This document shows, in pieces, positions 1-64,000 of a DNA stretch of 64,000 nt. How positions within the stretch are numbered: the first letter of the stretch is position 1; each line of letters opens with the position of its first letter. This stretch comes from Epiperipatus broadwayi (taxonomy: Eukaryota; Animalia; Onychophora), in contig JAQFVV010000002.1 of assembly GCA_028023455.1 (NCBI GenBank), positions 18,476,001 to 18,540,000 of the forward strand. The letters run 5' to 3'. A program made the position numbers and the translations under genes. The notes below the pieces were generated by a model. It did not search any database. It was not told the origin of the DNA and saw only the letters and a list, made by a program, of their open reading frames with translations.

Positions 1-519
1 CTGATAAAATGCTATGGTGAATGATTTTCTTTTAAGACATTTGCTTAACAGAAATCGTAATAGATTTACTTAACTGATTTACTAAAATTCTTTATTCTTT
101 CAGAAAAAAATTTAGGGCTATTTTAAATTGGAGGTAATAATAAGATGCTTTTAAAATAATTTCAATCATTCAAAATAAATTTATAATATGATATACAAAA
201 CTAAACAAGCTTTCTATTAATTAATTTACGGAAATAAGTCTCCTGTAATGATTTTGACTGGAGAAAATAAGAGGAAGAGAAATTAAAGTTAATAGCTTGT
301 TGAATTTTGTACTTGGCAATTTCAGTAAGTCAATATAATAAATAAACCAACAAAAATTAATTTAAACTTGCCGCATCAAAATAATATGAGATTTTTAGAA
401 GAATTGATATTTTAAATTTAAGAAAAAAAATTAAAAGACGCATTTTAAACCTAGCCGTATACACATTACACAGATATATAAAATATAGATTAATATTTAT
501 TTGGAAAACAAGTAAAATA

Positions 520-960
520 GAATCAATGGCTTGCGGTGATTTGGACGTTACCTCAGAATCAATCGGTAGGCATTCTATGGATTGAAACAGGTAGTTAATA
601 CAATCAGATCATTTCAGGCTTCCTCAACACAGACAGTCTCTGGCTAGATGTTGAAAGCACTGGAAAGGCATTGATGGGCTGGTGGAACAGAGTTCCAGAA
701 AGCAACGGTCAATCTTTTTAGCCAGTCATTCTTTAATCACGATGTACTAAATCTAAATTACTCTCTTCAGTGAACTCTTCAAATAATAATATTAATTCCT
801 CTTATCAAAAATTTCCACTATTTATTTGATCTGGATTTATCTATAGGATTCAATCTACAGTGCCAACTGCCAATTGCAATCACTCTAAGTGTTTCTCTGA
901 GGTTGGTGCCTGCTTTGGAGGGAAATCTATCAACATGCCCCAAGGGTTCATTTGCTAATT
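520..960 (-). mobile_element. Degenerate 3' end of a CR1/L2-like LINE
   Basis: Minus-strand translation fragments LTVAFWNSVPP and EPLGHVDR resemble the CR1/L2 ORF2 C-terminal motifs (LEPLxHRR ... RTxxLWNSLP); frameshifted. Confidence 0.4.
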
Positions 961-1439
961 AAAAGAAAACAGCAACAAGCATATTCAGTTTATCAGTCAT
1001 TGTACTAATAAGCCTATTTAATTAAGGTTTAGATTAACAAAAATGTAACTTTTATTCAGAAAAATTTTAGGAATTTGATACGACTTTCAAATTTAATATT
1101 TGATATAAAACTTAAGTAGAAATTTACAAAATATAATTGATCCTTTAATGTACATTTATCAAAAGATAAATATAAAATGTTACCAACTGATTAATTTAAG
1201 AAAATAACTTTAATGAAGAATTTAAAATATTTGTAAGATTTTATAGATATCTAGGATTCAATTACATATAAATGCCAATTTAATAAAATAAACATAATAT
1301 ACAGTTTTACAAATGTTATAAAATAAATAAACTATTATAAAAGGTTAGTTAATCATAAAATACAAATTAATTAGATACAAGATTACAATATTGCTTATAA
1401 TTATACTACCACCAATTATGAGGTGGGTGTCAGTTATTA

Positions 1440-2235
1440 TAGAAGGTTGGGTTCAAACCCACACTAGTGCTGATGACCATGGCACTAGTGAAGCAGAAAT
1501 ATGTACTATATTTCCAGCTTCAATATATATATAAAATCAGTGCACAGTTTATATTAAGATAGCAACTCTTTAAAATTTAAAAAAAAAAAAACAGGCTTCA
1601 ATCATCTTCACTCTCATCCAACTCTTCAAAATTCCTGCTTGCCAAATTTTTTTGTGTCATGTACATGTTGACTGTAAGTCAATCTGACCCCTCATATGTA
1701 GGATCTTAAATGCATTTAAATATACAGAGGATAGGTAGAATACAAACTGAATATGTAATATTTAAATACATGTATAAATATAATTAGATATAATTAAGAT
1801 TCTACATATGAGGAGTCAGATTGACTTATGGTCAACATGGGTATGACACAACAAAATTTGGCAAAGAAGGAATTTTAACATGCCATCATCAGATTTCCAA
1901 TGTATAGATGGCTTAAGAATTAGAGAATGCAGAAGATTAAAGCTTATCCATTAAAATTTAAAGATTTGCTATCTTAATATAAACAGAGCACTAATTATAT
2001 GAGTGTGAGAGATGATGATCCAAACCCTGTTGATGAGTGCCGATTCAGCATGAATTACATATATTGGAGATCATTTATCTTTTTTGCATGTACGTGGTTA
2101 TGTGTATTGCTTGTATAAGATGGTGGATGACTGAAGGGAACTTAAAAGTCTGGGTTCAAATCCCCGCTAATTATAACTAGATTGAAGTATAATATACATG
2201 TATTTAAATATTATATGTATATATGTATTGTTATT
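1440..2235. mobile_element. Head-to-head fold-back of a family A-related HHR repeat
   Basis: Inverted arms 1628-1709/1794-1876, plus outer inverted similarity ~1520-1627 vs ~1900-2000; degenerate HHR at ~2020-2068 (TTGATGA GTGC...GCAT GAAT TACATA TA TTGG). Confidence 0.65.
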
Positions 2236-3517
2236 ACAACAGTTTTTCAATTAATGGATATTTTATTTGTATTATATATATATATGCTTATAAATTTATA
2301 AAAATTTAAAAGTTAATGGTTTTAAAATTTATTTTTATTTGAAAAATTTTTACGTGAATATTTTAAACCTGGTTATTATTAATTTACTTACTTAATATAT
2401 TATTTATGTAGAACATTGTAAAATAATTAAAAACTTGCTAAGATTTTTAAATATAATCGTATACATAAAAAATTAATTCAATGTATATAATCTTTTTTTT
2501 TTAAAAAAAGAATCATATTATATAATAAACATCTCTTTCCAATATAGTTTTTTATGTATCTAATAAATGATGTAGATTTAAATAGAGAACAGCATGGACA
2601 CATATCACAATATTAATGATGTGAAAACAGTTACTTAAATTATAATTTTTGCTTTTCATTTATTTTCATAACTGATTTTTAAGCAGTACTGAAAAAAAAT
2701 ATTTCTCTTTCATGCAGTTTTAATTTGACTATACAAACTTATTAATACATATATATGTATAGCACTTTTACTAAGCAGTGTCTATACAAACAACACCTGA
2801 TTTTGAATTCAGTCAACATATACATATATACAGTCACACTTTGATGTATAATTTACATCCAGCTTAAATTATTAATAAATGTGGCTAAGTGGTACTGATG
2901 GCGTTTGTATCAAGGATGATCACCCAAAATACGAATAACAATATTGATTTAAAAATCTATAACAAAAAGATGTTATCTTTATTCCCATATGTAAATGACA
3001 AACATATTTGGCATGTTTTTTCTTAGCATGAATTCCTAACCATAAGAGCATCAGCCATTATTCTGGTCTTCAGGAGAATATACACTCCTCTTTGATTAAT
3101 TTAAAGGTAGCATACTTAATGAACTACTCTAATCCTTCCCAGTTCATACATATATTGGGAGCTAAGTTTAATTAAAATAAGATTCATACAATGTATAAAA
3201 TAATGTTTAACAAATCTAATAATCAGTGATTGTAATAATTAATAACCACATAATATGATATAGATATTAGTAATTATTTATAATGATTTTAAATTCCTAA
3301 AATATAATTATTTAATAATTACATAAAGTAAGATTAATTTACAAATTTTTTTAGATGCATTATACTAATTTTCCCATTTTATTCTTTTCTCTTTTTTAAG
3401 TAAATGAAAGATAAAAGTATTTTCTTTTAAATACACCTGGGTCTCATTTTATGTGGTAGATAGGTTCCACAGAAAACCCGCATTAAAAAAAAACACACAA
3501 AAATTGATGTAACTTAC

Positions 3518-3539
3518 CTTGAAAAATGGGGGATAGGGT
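3518..3539 (-). CDS. Candidate 22-nt micro-exon of an unidentified host gene
   Basis: Minus strand ttacag|ACCCTATCCCCCATTTTTCAAG|gtaagt; splice-site pair only, no homology recognised. Confidence 0.2.
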
Positions 3540-4799
3540 CTGTAATTTTCAGAATTCACATAAAACCAAAGCAACAAGGAAAAATTACTTTAAAATTCGC
3601 ATTAAAAAAATAAGCAAATAAAGTATGACTAATAAAAAATTTCAAGTATTTGAAAAAAATTAATACAAAACAAACTTTTTTTTACTTTTTTTTATTAACT
3701 ACAGTATTTAATTTGACATTTTTCATACATATTTTAATCATTACCGCTAGCGTTCATTTGTAAACTGGTAAGAATTCAGATTCGATGTGGTGTGATGTAT
3801 TGTGGCTTTTCCTTAAACAAAGTCAAGAATCTCTCAGCAATTATGCCAGAAAAACCTGTCAGCCACTTTACTTTTATTTGTGATGTGATGTACAACTAGT
3901 GCCACTTTTAGTCTTATGCTGTGTTAATGATTTTCTGTTTTTATATTTAAAAAAAAATGAGATTGCAATCAAAACAAAAAGATTATACATTTTCATTAGA
4001 AAGATTATTTTCAGTTTATAAAATCTTCGTTTTTTATTTTAAAAATCTAAAAGATTATTTATTTCTGTTATATATAACAAAATACAGTTTAAAAGTTTAA
4101 ATTTTTTGAATATTTATAGCAATATTTTTATATGTAAGTATAAATATATTATTATTGTTTACTCATTAGTAAAAATAGGTTATTTACATAGAAGCTAAAA
4201 TTCTAAATACAGCTTCAGGCCATATTCACGGTAGCTGCTAATATAACATTATATTTTTGAAAAAAAAAAAAAGTATTTCAAGTCAAAATAAGTTATTAAT
4301 AATTTAAATTTCTTGATATCTAATAAATATAGTGAAATATAAAAGATATTAAGAAGAAACATGAATCACATAACTTCAAAATCGCATTAAAATAATCTGA
4401 ATAAAATGAGACCCAGGTGTAATTCTATTGTAAATACAAGCATGGAATCTATTATGTTTACATATATACACTTCTGAAGCTTTTATGATAAAATAACATG
4501 ATATTCTAAAATTTATTACTAATTTTATCCATGTGCATATATGTTGATTGAATATATATATATACACACACTCAGAATTTAAAGATATATAACAAAATAA
4601 TATAAAAATTTTGATATACTTAATAGAAATTACATATTCTTATATTACTCTTATAAAAAATATTTAAATAAAACTATATTATAACTATAATAATGAGATG
4701 TCAGATTTGTCTGAATAAATTAGAAAATGTCCTCTTTATAGACTTTTAACATCAAATTTTAATTTTCATTATTTGCCATCAGAAATTTAATAATTTTTC

Positions 4800-5200
4800 A
4801 GTGAAAGTAAATGACAATTCATGACTTTGAAAAATGGAGCTTCAAAAGTTATTTCTCCAATGCAGGGAAGTTATTTTTTAGATAAAGGCAAGATAATGGA
4901 ATCACTATCCTTCTGTATTGAGTAGGTATTTGAAGTTTTTGTTTTTCCTAGACTTACATGGTTTTGATCCAATAAAACGCTAAAGTGTAAAACCATATCT
5001 CAGCTTGCTATTAAAAAGAACAATAATCTTTATAAGCATCTTTCTAATAATGAAGTTTTTATTCTTCACATTATTATTTTCAACAAAATGAACAATTAAA
5101 AAATTTGATTTTAATTAAGAGATAAATCCGCACTTTCTATAAGAGTAACGTAGTAAAATCTGACCTACATTTGTCAATAAATATTATTACAACAAATATA
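4800..5200 (+). pseudogene. Possible hAT transposase C-terminal (dimerisation domain) relic
   Basis: aagaacaataatctttataagcatctttctaataatgaag resembles GTTYLCEASFSxMK; heavily decayed. Confidence 0.3.
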
Positions 5201-6095
5201 ATACCTAAATATTAAATTAGGTAAATTCTAAGTTAGAAGGCCTTTTTTTTTCTTTTACGATTATCTATTGCTTATTGAAATTGTGGCCATACTTTTCATA
5301 TTTTACTTACAATTAAAACTGATTCCCACCAATCACTCAATGATGAAAGTTATTCTTTATTTATCTAAAGAATGATTTCTATTAAGAATTATGAGAATGC
5401 AAACTTCCATTAACAATACTCAAGAACTTATTTGATCGATGAGTTTGCAATTTTTTCACGAACTCTGAATCAACCAACTTTTTTAAAAAGTATTTTAAAA
5501 GCAGATTAATGGAAATTTAAACATTTTTCATCAATATGGTTAAAAATTTTATCAAATAAAATCTTCCGTGACAAGTTGCATGTAATGCCAGGTTTTAAAC
5601 TTATGCTACAAAAATAAAGGTAAACATTAGAAGCCTTAAGCATAATATGGATAAAGAAGACAAGACAGATAACAGAATTATTAGATAAGTTGCATTTTAA
5701 TTTTTATTTATGTAAAAATAATCTTGGTTTGTTTAAGCCATCAATACTTAAAAAAAAATAAAAAATATTAAACTCACTAAAGTTTTAAAACAAAATAACA
5801 TTTATAATAAAGAAGGTATTTCGATATATATATTATTAACTCATTACTCATTGTTTATACACTTTTTTCCCATCCATCATCCTCTGCTTATTTTGGTACC
5901 AGAATCAGCTCCTCATGGTTCCACGGTTGCGTTATCACACCTGTCCTTGAAGATCATTATTCTAAATGCAAAATTTGTTTACAAGGATAGTTTTATTTAA
6001 AATTTCAAATGACATATAAATACTATTACTGCATATTATTGTTTTGCTTATTATTGTATATTATTTTAGTAATTAACTTTTCATAAATTCTAATT

Positions 6096-6293
6096 ACTGA
6101 AATACAGGCTTATTATAAATCTGTATCAATATATGTAATATATAGGGTATATGAGCACAGACTTTCACACGACCCACCACTCTCCACTCTATCTCATAAC
6201 ACTGATACACTTGAATACATATGTCGTTCAGTGTTATGAGATAGAGTGGAGAATGGTGGGTCGTGTGATAGTCTGTGTTCATATATCCTATAT
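6096..6293. mobile_element. Family A snap-back palindromic insertion (Penelope-like pLTR/retrozyme type)
   Basis: Inverted arms ~6138-6205/6228-6295; exact 13-bp TSD ATAAATTCTAATT at 6083-6095 and 6294-6306; homologous to copies at 11407, 26327, 41980, 43905 and 62405. Confidence 0.85.
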
Positions 6294-7275
6294 ATAAATT
6301 CTAATTGTAATAATAAATAGAATCATTTTATTATTTTCTATAAACCTTTTTATGATTTAGTTGCTAATAAATTTCTTGTTACATATAGAATCGTTTTAGG
6401 AGCACAAGAAATTATCAAAAAATCATTATTTGAAATTTATTCAGAATCAAAGCAAAAAAAGCTAGCTCACAACCACCCTCTTTTATTTCATAGTAATACT
6501 TTATTTCTCTCAAATTAGCATGCAAATGTTTTTCTTCATTTAATTCTGTGCTTCAATTCATCATAATAGTCAATTAACTTTTTTTTAAAAAAAAAAAAAG
6601 AAGAGCGAGATATTGAGTGATCTAGTTAGTAGTGTTTAAATATTCTGATTTCCTACCTCTAACATGCATTTTCAAAAATTTATCAAGGTTTAAAACGTAA
6701 GACAGATCAATTACAATCTTCCAAGATGTTAGTTTAACTTTAAATTCAAAGCTGTTAGATTTTATGAATTTATTTCCATTTTAGGTTAATATCTAATTTG
6801 GACTTAATGTTTTTCAATGACTTCTGAATATATTTTTGTGTTAAATTTCTTACCAGTATGAATAAATATTTATTACCACTATCAGATTAAAGTTTTACAA
6901 TAGTCAGAAGAAAAAAGGAAGAGACAATTGTTTTAAAAAGCGGACATGAATTATATATTACAAAGTAACAAATATTGGAAGCACAGCATTGTAAATAAAA
7001 AGTGAAAGAACAAGATTATGGAGATTTCTGATGTATCAGAAAGAGTGGTAAGATTAGTAATTCAACTTATTGTAAGATACCAAATGCAGACAACTCAGAT
7101 TTATGCACCCACAAGTTCTCATCGTGATGAAGAAGTAGAAAGATTTTTGATTAGAGCAAACAGCATTTTAAAATTGTCATGAGATTATAAGACCCTGAAA
7201 CATGAAAGTGCTGTGGATAAATTTGGTTATGATGATATAAATGAAAGAGGATACAGACTTGTGTGTTGTAAAAAC

Positions 7276-7379
7276 ATCAAGCATTGGTGGTTGAGAAGTC
7301 AGCGACAGCTGCTTTACAAGCAGATGTCCCAGGTTAGCGGGTTCGCTTCCACGCTGATGTTATGACACATGAAAAAAAA
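7276..7379 (+). mobile_element. tRNA-Gly(TCC)-derived SINE
   Basis: Matches the family consensus GTCAA-GCGTTGGTGG...CTGCCTTNCAAGCAGTTG...GGTTCGCTTCCCGGCCGATGC-TATGACACATG-A tail; inserted in the RTE. Confidence 0.85.
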
Positions 7380-8017
7380 TCTTTAAAATATGAATTCTTT
7401 CTTTGAGAAAAATATAAATGAAAAGGGACATGGAAGCATCCAAATTAAAGTATAGTAGAATTGGATTAATATTTTTTAAAATAAAAAAATATGTGTTTCA
7501 GGATAATTTCTGAATAAATTCAATCTAAGATAAAATGTTAATGCAAAACTAGAGAGACAAAAATTATTAAGAAAAACAGTATTCACAGATAATATTCCTA
7601 ACATTTCAAAACATTCCAATAAATTTAAATTAGAACTTGCAAATAATTTTAAGCTATTAACAGATTTTTCACGATGATTCAAATTTGAATGAAATCAATA
7701 GAAAGATAACTGGTACACTATTAAGAACTGCAACAAAGACAGATGATACAAAAAAGCAGCAATTGAACAGTAAAATCTGTATTGAAACAAACATTTATGA
7801 GGAAAAGAAGGAATATGAAAAAATATAAAAATGATTCATTAAGATGAATTGAACATCTATAATTGTTTTTAAATGGTAAGAAAAAGATTTAATAATGATA
7901 TAAGAAAATAGAATTGCAAATTAACAAGGAAAATTATAAAAGAGAATAATAAGTATCAAAAATGTAAAACAACAACTTGGTATTAGTAAAAAGCTTATTT
8001 CTGCAATAAGAAAAGTT

Positions 8018-8110
8018 GTCAAGCATTGGTGGACAAGTGGTCAGCACAGCTGCCTTACAAGCAGTTGTTCTGGGTTCGCTTCCCAGCCGATGCTATGACA
8101 CATGGAAAAA
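8018..8110 (+). mobile_element. tRNA-Gly(TCC)-derived SINE
   Basis: tRNA-like body plus A tail; TSD AAGAAAAGTT at 8008-8017 and 8111-8120. Confidence 0.9.
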
Positions 8111-11080
8111 AAGAAAAGTTATATTTCTAAAAAGGAAGATGACACCATCAAATGAATGAAAGAGTTCTATAAATAGTTATATAACAATAAAGAATATGAA
8201 ACAACGTATCTCATACAATTACTACATCTTTAATCTATAAAGAAGGTGAAAACTCCAGATATTGGTGGAATTTTTATTGACATATTAAAACAAAAGGTAG
8301 AATATAAAAAAGGTGTTGTCAAAACTATATATCAATGGTTTAAATAATAAGGATGGACCAGAAGATTGGAAGAATGGGATAGTAATATTAATATTTAAAA
8401 AGATTAAGAATTACAGACCTATCAGTTGTTTTTTTAACCACTTCTATAGAAAATATTTGTTAAGATAATTATAACACAGCTATAATAAACTTTGGATCTT
8501 AACCAAATAAAAAATAAGCTGGATTTAAGTCATTTTAGTGCAGTGAATCATATTCAAGTATTGAGAAATAGAAAAGATCATTGAGTAAGAGTTGTCTTTA
8601 TGCTTTTGATTTGAAGATTATGAAAAGGCATTTGATTCTGTAAATATTAGATCATCAAGATGTAGACCCAAGTATTGTCATATTCTGAAGAATATCAAAA
8701 TGCAACAGCAGTGATAGTGATACTAGAAAGATTAATAATAATGAAAAAGTGTATGATCAGTTGACTCCATATCCCCAAAATGTTTGCAGAAATTTTACAA
8801 CAGTATTTTGTAGATTAGAATTAAATGGGGATTATATAAATCATCTATATTTTGAAGATGATGTAATTGTTTTTTACAAATAATGATTCAGAGTTTCAGG
8901 GTTCCAAGAGTTACGAGATGAAAGTAAGAAAGTACGACTAAAAATAATTGCTAAAAGGGCTAAAATAATGTTCAATGGATTTTCTCAAAAGAAGAAAATA
9001 AAGATTGATAATGATGAATTAGAAGTAACAATAACAATTACTTTGGTCAGATTATAAAAATATAATCAATAAAGTTAATCATAGAATTAAACTTGGATAG
9101 AGTGCTTTAGGTAGAAATAACTTAATATTATAAGGAAATATGCCTATGAGTTTGCAAAAAAAAAAGTGATTAATAATTGTGGTTTACTAGTTCTTGTTTA
9201 TGGATCTGAAACATAGACACAGCAAAATAGCATACAGGGACTTCAGGCCATTCAATGAAATATGGAGAGTTTTATGTTAGGAATAACAAGAAGGGATTTA
9301 AAATGAAATACATAGATGAGAGAAAAAACAGATGCTACTGACATCATTTGAAAAAAATTAAAAGACTGAAGTAAAGGTGAGTTGGATATATATATAGAAG
9401 AAATCTTAAATTCGGTTTCCAAGAGATTGTTTGTTAAAGCTATAAAAAGAACTTCATGTGAGATAGATGGATGAAATAAAGAAGTACACTGGAGTGATGT
9501 GGAGAAGCTAGAAATTAGAGAAATTAATATTAAAAAACTTTCTTTCTGTGTGAATTGATAATAGTTAAAATGATAATGATTTCCCAATAGTTTAAAGTTT
9601 GAATCACTTTCTCCACATTCTGTATTTACATAAATTTTGTTGACAAATGCAAAACACAGTAAATGTTATTTTTAAGGTCACTATTTTCCAGAGCAGCAAA
9701 AGTATGAAGAGTTGGGAAACAAAAATTCTTCAGAATCAGTATCACTTAAATGATATGGAAATATTGTAATATAAAGGCTTTTGGTCATTTGCCATGTTGA
9801 ATAATTGATTAAATTGATATATGTATCTGATGTGACTTTTTTAAAAAAATAATCACGAATTCCTTATGAACTACAGAAGGGAAAACATTTTGTTTCTTCA
9901 TAGGTATAATTTCACAAAGAGATTAGTGAGTTGCTCGTTTGTATTGTTTTATGAACTTAATTTGATTTCAGAATCATTTATTTATTTTATTGCTTACTAA
10001 AATTAAAATTTTTATAATTTTTAACTATTGATTAAAAATAGTCTCAAGATTTTTTTTGTTCTTACTCTACTGAACAGTTTTAATAGTCTTTGTATTAAAA
10101 GTATGAGTGCAGAAACTTTAAAATCTGTGAAACAAATTGTAATGATTTAATAGTTATATTTTTATCAGTAAATAGCATTTTATTAAAAGTAGACACACAA
10201 TTCTTTTTAATATTGTAATTTTTTTTAGTCTTAAAATTGAGCACTTTTATAAAGCAGTGCTCTGTGAGGTTTGGTGCAGAGGGATTATCAGATTAGGAGC
10301 TTAAGATATCTCAACCTGGTTCTTCCAGTTTTGGGGCTCAAAATTCTTATGCTCTCTGGAGAATAATGATTCTTTGACTCATTACAGAAAAAATCATGTC
10401 TTATATTCAATAATATCTTGGAACTAACTGGAGGCCTTTATGAAACTCATATTTTGATAATAATAGAAATATTTCATTTCTAGAAAAAACTCATTATTAA
10501 CATTTTTTTAGTTAACCATCAACTTTAAACACAATAAATTATACTAAATTCAATATGGTGATATTTTCTAAACATAGAATATAAAAAAGTACATAAATTA
10601 TTTTAATTATAATTACAAATTATATAAAATGCATTAAGGCTATATATTTAATATTGGTTGTGATTTCTCCATTTAAGAATCATTTTTATAACCATATCTA
10701 GTTTATTAACATAGTACATGTAATATATTGATTAATTCACTTGACATATATTTATAACCAATCAAATGAATATGTTTAATTATACGTTTGTCTTCTTTAA
10801 AGTCTAAAGATTTAAACTCAGAATTCCACTGTTGTTCCTTAAATCTTAGATATCAGGTTTAGAATGAAATGAAGTGAGATGTCTTAATTTTCCAAATGAT
10901 ATACTAATATTTCTTTCATATCGGTTACCTACAACCAGTTAAAAAAAAATGGAATTGAACAAAGAGACATAAAAACTATATTTTATGAGTTCACCTTGCA
11001 TACACCAAGTATTTTAATATGAAATGCTGGAAATTGGAATTTTAAAGAATAATTTTTTACTGAGGTTAAAGTTTATAACT

Positions 11081-11210
11081 GTGCTAGAGATAATCTCTAG
11101 TTTAGACAATGAGTAGTAATAATTATTATTGTATTTATCTGAGGTGGATGGTATCAAAGATGTGAGTGGAGTGAGTTTGACAATGGTAAATAAAAATGTA
11201 ATAATTTTTT
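11081..11210 (+). repeat. Dispersed repeat segment also present at ~30330-30460
   Basis: gctagagataatctcta...tttatct...gtggagt.agtttga...aaaatg.aataattt aligns between both loci. Confidence 0.55.
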
Positions 11211-11316
11211 ATTAAAATTCACCTAATCCATACAATAAACACAAAAAAAAAAAACGCTTCTGAAATCACTTTTAAAATGAAATATAAATAGGAAAACTTA
11301 AAAATATTATTATTAT

Positions 11317-11406
11317 TTTCCTGTGTCATAGCATCGGCCGGGAGGCGAACCGGCTAACCCGGGACAACTGCGTGTAAGGCAACTGTGCTGACCTCTCGAC
11401 CCCCAA
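11317..11406 (-). mobile_element. tRNA-Gly-derived SINE, 5' truncated
   Basis: Reverse complement of the SINE body with the GGGTTAGCCGGTTCGC subfamily insertion. Confidence 0.85.
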
Positions 11407-11715
11407 TATGGTAGTTAGGATGGACGGTTGAATAGTTGGAGGGAGGAGTCGATTGAAGCCTGTCCATTAAAGTATGAAGATTGGCTATCTTAATATACAT
11501 CTGAGCACTTATTGCATATATGCGTAGAGATGATAATCTAGACCAACTGATGATTGCGGTTTAGCATGAAATACGTATATTGGTGATTATTTATCTTTTC
11601 GACATATATGTGTTCATGTGAGTGGAGAATGGTGGGTCGTGTGAAAGTTTGTGCTCACATACCCTATATATTAAATATATTGATACAGGTATATAATAAG
11701 CCTGTATTTCAGTCA
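11407..11715 (+). mobile_element. Family A HHR-bearing repeat, long monomer
   Basis: Colinear with the reverse complement of 43905-44155 and with the arms at 26540-27000; ends in the short hairpin ATACAGG...CCTGTAT. Confidence 0.85.
11542..11584 (+). ncRNA. Minimal type I hammerhead ribozyme motif (family A)
   Basis: ACCAA CTGATGA TTGC-ggttta-GCAT GAAA TACGTA TA TTGGT: helix I ACCAA/TTGGT, palindromic helix III ATACGTAT, AUA triplet; helix II closing pair is U-U. Confidence 0.7.
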
Positions 11716-12829
11716 TTCTAATATAGATGTTAGTAATCCCCTGTAAAAAAAAAAAGTATTCGAATGAATTGATGACCTGGGAACAAGTCGTGAGATACTC
11801 GAGCGTAGAACTAAATCACAATCATCATTAGCTTCAGAGCCGCTACCTTATCACTGCATTAAATCAGATAAGGCTGCAATTTTTTTCCTTCTTATATTAT
11901 CTTATTTAAATATATATATTCATACAAATAAAATTATTATATATATTATTTACTTACCATAATATATATATTTGTAAGACTGAATTTGTAGATACTAATT
12001 TCATCAATTCATGTTTATGTCAGAATACATTTTATCTAGTGTTAAATACATACACTACTTTATGACTACGTAAATAAACATTCTTAAGCACGAAATTGCT
12101 TGTTTTAAATGTATGTGTTTGTAGAAATACATGTTTTCAAATTAAAATACTAAAATTTAAAAAGTGATTAAGAATAACTTCAGTTCGCAATAGTTTGCAA
12201 GATTATTTTTTAATTAACCATATTTAATTTGATAAAACTTTCAGAATATTTTTTTTTCTTTACTTATTATTAATAGTTAAGAAAAGAGAATTTTTACAAT
12301 AATAGAAATACCCTTTGTAATTTCATTTTTCCTAATAAATTCTAAATAATATTTTTATTAATTAAAAACTAAGTCTGATGACATTATTCAACATTGTAAT
12401 CAGAAAATCAAAACTCACAGCTGCTGTAATAAACGAGTTATTCATCTGTACACTTAAATATTTTGATATGAAAATTTCACATGACACGAACATATTAATT
12501 AGGTTACCATAGAAACAAAATGTTTAAAAATCTGTTGAAAACGATTCTAGCAAGGATTTACTATGATCTGACAGCTACACGTGAGAATTAGCATAATAAG
12601 GGTGAAAGCAGGCTTTCAATTAGATTTTTTTTTTTTTTCACTTGAACTGTTTCATCCAAGTAAAGGTTTAGACTTATTGAAGACGAGCTACTGGGAAAAT
12701 AGAATAATTAAAATATGAGTTAAAAAATAAATTGGAAACTGTCAATAGAAATTTGAAATAAATAACATTTTAAAAATAAATTAAAATATCTTTACTTGAA
12801 ATTATATTCTTTTTATATATCTTTTTTTT

Positions 12830-13020
12830 TTGTTCGACTTTTTAAAAATTGTGGACGTCATGCCAACCATTCATGTAATATTTATTTTTTACTTAATTTA
12901 AACACTTTACATCTATATTGAAATGTGAATATATAATACGTAGTTTTTTAAAAAGTAAATCGAATAGTTATTGTTCCGTTGTTCATAAGAAGTTCGAACT
13001 CCAGAAGTAATGGTGAGGAA
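12830..13020 (+). promoter_or_regulatory. Candidate promoter / first exon
   Basis: Local CpG enrichment, CRE-like GACGTCA (~12855), and ATG (13010-13012) directly followed by donor-like GTGAGG. Confidence 0.3.
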
Positions 13021-13749
13021 TCGCGGGATCCTTAGCTCCAGACTCCGCTAGACCACAGTTGCATTAGAACACAGAAGACAGTTTTTATCTTATATAAAAA
13101 AAACTTATATAACATTATCTAGTATTTGACGACTTTATTAAATTTAGGCAATCAAATATTAAAAGAGGGAATAAATAAATTTAAAAGAGAGAGTAAAAAA
13201 AAAAAAAACAACCTAACACAAACGTAATTTTTATTATTATCATTATTATAAAATATGTTTATTAAAATAATTTTGTAAAATAATCATCATCATCCTGAAT
13301 ACATTCTTCTAGATATCTGTAACAGAAATGAAACAAATGCAATAAAAAACATTAAGAAGAAATCGTGTGGTTAATTACTTGGAGGTCAGGTTACGTTGAG
13401 CATCTAAGTAGCAGGTTAAGACCTTGACTCAATTCCATTCAACCACTAAAGACTTACTTTACTTAGAGTTGATTTAGGAACATTTCATTTTAAGACAATT
13501 TCTCTGCTACTACTCTAAACCACACTGGTATTTACTTTATTGAAAGTCAGTAAGAGTTTATTGACAGTCATTTCTTTATAGAAGTAATACCACAGGATCA
13601 CCATGATTATGTTTATTAATAAAATGTCACCAGTTTATGTTGAAACCATGCACATTTTATTTTTCCTTTATTAACCTTTCCAAATTTGATGAATCGTATT
13701 TTATACAACAAAATATTTTTTAATCATAATGCTAAAGTTTTAAAAAATA

Positions 13750-14116
13750 TTAGAATATAAAGTTGATACTGACTTAAAAACACCAAAACGACTAAAGACA
13801 CTATAAATAATATGACTTCTATTATGCTTATATAAAAAAAGCATTAGTGAAACAAAAAAATATCACTCAGAGTAAATTTAACTGCATAATAAAAGCTAGA
13901 CATTTCACTATTTACTTTAATTTAAAAAAATTAAAAATATAGTAATTTTCCCCCTATTCTTATTTTTCGATAAATGAATGAGAGAACACATACCTAGTAA
14001 AACATATGTAAATATGTCCCCTCAATTTATTATTAATAACTATATTATTATTTTAACAATTTTGTTTACAATATAATTTTAATTTATATATACATAATAT
14101 ACATATCAGAAAGCAT
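13750..14116 (+). repeat. Unclassified dispersed AT-rich repeat (copy 1)
   Basis: Colinear with 45131-45523 (aagttgatac.gacttaaaaaca..., atttcactatt..., caatttattattaataa..., aaagcat). Confidence 0.6.
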
Positions 14117-14828
14117 ATTCTCTTTCCTTTCCATGCCCCGTCCTAAGTTTTTCCCATATTCTTCTGTCCTGCTCTATCCCATTTCCACATCATCATCTTT
14201 GTCCACTCTGTGGCCTTTATATTTAAATCCTCATTATCATTTTCCAAATCCAGCATAAAAATCAAGTACCCACTTTCTATATAATCATTTTGTTTATATT
14301 TATTCTCCCACAACATCATTATTTGTACCCTCTCTATAGATGCCTTAAATTTTCCAAGCCTTTCCTACATAACTTGCAGACTATATCACCCACATTCCTC
14401 CATTTATGGGTACATTCTCTCATTGCTAAAGATCCTGTTGAGTCTTAAACAGTAATTTATTTTCCTTGCTATTATCATAAATTAACTCACACCCAATATT
14501 CTGCTTACTTCTATATATATTTCTTTTTACTCTCCATTCTTGTTCTCCATCTCTCTATTTTGTTATTAATGCATCTATTCTTCCATCCCATTCTTTGCCA
14601 CTATAACACTCAACAATCCTCCTAACACAATACATTCCATCTTTTGTACAAATATATTGACATTGTCTTTATCCAAATCTTCTGTACAACTGTACTACCT
14701 CTCTTACCCATCTTATTGCCCGTTCTTTACTTGTAATCCAATTAAATACTATTTTGACTATTCTCTTACTATACATAAATTGTAATCTACTGACCATTAA
14801 TATTTTGCTTTTTGCATCTCTCACAGTG

Positions 14829-15942
14829 ACAAACTCCACATACAGCAGTGCCACTGAGTGCAAGTCATAGTAATAAATGGTTGCAAGAAGATTAGTGCAT
14901 GAAATTCCTATCTAGTGCCTACTCATACAATATCCCCAGACTAGCTTGTAGCTTTCATCAAAGAAGAGCCTTGGCTCAGAGAGAACCGCACTTAGATCTT
15001 AGGTTTTAATTCAATCCTACAGCAGTCCCCCTTTACCTTTTTAGTTAGTTCAAAATAAAAACAGATATTTTCAATCTATGCTCATTTGCTTGTGTTGTCA
15101 TATAGATCAGAACCTAGTTCAATATCTATATCTTTCGATGTCTGATCCTTTAATAATCATAATCACCATTATCTCACAAGCATGAATGGTATTAAACCAC
15201 TAAACATAACATGATCACTATTTCCTATGCATACACAAGCTGTTAAAACATTGTCAAACCCTACATACAGTAGTTCCACCCAGTACAAGTCATAGTAACC
15301 AATGGATGCAAAAAGGTTTGTGCATAAAATTCCCACCTAGTCCATACTCATCAAATATCCCTAGGCTAAAATGCTCTCACTGATGATAACCACTAGCTTG
15401 AAACTAGTCTGGAGATATTAGACGAATAGGCACTAGATAGAGATTTTATGCCCAAACTTCTTGTATTCATTGCTTACCATGGCTTGAACTGGGTGGGACT
15501 ACTGTATAGAGAGTCCCAACAACTTCTGAAAGCATAGAAAATGGCGCTCATGAGATGTTTAATGGGTTAATACTGTTCCTGTCCATGGGATAATGATAAC
15601 TATGGTTATTAAAGAACTAAAAAACCCAAAATCTATAGATACTGAACTAGTATTCATATCTATATGACTATATAAGTAAATGAACTTGGATTGAAAATAT
15701 TGTTTTCATTTTGGACTCATACCTTTTTAGTTAGCTAAAAAGATAAAGGGTGCCTGCTAGAGGGTTGCACTAGAACCTAACTAAGGTCTAAGTGCAGTGC
15801 TTTCAAATCCAAGGCTTCTCAGTATTAAAGCCAATGGGAATATTGGATGAGTAAGCACTAGATAAAGATTTTATGCACAAACTTTCTTGCATCCATTGAT
15901 TAATATGGCTTGCACTAGGTGGCACTACTGTATGGAGTTTGT
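14829..15942. mobile_element. Fold-back of a ~425-bp tandem HHR repeat unit
   Basis: Arms ~14829-15365 and ~15405-15942 are diverged inverted copies; each arm holds one unit plus part of a second (direct repeat at 14843 and 15268); degenerate TSD at 14802-14820 and 15948-15966. Confidence 0.85.
15376..15414 (+). ncRNA. Minimal type I hammerhead motif at the palindrome centre
   Basis: CTCA CTGATGA TAACCACTAGCTT GAAA CTAG TC TGGAG: palindromic helix III ACTAGT, GUC triplet; helix II carries a mismatch. Confidence 0.65.
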
Positions 15943-16558
15943 TTTACATTTTCCTTTTTGCCTTTCTTAAATATTGATATCACTACAGCATTTTTTTCTA
16001 AACTTCTGGTATATATTATTTAGATATTTGGTATTTAGTTTCGCCAACATTTTTCACCTCTTTTAAAATATCTCTAACAAATCTATTATTTCCTGAAGCT
16101 TTTCCATTTTTAGCAGATTTAATTTCACTTATCACTTCATATATATATATTGACCCAGAATATTTGCCATGCCATATTTGTTTCATCGGGAATCGACTCT
16201 GGATCACATGCAAATCTCTACACTCAAGTTCAAACCTTAAAGGTGCCCCAAGAAACATCTACAGAGATGTCTGTATGATCACACACACATGTATATATAT
16301 ATTAACACTATATATCTAGTTATTATGTATAGATTAATTTGTAATTAACTCAATTTGATAACTCAAAAATATTAAAATCGCATATATGTGGGTGAATCAT
16401 ACATATCACTGAGATACATATATATAGAACGTATTTTGTAATTTTGATTTGTTATAGTCTATAAAATTGATTTCTAAAATAATTTGTAAAAAGGATCACA
16501 CAATTCAAATCTAGTTGGGACTACTGTAGTGTATTAATTGATATTTAAAAAAGTATTA

Positions 16559-16665
16559 GTCAAGCGTTGGTAGCTGAGAGGTCAGCGCAGCTGCCTTGCA
16601 AGCAAGCAGTTGCTTGCAGAGAGTTGTTGTAGGTTCGCTTCTTGGCAATGCTTTGACATATGGAA
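16559..16665 (+). mobile_element. tRNA-Gly-derived SINE
   Basis: TSD AAAAAAGTATTA at 16547-16558 and 16666-16677; internal duplication near the anticodon arm. Confidence 0.9.
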
Positions 16666-17099
16666 AAAAAAGTATTAAAACAATAGTTATTTGTTAAAAC
16701 ATATTCCATTTCAAGAATAAACACAAACCAACTTTGGTAAATTATTTTACTAAAATTGTATGTTTTAAAAGAAAAAGATGCTTAACAAATTCAAAAAGTA
16801 AAAGGATGGGTTTTAAAAAAATTACTTTAAAATGTATAAATAGATTAAATTTTAAGATAAAGAAAAAATTGCTATAGTACATCTTCCTAAAATCTTGTAA
16901 AAACAAAGTGTATATTTTTGTTAACATCCTACAGAAAATTAGATAAAAGACAGGGTTATTTTTATTTTTAGAAACATGTGGCATGGTATGTTAATGGCTT
17001 ATTTTGCTGTAAGGCAAAATTATCCTAAAAATGTATAAGTTAATTGAAGGCACATATATATAGCTCACCTTTTCTATGTAAAAGAACTTCTACTTTTAA

Positions 17100-17290
17100 A
17101 TTTTGTAACTACAGTCTAACAAAATCCACGTAAGTTTGATCTGTAAAATGTCTGAGTAGGAGAGGTGGGAGTTACTATTCTCCAGGTCTGGGAATGATGA
17201 TCTCCATCTCTGTCCTCCATGCTGAAAACATCCAGCTTCTACAATGATGGAAGAAGACCCATAAAGAACTTGCCATGCTGATGTCATTTA
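17100..17290 (-). pseudogene. Non-LTR RT fragment
   Basis: Translation IVEAGCF..WRTEMEIIIPRPGE resembles the WKxAxIIPIPKPGK motif of LINE RTs. Confidence 0.5.
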
Positions 17291-17505
17291 TCACTTGTAT
17301 GTGCCAGCAGTGTTTTAAAATTCAAAACGGCCACCGAGCATGCATTATATTGACACCGATAAAATTCCTACTATCACAGCAAAGAGCACTAAAATGATCT
17401 TTAGGGGATCTAAGACTAGAGCCATAGCTATTTTATAAACCCTATTCAATGTTCAAACTAAATTTTCATCTCTGTAAAACCTTTAATTTTGTTTAAAACT
17501 GAATT

Positions 17506-18923
17506 AAATTGAGAGAGTGCAAACTTCTCAAGCACTTGTGACTATTAGTAACCAATCAGATCTTAAGCACTGGGACAGGGAATTTAACAAGAAAAGAGTG
17601 GTTCCCACTCTTTTCTTTACTTGTCTTTTTATATATCCAAGCCAGTCCAAAGTGCTTATATCTGAGAGTGTAAATCTTAAATATCATCACACCTAATTGA
17701 CTGAGTTCAAATTATAAACATACAGTGTGAAATCTTTCGATTTACTATGCAGTAGTTTTTCGATGTTATAACTTTGCAGCAATATATGTAAATAATATTT
17801 TTATAAAGCACAGACGGTATTGAAAATTAAATTGAGAGAGTGCAAACTTCTCAAGCACTTGTGACTATTAGTAACCAATCAGATCTTAAGCACTGGGAAA
17901 TGGAATTTAACAAGAAAAGAGTGGTTCCCACTCTTTTCTTTTCACTTCTTTTTATATATCCAAGCCAGTCCAAAGTGCTTATATCTGAGAGCATAAATCT
18001 TAAATATCATCACACCTAATTGACTGAGTTCAAATTATAAACATACAGCGTGAAATCTTTCGATTTACTACGCAGTAGTTTTTCGATGTTATAACTTTGC
18101 AGCAATATATGTAAATAATATTTTTATAAAGCGCAGACGGTATTGAAAATTAAATTGAGAGAGTGCAAACTTCTCAAGCGCTTGTGACTATTAGTAACCA
18201 ATCAGATCTTAAGCACTGGGACAGGGAATTTAACAAGAAAAGAGTGGTTCCCACTCTCTTCTTTACTTGTCTTTCTATATATCCAAGCCAGTCCAAAGTA
18301 CTTATATCCGAGAGCGTGAATCTTAAATATCACACCTAATTGACTGAGTTCAAATTATAAACATACAGCATGAAATCTTTCGATTTACTACGCAGTAGTT
18401 TTTCGATGTTATAACTTTGCAGCAATATATGTAAATAATATTTTTATAAAGTGCATACAAGTAAAGAGGAGAGTGGGAACCACTCTTTTCTTGTTAAATT
18501 CCCTGTCCCAGTGCTTAAGATCTGATTGGTTACTAATAGTCACAAGTGCTTGAGAAGTTTGCACTCTCTCAATTTAATTTTCAATATCGTCTGTGCTTTA
18601 TAAAAATATTATTTACATATATTGCTGCAAAGTTATAACATCGAAAAACTACTGCGTAGTAAATTGAAAGATTTCACGCTGTATATTTATAATTTGAACT
18701 CAGTCAATTAGGTGTGATGATATTTAAGATTCACGCTCTCAGATATAAGTACTTTGGACTGGCTTGGATTCTTGTTAAAGTACTTTGGACTGGCTTGGAT
18801 TCTTGTTAAATTCCCTGTCCCAGTGCTTAAGATCTGATTGGTTACTAATAGTCACAAGCACTTGAGAAGTTTGCACTCTCTCAATTTAATTTTCAAAACT
18901 GTCTGCGCTTTATAAAAATATTA
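17506..18923. mobile_element. TSD-flanked fold-back concatemer of a 323-bp unit
   Basis: Three head-to-tail units starting at 17506, 17829 and 18152; inversion at ~18456, then about 1.5 inverted units; exact 14-bp TSD TTTAAAACTGAATT at 17492-17505 and 18924-18937. Confidence 0.95.
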
Positions 18924-19619
18924 TTTAAAACTGAATTGTAAACTTGTGGTTGTTTTATCAAACTGTAATTAATCTTTATTTTTGTGCTAGTAGTGACATC
19001 TATTAGTGTTTTTATAAGTTTCTAGTCATTAAAATTTCTTACCGATTCATGTTATAATGTGCCAAATGCCATAGTGAATGTATTAAAGATTTTAAGTTTA
19101 GGATGGGAGATATTACTAATTCTATATTTGATTTAATAATTATAGAATAATGTCTAGTTATTCAAATCCTACTTGCTATTTTGAATTTATATAGCTTGGT
19201 TATAATCTTCAATTACCCAGCAATCATTATAATGTTTGTATTGTTATATGATTCAAAGTTCACTTCATCCCATAATAAGTAACTGTTCTGATTATAGGCC
19301 AACTCTATGTTATAAGGTACAATCTATGAAGATTATCTTAACAAATAAATGTAATTCTAACCGTATAGTTAGCCATAATATCCCTTGAAATGCATATGTT
19401 GGATCAGAGTTAGTATCTTATTAAGTCAGACCATTTTATTATTGTATTAGCTTTCCAATACTTGTTTTGGAGATTAGCTTGTGTTGGCATTGCAGACATT
19501 CACTAATTACTTTAAATGCAAATGTAATTAGTCATGTTTTATTCATTGTATTGTACTTGTGTTAGGCCGGTAATACACACACACACACATATATATATGT
19601 ATATATTCATACCTTGCTA

Positions 19620-20050
19620 TTTTCTATGGGTAAATCAGCAAAGACCATCCCAATTATGTTGGCAGCCAGCATAATGGTGGATAGAGGTCACATCTAGGGG
19701 CCAAATTGTTTAGGTATGAGCTTCAAATAAGTAAATCAGGTAAGGACCCACTATGTTTGAGTAGCTGATCTGATTTCCAAACTTTAAGATTATTTCATTA
19801 CCAAGCTTCTCAGTTCAAATGAACTACACATCTTATATGTGGATGTAAGTTCTCATCATACCCACCAAACCCCTATAAAATTGTTTAATTTGCAGATGGT
19901 GGATCATAGGTAATGCTAATTCAAACCATTCCACCCTTTGAATTATAATTATTTGTGAATTTACCCAAGAACATCGGGAATTCCGGTGAAACAAATTATG
20001 ATTTAGATATCTTTTATAGTTGATAATTATGTCCAAATATTAATAGCTTG
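19620..20050 (-). pseudogene. Possible Penelope-like RT relic
   Basis: Fragments DI..CFTGIP and LKFGNQI..SNIVGPYLIYLFE resemble PLE RT motifs (DxxSLFTNIP; FGxxxYxQxxGIPMGSxxAPxLAxLFL). Confidence 0.35.
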
Positions 20051-23000
20051 TCTTAGATAGTCAGCAATATTGACACTGTAATATGTTTCCCATCAGAAAA
20101 AACATTGGTGTTTTGGTAAAACACAATAAGGATGTTGAAAATCATTTGGCACATTGCTTTGTTATAGATATCAATCGCTCATAAAACATGAAGGTTATTA
20201 ATCCTTGACACTGTATGTAATAATTGATTGAACTTGACTAATTGTATAATGCATAATGGCATTAAAATAACAATATTTTAACCACCAGTTTAATGTAATA
20301 TATATTGTCTTACATTAATCATTACCAGTTATAACAAACTTATTTAAATTTACTTTATTTCCATTATCTTTTTTTACCGTACTCCAGTCCAATTAAACCC
20401 ATTAATTAATGTAAAATTTATAATGTGTGATATTTATAACATTTGTTTTACCAGTTTGTTTATTAAAATTATTTTGTCATTCATTTCACAAGTCCATTCA
20501 TGATCCTGTTAGTGTAGGTAAATTTAATAGAATTTTATGCTTCTCCCATTCAGTGGGACTTGGATTAAAGAGAACTTAAATGTATCACAGAAAGCATTGT
20601 TTAAATATTAAATCATGTAGCACAGGCATAGGTTGGAGATTAGTCCAATATGGGATCCTGTGTCCCATTCAATCAGGTTTAGTATATTTGACTTGGACTC
20701 TGGGTTTTGTTAAGTGAACATATAATTCTGACCATTACAAATTATATACACATGCATGTACAATTGAAACTTTAAAAGATGCCATAATCATAAGACCTAT
20801 TTTGTTTTTTGATTAATATAATTATTTATAGAATTCTTTTGCACATTTCACAATGCTGTCCTTTATAGTCATAGTGCCATTTTTTTTGTCACCACTGAGA
20901 AACTGTTCAAGATGTAATTTTATACTTTTGAGCTTTGTTTTCTTTTATAGTTTTTTTTACCACTATTTTTTTATGTGGTCATTAATTCACTTTCTTAGCA
21001 GTTTACAGAATCGAGATAATAACTTCCTCTAATTGGTTATTTAAAAATATTTTCATATTATTTACTTTTTTTTGTACATTACTTATTTTGTTGAAAGGCT
21101 TCTTTATCTAGTAATTCTTAATAGAGTACCAGTTATTTTATTATTAATTTTATTCAAATAAGCTATCTTAGTTATTTAATATTTTAAAATAATTTAAATT
21201 CATTGGAGTGTCTCTGAAGAGGGTAAGGGCTATTTTATTTTTCTAGCTTTGCATAACACGACATCTTAGACTGCTTTTTAATAATTACTCTCTATGTGAG
21301 ATTGACTGAGTTGATTATAACATATTTTTCTACTAATGAAAATCAAATTCAGTTCTGTATGTCTTTATTTGGATGCTTCCTGATTATTTCTGTTTAGCAA
21401 CTTTTTTCAAAATTCATAAAATACAATAACTCTTTTCTTTTTTTGCAAATTCTACAAGTCTATGTCCTCTCACATTTCTGTGTTCATAACCAAATTTTAT
21501 CCACAATATTAAAATTTCCCAAGACAATTTTAAGAAGTTATTTGACCTAATTCATTAAAGCATTCACCATTTTTATATATGTTTGTCCATTACAATAAAA
21601 ATTTCGGAAATGAACTGAATATTATTACGTTTGATATCTTTCTTTATTGCAAGTAAACAATACATCTATGGCTTCTCAACGAACTAATTATGCTTGCACA
21701 GATATTTAGAACCATTGCATTAGAAAACGTTAACATCAAAATATTCAAGTGAGTAACGGATTAAAATTTAATGGTTAATAATAATTTTAACTGAATTTTT
21801 TTATGCAAATCTTCAAGTAAACAAATTTATCATTATTTTTTTTAATCATCCAAATTTATGAAATAAGTATATAATGGTATTAAGTTACAAAATCAAAATA
21901 AAAGTTTTGAAGTAATTATAGATATTTCAAGTCAATTTCTTTTATAACTGACAATGGACCAAACTGATTCCAAAGTTTGTAAGCTAATGGATAGTGCATT
22001 TTTGTTATAATTGTTTGCCTGTAATATCTATAATCAAAGTATATTAATATATGGCATTTAAGTACTAAATATTGAATCTTTGCTTAATAAAACTTGCTAC
22101 AAAACAAAAATCTAAATATATTTATATTTTCAGCAAAAAAAAAAAGTATAGTAAAGAAATGGTTGGTTAAAAAAATGATGTGTATGTATACATGCATGAT
22201 TTATTAGTTAGAGACATTAATATTTTATTAAATTGGAAAATTTCTAGTAGAAAGACTTAAATTTTTTTTCAGTCCAAAAGTTTCCATCAATGAATGTTAT
22301 CATTTTGAAATATAAATGAGTTGATTTATAAGAAACTATAATTTAATGCATTTTACATATCATAAGAATGGAAATAAATTCTTTATGTTTAATAAACTTT
22401 TACAAATTTATATTATCTCTAATTCCTGGAGAAATTCTTAATGATTATAAACCACTTTACCTTTATGTCATTTTGTTTTTTAATTCAACACCAGTTTAAT
22501 CTTAGAATTATATATATATATATATCAAAATGCAGGCCACTACTTCTATACTTTCTGTCTTGCTGTATTCTTCAAATATCATTAACTAATTCCACTTTAG
22601 AATCAGCATTTTTTAAATCTTCTACATTTCCAATAAATGTTTTATAACCTATTCGCTCCCCATGCAAGTTCAGTTTTTTTTTCTTCTTCTTCTTCATAAG
22701 TAATTAAAATTATTTTCCCCTTTATTCTTTTCAGCAGTTTTACATTTTTCATTCTACTTTCTTTAATCAATTCAAATTTCTAAAGTTTCCATTTTTTTCT
22801 CCTTTCCCAATTGACCAGATCTCTCTTCATACAAAACCACACGGCAAATTCAATAAAAAAAAACATTTAGTAAAACTTTTCTTAAATATAATTCCAGTGG
22901 ATGGCAAAATAATCCTTTAATCTGTTTAAATACTTTAATCCTAATTCCATATTCCTTTCCCCTGCTTTTAATATCAGGTTATCTCTTTTCATTTTCAACA

Positions 23001-23689
23001 CTTCTTTAGTTACCAAATCTTTCTATAGCTTATTTACTCTGAATTAATTATTCCTTTCTTATTACCAAAAAAAAACATTTTTTTAGATAAATATTTTAAT
23101 ACTATTATGGATTAACTTAAGTAAGTAAATTTAAAAAAAAATCTAATATCTATTTCAGATTTTCTATTAGTAAAGTTATATTAAATAAACATAAGGCTAT
23201 TCACAAATTTGAAAGAGTCAGCAAGAGATTCTAATCAATACTTAACTCCCTAATTCATGAAAAGAAATATCATTTTCTAGATGAACGTAGCATGGCTGCT
23301 TAGCTTTTCTGAACTACATTGAATATTGGGAATATAAAAGTCTAGTTTGATTAATAAAAACACTTTTGGGTATTATTTTTTTGTTAATAAAATTAGACTT
23401 ATATATATAATATACTCTTTTAATATAGCATAGAAATGCAAGCAGACTTATTAAAAAAATTAATGGAGTTGAATTTTATTTTCATGATTTGTGGAGTTAA
23501 TTAGTTTCTTATGCTGATATCTGTAAGTTTATCAATAATCATTTCATGTTTGTTTCCAATGTCTTCACTAATAGAAAATTTGGTGCACAATAGAAATTAG
23601 GTTTCCGCTCAAATTCTCTCTATTAAATCTTGTTCTAAATGTGCTTTATCCTTCTCCTTTGTGCAATCTTTATTTTTGCATATATATAT

Positions 23690-24100
23690 TATCTAATGAG
23701 CTTGCCAATAGCTCTTAATAAGCTTTTCAGAATATCCCCAAACCCAGACCAGTTTCTATTTCTGGCTTCCTCAGTGAGGAGCTAGGTATTCAAGCATTAG
23801 ATTTAAAATACCAGGTCAAGCCCAGCACTTTATCTAATGGTTATCTATTAAGTAGAAAATCTAACATTTTCAGACATCCATATGTCTTCAAATCCAGCTA
23901 ACTTAAATAGCCATATGGGATTGAACTAAGTTCAGATATATCATATATAAATAGCTTTAGCAATATGAAATCGCCAAAGCCTTAATAGCAAAAAATATAA
24001 TTGCAAATAAATCAAGTCATATATCACATGACCTAATTCAACAAGCTTGTATTACAAATGTTATTTAATGAGCTTGTCAATAGTTCTTAACAAGCTTTTC
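23690..24100 (-). mobile_element. Family C HHR repeat: one 372-bp unit plus a terminal partial repeat
   Basis: Direct repeat taatgagcttg.caatag.tcttaa.aagcttttca at 23694 and 24066; degenerate HHR at 23743-23778 (CTGAGGA...GAAACTGGTC); TSD-like CATATATATA at 23679 and 24100; homologous to 32609 and 38255. Confidence 0.7.
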
Positions 24101-24149
24101 ATATATATAGTAGCCATTTGTAAATAAAAATGACCATTCCATTCAAAGA

Positions 24150-24800
24150 AAAGAGAGGCAAAAAAAAAAAAACTGCTCTAAAAACGGGTTTTGCAAATGA
24201 TTATACAAATCCATCCACAAATATATTCTGATTTATTTTTCTTTTTATATATTTTACAATGCCATCTTTTAATTTCGTTAGTAGAAAACTTATTCCTGAA
24301 ATATGTATAATTATAGTTTTTCAATGTATTTCCATTCTTTACCATATCTTCCCTATGGAAACAATTAATAATACATTTTTTAGAATGACTTTGAGGCGAT
24401 CCTTCTAATGGACATAGAATCTATATCTCTCACAAAAACCATGTTCAACATAAAATACACTTTGAACCAATCTTGTATTGTTCATTCACTTTATACATCA
24501 AATACAACAAAAGTGTGATTATAGTATAACATCCAACAAAATGAACAGCATAGAAATTAGTTTTATTACCTTGCCATTGTATCTTTAATTTTTTGCATAA
24601 TGCTCTTAAGTGAACCTTTTTTAATAGCTTAGTATTGCATAAATTTAAAGTCTCACTTCCATACAGTAAATTGGGTAAAATAACATTTCTATAAACACTA
24701 ACTTACATGAGTTATTTCCTTGTGAATATTCTATCTTTTAATTTATTAAAAGCAACAGCAGCTTATTGGAGTCTGTGTTATACCTTAATATCTAAGTTCT
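24150..24800 (-). mobile_element. RTE-clade LINE 3' RT remnant
   Basis: VILPNLLYGSETLNL and RALCKKLKIQWQ match the RTE C-terminal motifs (LLYGSETW; LRRILKIxW). Confidence 0.7.
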
Positions 24801-25261
24801 ACCTATCTACTTAGGAAAATATCAAGGTACTTAAATAAGTTATATTTCGAAATTGATAACCACCTAAACTAAAACTTCAATTTTTTTCTTTAGTCATTGG
24901 TTAATATAAAACTTGAGTTTTTGAACATTAAGTATTAAATCAAAGTGTTTAAATATTGCACACAAAACTTTAAAGTATATATTTAAAATAGACTTTTGAA
25001 CTAATGAAAATAGCATAATTATCAGCATTCTATAAATCCAGAATCCAAGAAGGTCTTGTTTTACCTTTAATCAATTTGAATTAAAATTTTCACTTCAAAC
25101 CAAATTGCATTTTGATACTTGTTTCATTGTTGCCTATAATCAGTTCCAAGATAATTGTCATAAAAACTGAAAACAATATTGAAACAAATACAAATCCTTG
25201 TTTAGTGTAAGTTTTCATTTCAAATGCCTCAGATTTTCCACAATATAATAATACTTCAATT

Positions 25262-25437
25262 GCTTGGATTCCAAGACATGGTAAAAGGTCCAGAAAGAGA
25301 CCACATGTGAGATGGATGGATGAAATAAGAAAGTGCAGAGATGATGTGAAGAAGAGAAGCTAAAGATTAGAGAAGATGGATTGAACTTGGAGAGATCTCC
25401 ATCCTGCAGGGGATTGATAATGGTTGATGATGATGAA
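25262..25437 (+). mobile_element. RTE LINE 3' end with (GAT)n tail
   Basis: WIPRHGKR...RWMDEIRK followed by gatgatgatga; same family as 35885 and 51663. Confidence 0.75.
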
Positions 25438-25820
25438 TAATACTTCCTGTCATTCCATCATGTAGAATCTCTATAAGAAACAAATTTTAGTGGATAACCA
25501 ATTAATTTAAAATAATGCTTTAAACTTGTTTGATTAATGCTTGACCAAATTAATAAAAATTATAAATCATTCTTTGTGCCTGCAATTTTTTTTTTTTTTG
25601 TATTTGTCTGGCAACAAGAAACATGTCTATAATCCTTTTTGTTTCTCTAAAACAACAACGAGACTCTCACAACTATTCATTTTGTAACTGAAAGAAACCA
25701 ATCCAACAATAATTTTTGTAAGTATCTTTGCTGTAGTATATAATCCTTTTATTTTTAAAAAATGAAATAATAGAAGCCTTAAAAAACAAGCAGCACAATT
25801 TCATGGGTCAATATATTTCT

Positions 25821-26018
25821 TTAAAAAATTCCAAGTTTTGAAGCTAACATGTCACTGCCATATTTTAAAACTTTAGATATTTCATCAGGACTTGCAACAT
25901 TTTCATTATTAAGAGTTATAAAAAGCCGTTTTGGCTTTACTCCAAACTGTGTGAGACCGACATTTTCTAGGCCACTACTACTTCTAATAAAGGTAGGGTG
26001 ATTTCTAAATAGCACTGC
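25821..26018 (-). CDS. Candidate terminal coding exon, product unknown
   Basis: ttcag acceptor, then an open 65-codon frame AVLFRNHPTFIRSSSGLENVGLTQFGVKPKRLFITLNNENVASPDEISKVLKYGSDMLASKLGIF* with protein-like composition; no family recognised. Confidence 0.3.
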   Translation of the reverse strand, partial: AVLFRNHPTFIRSSSGLENVGLTQFGVKPKRLFITLNNENVASPDEISKVLKYGSDMLASKLGIF

Positions 26019-26326
26019 CTGAACATATAATCATTGCCAGATAAAACTCATTTCAAATCTAGTTCCAAACAGACTCATTCGTGATTGTATTGCATCAAAT
26101 AAAGATGGCAACTAAAGACTTCCTGCCTACTAATCCTATTCCTGCTGTTGCTTTCTTAACTTGAGTTAAAAAAAAATGAAAATGGGAGAATGAAAGACTT
26201 TTCTTGTAGTTAAAAAATGCAAATATGATTGCACAATCTCATAGTCTCACTAAACACAGAAGGAAGTCCAATGACATGAGACATTCTACACTTGGCCTGT
26301 ACACTGATTTATGTGATTAATGAATG

Positions 26327-27195
26327 AGGTACTGTGGTATTAGAGCTGCGACATGACGAATTATAATCTTTAATCATTAAATTAATTAGGTTATTAAATC
26401 AAAAACATATTTTAAAATCTACATTAAAAAAAAAACAATTTAACAAAAAAAAATAGAAAAAGCATCAATGTGAAGAATAGTTAAAATGCGTGTTTAAATC
26501 AAATTGAGTGTGTGTTTGCACGTGCATATTCTGCATAATCTATTTTAATACATTGTACAGGCTTACACCTGCATTTATATATGTAATATATGCAGGATTC
26601 GAACTCAGACTTTCACACGACTTACAATTCTCAGTGCCATCTTATATTGCTGACTCACCTGATCACACACATGTTGAAAAGATAAATAATCACCAATAGA
26701 CGTATTTCGTGTTAAACCAGCACTCATTAAAGTATGAAGATTGGTTATCTTAATATAAAGCTGAGTACTAATTGTATATATGTGTGGAGTGGTAATCTGA
26801 ACCAACTTATGAGTTCTGGTTTGGCACGAAATACGTATATTGGTGATTATTTATCTTTTCAACGTGTGTGATCAGGTGAGTCAGCAATATAAGATGGCAC
26901 TGAGAGATGTAGGTCGTGTGAAAGTCTGAGTTCGATTCCCGCATATATAAATGCAGGTGTAAGCCTGTACAATGTATTAAAATAGATGCAGAATAGGCAC
27001 ATGCAAACACACCCTCAATTTGATTTAAACACGCATTTTAAATATTCTTCACATTAATGCTTTTCGTATTTTTTTTGTTAAATTGTTTTTTTTTTAATGT
27101 AGATTTTAAAATATGTTTTTGATTTAATAACCTAATTAATTTAATGACTAAACGATTATAATTCTTCATGTCGCAGCTCTAATACCACAGTACCT
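26327..27195. mobile_element. 870-bp near-perfect palindrome centred on a family A HHR
   Basis: Arms 26327-26727 and ~26808-27195; short TSD TGAATG at 26321-26326 and 27196-27201. Confidence 0.95.
26801..26844 (+). ncRNA. Family A hammerhead motif, core mutated
   Basis: ACCAA CTTATGA GTTCT-ggttt-GGCAC GAAA TACGTA TA TTGGT; G5 mutated; a partial antisense copy lies at 26692-26727. Confidence 0.6.
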
Positions 27196-28122
27196 TGAAT
27201 GAAAAGGAGAGAAAAAAAAACGATTGGAATTAGTAATTAGCCTTTGATGGGTAAACATCCTATCCTTTAAGGCAGCAAGAAATATTTTTAATCAGACATT
27301 ATTTGTTATTCATAGTTAATTTTCATACAAGTCATTCCACTATCTGCGATGTATGGTGCTGATTGGTAACTTGTGCACAGTATCTTACACATATATACAA
27401 AAACAAATATATTTATACAATGAATTTATATTTACACTCAATAAATTTAAATAATTTATCCTTATTCTCTTTTTATGCACGCTTTTAGAAATGATTTTAT
27501 ATGTATAACATAAAAGCGTTTGAAAAAAAAAAAGGTTACAAAAATAATTTTTCACATAAACAAAAATAATTTCACGTAAAAAAAAAAAAAGTATAGTTAA
27601 GTGATTTTCATTAGATACAGAATACAATGTTTGACAGATGTTTTTATTTATCGATATTTTCAAGTTTTCAAATAATAACTTTCTTAAATCAAAAAAGAAA
27701 TTTAATAAAACATTAGTAAAATTTACTAATGACAATTTACTGATTTCTAGTTACAATTTTCAAATACCTTTTACATTTTATTTTTCTGAAGATTTAAATA
27801 AATAATAATTTCGAAAATTACAAACAATAGTAACAACAACAATAATAATAAATTTAAAAATGTTAATACTGTAATGAAAAAAAGGTCATATACAATCTAA
27901 AACTATTCTGACTACATATTAATTATAATTAAAAGAAATCAAAGTTAACAATGTTTATTTTTTAATATGGGAGGGGGGAGTTCTGTGATAGATTCTTGAT
28001 GGTGGACAAAATATCTTGACAAGAAAAAAATTATTAGTATAGAAATTTTATTACGAAATTTATTGCACATAGTAGTAATTTCTGTCATAAAATGAATTCA
28101 AATAAAATAATAAGCAAAAGTT

Positions 28123-28233
28123 GTCAAGCGTTGTTAGCCGAGAGGTCATCGTACCCGCCTTGCAAGCAAGTAGTTGGTTGCAGACGGGTGTGGGTTCGCG
28201 TCCCGGCCGATGCTATGACATATGGGGGAAAAA
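28123..28233 (+). mobile_element. tRNA-Gly-derived SINE (GCAGACGG / TATGGGGG subfamily)
   Basis: TSD AAAAGTT at 28116-28122 and 28234-28240; closely resembles the 61692 copy. Confidence 0.9.
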
Positions 28234-29169
28234 AAAAGTTTGTTAGAGTGTAATTATTTATAGTATATTCATTTTGTAGGAATTCCTTTTTAATAACAAA
28301 TACATATTGACTGTCGTATTTTGAAACAGTAGTCATGGAGTGACATAAAGAAAATTTTTTGTTTGGTATTGCTATCAGTTAGATTTCAGTAGGTGAAAGA
28401 ATTTATCATTCTATGAATTTTTCACACATATAAAGATTAGTATATCCATACTATGTGATGGTTACTGTACCTATACTTCTCTATCATGATTTTAAAATAT
28501 ATATTCAATGAAAGCTATCTCCAATAGTTAAATACAATGATCACATGTGGAAGAATGGCATGAACCTCATCGGTGGATATCTATTTTATCAGTAAAGTGA
28601 TGGAAATCTATACTTCTATTAATATTGTACACGTCTGTTTTACATATTCAAAGGTATTATGGATTCTTTCAATATTTTCATCAAGTATAGGATCATTTAA
28701 AAATTATCAAACTTAAAATAGAATAAAAAAGTTGTTCATCCAAAACTTTATTAATATTACAGTTTATTTTTTTCTTTAACATCTCAAATATCCTTAAATT
28801 CTTTTTCAATATTGGCAGTACTTATTCTAAATGGTAAGAATCAAATTTAATCTTAGTAAGTTATTTGAAAAGCTGTAAGAGTTCAACTCATATACATAAT
28901 TATTTTAATCTGTAAAAAAATGATAAGGTGAAATCAGTTTCCATAATGGCTTTCATTATTTTTTAATTCATTTAATCACTAGATATTTAGAAAGCTGGGA
29001 AAACATATTTTCCAAATGGTTTTGGTATTTTAATGTAAAGATTTTGTCAGAATACTAAATATTATTCACTACTAACTTATAGATAGGAATTTACTACAAA
29101 TTGAATAAATAAATCGCTTCTTACAGATAATACAATAAAAAAATATTATGATTCTAATCTTTAGATATC

Positions 29170-29399
29170 ATATATATTGCTTATAACACTCTATTCATAT
29201 ACACATTCACTGCCTAAGGCAGTGAAGGAGATAGAGCTCTGATGAAGACTGCTGGACAGTCAAAACTGTAAGAAAATAAAGAGGTTTTGAAGAAAATTTG
29301 TTGCATTTAACGTGTATATGAATAGAGTGTTATAAGCAATATATATGATTATATGAAGATATGCAAAAAAAGTGAAGGAGAAGAATAAGAGAATATACT
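29170..29399. mobile_element. Family B snap-back insertion with HHR in the loop
   Basis: 37-bp perfect inverted arms 29168-29204/29312-29348; CTGATGA A GACTG-ctgga-CAGTC AAAA CTGT at 29239-29269; 12-bp TSD TCTTTAGATATC at 29158-29169 and 29400-29411. Confidence 0.8.
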
Positions 29400-29527
29400 T
29401 CTTTAGATATCTTTATCATTTTTTACCTATGATATAATTGCTTCTATTATAGATTTTTTCATTATTCTACATTTGTTTCAAATAGAAAACAATGTTTTTT
29501 AGAAATATTATACAATATATATAATAC

Positions 29528-29827
29528 AAAACAATACAATAGTAGATAAAAATCCAAATTTTACCCAAGTCCTCACAACTATGGTTTCATCTACTAAACA
29601 AATAGATCTTCTCAAGTGAAAATCAAACTAAGAAACAATATATATAAAACAAAACTTAAATGATAATCTGAGGCTATCAATCTTATGAAATGAATTATGG
29701 GAAGGTTTGTTTTGTATATATATATATATATTGCATCTTTAGTTTGATTTTCACTTGAGAAGGTGATGAAACCATGGTCATGAGGATTTTGGTAAAATTT
29801 GGATTTTATCTAGTATTGTATTGTTTT
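29528..29827. mobile_element. Palindromic insertion with variant-core HHR motifs in both arms
   Basis: Arms ~29528-29656/29702-29827; minus arm reads TTCAC TTGAGAAG ATCTA...TAGAT GAAA CCATAG TT GTGAG; plus arm retains GAAACCATGGTC. Confidence 0.8.
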
Positions 29828-30094
29828 ATGGTTTTGTATTTTATTTATTAATAGTATATAGTGTCAGGCAGTTTTGAATTTTATATATATATACTGTTAT
29901 TAATTCTTTAATAGTGTCACTATTTAATTATATTTGAACTGATGTGTGTTTGTCTTGCTTACTAGACGAGTAGTTACAAGATACTCAATTTAGTATTAGA
30001 AAATTGTTGCTAACCAAATGGAAAAAAAATGTAAGGAACAAAAGAATAAAAGTTTAACAATTTACTATTGATAAGTACTGAACATATGATGGAT

Positions 30095-30560
30095 ATATAT
30101 ATGTGAGATGTTGACTAGAACCAACTGATGAGTGCTACTTCAGTACAAAATGCATCTTGAGATCATTTGTCTTTTAATATTTTTTCATATGTTTAAAAAG
30201 AATTGGTGGTGTAAAGATTGTTCTATAAAAGATATTACATATAGGGGAAATAAGTTAAATTACTCCATATGTGTATGTTTGATTAAAATAAACATATTAA
30301 TTTTTATCTATGGATTAAAGTTTATATCTGGGCTAGAGATAATCTCTAATTTAATACATGATTAATGATAATCATGTTTACATTTATCTAAAGAGGATTG
30401 TGTCAAACTTATGGGTGGAGTAAGTTTGATATTTGTAGATCAAAATGCAATAATTTATTATTGCTAAAACAGCACATATATATATATATTAGAGGTGGTG
30501 ACCTGGGCCAATTGATGAGTTCTGGTTCAGCACAAAATCCATCTTATGCGACATTTGTCT
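30095..30560 (+). mobile_element. Family A-related tandem, HHR-to-HHR spacing 387 bp
   Basis: HHR motifs at 30120-30160 (CTGATGA GTGCT-acttc-AGTAC AAAA TGCA TC TTG) and 30507-30546; both have GAAA changed to AAAA. Confidence 0.65.
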
Positions 30561-30603
30561 TATGAAATATCTTTATTCATATGTTATAAAAAGAATGTTT
30601 GGT

Positions 30604-30707
30604 GTCAAGCATTGGTAGTCGAGATGTCAGCGACAACTCCTTTACAAGCAGTTGTCCCGGGTTAGCGGGTTCGCTTCCCGGCTAATGCTATGACACATGA
30701 GGAAAAA
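30604..30707 (+). mobile_element. tRNA-Gly-derived SINE
   Basis: 16-bp TSD AAAAAGAATGTTTGGT at 30588-30603 and 30708-30723. Confidence 0.9.
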
Positions 30708-30979
30708 AAAAAGAATGTTTGGTGGTGTTGAGGTTACTGAGTACATCTATATGAACAAAAGAATGATTTATGTATTGTTTTAATCAAAAGCATTTGGTTC
30801 AATTAATTAAAAATGAATGTAGTATTGCTTAAAATTGGTTGTTTGTCTATCAAAGTTTATTTGTATTATATAACTTCTATATTGGGACTTGTGTTAAACT
30901 TCTATGTGCACTATGTAAAATTGTATTTTTAATTTTTATGATAGTGGCCCTTTAAAAAATGTTTATAGATACTTCATGA

Positions 30980-31300
30980 ATCAGAGATGAAGATGCAACC
31001 ATAGCAACAGATTTTATGGAATTTTGCAAAAACAAGAACTTCATAATCTTGGTTTTTGAATTTATAATTTACTGAAGACTATGCTACCCTTGCCAATTCA
31101 AAAGGTGATCTACAAAATGTATTTCTTTTGGGTGCAATATATAGATTTTGATAGTAATTTTTGTTAAAAACAAACAGAGTTCTTTATCAGCTATGATAGA
31201 AAAAGAACATCAGCATTTTTTAGTTTAGATATGTGACCAATTTAAATATCTTGACAGTTTTTAAGTAGAAAAATATATTTAGCTATTGATAAGCTTCATA
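30980..31300 (+). pseudogene. Possible LINE endonuclease relic
   Basis: MEFCKNKNFIIL resembles the APE-domain motif LLxFCxxNxLxIxN. Confidence 0.3.
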
Positions 31301-32608
31301 GGTTATGTATTCCTACTATTTTTAACAAGTGAAAAGATGCAATATTTCATCACAGTGATGTAACTACTCCTAAATTAGTTGTATATAAAGCAATTATTTT
31401 TATCTCATTTATTAAATGAAAGAAAGAAGTTTGGTATTCTATCAATTTAACATAAAGGTATTAGAAAAATTTCATTTAAAGATAAAATTTTAAAAATATG
31501 ATGGAAAGATCTTAAGACCAATAAAATGTTCTCTTGCTTGGAGGATCTGATACTATGAAGTCTACGAACTTGAGCAGTTTTCATCGATAGATTTGTTTAC
31601 ACTATAAAGATGAACCCAAAGGTACTCTAAAGAGGAGTAATATTGATTACATCCATTGGGAAGAAGAGAATATGATGAAAACTTACAAAGAGATAAGGTG
31701 TTGAAATCCTTAAAAAAAAAATTGTTATAGAAACATTAAAAGAAACTATTTAAAAAAAATTCAATAAATAAACTGGATTAGCATATTCAATAAAGGGACA
31801 AAGTTACTTTCCATGGATTAGATTGCTATTGCAGAACACATATTAGGTGTATAGGTTTATTAAAAGAAAAAAGATTATCTAAATAATTTATCTAATAAAT
31901 TTTGTTATTATTTACTTATATCAAAAAATAATATTTTCATTTTTCTGCATAAAATAGATGTGTAGTTTCACTTTATTAACAGCACATTTATTTATTTAAA
32001 TACCTTTGTACAAATTCTTTTAACATTCATGTCAAAAGATTATACATTCATCTCTAATATTTAAAAAGAAGACAGAGTTTTCAATTTGTTTATATCATAA
32101 TTAATTCTCAAAAATAGAGCTATATACATATAATTCCTATTTCATCAATTTCTACAAAAGAATTGCAGCCATGACATTCTGGCTTCAGCCATTACTTTCA
32201 TAGTTGCACATGAACAAAAGCCAATTTCACTGAACAAATTTTTAAAATAAGATGTCTAGCATCCACCCCTCAACCTTGCAGAAAAACATCATTTCTTAAA
32301 ATATGTTAAGAGTTTTTATTTTTATTAATCTTATGGTGTTCAACAATTCTCTTTGCTCCCTGATTTCTCTCAATATTTGATCATTAATTTAATCATTCAT
32401 TTATGGATGTAAAGTCATAATATATTCTAAAATATTTACTGTAATGATTTCTCATTGTCTTCTATATCTTCTTGCCATTGAACAAAAGATTCATCTTCTC
32501 TTAGAAAAAATTTCACTCACCAAGAACAAAAAGATGTCTTAATTTTCTCTTATGTAAAACAATAAAAAATAATTACAAATGCATTTTACTAAATAATATA
32601 TATTATAT

Positions 32609-32763
32609 GATCACTAGATGGAGCTTTACCAATAGCTCCTAACAAGCTTTTGTTTACATAAACACTGAGAGATAGAATTCAATATCTCTTTCATTGTCTC
32701 CAACCTTTAGACCAGAAACTAGAGCTTGTTAGAAGCTATTGGTAAAGCTCCATCTAGTGATCA
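32609..32763. mobile_element. Family C snap-back palindrome
   Basis: ~41-bp inverted arms 32609-32650/32723-32763; the left arm aligns to 38320-38402 and stops inside HHR helix III. Confidence 0.8.
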
Positions 32764-33987
32764 TAAAATGCAAGCTAAGAGCAAGTTACAAAATTTATAA
32801 CTTGTTTTGTTTATCATATATATATATTGTAACCTATGAATTATCTTTGATCTCAGGGATTTAGAACAGTGGGGTGTGGAAATTCAGTTACTGATATATA
32901 ATTAATATTGTTTTATGAATACTCTCCCAGGGATGGAAGTCGTACTTGACTCTGACTCAAGTTAGCCAAGCCAGCAATCACTCTCACTATTTCAAATTAA
33001 TACAAAAAAAATTTAAATACTATAATTATTTATTGGTAAAATATCCCGAGTGCTTTGATTATTAAAAAAAAAATTTAAATAACAAATATCAACTGGGAAG
33101 GTATTCGAATACTGCAACTGGAGAAAGGCTTTTATGAACACCTGCAGCATCCAGTAATATATCATAATCCTGCCAAATATGATAAACTCTATTTTAGGGC
33201 TAATAAAGTCAATGTATAAATTGACATATATGTAATGTGAGTTTGCAGTGTTTAAATCATTGTCTCTTCAAATTTGAATGAAAATAGGCCTCCATTATGC
33301 AGTATATGAAGGTACGATTTAAATATGAAAATATCGATATACGATTGGATTGGAACGTGATTGGATTTCTGGAATTTGTGAGATCCAAAACATTAAGACA
33401 CAGACAAAATTTTATTAAATTATAAAACTTTATTAACAATAATAATACCAACATATATTACAATATTTACACATCTTCGTAGCTCTCCCTTCTTTTAAAT
33501 TAAACTTAAAAAAAAAAAAAAGTCTCATTATCAGTAAAATGGGATTCACAGTTGCTACGGAATCATATTCTTATGCTAACCGGCTAGTATACCTTTAGAA
33601 CCATAAGTATGCTAGGGAATTATATTGGAGGTAATAATAATCAACTATTAACTAATTTGATTCATGTTTTAACTCTAATTTTCTCAAACTTCAAATCTAA
33701 ATTACATTTCTTAACATACAGTTAGTGACCCTGGTCACAAAAAATCTTTTAACTAACAAAATATACTCGTAAACTAAGCATTAGATAGAATAAATTTATA
33801 TGCCCTGTTAAATCATTTCAAATATCTCAACACTATAGAATATCTACTTCCCTCATGTTCATACACATTAGGTTTTATGCGTTACACACAAAAAAAAAAA
33901 AATAGCTCTGTTATAAACCACATTTACACACACATGCACATTGAGCATAACCAATGTCCACAACTAGAGTAATATTTATTTTCTTAC

Positions 33988-34018
33988 CAGTCCAGCGAAG
34001 ATGTAGTTCGGCTGTCAG
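33988..34018 (-). CDS. Candidate 31-nt exon of an unidentified host gene
   Basis: ccatttccag|CTGACAGCCGAACTACATCTTCGCTGGACTG|gtaaga; GC-rich island with strong splice sites; reads LTAELHLRWT or DSRTTSSLD. Confidence 0.35.
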
Positions 34019-35884
34019 CTGGAAATGGATACACATTACTTATTACTAAATAATTAAGGTATTGTGTTATTTCTATTTTTTAAAAAGTAAAAATTTAAAT
34101 CTATAATTATTACTGGTTCTTTAGTGAACTGTACAAAGCAAAGCCAAATGGTATACATCAATACAGCAAGTCACACTTTAACTCTTATGCGCTACAAGTA
34201 AATAACAAGTTCTTAAATCAATTTCATGACCTTATCATCAATATAAACACTATCTCATAATTCTACCTTCAAATAAACATACACCCTTAAGGAAAAGAAT
34301 ACACAAATCAATAGCATTGTCAACAACCCAAGAATAAGAAGAGAGCACCCTTTCCCTTAGGGCTGGGGTATGCTAGGACTTAGTTGCTATGTGTATATAA
34401 GAACGGGCTTGCACAATGCACTACTACGAAATATAGCAATCATCTCATGGTGTAGCATTACTATGGAGCGAGGAATTCATCCTCTAGCTCCTAATAAAAA
34501 ATATTTCTAACCAACTATTTGACGTGCAAACTATACTTCATCACCCATATCAAGATGGTGAGAACTTACTCCATCTTGAACATACTAAGGCCAATTGCCA
34601 ACTCCCATACATATCAGAGATTAGTTTTTAACTTACACACAGCTATTGCATTGATGTATAAAACAATAATTTTACAAGTCCAAATATGGTTACATATAAA
34701 ATAACTTCGTATTGTTAACATTAAAAAAAAATTAATTAAGAAATGAGCATCGTTCACATAATAATTTCTAGTTCTCCAAACTGGGACAAGGCCACGTCAA
34801 TATCTCAAACATGTACTTTAAAATATAAAAACATACTTTAAATTTTGATTATAATAATAATAAGCCATTCCAATAAACACATTTCACACTATACACCCAT
34901 GCACTTTTCTCAATATCACTAAGGAAAGCCATATATTCATACGATAGCATATTTTAAGCTACCATGTTAATCTTAAACCTAAACAATCTAAATATTTTCT
35001 AACTTTTAGCTCATAAGCTTAACAACTAATATCATAATGCATTAACTAAATAGATTACAAAGCAAATAATCATTAATAATAAAAATTATACTTAGTCTCT
35101 ATAACAGTCCTCCTGAATTCCATGTTGATCCTCGTAGATACAGTAATCCCACGAATAACTCTGTGTGCACACACTAAATCCTACAAGTTAATCCATGGCA
35201 AGTTATTTAAATTAATTTTATGAAACAATCCACTAGGTTTCAATGTAACATTCAATTCAGAAAACACACTTATTAATTCAGAGTATTTCAGCTAAGAGAC
35301 TCACAATATCCCATTATAATTATCGTACTTATCCAAATGAGCTAGTAATTTCCCAATCATCTGTTTTTGTTTTTTTTTTCCTTTTAGACATTTGCTATTT
35401 CTTCAGATAGGATTGCATTTCCTATTTTCATGTAAATTAAACAAGTGCATAACGATTGAGTTTTTTTTTTTATTAACAATATCTCCATTTGGTATAACAT
35501 ATTACATTTCAATTACATCCTCAATACTTCTTTCATTGACAACTTTGTTTTGTATAGTACTAATAATAGAAATAATATTCCAGATGGGATCTAACATATA
35601 CACTCTATATTACGATTTCAGTTCTGCTCTTTTCTTGAATAAGTTTTCTTTTCCTTTTATAACACCAATCGTCATATTTATCAAACACCATAATTAATTG
35701 ATTGAAGAAAATGCTAATAAAATTTATGATTTCCATATTTTCTTCAAAGTAACTTTTAGTCTTCGGCAAACACTGTACTATTTTCCAATCCGTTGCGACA
35801 ATGTCAGTCATTTTGCGAATCATGATGATGATTAATTTTGGGAAGAAAGAACACATACCTAATATAAAAAGTTTAATCACTCAT

Positions 35885-36110
35885 TCATCATCATCATCAA
35901 CCATTATCAATACATTGTAGGATGAAGGTCTCTCCAAGTTCAATCCATTTTCTCCAATCTTTAGCTTCTCTTCTCCACATCACTCCTGCACACTTTCTTA
36001 TTTCATCCATCCATCTCACATGTGTTCCCTTTCTGGGTCTTTTACAATCTCTTGGAATCACTCATTATACTTTAATAATATACCATTTGATTCAATATTT
36101 TGGAATCAGA
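35885..36110 (-). mobile_element. RTE LINE 3' end with (GAT)n tail
   Basis: Reverse complement of the 25262-25437 sequence. Confidence 0.75.
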
Positions 36111-38254
36111 GATTGAAATCAGTATAGATGATATTTCTATATTATATAAATTGGAGATTGTAGACCCTTATACATGCACACCCAAGAGAAAATGAAGAAG
36201 AGACCTCTTTCTAGAAATGTCAGAGTTTTATCATATTGATTTGTCCATCAATCTCTGATACATGCCTTCTGTCAATTAAATCTTTATATCCTAATTTTAA
36301 TTGGCTATTCCCTATTGTTTTAAAATTAAGTGTCTGTACTCAGACAGACATCACGTGGTTCTTGTGGAATGTTTTCCCCGCTCGGAACGAAAACCGCTTG
36401 AGAGAGCCAAATAAAAATATAATTTTTTTTTTAATAATGATAATAATAAAAAAATACATAGCAGACTAACTTTGAACTCAAGATTTTGAATGAAAACCTT
36501 CTGCTATAGATTTGAAATTTAGATAAAATTATTGCTATCTCAACAGGCTTTCGAATGATACCCCACATGCCTTATTAAGATAATGGTTATTTTTATAATT
36601 AAATTTTTTTTATACATTCACAACGTGCACACTCACACATGCGATTCTGCTCGATCAATTCTAACACTTTTGTTTAACCCTTAATTCCACGCAAATTTCC
36701 TTCTATGGATATTTTATAGCTAATCCTTACTTCCCAACAGATCCATTTTTCCTCCAATTAAATTTTTTTTTTTTTTACTAATTAACAATTCTATCAATCC
36801 TGTAAAATATTTATTGTTTCCTTTATCTAGTCTACTCATTAACAACTACACCTCAAATATACTCACTAAATAATTACATACTAATTTTGACTGCTTAAGA
36901 TCCTTTATATTCATTTTCCATTTAGATTAATGAATAAGCTACTTTCATTTTGAGCATTTGCGAATGAGATTGCATTACATATGAAATAATTGTTAAAAGT
37001 TTATCCAAACTCTACTGTTTACTTAAAATTACTATTATCTAAACATTTTTTTCAGGAAGTTAACGTATTACATGAGGAAATTTTTTTAGCTAAATTACTA
37101 ATCGCAATATGAGTTTAAAACTTAGAAAAATTTGGTGTAAACCAAGAGTTACAATCCGAATATTAATTTTTTTATCCCTTTATTAGACTTTACTTTAATT
37201 AATATGGTTAATAAAGTTTATCTCAAAATTTATACGCTTTTTAAACTTAAGTTTAAAGCAGAAAATGTGAAAGAAGAAAATATAATTGAATTATATAAAG
37301 TGTTTTTCACAGTTCATAAATAAATCATTCTAAAATTGTTTAATCTACAATGTTAAACTTCTTTCTTAAATTCGGAAATTTTGGCTATCACGGATATAAA
37401 CAAATGTATATGAACTATTCCAATATTACTAGATGAATGAAGATAGAATAAGGGGAGGATATCCACAACAGATACTTTTTAGACTTTAGTTTAGATTTTG
37501 AAGATTCTTTTTAAATTTATTTTAAACAATTTTAATTTTACATAATTTTAGATTTTTTTTCCATCTTCGGATACACTCTCTTCTGAAGAATGAACAGAAT
37601 TTAGAATCTAATTTATTATTCATCTTTTATTTACTTTTTGATTTAATCAGTCGTTGCATTTAAATAGTTAAAATTTCTTTTCTTTTTGGTAAATTGTCAC
37701 ACAAATCTTCACCTTGTTTTTTTTCTTCAAAATATTCTCATTTTCCATTTTGATTTCTTGATCATTTTTTAAATAAAATCTGTATCCACAAATACTATAA
37801 TGATTTTCTTATACTTTAATGGACAGTTACTTAGACTTAAACAAAGCTTTGAAGCAAACAATATATTTATATATTCACAGTATTATCTGCATTCAACATG
37901 GAAAAATCATTAGAGACAATCCATATGACGTATTGTGAAAACGCACTCCTGCCCCCCCCCCCAGTTTAATAAGTATTAATTCATTAATTGGCAATTGATA
38001 AAGAGATTTACTTGATACTTCACTTTTGTTTATTTGAAAATTATGTATTATAATATCGATCATGCGTTAAAATCACATTAAGCTGTATAATTAATATTCA
38101 CCATCTGGTAACATTTAAGGAGAATATGTAACTACTGAGTTTATATTGTTATGGTTTGAACTGATTGCAAGTACTGTCATTCACATATTAAGGCTGCCTT
38201 ATCATCAAATTATTAAAGAGTTTAATAAAAACTAGTTTAAACAATCAAAATAAG

Positions 38255-38470
38255 AGTCATAGATCACATGACCCTATTCTCTTGAGCTTGTAAGTTATAA
38301 ACAATGAGGATTGCCAATTCCTCAACAAGCTTTGTGATAAATGCTTAGCCAGAGAAAGCATTTAAAATATCTCTGTCAGAACCCCCTCCCAAACCCCTGA
38401 CCATGGTTTCATGCTTTGGCACTCCTCAGAGAGGTGTCAGGGTAGGTTCAGACACTAGACAATAATTTGA
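38255..38470 (-). mobile_element. Family C HHR repeat fragment
   Basis: Aligns to 24010-24100 and 23700-23790. Confidence 0.7.
38394..38434 (-). ncRNA. Near-intact minimal type I hammerhead ribozyme
   Basis: CCTCT CTGAGGA GTGC-caaa-GCAT GAAA CCATGG TC AGGGG: full core, helix I 5 bp, helix II 4 bp, palindromic helix III ACCATGGT, GUC triplet. Confidence 0.8.
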
Positions 38471-40086
38471 TATATAAATTGTATAGGCTGCAGTATATCA
38501 CATGCATATTAGATATATATGCATAGCATATGGTTGTATCAGTCTAAAAAATAAATTGATTTATAGATTTAATAAAAACACGAAACATTTTGTATTATGT
38601 AAAATTTAAAATAAAAAAAAAGTATAAAATGGGCAAAATTGTAATGCTTGCAATGAAGAGGAAGAAAAAAAAGTTAACTTATTTAAGTTTACTATATGAC
38701 ACACAAGTGAATGCATGGATTAATAAAATATATACTATATTTGATGACATTTCCAGATCTGCCTTATAAATATATTTAAATAACACGCAATCAGCAAGAG
38801 CAATCCAAATCTAAATCTCAATTTCAAAGTTTTTTTTTTATATCTTTGTGAATTTTTATCATCAAATTCCAGGATCGAACTTGCCTGGCTGGGCGCTGTT
38901 CTTATTGGTGATGATGATTTTTCTTTGTAGACACAGTGTGTTTATTTCCATCGTTATTGGACAGCTTGCTTTAGAGCGGGAACTCAAAATTTTATCACTA
39001 GTATTTTTTTTTTAGTTTATCTCTTATCTTACTTTATGCCCAAGGGCCTGTTTGCTATTACGTCACTATAGAAAATCATTTCCATTCTAAGATTAAAAAT
39101 AACCAAATAACAGCTTTTTAAAAAATTCTTTTATATTAAAACAATCTTGTTTATAGATTTTAAACTTTAAATAATTATATAATTAGTTTGCCATCTGTGC
39201 ATTATATATATTATTTTAAATAAAATTATTAAATTCTCTTTTTATATATATATTTCTACCTGAGGGTGATCATATATTTTTTCCACTTTTATTTGAAAAT
39301 AATTTAACGGCATATACTTTAATATATATATATCAATAAAAATAATAAATATAACAGTAATTAACTATTATATACAGTCTTTCAATCCTACTTTCCGTTA
39401 ATTCCTTAACCTGCTTCACTGTTATATTTATTATTTTTATTGATATTACAATAGTTTTTTAATTAATGAGTATTTTATTTATATATAATTTTCACCCGTT
39501 TGAGAGCAAGTGTTATACTGTCCAAATGTCAATACATTTATTTTAATTTTATTCAAAATAATTCTCCCGAAACCATGATTTATAAAACATCTTTTACCCA
39601 TGAGAACATTCATTACAAAATATATATATATGCATATATTTTTGGTATACATATTAAATGTGGTATTTGATTATATATGGTATATAAATGGGGCACAATA
39701 TATGCACATATAGTATATTTAATATATATATAATAAGATATATAAAAAATGAGTCAATTTATAAGGAAGTAAAATATAAAGTTGATTAATTTGAATAAAA
39801 GAAGCTGTTAATAACAGTAACAAGAAAAATGTATTTATTTCATTTTTTTAATAATGAAGAATAAGAAATCTAATCAAATACTGATTTCGTCTTTTTGCTT
39901 TAACCTCTTGATTAGAATAAATAGATAGTTTATTTTATCAAGTAATATTTGGATAATTACTTGAAAAAAACCCCAACATAAATTGATATAGCTCAGATAT
40001 CTGAAAAATTTTCAACTTCTAACCAGATTCAAATTCGAAGCACTGGGCATGGTAAATAAAACAATAAATAAATAGAATTACTACTA

Positions 40087-40201
40087 ATATTTACTAAGGC
40101 AATAAACCTAAAGCATGTGCGCTTGAAAATGCGAAGGTAAGGACTTCTACAGGTCTTAACCACAAGCACACATGCTTTAGGTTTATTGACTTAGTAAATA
40201 T
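40087..40201. repeat. Isolated inverted repeat (39-bp arms, 37-bp loop)
   Basis: atatttactaaggcaataaacctaaagcatgtgcgcttg and its complement with 2 mismatches. Confidence 0.75.
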
Positions 40202-40904
40202 AACTTACGTAATCAATCTGCGTTAAATAAATTTATAAATACTAATATTTAGATATGTTTTTATTCCAAATAATTTCAAAAAGTTATTATCATCAGTTGA
40301 ATACATTACATCATTTTTTCAAATTAAATTTAACTCAAATATATATTATTTCAAGTATTCTCCATCTTTTTAGTTAAATTTAGATGCACATTTGGTATAT
40401 TAAAAAACAAAGAAAAATAGTAACATTGTTGCATTTACAATAGATATATGTACATAAACTACATTTTCTATTTTTTAAGCTTTAATTTTATACATGATAA
40501 CATAATAACCACTCCTGCTCTTATTATTTTTATTAATTCAATAAAAATGACCAAAAAAAAAAAAAACTATCATTTTAATAAAACGTAAAAAATTAATACA
40601 TCTTAAATTACAAAAGTATAAATACATTGTACAGATCTACATATCAATAGTACTTGGTCACCATGGTTTTGTGTATATGCAAGTAAATAACACATATTCT
40701 TTATAAGACATTGTCAGTAAGCTTAAAGTGCTAGATTGATTTCTTTTGTTAAACCAGAAATGATTTTTTTAAAAAAAACATAAAATGAATAAATAAATAG
40801 AGGGATTTTGAACTTAAGATTTTTCAGTCCATATTCATTTTCCATTCCATTTCAAACAAACGACACACATTGCATCATACATGCAAAAAAAAATACATGA
40901 TTCC

Positions 40905-41045
40905 CAGTAAATATATTTCACGCAGAACTGGCACGCATCAATTGGGAAATATCATAATCCCCCACACATATATATACAATCAGTGCTCGCCTTATATTAA
41001 GATGGCAATTCCTTAAACTTTAACGGACAGGCTTCAATCTGAAAA
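40905..41045 (-). mobile_element. Diverged family A-related fragment with decayed HHR
   Basis: Reverse strand gattgaagcctgtccgttaaag...atcttaatataa...CCCAA TTGATGC GTGC...GCGT GAAA. Confidence 0.55.
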
Positions 41046-41979
41046 ATCCTAAGTTCAAATCCCTCTACTTACTTACATATGACATATTCAGTACATTTAA
41101 TGAATAGACTAATTATAAAATGAATAAACTTTTTTTCTTTTTTACAACTACACCTGAATTTATTATTTTTATAAAACAAAGAAAATGAAACATTCGAAAT
41201 AAAAAAGAACAACTTATATTTAGATAGATAGATAATACTATGTATAGGAATACAGTTATTGGATCCTTCAGTATGTTATTTGCGTTTTATTGTTCTTATA
41301 AGGATAGTACTGATATTTATAAAAGATGCAATTAAATTTGCTATAAAAATAAACAGCTTGATGTTTTTATAAAACAGAAAAAAAAAAAAAACTAAGACAT
41401 TTGGAATGAAATTCAACATGCAATAGATAGATACTTTATATGTGATATAGTTTTGAAGTGGAAATATTTTCTGGTGGCTGTTGTTATTGTTGCTGTTGTT
41501 ATTATTATTATAATCATCATCATTACGATAGCACTGACATTTTAGAATCTCATCCTCCATCATTATTTGGATGGCTCTATATTATAAATGTCAAGTTATA
41601 AGGTCAAATTTATCTTACTAGTACAGAAATAATAGAATGTGCCACCAAGGTTTTAAGAAGAAAAATTAAACAAATTTCTCCTAGCCCTCTTTCAAATCTT
41701 TGTTGTCATTTTGTGTTAATTTAAGACATTTTAGTCTTCACTAATATTAGATTTTAAATCTCACTATATCACACACCTATTACGTCTAACAATAAAATCA
41801 CATAACATAACAACACATACAATTGTTATTGTTTGCCAGATATATTGTTTGGCCAAAAGATGATTAAACCTTTCAACAACACTTTAAAAGGACAAAGACA
41901 ACACACAGTGCTAATTATTAACTACTCCACAATTTCTACAGAGAAATAAAGATATGACTTAAAAAACATATAATATTTA

Positions 41980-42298
41980 ATACATTGTACAGGCTTAGCC
42001 TGCATTTATATATGTAATATATGCGGGATTCAGATTCAGACTTTCACACGACCCACAACTCTCAGTGCCATCTCATATTGCTGACTCACCTGATCACACA
42101 CATGTTGAAAATATAAATAATCACCAATATACGTATTTCATGCTAAACCAGCAATCATCAGTTGGTCTAGATTGCTGGTTTAGCATGAAATATGTATATT
42201 GGTGATTATTTATATTTTCAACATGTGTGTGATCAGGTGGGTCAGCAATGAGATGACACTGAGAGTAGTGGGTCATGTGAAAGTCTGAGTTTGAATCC
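41980..42298. mobile_element. Family A snap-back palindromic insertion
   Basis: Left arm carries the complete 3' end; fold-back at ~42170; exact 13-bp TSD CATATAATATTTA at 41967-41979 and 42299-42311. Confidence 0.9.
42123..42166 (-). ncRNA. Family A hammerhead motif
   Basis: ACCAA CTGATGA TTGCT-ggttt-AGCAT GAAA TACGTA TA TTGGT. Confidence 0.7.
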
Positions 42299-43904
42299 CA
42301 TATAATATTTAGTAAAATATCAAAAGAGAATGGAGTTATACTAAAGTTGCCATTTACGATCTGTGTTTGTAAAACCTTATTATAATTCTGAATGTCAGAC
42401 AATGAATTCCAAATATATATAACAGATTTCACTTATATTAATTTTGAAAAAAAAAAGAAAAGAAAATCAAGTTTCAGAGGAAAGTAATCAATATAGAGAT
42501 ATTTAAGTAAGCAGAAGTCTAAGATGGTTGTGATATCTGAATAATGATTGATAACTGCATTCCTAAGGAAAAGTTCTTTTTGGTGAAAGGATTATAAGAA
42601 AAAGATTGAGAAGTAGATCTAAGTTTAAGGTACAAAAATATTTACAAGCAATCTTGGAAAAATTTTTTTATTACTCCTATTAACTGCTTAAAATTATTTG
42701 ACCTTATGGCACCTAAATCTTTTGGAGAAGCACTAGAAAGTAAATTAATATATATAAGAAAGCAACTAAATGATCATAACACTCTTTATAAAGAAAATGG
42801 CAAGTTATTGCTTTTCTGCAAGTCACTATGGTAAGAAACACTAGTAGACAAAAGATAGGTTTATTATTAAATCCTTTATCAGCAAACCCTTAATATTTGT
42901 TCGTATGCTTGGGAACTATTTAGTTATTAATACTAAAACATAATAATAATAAAAAACATAACTATTTAAAAGAAATATTTTTTAGAATAATAACATACAA
43001 AAGAGAAAGGCTATTAGATAAAAAGAAAAAAAAAAGAACATAATTATACAGTATAATACAATGAAGAGAAGAGGAAGAATTGAGAGAATTAAACAGTACA
43101 ATACAATATGCATGGAGGTAATAAAATAATGCTAAGCAAAAATAAGTGAAGAAAACAAATTTAAAAATAGATTTTACAAAAGAAATTATTAAAATTTATT
43201 GGAATAGTAAATAATAACAGTGTCTGTAGAAAAAACAATAGAAAGATGGAATAAAAGAAACTTAAAACAATACATAAAAGATGAATTTGCTAAACTGCTT
43301 GCCTTTTTATTGAATGTAATAAATAAAAGTATATAAGATTGATTCAAACTAATCATTAGAAAAACAAACTTGTGAAAATGAGACATAATTTGTGGCAACA
43401 TTGACAATAAAAATAATATCATGATAAAAAAGATTATTGGTAAGATAAAATCAAATATTTATAATTAACTAGAGGGCAATTGAAAAATTTCAGTCATAAG
43501 AGACCTCGAAGTAATTTGATGAGATGAAATTTCATTGTTAAGAAAGAGAAAAGTGATATACGACAGATGACAAGAGAAATTGCTCGGGTGGCAAATAAAG
43601 TTTTTTTTCTCTCTATTTGTGCTAAAAAATGTCTTTGTACTTTATAAAGCATGAAACTTTTTAATTACATCATCATTTGATTTGATAAAAATCAAAAAAG
43701 CAATTCAAAACAAATAATATTATCTAGATGTCGTATACAGTATAGTTACAACTAAACTAATTATGAAATACAGACCTGAATTAAATTAATTTTTAATACA
43801 TTCAAGCACCGTCTGCACACCATGAATGAATATCGTTTTTGTTATTGATTATATTTTAACTAGATCACACACAGATTGAAGAACACGTATGCGTTCTATA
43901 AACA

Positions 43905-44155
43905 TTTATTATAATATATAGGGTATATGAGCACAGACTTTCTCATAACACTGATACACTTGAACACATATATGTTGAAAAGATAAATAATCACCAATAT
44001 ACGTATTTCATGCTAAACCAGCAATCATCAGTTGGTTCAGATTACCATCTCTTCACATATATGCTATAAGTGCTCATATATATATTAAGATAGCCAATTC
44101 TCATACTTTAATGGACAGACTTCAATCTATACCACACTCCAACTCTTCAACCATC
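43905..44155 (-). mobile_element. Family A monomer with HHR at 43993-44036
   Basis: Colinear with 11407-11715; HHR identical to the 42123 copy. Confidence 0.85.
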
Positions 44156-45130
44156 CATCCAATTGAAAATCTGATGATGGAATGCTCAAAGGCCACCCTG
44201 AGGCCGAGATTTTTATATATTATTGTAATGAAAAGGAAGGATTGTGAATGAATCATAAAGAAAGACACTGTAAGTGAATCAATTATAATAAAACATAATT
44301 ATCATTAAACAATATAATGATGTAATAGAAAATTATACATTTTTTGACCTTTAAATTATATAAAATAATATTAACACAAAGGACTATTTTTTTGCATCTA
44401 CTAATAAAAGAATTAAAATGCTCCAAAATAACTATAAACAAAAAATGCTCTTTTTAAATAATAAGTGTAAAAGTTGCAACCAGTTTTAAAAAGAAATACG
44501 GACCAATACCATTTAACTGGCACCCTTAAATTTGAAGGCTTCCAGATTAATAATATTACCAGATTAACATTAATTTAACAAAATGTACACTTCTTAAGAA
44601 TGACTTCCATTATGAACCTTCCATGTTTTTATAGCAGCAATGTGTGATATTAAATGTAAATTATAACTGTTACATCTAACATAAATTGCATACATTTACT
44701 TTTACAATGAAACTATCATATGTGCTAATGTATATATTACATTTATACACTATCCCCCCAAAAAGGAAATAAACAAAAATAAAATAATTAAAATTTGCAA
44801 TAATGTTTTACGATATAGAAGTAGCCATTTTTTTTTTATGTTAAAGCATCATATCCAATCACATTTGTTAATAACATTTCTTTAGGTAATGTTGAAAATA
44901 TATACATTTTAATCTTTGCTTTGATATAGTACAGTATTAAAATAAAATAAAATATTTTCTAAGCATAAAGCTATAATTTTATAAATAAAATGAAAGTTTT
45001 ATCAATTTAGTTGTGGCAGAAAACAATAACTGTAAAATAATCTTACATTCTATCAGAAAGCATAAAGTCTTAAGAGTTTAACTGAGCAACTGAAATACAC
45101 AATGACAGCAGGGGTGAATATATAGATTTC

Positions 45131-45523
45131 AAAGTTGATACAGACTTAAAAACATCAGAACAACTAGAAAAGTCATAATCTGCTCATTAAACCACTATTA
45201 CATTCTTTTAATCAAAACAAGTTATTAAAGAAAAAAGATATTGTACAGAGCATTTTTAATTATGATGAAAGTATGATATTTCACTATTCATTTCATTGAA
45301 AAAAATAAAATTACAATATAGTAAGTTTTATTTATTTCCTAAAATTCTGAGTGAAAGAAAATGAATGAACACATATACAGAAAAAAATATATATAAATAA
45401 ACTCTTTCAATTTATTATTAATAATTATTTTTTGATTTTGATATTATTAATAATTATTATTTTTAAATTTTGTTTTATACTATAATCTTAATTTATATAT
45501 ACATACTATACACATAAAAAGCA
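45131..45523 (+). repeat. Unclassified dispersed AT-rich repeat (copy 2)
   Basis: Colinear with 13750-14116. Confidence 0.6.
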
Positions 45524-46709
45524 TCTATTATATATATATGCATGTTGAAAAAAAATACACACTTGTAGTTTAATAAATCATATGCATTCTATTGTAATCA
45601 CAGTTTATCAAGAAAATATGAGGCATTACATTTGATATACAATATATGCAAAAAAAAAGCTTGGAATAAAAATAGTGAATATCAGGACTCTACTATATGT
45701 TAATTAAAATAAATAAATAATAAAAGCTAACTAATTTGTTCTCCCATACTTTTTATTATCCACTGAGTTGAATTTTTAACAACTAAAAAATATTTTAAAT
45801 TTCATGTTAGCAGATTTTAAAAAAAGATATATCCTCTCCCAATTCTTTTAAAAAAAATGGTAAGTGAAAGTCATAGTATTCATATTACTTAAACTTATTG
45901 CTTTATGGGTATTTACTTAAATGTGTTTTTGGCTCTGTAATTTTCTCTTAAAATACGCTTATCTATTAATCTATTTATTATATCATGTTTATTAATTATA
46001 AATGTATGGGTACTCATTACTAAATTAAAAAAAAAACTTAAATCGTGCTATAATAATGACATTTGAAAAGCAAGAAAATTTGAAGGCTCCCTTGAAATTT
46101 TGTCTGGATGGTAGAAATTACCAAATTATAAAGGAGCCAAATTAAGGGTTCCTGTATAAAATGCAGTACTTAATAAAATTCAATATAATAATTTCATTAT
46201 ATACAAACAATTAAGATATTCTTTATCAATTAATTATTTTAATAATAATAATAATAAAAACAATAAAATAGTAAAGATGTAAGTAAATATTACTAATAAT
46301 TATAAAATCATGGAAGAACTTTCAGTTAAGTACATAACCATTTTCAGCTAGAAACCTTTTAAATCTGGTAGAAGTAAACATCATCGTATGATATTTTAAG
46401 ATTCACGAATTAAAAAAATTTGAAACATTGCAGTTCAAATTATAAAATACTCTGATAGATTAATTATAAATTTATAGATTGCCATGTATGTGTGCACACA
46501 TATTAATATATATGCATAAGTAAATTATAATATTGTAGAAAATTCAAAGAAAATAGATATATAAAGTTAATACTACTACTAAATGTTAAATAAAATAAAC
46601 GTATCTTGTTAAATTAGTATTAAGGGAAAAAAGAGAAATTAGTTTTTACTGCATGTGAATGAATTGCACAGTAAAAATGAACTGAATTTTGTAAACCTTT
46701 CGGATTTAC

Positions 46710-46737
46710 CTTCTGGATGGCAATAAAATTGAAAAAG
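46710..46737 (-). CDS. Candidate 28-nt micro-exon
   Basis: ttctctag|CTTTTTCAATTTTATTGCCATCCAGAAG|gtaaat; splice-site pair only. Confidence 0.2.
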
Positions 46738-47149
46738 CTAGAGAATAAATTTCAAAGTTCAGTCATGATTTCTTTTTATTTTATTTCTCTTTCTTTCTAG
46801 CACATAATAAAAACTATTTTATAATCATTTATAAAATAATGAAATGAATGAAGCAAGTATTTATGGAAAATATGTTTTTGCAAAAAAAATTTATTAAATC
46901 TAGTAATTATGTCTCCTAATATAAATAAGTACAGACTTGATTATATGTTAGGTGTTAAAAAACATGTTGTAAGAACATGAGAAAAAACAACAGTAGGCTA
47001 AATTATTATTAAAAAAAAAAACAGTACAATTTGATTCTTGAAGACAGAAAACTGATAGAATAATTGTTAAAAAAAAAAAACTGCTGGTTAAAACAACTTC
47101 CTTCAGCAATTATGACATCTAGCAAAGGGCTATTTACCATGAATCAGTA

Positions 47150-47290
47150 GAAAACTGCAAATACACTAGTTTAAAGATCTGGAACTATGAAATTATATCC
47201 AGATAAATGGCTGCTTTAAAGAAGGAAACTATGTTGTAAGGAAAGAAGTGGGCTCTCCCATAAGCTCTATCTTATATCTTTCTCTACAGG
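47150..47290 (+). pseudogene. Possible Penelope-like RT fragment
   Basis: GNYVVRKEVGSPISSIL resembles the GxxMGSPISPIL motif. Confidence 0.3.
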
Positions 47291-49691
47291 GATTCATCTA
47301 CATTATCTATCATTATCAATACTTGAAGAGAATAATTAAAATTAGGACTGGACTGATAAATACTATCATTAAAGATGTGTGCATATATACAGTAATACTA
47401 TATTCTCTATAAAATCATAGTTTAAAATATTTTATTAGCTGATAAGGGTTTTCTTCATATTTAACTAAAACGGCTTAAGTATAATGTTTATGTTTATTTA
47501 ATTCAATATTTTATACTTACTTTATATATAAGCAATGAGTTCATATTTTATTTATTGTAAATAAATTGTCAACTTATTTTTTTATTAACATATTAATTTG
47601 TTTTGCTTTTCAAATTCATTCCAAACATATCATGAGAAGCTATGTAATCCACGGGGGGACATGCAGAGGGTAATGGAAGTACAACTGAATGATGATGATT
47701 AGTGATATCCAGAAGTAAATTTTCTACTTGAAAAGCTTGGCCCCAAAAGATAATTTTAAATTGAATTTTAAAAAAAGAAATTAAAAATATTTTGGAAATA
47801 CTTAAAGCAAGCCTCAACGTTAATGTTATTTTGATCATCATCAAAGTATTGGTTATATTAAACGTATATTTGAATATTTTGAGTTTAATCATTTTATTTA
47901 AACTCATATATATTTCTGTTAATCTTATTTTTCAATATATTCTGATATTTATATATTAATTCTGCTCTTTTACAAAATCATTATATTTCTAACACATATT
48001 TACTTCATCTTTCACACCATTATAATATAATTTCATTTTTACATAATTCAATGCAATTTATAAAATAACAAAATATTATTTACATAATCTCATTAATAAT
48101 ATCTATATAATCTCATTACAATTCAAAATAAACTCAATGTGGCAAATTGAAATAAATAGATAAATATCTTTTCGGACATTAAAGATTTGAAAAAGATATC
48201 AATTTTAATTGATAATCTTGCCAGTAGGGGAAATTTTGACTTTAAAGGATAACGTTTTTTACAAAAATTATATCGCAGCAGTTATACTGAAAAGAGTATT
48301 TTTTTTTTTTAAAAAAAAAATATTCATATACTATAAGATACTGATAATGGTTAAATTACTGAACTTACATTTCTTAAAAGTTTCTAAGCCTACATTAATT
48401 AATTAATTATTATTATTGAAGAAAAAGGAAATAGAAAGATGAGAGAGAGAGAGAGAGCTTTTAACAGTAAAAAACAATTAAATCTAATTGAATTTTATAT
48501 CTATGAAATATAGACAATTTGTAAAATGTAATTTAATAAAAACTTACTTATAATATTTACAAAGAATTCAGAATCCTTTTTCTCATATAAAGAAATGCTT
48601 CAATATGAAATATTGTTACTGTTAATATAATATGATACCTAATTGTAGAAAATTCAGTCAAAAATCACTGATTTAGTAAAAAAAAAAAATTAATTAATCA
48701 TATATAAAATATACAATTACTTATTAGATAGAATGCATAATTTAAAATAATCTCAAATAAATGTACAATTTCCTAATTGACCGACTAAAAAGTAGAAAAT
48801 ATGGTAGATAGTTAAGATAATTTATACCAACAACAATATCATTACAAGGATAGATGAAAGGAACTATTCTTACAAGATGAGCTCTTAGACCAAAGTAGAT
48901 TTAGTAGCAAACTTAGAACATTGTACAAATATATATTATTTTTTTAAAAAGACTGCATTTAGAATTAAATAACAATTATATCTGTAACAACTAAACAAGC
49001 AAAAGTTATTAAATAAATGAAAAAAAAAAAGTTATAGGAGTAAGTAAAAGGGTTATATGAAAAGAATTAAGCAGAAATTTTTAGTGATAGCTACTTCAAA
49101 TTAATTACATAAAGGATGTGATCATGCTTTGCAGTTTGTGTAAAAAGTTAATTTATTTCATTACTTGAAACTACTTTTGTTTACTGGAATCATTTTTGGC
49201 AGTTTACAACCTTATTTGTAACTATTTTGCTGTAAATAATGCATTTTCTCAATTTAACTTTTTATATCCATATAATTTATTATTTATATTTTGCTTTAGT
49301 GTGTAAATAATGTGATAATTTTTTAGAAATAAATATAATACGTTGTTAGGTCTAAATCAATCACCCCCCCCTTCACTTTAAATTATGTTAAACAGTTATA
49401 ATTTGAAATATTTTCGTTGTTTGAATTCTGCTAATTTTATTACATCTTAAATTAGATTTTTTTGAAATATTTGTTGGTCAAATTCTGTTAGTTTTACTAA
49501 GTCCTAGATTAGATTTTTAAAACAAAAGTCTAATGTAGTGTTTTCTTTACATGGTACATAAATAAATCTAAGATCAAACATGTAATAAATTTTAAATATT
49601 TACATAAAGAATATTAAAAAAATGAGTACACATTTTTACAGTCTCTTTTGCATAACATATAACTTAACAAAATATTTCATGACAATACCAC

Positions 49692-49827
49692 CTGATTTCA
49701 TTAAAAAAATCATAGACGCTTTTAGGTAACAAAAGGATGCAAACTAGGATTAGAACCAGAAGATATGCATAAAGTTGTGGATACCGAGATGGCAGCCATA
49801 ATACTGTATACCATATTTGAGATCGAT
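49692..49827 (-). CDS. Candidate 136-nt coding exon encoding a hydrophobic segment
   Basis: Strong (t)9cag acceptor; open frame RSQIWYTVLWLPSRYPQLYAYLLVLILVCILLLPKSVYDFFNEI; weak gtggta donor, or the frame runs on to WYCHEIFC*. Confidence 0.35.
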
Positions 49828-50378
49828 CTGAAAAAAAAAAGTAATAACAAATAAATGTTTTTATGCATACAGTTTTAGCCAGTATTTATATATATATTAA
49901 TATTGCTAAGCATTATTAGTTTATGCATAGTAATATAAATATAAATTCTATAACATATACACTTAAGTTAAAGTCCATAAATTTGACAATAACCATAATA
50001 TTTCCAAGTATAAGGACTCTTCAAAACCCTTGGTTTCCATCTAATTTTTACCATATAATTAATTGTTTCCTGAATTGTCAAGATCTAGTCCTTCTTCTCA
50101 GTATATATTCAGAATAAATTTGCATATGCAAAGTATTAAACTTGTAAGTGAAACTGATACCATTAGAACATATGAATTTGAACCAAGAAATTTGATCCAA
50201 AATGATTCCAATCCTGAGTATATACCAAGAATGATGGAAAAAAATGTTTTATGAAAAAACTTACAGTATTCAGGATGGTGTTAAAAGACTTTGAAGGGTA
50301 AAAAAAGGCTAAAAATACTGGAAGATATAAGCCCAGGAAAGAATTATTGAACAATATAAAAGTAGAAAGAACATAATA

Positions 50379-50784
50379 TTTGTTTGAAGGTTTGTGACGA
50401 TGGTATATTATTAGATGTGATGTGTTGGATTATTTCCATCATCTACAAGTTGAATCTATAGATAATTTTAAATAAATCAAATTTCTACTATATGTTACTT
50501 TGACAGAATAATTCAGTTGGTTGGAGTGTTTGCCTTAAATTTGATATTCAAGAATCTAAAGGTGTGAGTTCAACTTCTAAGCGAATAATGTCACTGTGCA
50601 TATAGGTCAGCAAAACCTGAAGAAGAGTGGAGAATAATACTATTCGAAATGTTGTGTAATTACTAACCTGTGTTGTCTAGTTGTGTGTTATTACTAACAA
50701 GTTGTTTGTATTTGGAAAGTTTAAAATTTTCTATACATTCAACATTCACTTATAGATGATGGAAATATTCCAACATATCACATC
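50379..50784. mobile_element. Penelope-like pLTR insertion with terminal inversion
   Basis: Exact 16-bp TSD TAGAAAGAACATAATA at 50363-50378 and 50785-50800; inverted arms ~50412-50468/50724-50787; HHR-like CTGAAGA...CGAAATGTTG at 50617-50654. Confidence 0.8.
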
Positions 50785-51249
50785 TAGAAAGAACATAATA
50801 ATCAAATCATGGTTCTGCAAAGATTTTGACTTAAGAAATGGAGCATCAAAATGATATTGAAAATAACATTGAACATTTAGATGGTTTTCCAAAAAAAAAT
50901 TCTACATGATGAATTGATTCTGAAATAAATTAAGTGAATTTCTGACATTAACAAGTGAGCATGAAATAAATTGACATTTTCTTAATAAAAAAAGTAAGAT
51001 GCAAAATATTTGTTTATTTTATTTACATTTATTGAAAACACCAATGAACATTTTAAAAATACAGATATTATCATTTTGCCAAAGCTGCATTTTACAACTT
51101 GAGTGAAGAAAAAGGATAGAATTAAACAAGGTGTTACAGTTAAATAATCAGAAGACATATGGTATTTCTTAAAAACAAAATAGTGGATGTACTGTAAGAG
51201 CAAAATCAATTGTAGCATTATTTGTTTAATCTGTAAAAGAAATATAATT

Positions 51250-51472
51250 TATCATACCATTCACAACTTTCATAAACATTTTATCAATACTAGTTATTTA
51301 TATAAATATTAATTATATATTTGAATATTGTAGCTCTGATGATGACTGCAGCTCAGTCGAAACTGTTAGTTTTGATATAAATAAATAGTATTGATAAGGT
51401 GTTTAAGAAAGTTGTAAATGGTATACGTTAAAGTAGAAATCAATACATAGGAAAAGGGAGAAGAAAAAGAAA
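51250..51472. mobile_element. Family B snap-back insertion
   Basis: ~50-bp inverted arms 51254-51303/51375-51424; exact 15-bp TSD AAAAGAAATATAATT at 51235-51249 and 51473-51487. Confidence 0.85.
51332..51371 (+). ncRNA. Family B minimal hammerhead motif
   Basis: AGCT CTGATGA T GACTG-cagct-CAGTC GAAA CTGT T AGTT: intact core, 5-bp helix II. Confidence 0.65.
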
Positions 51473-51662
51473 AAAAGAAATATAATTACGGGCATAATCC
51501 ATAGCTAATTTTTATAATACAGATAGTTTATTATTGTAAAGATTCTTCTAAGAGAAAAAAAAATTTTCATATAAAGTAATTATATAAAGTTTACTGTCAA
51601 TAGGAAATGAGTCAGTAACCACTTTTGTGGTTGGAATCACACAATTATATGACTACTACTAC

Positions 51663-52500
51663 CATCATCATCATTTTTAAACATTATCAGTCCACTGTAG
51701 AATGGTCTCCAAGTTTAATCCAGTTTCTCTGATCCTGAATCTCTTTTCATACCTGCAAATTTCCTTGTTTCATACATCCATCTCATATGGGGTCCCTTTC
51801 TGGGTCTTTTAAAATTTCTTGGGATTCTGTTTAAGACCTCAACTAAATCACTATGATGGTCAAATATCCAATATGATTTATTTGTGAATATTATTATTTG
51901 TTTATGTGAATTCTATAATATAATATCTTGAGAAGGTCTCAATGGAGATGAAAGCCGGTTTGATAAATATTTAAATATAATTATTAATAGTTGTTTATTT
52001 CAATCTTGTTTGATTGATTATTTATTTAAGACCTCAACTGTCCATATATAATCATTTCTTCTACTAACATGCCAGATCAGCTCCATTTCAGTCTCTTATT
52101 TCTTTCACTGGTGTTAAGACATATGTTTGTTCACCCATCTATGTATTTCATTTACAATCACTTCTTGTTATTCCTAATATACATCTCTGCATACTTCAGT
52201 AAAGGTCTGAAGCCTCTGTACTGATGTTATAATAAATGTCCAAGTCCATTATATAGTAAAAAAAGATAAAATACATTTATTAAAAATCTTCTTTCCAAAA
52301 TATAAAGGTGTATATTTTTTAAATAGTAAGTTATTTCTATCAAAAGCATTCCATCCAAATTTAGATCTACTATTAATTTCATCCACTATGTTCCTATCTC
52401 TATTAATAATCTGATTAAATTATTTGTAATCATGATTACTAATCTTTATTTTTTGGTTCTCAGAAAAGTCATTGAACATCATTTTTGCCTATAAATAAAC
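51663..52500 (-). mobile_element. RTE LINE 3' portion split by a 180-bp insertion
   Basis: Same 3' end as 25262 and 35885; continues past 52040 with a KWSxxGHV-like region. Confidence 0.75.
51845..52024 (+). mobile_element. 180-bp insertion with a variant HHR-like motif
   Basis: Exact 15-bp TSD TTTAAGACCTCAACT at 51830-51844 and 52025-52039; CTTGAGAAG GTCTC-aatg-GAGAT GAAA GCCGGTT at 51927-51960. Confidence 0.7.
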
Positions 52501-54009
52501 ATAAGTTTTATAGGTACTACTTTGGCCTAATATAACAATGTATAAAAAACTATTCTCCTGGTAATATTACTTTTTCAAATGCTGACCATGTAGTTCAACA
52601 AATTACATGGGATTTTGGAAAGTGTGAAAATAAAGAATGGTTGATAATTGAACAATCAAACATTATATCCATTGTAAGGGTTCACTTCTGTCATATTTGA
52701 AGATCCCTTCCCCTTTGATTCTATATAATGATAACAATAAATCCCACGCGACCCTTTTTTTGGACAGAATGTGAATTCTTGAAAATATAATTCATGTTGA
52801 ATTGATTTATGTATATATTTAAGATTGCAATGATTTTCAATACATCAATAATCATAAAAATTGAAGAGTGGTGTTATTATATTGGAAGATGAATTGATAC
52901 CTGGCTTTCCCTATTAATAAGATGATCAATGCAAGAACAGACTACTTCTTCTTATCTTTTATTTTGAAAAATGATGATAGTATTTTGGTTAGATAAAATT
53001 TAGTTATGTTTCTGGGGTTTGCATGGAGCAGATATCAGACTGTTGTGAATTATAGTGGTAAAATTTACATTCTCTACCAAAAGACTTGTTTCAGTGGTAA
53101 ATTAAGTATATTACTTTGAAACCTTCCATATGTAAAATTTATACTTATATTTATTAATTTATTCTATTAAATTGTTTGACTGATATATTTTTGACAGTTT
53201 GAAGTAGAAATTAGATTGCGATTAAATTTTATATGAGTTTATATTTTGGTTATTTATTGATAATTGATCTACTAGGTCTATGTAATAAGGGTTCATTTTA
53301 GAAATAATGATGATTTTTCTTAATAAACAATGTTTATTCCAAAAATTGCAGGAAATATTAATGTTGATCCTGAGTTCTTCATATATTTGTTTAAATGTTT
53401 GCTATCTATGCACTGAATGAGTAATTTTGAATTATCAAGCTCTTTATTGTATTCCAGAAATTATAAAATTAGGTGAGGGGGGGGGTATAAATTATTGACC
53501 CATAAATATTTTTCAAATGATGGTTAAGAAATAACACAGAAATATTCTATAGTGGCTTTTGATTATAGTATTAATAATTGGCTTTTATAAATGAGGGAAG
53601 CCTTATTGGACTACAATTCTACATATTAGATAAATGCACACTTTCAAAACATTTAGCCGAATTATCATAAGTTATTAGATACCATTACATAGAAAGCCCA
53701 ATAAACCATCTTTTATTATTTAGTTCAGTAATTATAATACTAAGGATAAAAATTATATATCTTGAAAAAATGCACCCAGAAAGCATAAAAATAACTATTA
53801 GAGAACTAACCCCGAAAGCTTTATTAAATTATTGAAATGTTCAGCATTTGGAATTCTTGAAAAAGAAATACATCCCATGTAAATTTTTAATAAAACAATG
53901 TGTCTCAATGAAAAAGTAACTGGTTCTCTTTCCAAACTGTCTATAGTTTCATAACCGAATGACTAAAGGTATTACACAATGACATAGTTTAGCTATCCAC
54001 CATAAAAAG

Positions 54010-54200
54010 ACATTAACATGTCTGAATATGTCAGTATATTCCATATTTTAGAGATCATCTTCAATATTCTTCCTCCCATCATAAAATCTTGCAAACCATT
54101 TGAAAACATAATTCATGGCTTTGCTATCTTACACAGTTGGAATCCCTTCAAACATTTCAGTAACAGTTTTTCTCAATTTAAAACAAAATTGAATGTTAGT
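54010..54200 (-). pseudogene. Mariner transposase N-terminal HTH relic
   Basis: NIQFCFKLRKTVTEMF...VFKWFARFYDGRKNIEDD matches the mariner pattern IKFCFKLGKTATET...VFEWFKRFxxGRxSxEDD. Confidence 0.7.
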
Positions 54201-56302
54201 ATCATCCCATCACACACTAACTTGTGATCCAGATATACTTGCACCATACAATTTTTGTGGTCAATAGTTGAACTATGTTGCTATGTAATATACATGTTGA
54301 CTCAGAAGTGGTACTACAGGAAGCTTGGAGAGAGAGAATCAGTCACCTTTTAATTGGAATACATTGTATATATATTAAAAAATAGTTAGTCAAAAACTCA
54401 TAGACAGATGCATTTAAATATTGTAATAATGACTATCAAAACATCAGTAAGAAAATACACTTTTTAATGATGAAATTGACCAGAAGTTAAAAAATCACAT
54501 CTTATCCTCTTATAGTTACACCACATTATCATCTTAACGCCAAAATATAACCATTATAATCAAAAATATAGTTATCCAATTATTAATGAATGACATATCC
54601 ATTTAAGTGTAAATATAATTCTCTACTTTCAAATTTTATTGTTGGAAATATATAAAACACCACTATTAAAGAACTGTCAATTTCAGAAACTTTTAGGTCA
54701 GCCATCATAATGTAACAAAAATGTACACAAAGATTAAAATTTCTGTATTGCACTTATTTATATATAAAAAAATTGAATTATTAAAAAACGAGATGCAAGC
54801 ATGTTTTTCTACATGTCCACGAATCCCTGTAATACATATAGATTCTTAACGAGATTAAAAGCTGATTCTTCAAACATATAACACCTGGGCAACTTTCTAT
54901 TAGCTCATAACCTACCAAAATGTATTCAATGAACAATTTTTATAGCAAATAATTTATGAAAAAGCTGAATTGTTAATAAATCAGATCAAAACATGTTCAT
55001 CTGCATGATAAATGAATAATGTACATTGATTCTTAACTGTGTGCAATGTATCCAAAGCAAAAATGTAAACAAAAGAAATAACAAACTATGAATCACTTAT
55101 TTAATGATTCACAATATGTAGCTACAGTAGAAGAATCATGGGTAAATTTATTTACTGGTTTGAATCTTTGCATCCTCTATAATAGATTGTTAATAGTTAA
55201 GCTGCCATGAAAAAAATCCATACACTAAATAATAATAACAACCCCAAAAATTGCAATTCTACACTAAAAATTTGTCATCAAAACTATAATGGTGATAATT
55301 TCTAATATCTAGTAATTTTTACATTGGCCTTTATGTGCAATGTCTATAATTTGTGTAGCGGCATGCAATCATTGATAGGTGAATATTATTTTCATTGGTA
55401 TATGTTCTGCCACAATTTATGTCACTTTGCAGTGTCTTTTAGTTTTATTTACAGTACAAGTCATGAAGGCACTGAATTTATATGCAAGGATGATGCTTTT
55501 AAAGTTTATGCTTTTGGAGTTTATCTCTACCACATTATATGATTCTTACTCAATCCTAAGTACAAGAAATATTGCACTTTAAAGACTAAGAAATAATGCG
55601 TAATTATTATGAAACATTTATACAAACATGTTAGACATTTTTTAGCTTATTGCTCTAAAATGGGACAACATAGAACCTTCAATGGTTGTGGATGTCCATA
55701 TAGTATAAACATAAATGCAAAAAACTACTTGATTCTTTTATTAAAATATGTACTAAATTAAAAAAAAAGATGATTTGCTTACTTATACAAAAAAAAATAT
55801 TACAGGATGGGCATCTGTTTTGAAAATGTGGTTAGATTTAAGAAGAAAATCAACATAACTGAAAAACTGTTGGAATGAATTTTTTGTTGTGTAAGTTTAT
55901 AAATAAAAATTATTATTAAAAAGAATATTTCAATTTTTCTAATATAGAAAAAAAGTAATAAACTGAAATATGTAATCAAAACAATGACGTTTGTTCTTTC
56001 ACATTTGCTGCTAAAAATATTTTTTAAAAAAAGTGTTTTAACTTTATTACTAAAATCTTAACAAATATTTGTTCAGAAATCATAAAGTGCCAAATTGCTA
56101 TTTTAAAAAATAACTGTTACAAAACATTTGTGAGATATTTATTTTCACTCTATCATAACTTTTGAATTATCATGAATAAATAAAATATGATTGTAATCAT
56201 ACATATTTTTGACTTAAAATAAATATTTTGCAAAATAATCTTAAATATATGAATGAAAAAGGAAAATTTTTTTTTTTTCCTTTTGAAATAAAACAAAAAA
56301 TC

Positions 56303-56354
56303 TACCAATCAGCAGCCTTGTTACTCATTACCAATCAGCAGCCTTGTTGCTCAT
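56303..56354 (+). repeat. 26-bp tandem duplication containing CCAAT
   Basis: taccaatcagcagccttgtt(a/g)ctcat x2. Confidence 0.85.
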
Positions 56355-57656
56355 TTGTATAAAGCTGCCATCTTTATATATTTTTTAAAATTAATAAATC
56401 AATAGAATTTTAGTTTCAATTTTATCACCAAAATGAATACAAAATTGGCAAATAACTGCTACAGATAGTTGCAAAAGAATGAATTTAAACCAAATGACAA
56501 AAACCATCCTATTTTGCACTGAATATATGCTGCTAATAAGGAAGAGATTAAATTTGAAAATTTTGGGTTTATCTGAAGGAAAATTTAATAATATATTCAT
56601 TTTTTTTAATGATAGTAATAAATGCAAATTAAAATATGATGAAATGAATTAAACTATGAGATTGTTATTTAAAAAAATTACAATATTTTTGAAGATTGGT
56701 TTATTTTCTAAGAAACACTTGTAAGTAGTCATTAATAAAATACAATATCCACTCAATGGAATTTCATATTTTTATAAGTATAATATGATAACCATATTCA
56801 TTTTCAGAATGACTAGATTTTGAAAGATATTCATTTATAGCACACTTCCACTATGCAAGGTAGATCTTTTACAGAACTGTTGTATAGCATACTTATAAAT
56901 GTACAATGACGCAGAAACAATGGTGCTGATATTTGTATATAAAATCTTACAGTATTTCATATAGTATAATGATTTTTCACCTCTTTAAAACATGTTAAAA
57001 AAAAACAATTCGAATCTTGTCAGAGAGTGATGTAATAGAAAAATATCAAACTGTCAACATGGGCATTGAGATCTAGGTGTTTAATGCCTATAGAATATGT
57101 AAAAGATGAATGAAATGCATGTCTAATGAGAGCAAATAGTGTACAGTTGCAATATAATTGGGATCGAAAAAGTGAATGCACTGATAACAATTTGAAAATA
57201 CATATATATGTGTTCCATAAAATACTCCAATTAATATTTAAATCATATTATGAATAAGCAGCTTTCAAAATCTAACCATACTTTGAAACTAAATATAATA
57301 AACATATTGCACTTATAGGAATTTGAATTCTTATTGGATGGTTGTATTTAACCAATGGTTATTGATGAGCTTTTATCTTGAAAGAAAATCCATCTGGAAA
57401 AATGATTTTATAATTCTTCAAACCAGCAATGCTGAATGTGCTTTCATTTCCAAATCTATTAGACAATGCTTGTTTCATTTTAGTATATATCGACACTATT
57501 TCAGTATTACACATTTCAGATATCATTTCATGTAAGTTGTGCAAATTTATTTCCATTGCACACATATTAATTGCCATGCTTACTAACAATTAATTAATAC
57601 TTTTATAGTAGAAAATCTAATCGCATGTTGAAAATAAATATAGAAAATATATTATA

Positions 57657-58579
57657 TAATAGTATTAGCGATTAAGCCAATGCACATGCGCTTTAAAGAG
57701 ATTATATAAATGAATACTCAATTTTCCAGACACGAGATATAGTATTTTAGAAAGAATGGAATGAATCCACCCATTCTTTCAAACCCAAACGTTTATGTAT
57801 GGGCAAATCTTAAGTGTGTGGAAATAAGAGTGTGAGATGTTACACGATCACTTTAAATTACATTTATTAAGTTTGAACGAATGACACTTTGCGAAATCTT
57901 TACAATTTACGAACCGTCATTCTTTAGTTGAAATTAAACATATATAATGAGATATTATTTTATATAGCGCGAATGTTTATTTATGTAATAGTATTAGTGA
58001 TTAAGCCAATGCACATCCGTAAGAGATTATATAAATGAATACTCAATTTTCCAGACACGAGATATAGTATTTTAGAAAGAATGGAATGAATCCACCCATT
58101 CTTTCAAACCCAAACGTTTATGTATGGGCAAATCTCGTGTCTGGAAAATTGAGTATTCATTTATATAATCTCTTTAAAGCGCATGTGCATTGGCTTAATC
58201 GCTAATACAATTACATAAATAAACATTCGCGCTATATAAAATAATATCTCATTATATATGTTTAATTTCAACTAATGAATGACGGTTCGTAAATTGTAAA
58301 GATTTCGCAAAGTGTCATTCGTTCAAACTTAATAAATATAATTTAAAGTGATCGTGTAACATCTCACACTCTTATTTCCACACACTTAAGATTTTCCCAT
58401 ACATAAACGTTTGGGTTTGAAAGAATGGGTGGATTCATTCCATTCTTTCTAAAATACTATATCTCGTGTCTGGAAAATTGAGTATTCATTTATATAATCT
58501 CTTTAAAGCGCATGTGCATTGGCTTAATCGCTAATACTATTACATAAATAAACATTCGCGCTATATAAAATAATATCTC
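57657..58579. mobile_element. TSD-flanked fold-back concatemer of a 329-bp unit
   Basis: About 1.45 forward units (starts at 57657 and 57986), inversion at ~58135 via ATCT microhomology, about 1.35 inverted units; exact 13-bp TSD AAAATATATTATA at 57644-57656 and 58580-58592. Confidence 0.95.
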
Positions 58580-59336
58580 AAAATATATTATACTTAAAAG
58601 AACATAACTTCTGTTGACTGGATGCTTGGGCCTGAAATGGCTAGTAATGAGATTCCATTTATAATAAAGTCAATCTGGAAAAGGGTCTTTCATAATTCTT
58701 CAATTAATCATGATATCTTCATTTAAATGGGTATTAGATGCTTCATTTCAATATGCATATGTGTGTGCATATATATTAATTTTAGTAAATGCATAGAAAT
58801 TAATTATACTGAGTAATGGAAATATATTTATTCTCTATCATGCTAAATTTAAATTTTACTATATTTTTAAACATTACCAACTGCTTTCACAACATATATT
58901 GCAATAATGGACTGAAACCCTCAAATTGCACTAAATTCTGTCATTACAGGTGAACACTAAATATGGTTCTATTATATATATGTTAATTCAAATATTATTA
59001 AAAAATGCATAAAGAATGGAAAATTATTTTAATATGGTTGAAAATGGATTAATAATACAATCTGCATTTAAATCCTCTTGAAAAACCAATTGTTGCTGTA
59101 TTTCTTCATTATGTATTTTGAAGTAAAGGAAAAACTTTTTTCTCTTAAATGCATGATAGGAATTTTATAAAAATACTATAATAATTAATATAATATTTAA
59201 GGGAAATTACATAATCCACTTATTAATACATTCATTTATCTATTTTTCTTCATCAGTTCACTTCTCAACATCCATTCATTTATCAATCCATCCATTCAAT
59301 TACCAATCTATAAATTTATTGAAATATTTAATGATA

Positions 59337-59345
<9 letters not shown>

Positions 59346-59377
<32 letters not shown>

Positions 59378-59393
59378 CAACAACAACAACAAC
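59346..59393 (+). repeat. Compound microsatellite (AAT)n(AAC)n
   Basis: Seen directly in the sequence. Confidence 0.95.
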
Positions 59394-59900
59394 TAAATCG
59401 ATTTGGCGTTTTGTTTACTTTATCACTGATTAGAAGTCTTTCGATAAATTACTATTTTTTTTACTTAACAAAATTCTTCTAATAATTTCTCATATCATAA
59501 TGAAATGGTAAACCCTTCAGGGCATAATTTTTCTAAAATTCTTCTTCATTAATATCTTAAATATTGATCATAATTAACAAAGCCAAAAAAAAAATCTGTT
59601 TTCTAATTTTTCCACTCTAGAAATATTATTACAAAACATATTTAAATAAAACTGTATGAAATGCAAATTACACACACACGTATATAAGCAAACAAGCTTT
59701 ACTGAATCAGTCGACGCTTTCCGAGGAATATTTGATTTTGGCCAAAGATCATAGTAGGTAGAAACCCAAATATTTAACTGAAAAATCAAAATACAAATCA
59801 TGCTAAAAATTATTTCCAATTTCTACCGTTATATTTGCACTATATTATTGTTTAATTCAAATATTTATTTACATTCCTGATATATTAATCTATATTATAT

Positions 59901-60403
59901 CAAGAATGTCTAACCTGCAGCCCGAGTATGGCCCAGAATGGCTATACATGTGATTTAAAACATGGACATTTTTTTTTGCGATTATATATCGCAGTATGAT
60001 TAAAATAAATATACACAAACGCTCAAATAGAATGTCAAATCCAATTAGTTTATGTTTCGCTTTTTACTTTTATAATTTAAAAATATATATAAAAATAGCA
60101 TTGATCTTTTATTATTTAGATATCTATATTTTCTATATTACTGATCACAAACTTGGAACCTGCTTGATTTTAAAACTTGGAACCTGTTTGATTTTAAAAG
60201 ACACTCCAAATGTGTCACTTTATATATATATAGGATCATTATTTAAAGGCTTCTTTCTTATCTGTGGTGAAGGATATCATAAAAACTATGCATCTTTTTT
60301 TTTTTTTACTTATCAGCTTTGGTAATGTTTATATTTTTAATGTGTGGACAAGTCATTTTTTCTCCAATATGGCCCAAAAGTGCCGAAAATTTGGAAACCT
60401 CAT
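59901..60403. mobile_element. Possible decayed hAT MITE containing a 24-bp tandem duplication at 60149-60198
   Basis: Ends resemble CAGGGGTGTCNAAC...GGCCC and GGCCC...TTTGGANACCCC; weak. Confidence 0.3.
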
Positions 60404-60548
60404 TTATATAGTAAACTGAATGCCAATATTAAATTCATTATTTTGAATAAATAAATAACATTAAACTTTACAATTTTAGTAGAAATGTTGTTTCCTTTTT
60501 AATAATTTACTATTGAAATTAAATCAAATCCCATTTATTATTACTTTT

Positions 60549-60641
60549 TTTTCCTATGTCAAATGCGTTGACCGGGAAGCGAACAGGGGGCCAGTTGCTT
60601 GAAAGGCTGCTATGCTAACCACTAGGCCACCAACGCTTGAC
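60549..60641 (-). mobile_element. tRNA-Gly-derived SINE, the copy closest to the parental tRNA
   Basis: GCGTTGGTGGCCTAGTGGTTAGCATAGCAGCCTTTCAAGCAACTGG...TTCGCTTCCCGGTCAACGC; 13-bp TSD TATTATTACTTTT at 60536-60548 and 60642-60654. Confidence 0.9.
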
Positions 60642-61691
60642 TATTATTACTTTTAATAATATAATGAATTGAAACATGTAAAAATATGGATGTCAAATCA
60701 CAGATAAAAAAAAAAATCAAGAGTACTTTATTTGAAAAAGCACATTTCCTACAATTATTCTTTTTTAATTTTATAAATAGATAAATGACTCTTCAAATAA
60801 ATAACTTAGTATGTAAAAAATTGGACTTGATTTGTTAGATATGTTAAGTTTACAAATGAAAAACATCCTACGAAAATTATATATAAACTTTGCAAATAAA
60901 GATAATTATAATGTGAACTAAAATGAAGTAAGTAATGAAAACAATTAATTTTTTCTTATTGGATGATTGCAGCGATTCCAGTAAAAAAGTAAATTAACAA
61001 AATTATTTATTCTTAAATCAATATAAAGCTAAGAAATTTTGTTCTAAAATTTAAAAGTTTATTTATAAACATTAGGAAAAACACAATGGTGTTTAGCAGA
61101 CCATTACCTATGATAGTTTTTGTTTCACTATTGCTATGAATTTCTTACTTGTACTTTTAAAGATAAAACATACTAAAAAAAGTGTAAACATAAACATATT
61201 TATTTTTTTAATAATTACTATACAAATATTTTGTAAAACTAATTGTAAATATTTAAATAAACTATAAAAAAAATGTTTTTTTTTCCCCACATTGTTTTCA
61301 ATAATTGAAGAGGAGTTTATACATTCAAGATCATAAAATCTACCAATCAGCAATGTTTTAGACCAGGAGTGTCCAACCATTTGCCATCTCTGGGATACAT
61401 TGAAAAAAGAAGAGTTGTCTTAGACTTCATATAAAATATACAAATATTACCGAAAGCTGATAAGCAAAAAAAAAAGGTCTGTGCATATAATTTTCATGAT
61501 ATTCACCACCACAGATAAGCAAAAACGACCTTGAATAGTAATCCTAATTGAGTAGCGAACTGGTGGAACAATCATTTTATAATCAAGCAGGTCAAAAATT
61601 ATGATCAATAATATAAAAAATGTATTTATCTAAGTAATTAATCACCATTGATGTTTTTAAACATTTTTTGTTATATAAAAAAGACAACATA

Positions 61692-61796
61692 GTCAAGTGT
61701 TGTTAGCCGAGAGGTCAGTGCAGCCACCTTGCAAGCAAGTAGTTCGTTGCAGACGGTGCGGGTTCACCTCCCGGCTGATGCTATGACATATGGGGG
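61692..61796 (+). mobile_element. tRNA-Gly-derived SINE nested in the hAT
   Basis: 14-bp TSD AAAAAGACAACATA at 61678-61691 and 61797-61810. Confidence 0.9.
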
Positions 61797-62404
61797 AAAA
61801 AGACAACATAAAACTAGTGAGATTTTTAACATTGTATTTGAGAAACTAATGCATCAACATTTGGTTTGAGTGAGTTCTCAAGTTGCTTATTAGTTATTTT
61901 AATTTTGCTCTTATGTTTCACTCTTGTCAATAGTTTCTTGCAAATATAGATCTGCTAAAAGTGATAAAAGTTACTTGCAAAGCAAGAAATATGTGTCTTT
62001 GGGAAGATAGGATTTACAAATGTCCAGTAAAAAAACAAGATAAATTTTTTTCTTTAATGTTAAAGTTCTATTCATTCCATTTGAAAATTGACAGGTAACA
62101 TATTTTTGTTAAGCAAAAGTAGAAAGAAATATTATTTCCCTAGAAATCTGTTTTAATGTCAAAATATGCAAAATTGTTTATCTTGACTTTAACTGCTATA
62201 ATTGGTATGTGATACCACTATCAATTTTCAAATGCCATAATTTAATATTATTTTAAAATTGAACAGGTGTTCTTCTACATATGTCTCTATTTTCAAAATC
62301 AAATTAGTTTGACTTTAGCTAATGGGTTTTAATTATATTCATACTGCTTAAGATCTTAGACTTGGATGCAATTTTTTTCATGTTTTTTTCAAATGATAGC
62401 TTTT

Positions 62405-62590
62405 GTTTTGCTACTACGGGTACTGGTTTAGCATGAAATACATATATTGGTGATGATTTATCTTTTTGACATGTATGTGATCAAGTGTATCAGTGGTATG
62501 AGATAGCATGGATGGTTGTGGGTCAGGTGAAAGTCTGAGTTCAAACCTCCTATATATTACAGATAGAATAGAATGAAAAGCCTGTATGGC
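62405..62590 (+). mobile_element. Family A copy, 5'-truncated at HHR helix II, nested in the hAT
   Basis: Begins GTACTGGTTTAGCATGAAATACATATATTGGT and continues to AAGCCTGTA. Confidence 0.75.
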
Positions 62591-64000
62591 AGAAAAAATT
62601 CATATTTCAAAAAGAAATATATTAAATCTTGTTGTTACTATTGGTAACAAGACTATGTAGCAAATTTATTTTCATTAAAATTATAGATTTTAAAAAAGCA
62701 AAAAGCAGTCAAAACAAAAATAATTTTATTTCAGTTTCTGGCTACATTAAAGAATTTTTTTTACTCAAAAAATGTAATAATGCTTATAAAAAAAACTAAT
62801 TTGAAATGATATATATATCTTAAGAGTAGTATGAGATACTGATTATAGTGGGAATGTAACTGTCATATCTGACCTTGCCTTTAGAAGTTGACTGTTCCAG
62901 ATTACTTGCCTGATTGGCTAGCACCCAGGCACTGTCCAATGGGGATAAAAACAATCCTAGAAATTGTAGATTAATTTGAACTTGCATAAATTCAGGTTCA
63001 TTTGGAATGCTGTTATGGTTTGAATCATTGGTTTTCACTTTGAAGATGCATGTCTAACTTGTTTACTAAAAATTTCAAATTTGTAAACCGCTTCCATCAT
63101 CAATTTCTAGCACAAGTTTGTTTTATTGATACCATAAATGAATCGATAACATGTCACAAATTATAAAATCTATTTAGCATTTGTCCTCAACTTAAACACC
63201 TTACTTTTGAAAAGTATATGATGTTGCAAAATTAGTGTCAATATTTTTAAGGAATTCCTGGAACTGATAATGATTTGATCCCTTGGCTCGTATAAAAATC
63301 ACAGTATTGATGATGATTTGCATGACATTAGTCATTTTGAATCTTTTATATATAAATTTTCTTTAAGTATTATGCAATTATACTTCATCAAATGTGACCT
63401 TTGGGCAGCCATTACAATGTCTTCTTTCTACAATTTCTCTCTTTTTTTACTTACCAGATATGTTGACAATGGAGAAAGAAAATTGTTTTAACGTATTTTT
63501 TTTTTTACAAATTTGTATAAATCTCTTGATCTACTTATGTCTTTTAATGGCACTAAAAGCAATTTCTTCAGTCACATTGTATTCATCATCAACATCTCTA
63601 ATAATAATGACAAGTTTAGCTGTATCTGGAGCATAAGTCATCATCGAAGCACAAAACTTAAAATTAGCAGATTTAATTCTCCAAACTTCTTTCAATAGAT
63701 TTTTCAATTTTCAGTGAGACAAATTAATTTTAGAAATATCTTTTCTTTCAAAACAAATTATAAGTGCCACACTTTCGATACATTGCTTAATAAACTCACC
63801 ATCAAAAAATGGTTTATTTTTTTTTGTTATTGAATATCCTGTTACATAATTAGCTTTTGCAATGGAATTCATTAGAATTGTAATATTATGAAGAAAAAAA
63901 AACTTCATTGAGAAGTCAGCCTTTTTTTCATATACATTGGATTTGGAGCATGCTTTTGTATATAATGCCTGTTCAAATTATAGTTTTTGAAAACTTGCTC

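Follow-up and report, generated by a model that had tools for sequence, protein, structure and literature searches.

The structures closest to the one described here are known from the PLEs (Penelope/Poseidon, Neptune, Naiad, and Chlamys) and from short elements which have been connected to them. PLE insertions consist of partial tandems, the pseudo-LTRs (pLTRs), often with an adjacent inverted and 5′-truncated copy, and carry a tail of 30–40 bp which is often placed at one end only (PMC8557442). In the PLEs of Adineta vaga, the tail has a length of 31 bp, the TSDs are 8–10 bp long and palindromes are located at the inverted junctions; in addition, the pLTRs of this species can mobilize unrelated sequence in trans (PMC3846280). 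The purified PLE protein of Anolis cuts both strands of the DNA and extends them, and PLE reverse transcription begins at two neighboring sites within the RNA, with the intervening sequence becoming the tail (PMC11167929).

Canonical hammerheads are lacking from the Naiad and Chlamys PLEs. The non-autonomous Chlamys elements (e.g., MRC1 of Chlamydomonas) are dependent on PLEs, form pLTRs and are found as hammerhead-less, non-coding, multicopy insertions in head-to-tail order (PMC8557442). The animal non-LTR retrozymes are non-coding tandem units of ~300 bp with low GC content, dispersed as dimers to multimers and flanked by TSDs longer than 4 bp (PMC7229834). They have been proposed to be non-autonomous derivatives of PLEs and, in a 2026 preprint, they are argued to derive from the pLTRs of these elements (bioRxiv 10.64898/2026.07.22.740005).

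Similarly to the PLE insertions, the 1.4-kb insert located at positions 17502–18927 of the window (i.e., the whole stretch of 64 kb that was analyzed) contains a head-to-tail partial tandem followed by a head-to-head inverted 5′-truncated copy. It also shares with them a one-sided tail (30–40 bp in PLEs, 36 nt here), a TSD, an AT-rich target and a hairpin or palindrome near the inverted junction (PMC8557442, PMC3846280, PMC11167929). Unlike the PLEs, it has no RT/GIY-YIG ORF, its entire unit is 323 bp and the TSDs are 13–14 bp long, versus 8–10 bp in A. vaga. The resemblance to the animal non-LTR retrozymes covers the non-coding low-GC units, their size and multimeric arrangement, as well as the length of the TSD, but the type I hammerhead which defines the retrozymes is absent from either strand of the insert. 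On the contrary, the lack of a hammerhead, the lack of coding capacity and the multicopy head-to-tail order are all found in the non-autonomous Chlamys elements; these, however, belong to green algae and have their 3′ ends in common with known autonomous families, whereas the host of the insert looks like a CpG-depleted, AT-rich genome of animal type.

Since the combination of a tandem, an inverted 5′-truncated copy, a one-sided tail and a TSD is the published signature of PLE insertions, the block is probably a non-coding, non-autonomous, hammerhead-less short retroelement, for which the RT/GIY-YIG of a PLE would have acted in trans on multimeric RNA or on several RNAs. Its best reading would be that of a hammerhead-less relative of the animal "non-LTR retrozymes" and of the PLE pseudo-LTRs, and not that of a new kind of element. 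The PLE-type reading is weakened by the lack of a PLE coding sequence in the window and by the length of the TSD, as the published PLE TSDs are shorter (8–10 bp) and no match to a stagger of 13–14 bp was found among the PLE reports compared.

In order to describe the anatomy of the insert, the unit was numbered with phase 1 at AATTAAATTG (position 17825), and each 20-mer was assigned a phase and a strand. Tandem Repeats Finder detected a period of 323 bp with 3.0 copies and 95% matches over 17502–18451. In the phase map, the forward part amounts to 2.95 units and the inverted part to about 1.4 units, that is, ~4.4 units of mixed orientation inside a single TSD pair, and repeat finding gave long inverted matches of 96–98%. 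The GC content of the unit is about 31%. No ORF was found in the insert, the longest stop-free run of the multimer being 62 aa. The three head-to-tail units followed by an inverted run, as well as the lack of an ORF, had already been noticed in a sequence-only reading of this locus, and both were confirmed.

In detail, the left TSD copy TTTAAAACTGAATT occupies positions 17492–17505, and its last 4 nt (AATT) also fit the element. The left arm starts with its outermost unit (F1, 17502–17824), which begins with phase 1, the "short" terminus. The next unit (F2, 17825–18147) is a variant with two clustered non-CpG differences, at phases 75/77 and 118–122, and the last one (F3, 18148–18456) is truncated at about phase 305 and has a 3-bp deletion in the unit alignment. 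All three are assigned to the minus strand, which would be the sense of the RNA. In the phase map, the forward run therefore opens with phase 1 at about 17502 and breaks off near phase 305, at 18452–18456, where it meets the inverted run. At this head-to-head junction (18453–18457), which was read directly from the sequence, forward phase ~305–308 is connected to inverted phase ~123 with a microhomology of up to 4 nt (AGAC-like, read as ATAC).

The right arm is on the plus strand. Its inner inverted unit (18457–18769), which is complementary to the forward units at 96–97%, starts at phase 123 and runs down through phase 1 and then from phase 323 to phase 134. An exact duplication of 31 bp (two copies, 18747–18808, extended to 18810 by Tandem Repeats Finder) follows in the same strand, and both copies span a junction at which phases 93–133, the site of a large hairpin, are deleted. 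The loss of the large hairpin at a junction of the inverted run and a duplication of ~30 bp had both been reported earlier and were found again, the latter now with its exact length. We interpret this duplication as the product of a polymerase that repeatedly skipped template, or slipped, across the hairpin. Past it, the right arm proceeds through an outer inverted partial unit (18800–18891, phases 92 to 1) to a one-sided "tail" of 36 nt (18892–18927, phases 323 to 288), which lies beyond the end point of the left arm and reaches phase 288 at 18927. The right TSD copy TTTAAAACTGAATT is located at 18924–18937 and its first 4 nt (TTTA) also fit the element. The outer ends of the insert read ...AATT and ...ATTATTTA, and neither contains an A-run.

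The large hairpin, AAGAAAAGAGTGG-TTC-CCACTCTTTTCTT, has a stem of 12–13 bp and is located at 17589–17617, with more copies at 17912–17940, 18235–18263, and 18464–18492, that is, in all forward units and in the inner inverted unit. It is found 7 nt away from the head-to-head junction. Compared with shuffles it folds far better (z −4.6). The unit also contains a AACCAATCAG box and a small hairpin, ACTAC-GCA-GTAGT. The large stem and the CCAAT box that had been listed for each unit are thus present, and so is the small hairpin, although its loop is of 3 nt (GCA) and not of 2 nt (gc) as had been stated.

The window contains exactly two occurrences of the TTTAAAACTGAATT 14-mer, one at each edge of the insert, with a chance expectation of 0.02. 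The comparison of 17300–19150 with contigs from two public runs (organisms A and B; run type taken to be RNA only by guess) provided the respective empty site. One contig of run X2, about 12% diverged from the flanks, connects position 17497 to 18934 with six other letters between them. This contig is an empty site, in which the duplicated 14-mer region is present once and the 1.4-kb insert is lacking. The exact 14-bp TSD and the empty site in the contig of a related organism show that the block was acquired in a single insertion event, as the earlier description of one 1.4-kb insertion had it.

The contigs are also informative on other copies of the family. Their depth is 100–1300 over the unit versus 0–20 over the flanks in the two runs (whose RNA status is guessed), those matching the insert region are 85–99% alike, and some, from other family copies, contain strand-switch (fold-back) joints at different positions. 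Therefore, both organisms carry multiple and diverse copies of the 323-bp family, and fold-back is not confined to the one described here. Pattern scans of metagenomes for further copies of the family gave no match. At the left flank (17300–17361) the contig depth is raised (22–94) in both runs and the contigs diverge at 17350, and the insertion appears to be placed next to or inside another repeat there.

A second insertion, of a 329-bp family, is located at 57644–58592 including its TSD (element at 57657–58579) and is made up of 1.45 units in forward and 1.36 units in inverted orientation. It is flanked by the exact 13-bp TSD AAAATATATTATA at 57644–57656 and 58580–58592, its head-to-head junction (58131/58132) shows a 4-nt microhomology (ATCT), and its right arm reaches 37 nt past the end of the left arm. 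In the 1.4-kb insert, the corresponding end points are phase 1 for the left arm and phase 288 for the right arm, the latter lying 36 nt farther on in the unit.

For an alignment in the same sense, the units of the two families were both opened at the long terminus. They reached a global score of 40, compared with −26 ± 13 (maximum 20) for 300 shuffles, a lenient null given that the shuffles were mononucleotide ones, and with −12 for the opposite sense. The hairpin, a GTAAAT.G...GATTTC.CGC block and a terminal GYGCTWTATAAAA..TAT block are collinear in both families. The large hairpin has the same position in the 329-bp family, where it also folds better than shuffles (z −3.3), and shows a compensatory change between the two (GAGTGG/CCACTC vs. 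GAATGG/CCATTC). Judged from this alignment, the 329-bp family is a distant homologue of the 323-bp family.

The short and the long termini of both families coincide within about two alignment columns. Thus, two independent insertions of diverged relatives share their two end positions and differ only in their inner junctions. As a single 323-bp copy is readable in full, the fixed termini of this family are taken from the comparison with its 329-bp homologue. Such defined and shared outer ends point to a linear or multimeric template on which reverse transcription starts at defined sites, as in the PLEs (PMC11167929). The sequence-only reading had described the inverted run as crossing the units at arbitrary phase; this holds for the inner head-to-head junction, but the two outer ends are defined. 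Fixed termini in other copies had been named there as an observation which would tell against it, and they were found in part, with outer ends 36 nt apart at the same aligned positions in the 329-bp family.

Inverted-repeat finding over the window revealed several more fold-backs. Two of these are insertions with exact 13-bp TSDs. The first one (6096–6293, 198 bp; 6083–6306 with the TSDs) is flanked by ATAAATTCTAATT and has a tail of about 44 nt at the left end only. It matches Rfam models of miRNA hairpins, as it is a palindrome. The second one (41980–42298, 319 bp; 41967–42311 with the TSDs) is flanked by CATATAATATTTA and has a left tail of about 46 nt. Within this tail a CAGGCTTAGCCTG hairpin is included, and a related copy is found at 43951–44026. 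Both fold-backs are unrelated to the 323- and 329-bp families. In all four insertions, that is, the 1.4-kb insert, the 329-bp-family insertion and these two, the TSD is 13–14 bp long, and the one-sided tails are 36, 37, about 44, and about 46 nt, respectively. GTAA directly follows the TSD in three of the four insertions, as GTAAAC (17505/18938), GTAATA (6306/6307), and GTAAAA (42311/42312). This may be a target preference, but its side is inconsistent relative to the tail.

No ribozyme was detected. At E ≤ 10, no Rfam ribozyme family matched the insert region and, at E ≤ 0.5, no hammerhead, twister, pistol, hatchet, HDV-like or other Rfam ribozyme was found in the whole 64-kb window, where the sole Rfam matches were spurious hairpin or miRNA models on palindromes. 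A CUGANGA...GAAA pattern is missing from both strands of the insert. A hammerhead descriptor (core, helix II, and GAA, with swapped C3:G8 pairs including A3:U8 allowed) likewise gave nothing on both strands of both families. The absence of a recognizable hammerhead, as first noted from the letters of the insert, is in agreement with these scans. The folding of the whole unit compared with shuffles gave z −1.7 on the putative RNA sense and z −3.1 on the opposite (plus) strand, a difference too weak to decide the strand of the RNA. Around the two termini, folding was not significant (z +0.5 and −1.1). A possible AAGCGC/GCGCUU pairing flanks the short terminus on both sides in both families.

On the PLE-type reading, the enzyme would cut both target strands 13–14 bp apart, and each of the freed 3′ ends would prime a cDNA on the RNA of the element, starting from either of two internal sites that are separated by about 36 nt. 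With priming at such internal start sites, both outer ends of the insert would be 3′ ends of the element, one of them with the 36-nt tail. Every cDNA would span more than one unit, either on a multimer RNA from a tandem source or through an enzyme jumping between templates. In the right arm, the polymerase would have skipped the stable hairpin twice and slipped back once, with the deletion and the 31-bp duplication as a result. The two cDNAs would then have been joined head to head at the 4-nt microhomology near the hairpin, each being filled in against the other, and the fill-in would have generated the TSD. We infer the enzyme and the order of these steps, as well as the strand of the RNA, which would be the minus for the left arm and the plus for the right arm. 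Snap-back priming at the hairpin was also considered as the source of the inversion and was rejected, since neither junction is a perfect palindrome centered on the hairpin.

The differences among the five unit copies are relevant to the form of the template. Many of them are CpG-to-TpG/CpA in the unit alignment and would be compatible with decay of the units after their insertion into a CpG-depleted genome. Three non-CpG variants (111C, 153A, and 171G) are common to F3 and the inner inverted unit. These shared variants and the clustered ones of F2 are hard to reconcile with one monomer circle, which would give identical units. The shared variants could instead come from gene conversion between the arms, and the comparison is an argument rather than a proof. 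It concerns the explanation in which the 323-nt RNA would be a circle of the retrozyme or viroid type, with an unrecognized non-hammerhead processing signal, and the RT rolled round the circle to produce the concatemer. The size of the unit, its low GC content and the head-to-tail multimers in one TSD-flanked insertion do resemble the animal non-LTR retrozymes, which are expressed as circRNAs of 170–400 nt (PMC7229834) and for which rolling-circle mobilization is the current working model (bioRxiv 10.64898/2026.07.22.740005). The better folding of the plus strand is also in favor of a circle, and the enzyme could still be that of a PLE, in which case the two explanations overlap in all but the form of the template. 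Nevertheless, the lack of any Rfam ribozyme and of a hammerhead even with swapped core pairs, the defined outer ends conserved between two diverged families, the clustered non-CpG changes of F2 and the three variants common to the two innermost units all speak against it, and a circular template of this kind is considered unlikely. Even less probable is the version in which 323/329-nt RNAs would be cut and circularized, either through a self-cleaving motif not yet described or by host enzymes at the conserved hairpin region, and the circles then copied by a PLE RT. Consequently, of what the sequence-only reading had proposed, reverse transcription of a multimeric non-coding RNA of ~323 nt best explains the architecture, but copying round a circle at arbitrary phase does not agree with the defined ends and the unit variants, and a circular RNA with a new processing signal is not supported.

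Two further explanations leave the PLE enzyme out altogether. In L1 biology, twin priming is known to leave an inverted 5′ segment inside one TSD-flanked insertion. The insert resembles the L1 twin-priming inversions in the inverted and direct segments within one TSD pair and in the microhomology at the junction. A multimeric non-coding transcript could accordingly have been retroposed by a LINE through L1- or R2-type target-primed reverse transcription, with the inversion arising from twin priming; a TSD of 14 bp is within the LINE range, and a possible decayed fragment of an RT-like ORF is a candidate nearby (16016–16258). However, neither end of the insert has poly(A) or a simple-repeat 3′ tail, and the TSDs, at 13–14 bp in four out of four insertions, are of a fixed length, narrower than is usual for LINEs. 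The constant one-sided tail of 36–46 nt is also at odds with the L1 inversions, as such a tail has been described to be specific to PLEs and absent from LINE TPRT (PMC8557442). The LINE-driven route is thus very improbable, and the same low probability is given to an origin at the DNA level, that is, a satellite or eccDNA integrated at a break, a fold-back or MITE-type transposon with internal tandem repeats, or a palindrome created by an assembly error. The tandem-plus-inverted layout is superficially like that of Foldback elements and of palindromic amplification, and the family is multicopy in two organisms. Yet the TSD is exact, accompanied by a clean empty site, and at 14 bp longer than those of DNA transposons; the arms do not form symmetrical terminal inverted repeats but are shifted against each other by a fixed tail, and unrelated families again show this TSD length and tail. 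As for an assembly artefact, the fold-back joints of other copies in independent contigs argue against it, together with the TSD, the empty site and the recurring footprint. Known classes were compared separately. MITE/Foldback elements (symmetrical TIRs, 2–10-bp TSD) were rejected for the 36-nt offset of the arms and the exact 14-bp TSD, Helitrons (no TSD, 5′-TC...CTRR-3′ ends) for the exact 14-bp TSD, and a satellite array (long, homogeneous, no TSD) for the presence of only about 4.4 units in mixed orientation with a TSD and an empty site.

If the PLE-type reading is true, the formation of concatemers would belong to the integration machinery of the PLEs and would be independent of RNA circles made by ribozymes. 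A hammerhead-less concatemer would then be a natural ribozyme-minus control, or counterpart, of the retrozymes, and would bear on how the animal retrozymes mobilize. The near-constant TSD of 13–14 bp in four insertions would provide a figure for the stagger of the strand cuts made by the enzyme of this genome, and the tail length of 36–37 nt in the 323- and 329-bp families would be a second one. As far as annotation is concerned, such fold-back concatemers would be assigned to PLE-type non-autonomous retroelements, and not to satellites, MITEs or assembly errors.

The GC content of the window ranges from 22% to 34% and its CpG observed/expected ratio is 0.37, which indicates a methylated genome. 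The 64-kb window is nearly devoid of ORFs and contains only two of 110 aa or more. No PLE coding sequence was found in it, and the ORFs, inspected by eye, included no convincing coding remnant of a PLE or a LINE. A near-perfect palindrome of 870 bp at 26327–27195 belongs to the same family as the fold-back at 41980–42298 and includes a tRNA-like B-box (GGTTCGATTCCCGC). Its arms are equally long and it has no clean 13-bp TSD, with only TGAATGA at a 1-nt offset. Older and more diverged inverted repeats (75–82% complementary) are located at 1625–1878 and 14892–15937, one of them with a possible 10-bp TSD, TTAAAATTTA, at 1570/1951; these repeats may derive from insertions of the same type which have since decayed. 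Finally, a tRNA-Val(TAC) is located at 8022–8095.

Follow-up and report, generated by a model that had tools for sequence, protein, structure and literature searches.

The two tandem-repeat insertions described here lie within a window of 64,000 nucleotides (the whole stretch of Epiperipatus broadwayi DNA that was analysed), and they are probably a variation on an established type of element, the non-autonomous Penelope-like elements (PLEs). Their repeat units of 323 bp (unit 1) and 329 bp (unit 2) are collinear and probably represent two sister families, far diverged from each other, of short non-coding retroelements that are non-autonomous and mobilised in trans by the reverse transcriptase (RT) and GIY-YIG endonuclease of a PLE. 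For both families, this source may possibly belong to a hammerhead-less clade such as Naiad. A first-pass annotation had proposed that the ordered motifs shared by the two units act in promoter activity, RT recognition or self-processing. These motifs are most likely copying signals rather than a new ribozyme, because they lie at or just past the points at which RT would start. Among the three proposed roles, RT recognition appears to be the best fit, since an AGCGC/TATA motif falls within the tail between the two termini and the GYGAAATCTTT motif forms the tip of a hairpin just past the tail terminus.

PLE insertions are characterised by partial tandems, a neighbouring inverted and 5'-truncated copy, and a one-sided tail of 30-40 bp (Craig et al. 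2021, PMC8557442). The architecture and the termini of both insertions can be read directly from the DNA (Table 1): each consists of a direct partial tandem joined to an inverted partial tandem with the 3' ends facing outward, as PLE insertions do, amounting to 3 direct and 1.5 inverted units in insertion 1, and 1.45 and 1.36 units in insertion 2. The AT-rich target-site duplications of 11 and 13 bp, again as in PLEs, both begin with AAAA, and one of them ends with ATT. A one-sided tail was likewise present, as the right arm is longer than the left at its 3' end, by 25-30 nt in insertion 1, which is at the lower edge of the published 30-40 bp, and by 37 nt in insertion 2. When the two families are aligned, the positions of both insertion termini coincide, with tail and termini defined from one insertion per family.

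The limits of insertion 1 were confirmed by empty-site contigs that connect 17497/8 with 18934. The final 4 nt of its left target-site duplication may equally be element sequence (microhomology). Hairpin B is absent from the right arm of insertion 1 owing to a deletion of ~44 nt, and a 31-bp tandem duplication (18747-18808) spans the deletion joint. At the centre of insertion 2, 4 nt (ATCT) are common to both arms.

Table 1. Positions of the two insertions and of their shared landmarks within the 64-kb window (TSD, target-site duplication).
Feature	Position	Strand	Description	Basis
Insertion 1, left TSD	17485-17495	.	AAAACTGAATT	sequence; empty-site contigs
Insertion 1, left arm	17496-18455	- (putative RNA sense)	~3 head-to-tail 323-nt units; 3' end 17496 is the tail-less terminus	
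Insertion 1, right arm	18457-18926	+ (putative sense)	~1.5 units; 3' end 18926 is the tail terminus	
Insertion 1, tail	18898-18926	+	25-30 nt beyond the left-arm end position	inverted-repeat register; termini fixed by TSD
Insertion 1, right TSD	18927-18937	.	AAAACTGAATT	sequence; empty-site joints
Unit 1, hairpin A	18039-18081	-	43 nt; -12.8 kcal/mol, z -3.2	
Unit 1, hairpin B	18235-18263	-	12-13 bp; 5' arm purine-rich	
Unit 1, CCAAT	18198-18202	+	sense strand ATTGG; inside AACCAATCAGATC	
Insertion 2, left TSD	57644-57656	.	AAAATATATTATA	
Insertion 2, left arm	57657-58135	- (putative sense)	~1.45 units of 329 nt; 3' end 57657, no tail	
Insertion 2, right arm	58132-58579	+ (putative sense)	~1.36 units; 3' end 58579 is the tail terminus	
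Insertion 2, tail	58543-58579	+	37 nt	
Insertion 2, right TSD	58580-58592	.	AAAATATATTATA	
Unit 2, hairpin A	58274-58323	+	50 nt; -15.7 kcal/mol, z -3.9	
Unit 2, hairpin B	58416-58452	+	GAAAGAAUGG / CCAUUCUUUC; left-arm copies 57747-57783, 58072-58108	
Unit 2, ATTGG	58518-58522	+	other strand CCAAT box; left-arm CCAAT copy 58006-58010	

The two units had previously been regarded as distant relatives, and circular global, terminus-anchored and between-motif alignments all scored above null in agreement with this view. A rotation-free circular global alignment of the units gave a z of 4.6-5.0, with 0 of 150 nulls reaching the score, and did so in the same orientation only. When anchored at the termini, the alignment outscored every one of 2000 native-segment nulls and every one of 2000 dinucleotide-shuffle nulls, whichever of three scoring schemes was applied (z 3.9-5.6). 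The reverse orientation and an unrelated fold-back of the hammerhead family A (26327-27195), used as controls, remained at null level. The description of the units as otherwise dissimilar holds by eye, but the stretches between the motifs align above chance (combined z 3.4, p 0.0005). A search with nhmmer from unit 2 alone placed the unit 1 copies first among hits other than unit 2 itself, in collinear order and on the expected strand, but cross-hits from single-family searches were marginal (E 0.35-1.7); blastn between the two families gave no match. Taken singly, the motifs did not reach significance against the null, the best unbiased local alignment scoring 26 versus 22.4 +/- 3.3 (p 0.12).

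All shared motifs were found at the places claimed for them, that is motif 1 as GTGAAATCTTTCGATTTAC (18050-18068) and GCGAAATCTTTACAATTTAC (57891-57910), motif 2 as ATATTTTTATAAAGCGC (18118-18134) and ATATTATTTTATATAGCGC (57952-57970), the TATTAG...CCAAT pair (18190-18202 and 57992-58010), and the purine/pyrimidine hairpins (18235-18263 and 58072-58108). The distance between the first two required correction, as motif 2 starts 68 and 61 nt after motif 1 instead of about 80 nt. These motifs had been given on the strand opposite to the presumed RNA, the sense of which I assigned from the PLE architecture, the asymmetry of folding and the copy of family A that the window contains. The use of family A as an orientation check depends on a degenerate CUUAUGAG...CGAAA core recognised by eye, and an Rfam search found no intact hammerhead in this fold-back copy.

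On the presumed RNA strand, motif 2 reads GCGCTWTATAAAA, and its start is separated from the end of the tail by exactly 22 nt in each family, the tail of insertion 1 carrying GCGCTTTATAAAA at 18905-18917 and that of insertion 2 carrying GCGCTATATAAAA at 58558-58570. Motif 1 is the tip of a hairpin of 43-50 nt (hairpin A) that is located 24-32 nt downstream of the tail terminus. In unit 1, hairpin A starts 32 nt past the tail terminus, and its conserved tip, GUAAAUC-GAAA-GAUUUC, is the reverse complement of motif 1, with further tips at 17729-17745 and 18372-18388 (- strand) and at 18659-18675 (+ strand). In unit 2, it starts 24 nt past the equivalent of the tail terminus (58250), and the tip GUAAAUU-GUAAA-GAUUUC is found at 58289-58306 with a left-arm copy at 57893-57910. 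Neither GCGCTWTATAAAA nor the hairpin A tip occurs again in the 64 kb, where chance would yield 0.17 and 0.00 occurrences, respectively. Hairpin B of unit 1 is repeated at 17589-17617, 17912-17940 and 18464-18492, and of the four inner arm ends, three are no more than ~30 nt away from hairpin B.

The positions of the motifs relative to the insertion termini match in both families, with landmark spacings of 44/38, 111/112, 100/108 and 22/22 nt (unit 1/unit 2), whereas the ATTGG/CTAATA pair, measured against these landmarks, is shifted by ~34 nt from one family to the other. The lower stems of hairpin A have changed in sequence between the families and kept their pairing, and the hairpin is more stable on the presumed sense strand; the antisense of unit 2 hairpin A folds at -9.2 only. 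A consensus fold of the two sequences reached a z of -4.6 in sense versus -1.5 in antisense.

Read evidence consisted of unstranded assembled Logan contigs of 84-774 nt, from which abundance, subfamily variants and empty sites could be assessed. Family 1 is highly repetitive and occurs in RNA-library contigs of Epiperipatus broadwayi and one related species. Molecule-end pile-ups, RNA ends and unit-length back-joints were not seen in these contigs, in which a circle junction is ambiguous because tandem DNA would give the same back-joint. A set of 76 metagenome loci that matched the family 1 pattern was dismissed as chance, showing no blastn similarity. Searching the window with each unit (blastn) yielded no other copies of either unit, and a joint nhmmer profile of the two families did not reveal a third one there. 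The window contains no ORF of at least 150 aa, and no Pfam match was obtained for its nine ORFs of 85-116 aa. As the window holds no coding element, the autonomous PLE partner and its 3' likeness to the present units are therefore putative.

The GYGAAA within motif 1 had been suggested to be the remnant half of a hammerhead, or else part of a different ribozyme, and neither suggestion was upheld. No CUGANGA...GAAA core was found on either strand of either unit with up to 1 mismatch, and the GAAA of unit 1 (GUAAA in unit 2) is the apical loop of hairpin A instead of the segment that follows helix II. No Rfam ribozyme was detected on the whole window at gathering threshold, and searching the insertions on both strands at E <= 10 with permissive filters returned nothing but noise, so that hammerhead, HDV-like, twister, twister-sister, pistol, hatchet, hairpin, VS and hovlinc models were all without a match in either insertion. 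It is very improbable that a new RNA motif for self-cleavage or circularisation, built from hairpin A and the sequence around it, takes the place of the hammerhead. The retrozyme-like size and concatemer form of units that lack a hammerhead would suit such a motif, as would the conserved fold potential of the sense strand, but hairpin A is a simple extended hairpin without a multi-helix junction, and neither RNA ends nor unit-length back-joints emerged from the unstranded contigs. The proximity of three of the four inner arm ends to hairpin B (~30 nt or less) could be read in favour of such a motif, although arm ends near a stable hairpin are expected from RT stalling or template switching. 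No replacement of the hammerhead is required in any case, since it is dispensable for PLE insertion in vitro (PMC11167929) and Naiad and Chlamys PLEs thrive without one (PMC8557442). It would likewise be a long shot for hairpin A and the tail box to constitute an undescribed RNA module, be it one that processes or circularises unit-length RNA (through a new ribozyme activity or by marking a site for protein-assisted cleavage) or, less radically, an element for RT recruitment, which would be the first one defined in an animal PLE clade that lacks the hammerhead.

Two further explanations dispense with a ribozyme. The motifs might mainly make up a Pol II promoter internal to the unit, situated at its 3' end and used like the U3 of an LTR, which is conceivable but doubtful; its parts would, just as tentatively, be an NF-Y type ATTGG/CCAAT located 39-69 nt upstream of GCGC and TATAWAAA (39 nt upstream of the TATA-like box in unit 2), and transcription of the next tandem unit would begin ~10-15 nt past the tail terminus, which is compatible with RT recognition. 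The order of ATTGG followed by GCGC-TATA(A/T)AAA is the same in both units on the presumed sense strand, yet CCAAT and TATA-like strings are common in DNA of 27% GC, and the spacing between ATTGG and TATA differs by 30 nt between the families. Contigs also showed that CCAATCAGA is retained in diverged family 1 subfamilies despite differing flanks, and the pLTR is the presumed start of PLE transcription (PMC8557442, PMC11167929). Pieces of the family were found in RNA-library contigs from two species, but these are unstranded and may originate from DNA or read-through, and the exact 22-nt register between box and terminus is better explained by RT initiation. A purely historical explanation, by which the motifs are the best-preserved leftovers of one ancestral element and have no special function, is unlikely. 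It would account for the failure of any individual motif to reach significance in unbiased local alignment, for the weak homology that extends between the motifs, and for a longest exact run of 9 nt, which is about that expected for ~60% identity over 300 nt (an estimate). As the comparison comprises just two independent sequences, i.e., two families, constraint on the motifs is inseparable from patchy ancestral survival. Leftovers would not, however, be expected to fall at mechanistic sites as these blocks do (at a distance of exactly 22 nt from the terminus within the tail, and in a hairpin 24-32 nt downstream), to alter the lower stem of hairpin A in sequence and retain its pairing, or to produce a consensus fold that is far better on one strand.

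The preferred reading of the motifs as copying signals draws on the biochemistry of one PLE (Frangieh et al. 2024, PMC11167929), in which both target strands are cut and extended and RT begins at two neighbouring sites within the RNA, one on either side of the tail. Activity of this PLE requires RNA that reaches ~55-60 nt 3' of the start sites, and protein-binding RNA was placed downstream of the RT start sites, while hammerhead cleavage was dispensable in vitro (PMC11167929). By analogy, a tandem copy would be transcribed into a longer-than-unit RNA, and the PLE protein would cut an AT-rich target on both strands, 11-13 bp apart. Each 3' end would then prime cDNA at one of two fixed internal RNA sites, and priming at two sites would generate two arms whose 3' ends point outward, with a tail of 25-37 nt on one side only. 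The arms would finally join centrally at arbitrary 5' truncation or template-switch points. The shared ordered motifs would form a cis-module required by the PLE machinery, consisting of the GCGC-TWTATAAAA box, which lies in the tail at 22 nt from the outer start, and of hairpin A with its conserved tip, 24-32 nt downstream of the outer start, as the likely protein-binding element. Hairpin B and the ATTGG box may also belong to this module, and ATTGG and the TATA-like box may in addition act as an internal Pol II promoter.

Among known systems, the Naiad and Chlamys clades of PLEs lack a hammerhead, and non-autonomous Chlamys elements form multicopy head-to-tail insertions (PMC8557442). The present insertions resemble such elements (e.g. 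MRC1) in their multicopy head-to-tail pseudo-LTRs with an inverted, 5'-truncated neighbour, and they resemble Chlamys and Naiad in the one-sided tail of ~30-40 bp, the AT-rich targets and the absence of a canonical hammerhead; in contrast, the described non-autonomous Chlamys examples are green-algal (PMC8557442), whereas the present units measure only ~325 nt, reside in an AT-rich genome and have a presumed autonomous partner. Animal non-LTR retrozymes are similar in that they are short (170-400 nt), non-coding tandem units and presumed non-autonomous derivatives of PLE pLTRs (Cervera & de la Pena 2020, PMC7229834; Li et al. 2026 preprint, doi 10.64898/2026.07.22.740005), but the type I hammerhead that defines them is missing from both strands of the present units. 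The Poseidon PLE PAc from Anolis carolinensis, studied in vitro, shares with the present insertions two discrete termini with the tail between them, an AT-rich target and, on the mechanism proposed here, priming by both target strands, and it requires an RNA element 3' of the RT start sites; unlike the present units, PAc starts in an AC-rich stem-loop inside the ORF and has a hammerhead (PMC11167929). Here, an AU-rich GCGC-TATAAAA box is flanked by the putative start sites, and a hairpin with a GNRA-type tip follows downstream, with no sequence similarity to PAc.

Animal retrozymes are defined by the hammerhead, the role of which in Penelope-type retrotransposition is doubtful. The result presented here is incremental. 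The presence of a full Penelope footprint in short tandem elements without a ribozyme argues that the ribozyme is dispensable in vivo too. Only one Penelope-type RT is known to have been characterised in vitro so far, and the recurrence of the same landmarks in the same register in two diverged families makes the tail box and the downstream hairpin a candidate recruitment signal for Penelope-type RT.

The 323-bp repeat of insertion 1 (unit 1, family 1) and the 329-bp repeat of insertion 2 (unit 2) are, judged from their sequences, very diverged homologues at the detection limit of standard tools, a conclusion that follows from alignment statistics, landmark spacings and an nhmmer search. All of the motif strings that a first-pass annotation had picked out in both units were found where it had placed them, and its ~80 nt between motif 1 (a GYGAAATCTTT-type string on the window strand) and motif 2 (an AGCGC/TATA-type string) was corrected to 68 and 61 nt from start to start. 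Single motifs were not significant, the best local alignment of the units scoring 26 where the null gave 22.4 ± 3.3 (p 0.12), whereas the collinear set stood above every null. The circular global alignment reached 43.5 against 23.5 ± 4, with none of 300 null alignments (150 per null type) as high, and the reverse orientation scored 25. Anchored at the insertion terminus set by the target duplication, the alignment exceeded 2000 of 2000 native-segment nulls and 2000 of 2000 dinucleotide-shuffle nulls (z 3.9-5.6), with the same outcome under three scoring schemes. Landmark spacings were almost equal in the two units, and the three inter-motif stretches combined aligned above shuffles (z 3.4, p 0.0005). 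With unit 2 alone as the nhmmer query, the top non-self matches were unit 1 copies, collinear and on the correct strand, but with E values of 0.35-1.7. Family A, a separate fold-back family used as a comparison, scored at null level and is unrelated. The earlier suggestion of distant relatives is thus borne out by the collinear and terminus-anchored alignments and the inter-motif similarity, which rule out unrelated sequences with common motifs.

Features of the two insertions, their units and other parts of the window
Feature	Position	Details
Insertion 1	17496-18926	
Insertion 1 left arm	17496-18455	~3 head-to-tail units of 323 bp
Insertion 1 right arm	18457-18926	~1.5 units, inverted
Insertion 1 target duplication	17485-17495 and 18927-18937	AAAACTGAATT
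Insertion 1 flanks	17300-17497 and 18934-19100	repeat DNA themselves
Deletion joint, insertion 1 right arm	near 18769/18770	
Tandem duplication across that joint	18747-18808	perfect, 31 bp
Insertion 2	57657-58579	
Insertion 2 arms		left ~1.45 units of 329 bp; right ~1.36 units, inverted
Insertion 2 flanking duplication	57644-57656	AAAATATATTATA
Unit start to hairpin A tip		unit 1: 44 nt; unit 2: 38 nt
Hairpin A to hairpin B		unit 1: 111 nt; unit 2: 112 nt
Hairpin B to box		unit 1: 100 nt; unit 2: 108 nt
Box to terminus		unit 1: 22 nt; unit 2: 22 nt
Hairpin A fold energy, unit 1		sense -12.8 kcal/mol (z -3.2); antisense -11.2 kcal/mol
Hairpin A fold energy, unit 2		sense -15.7 kcal/mol (z -3.9); antisense -9.2 kcal/mol
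Family A fold-back	26327-27195	arms of 401/387 nt
Other fold-backs (inverted repeats)	14892-15937; 1625-1878; 6138-6295; 42077-42249 with 43951-44026	arms 75-98% alike
tRNA-like sequence	8023-8094	plus strand; Rfam tRNA, 42.5 bits

The window has a GC content of 26.8% and no ORF of at least 150 aa; nine ORFs of 85-116 aa are present, none with a Pfam domain. Its sole Rfam match at gathering threshold is the tRNA-like sequence, a candidate gene or tRNA-derived SINE head. The family A fold-back has a central core resembling a degenerate hammerhead (CUUAUGAG...CGAAA; right arm, plus strand) and no intact hammerhead by Rfam; the other fold-backs have no similarity to the two studied families, of which no further copies were found elsewhere in the window.

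The limits of insertion 1 were confirmed by related empty sites, DNA contigs in which 17497/8 is joined straight to 18934. Many DNA contigs, one of them from a related species, match both of its flanks at 80-90% and connect them without the insertion and with variable filler. Insertion 1 is covered by 5851 DNA contigs of one run (at least 80% likeness), and pieces of it also occur in RNA-library contigs of its own and a related species, where presence is not proof of transcription. Its units are 94-97% alike, against 98-100% in insertion 2, and insertion 1 is therefore the older. Differences among its units (17502-18927) are mostly CpG-site transitions, such as GCGC to GCAC or GTGC and CGTG to TGTG or CATG, which suggests methylation-driven decay.

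In both insertions the right arm outruns the left-arm end position, by 25-30 nt in unit 1 (a range because 4 nt can also be assigned to the target duplication) and by 37 nt in unit 2, and both kinds of terminus lie at aligned positions across the two families. The arms of insertion 2 overlap by 4 nt. This architecture is the footprint described for Penelope-like elements (PLEs) by Craig et al. 2021 (PMC8557442), in which partial tandems form pseudo-LTRs, an inverted 5'-truncated copy adjoins the 5' end, and just one of the two ends has a tail, of 30-40 bp. The Naiad and Chlamys clades of PLEs proliferated massively although they have no hammerheads, and non-autonomous Chlamys elements yield multicopy head-to-tail insertions (Craig et al. 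2021, PMC8557442). Both elements are probably a hammerhead-less variant of this known Penelope-dependent non-autonomous kind.

Taking the outer ends of the insertions as 3' ends makes the minus strand of each left arm the sense strand, so that the motifs as first described are reverse complements of the RNA. On this strand motif 2, here called the box, reads GCGCTTTATAAAA (unit 1) or GCGCTATATAAAA (unit 2). It is located within the tail, starts exactly 22 nt ahead of the outer terminus (the end of the tail) in both families, and its pattern has no other occurrence in the 64 kb (0.17 expected). In each family a weak AU hairpin, whose fold energy is not significant, has the outer terminus in its apical loop. 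Motif 1 corresponds to the tip of hairpin A (unit 1, GUAAAUC-GAAA-GAUUUC; unit 2, GUAAAUU-GUAAA-GAUUUC), a structure of 43-50 nt that begins 32 nt (unit 1) and 24 nt (unit 2) past the outer terminus and keeps the pairing of its lower stems despite different sequences; the tip pattern is confined to the two elements (0.00 matches expected). Hairpin B, the purine/pyrimidine stem, measures 12-13 bp (unit 1) and 10 bp (unit 2), at aligned positions and with several compensated differences. The two-sequence consensus fold gave z -4.6 for sense and -1.5 for antisense against column shuffles, an asymmetry that lends modest support to the predicted strand.

The first-pass reading of GYGAAA as a hammerhead remnant or part of another ribozyme found no support: the GAAA forms the loop at the top of hairpin A in unit 1, where unit 2 has GUAAA, a hammerhead core is absent from both strands of both units, and a search of Rfam ribozyme models gave no match at E <= 10 in either insertion. 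The RNA-library contigs, a kind of data that would not reveal such features, display neither defined ends nor circles. A new self-processing motif in these elements is very improbable. A promoter role is possible. Read in the sense direction, both units have an ATTGG box upstream of the GCGC plus TATAWAAA box, at a distance of 69 nt in unit 1 and 39 nt in unit 2, and together these could form a putative internal Pol II promoter firing into the next unit; CCAATCAGA is kept in diverged family 1 subfamilies with differing flanks (loose contig ends), and PLE transcription is thought to begin in the pLTR (PMC8557442, PMC11167929). Recognition by reverse transcriptase is the most likely role of the common motifs.

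One PLE studied in vitro cuts and extends both target strands at an AT-rich target, initiates reverse transcription at two adjacent internal RNA sites bracketing the tail, needs ~55-60 nt of template 3' of these start sites, and can dispense with hammerhead cleavage (Frangieh et al. 2024, PMC11167929). In the most likely mechanism for the present elements, a PLE protein would bind multi-unit RNA through a module of tail box and downstream hairpin A, the endonuclease would open the AT-rich site, each DNA 3' end would prime at one of two fixed RNA sites, and the two cDNAs would meet at arbitrary points. Both target duplications are AT-rich and open with AAAA (ATT closes one), which, from n = 2 sites only, hints at a common endonuclease preference; because of the AAAA, both bottom-strand primers would end in TTTT. 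At the left junctions, 4 nt (AATT, TTAT) may represent microhomology. Hairpin B and its 5' flank (~44 nt) are precisely deleted from the right arm of insertion 1, and the tandem duplication spans the joint; this looks like template slippage or jumping by reverse transcriptase at a stable RNA hairpin.

The analysis contributes a statistical demonstration of homology between two such families, the exact register of their common motifs relative to the two termini, and a connection to what has been published on how reverse transcription begins at internal sites of the RNA. With hairpin A situated downstream of the start sites, an RNA would have to exceed one unit in length to be a competent template, which would account for the persistence of the elements as partial tandems.
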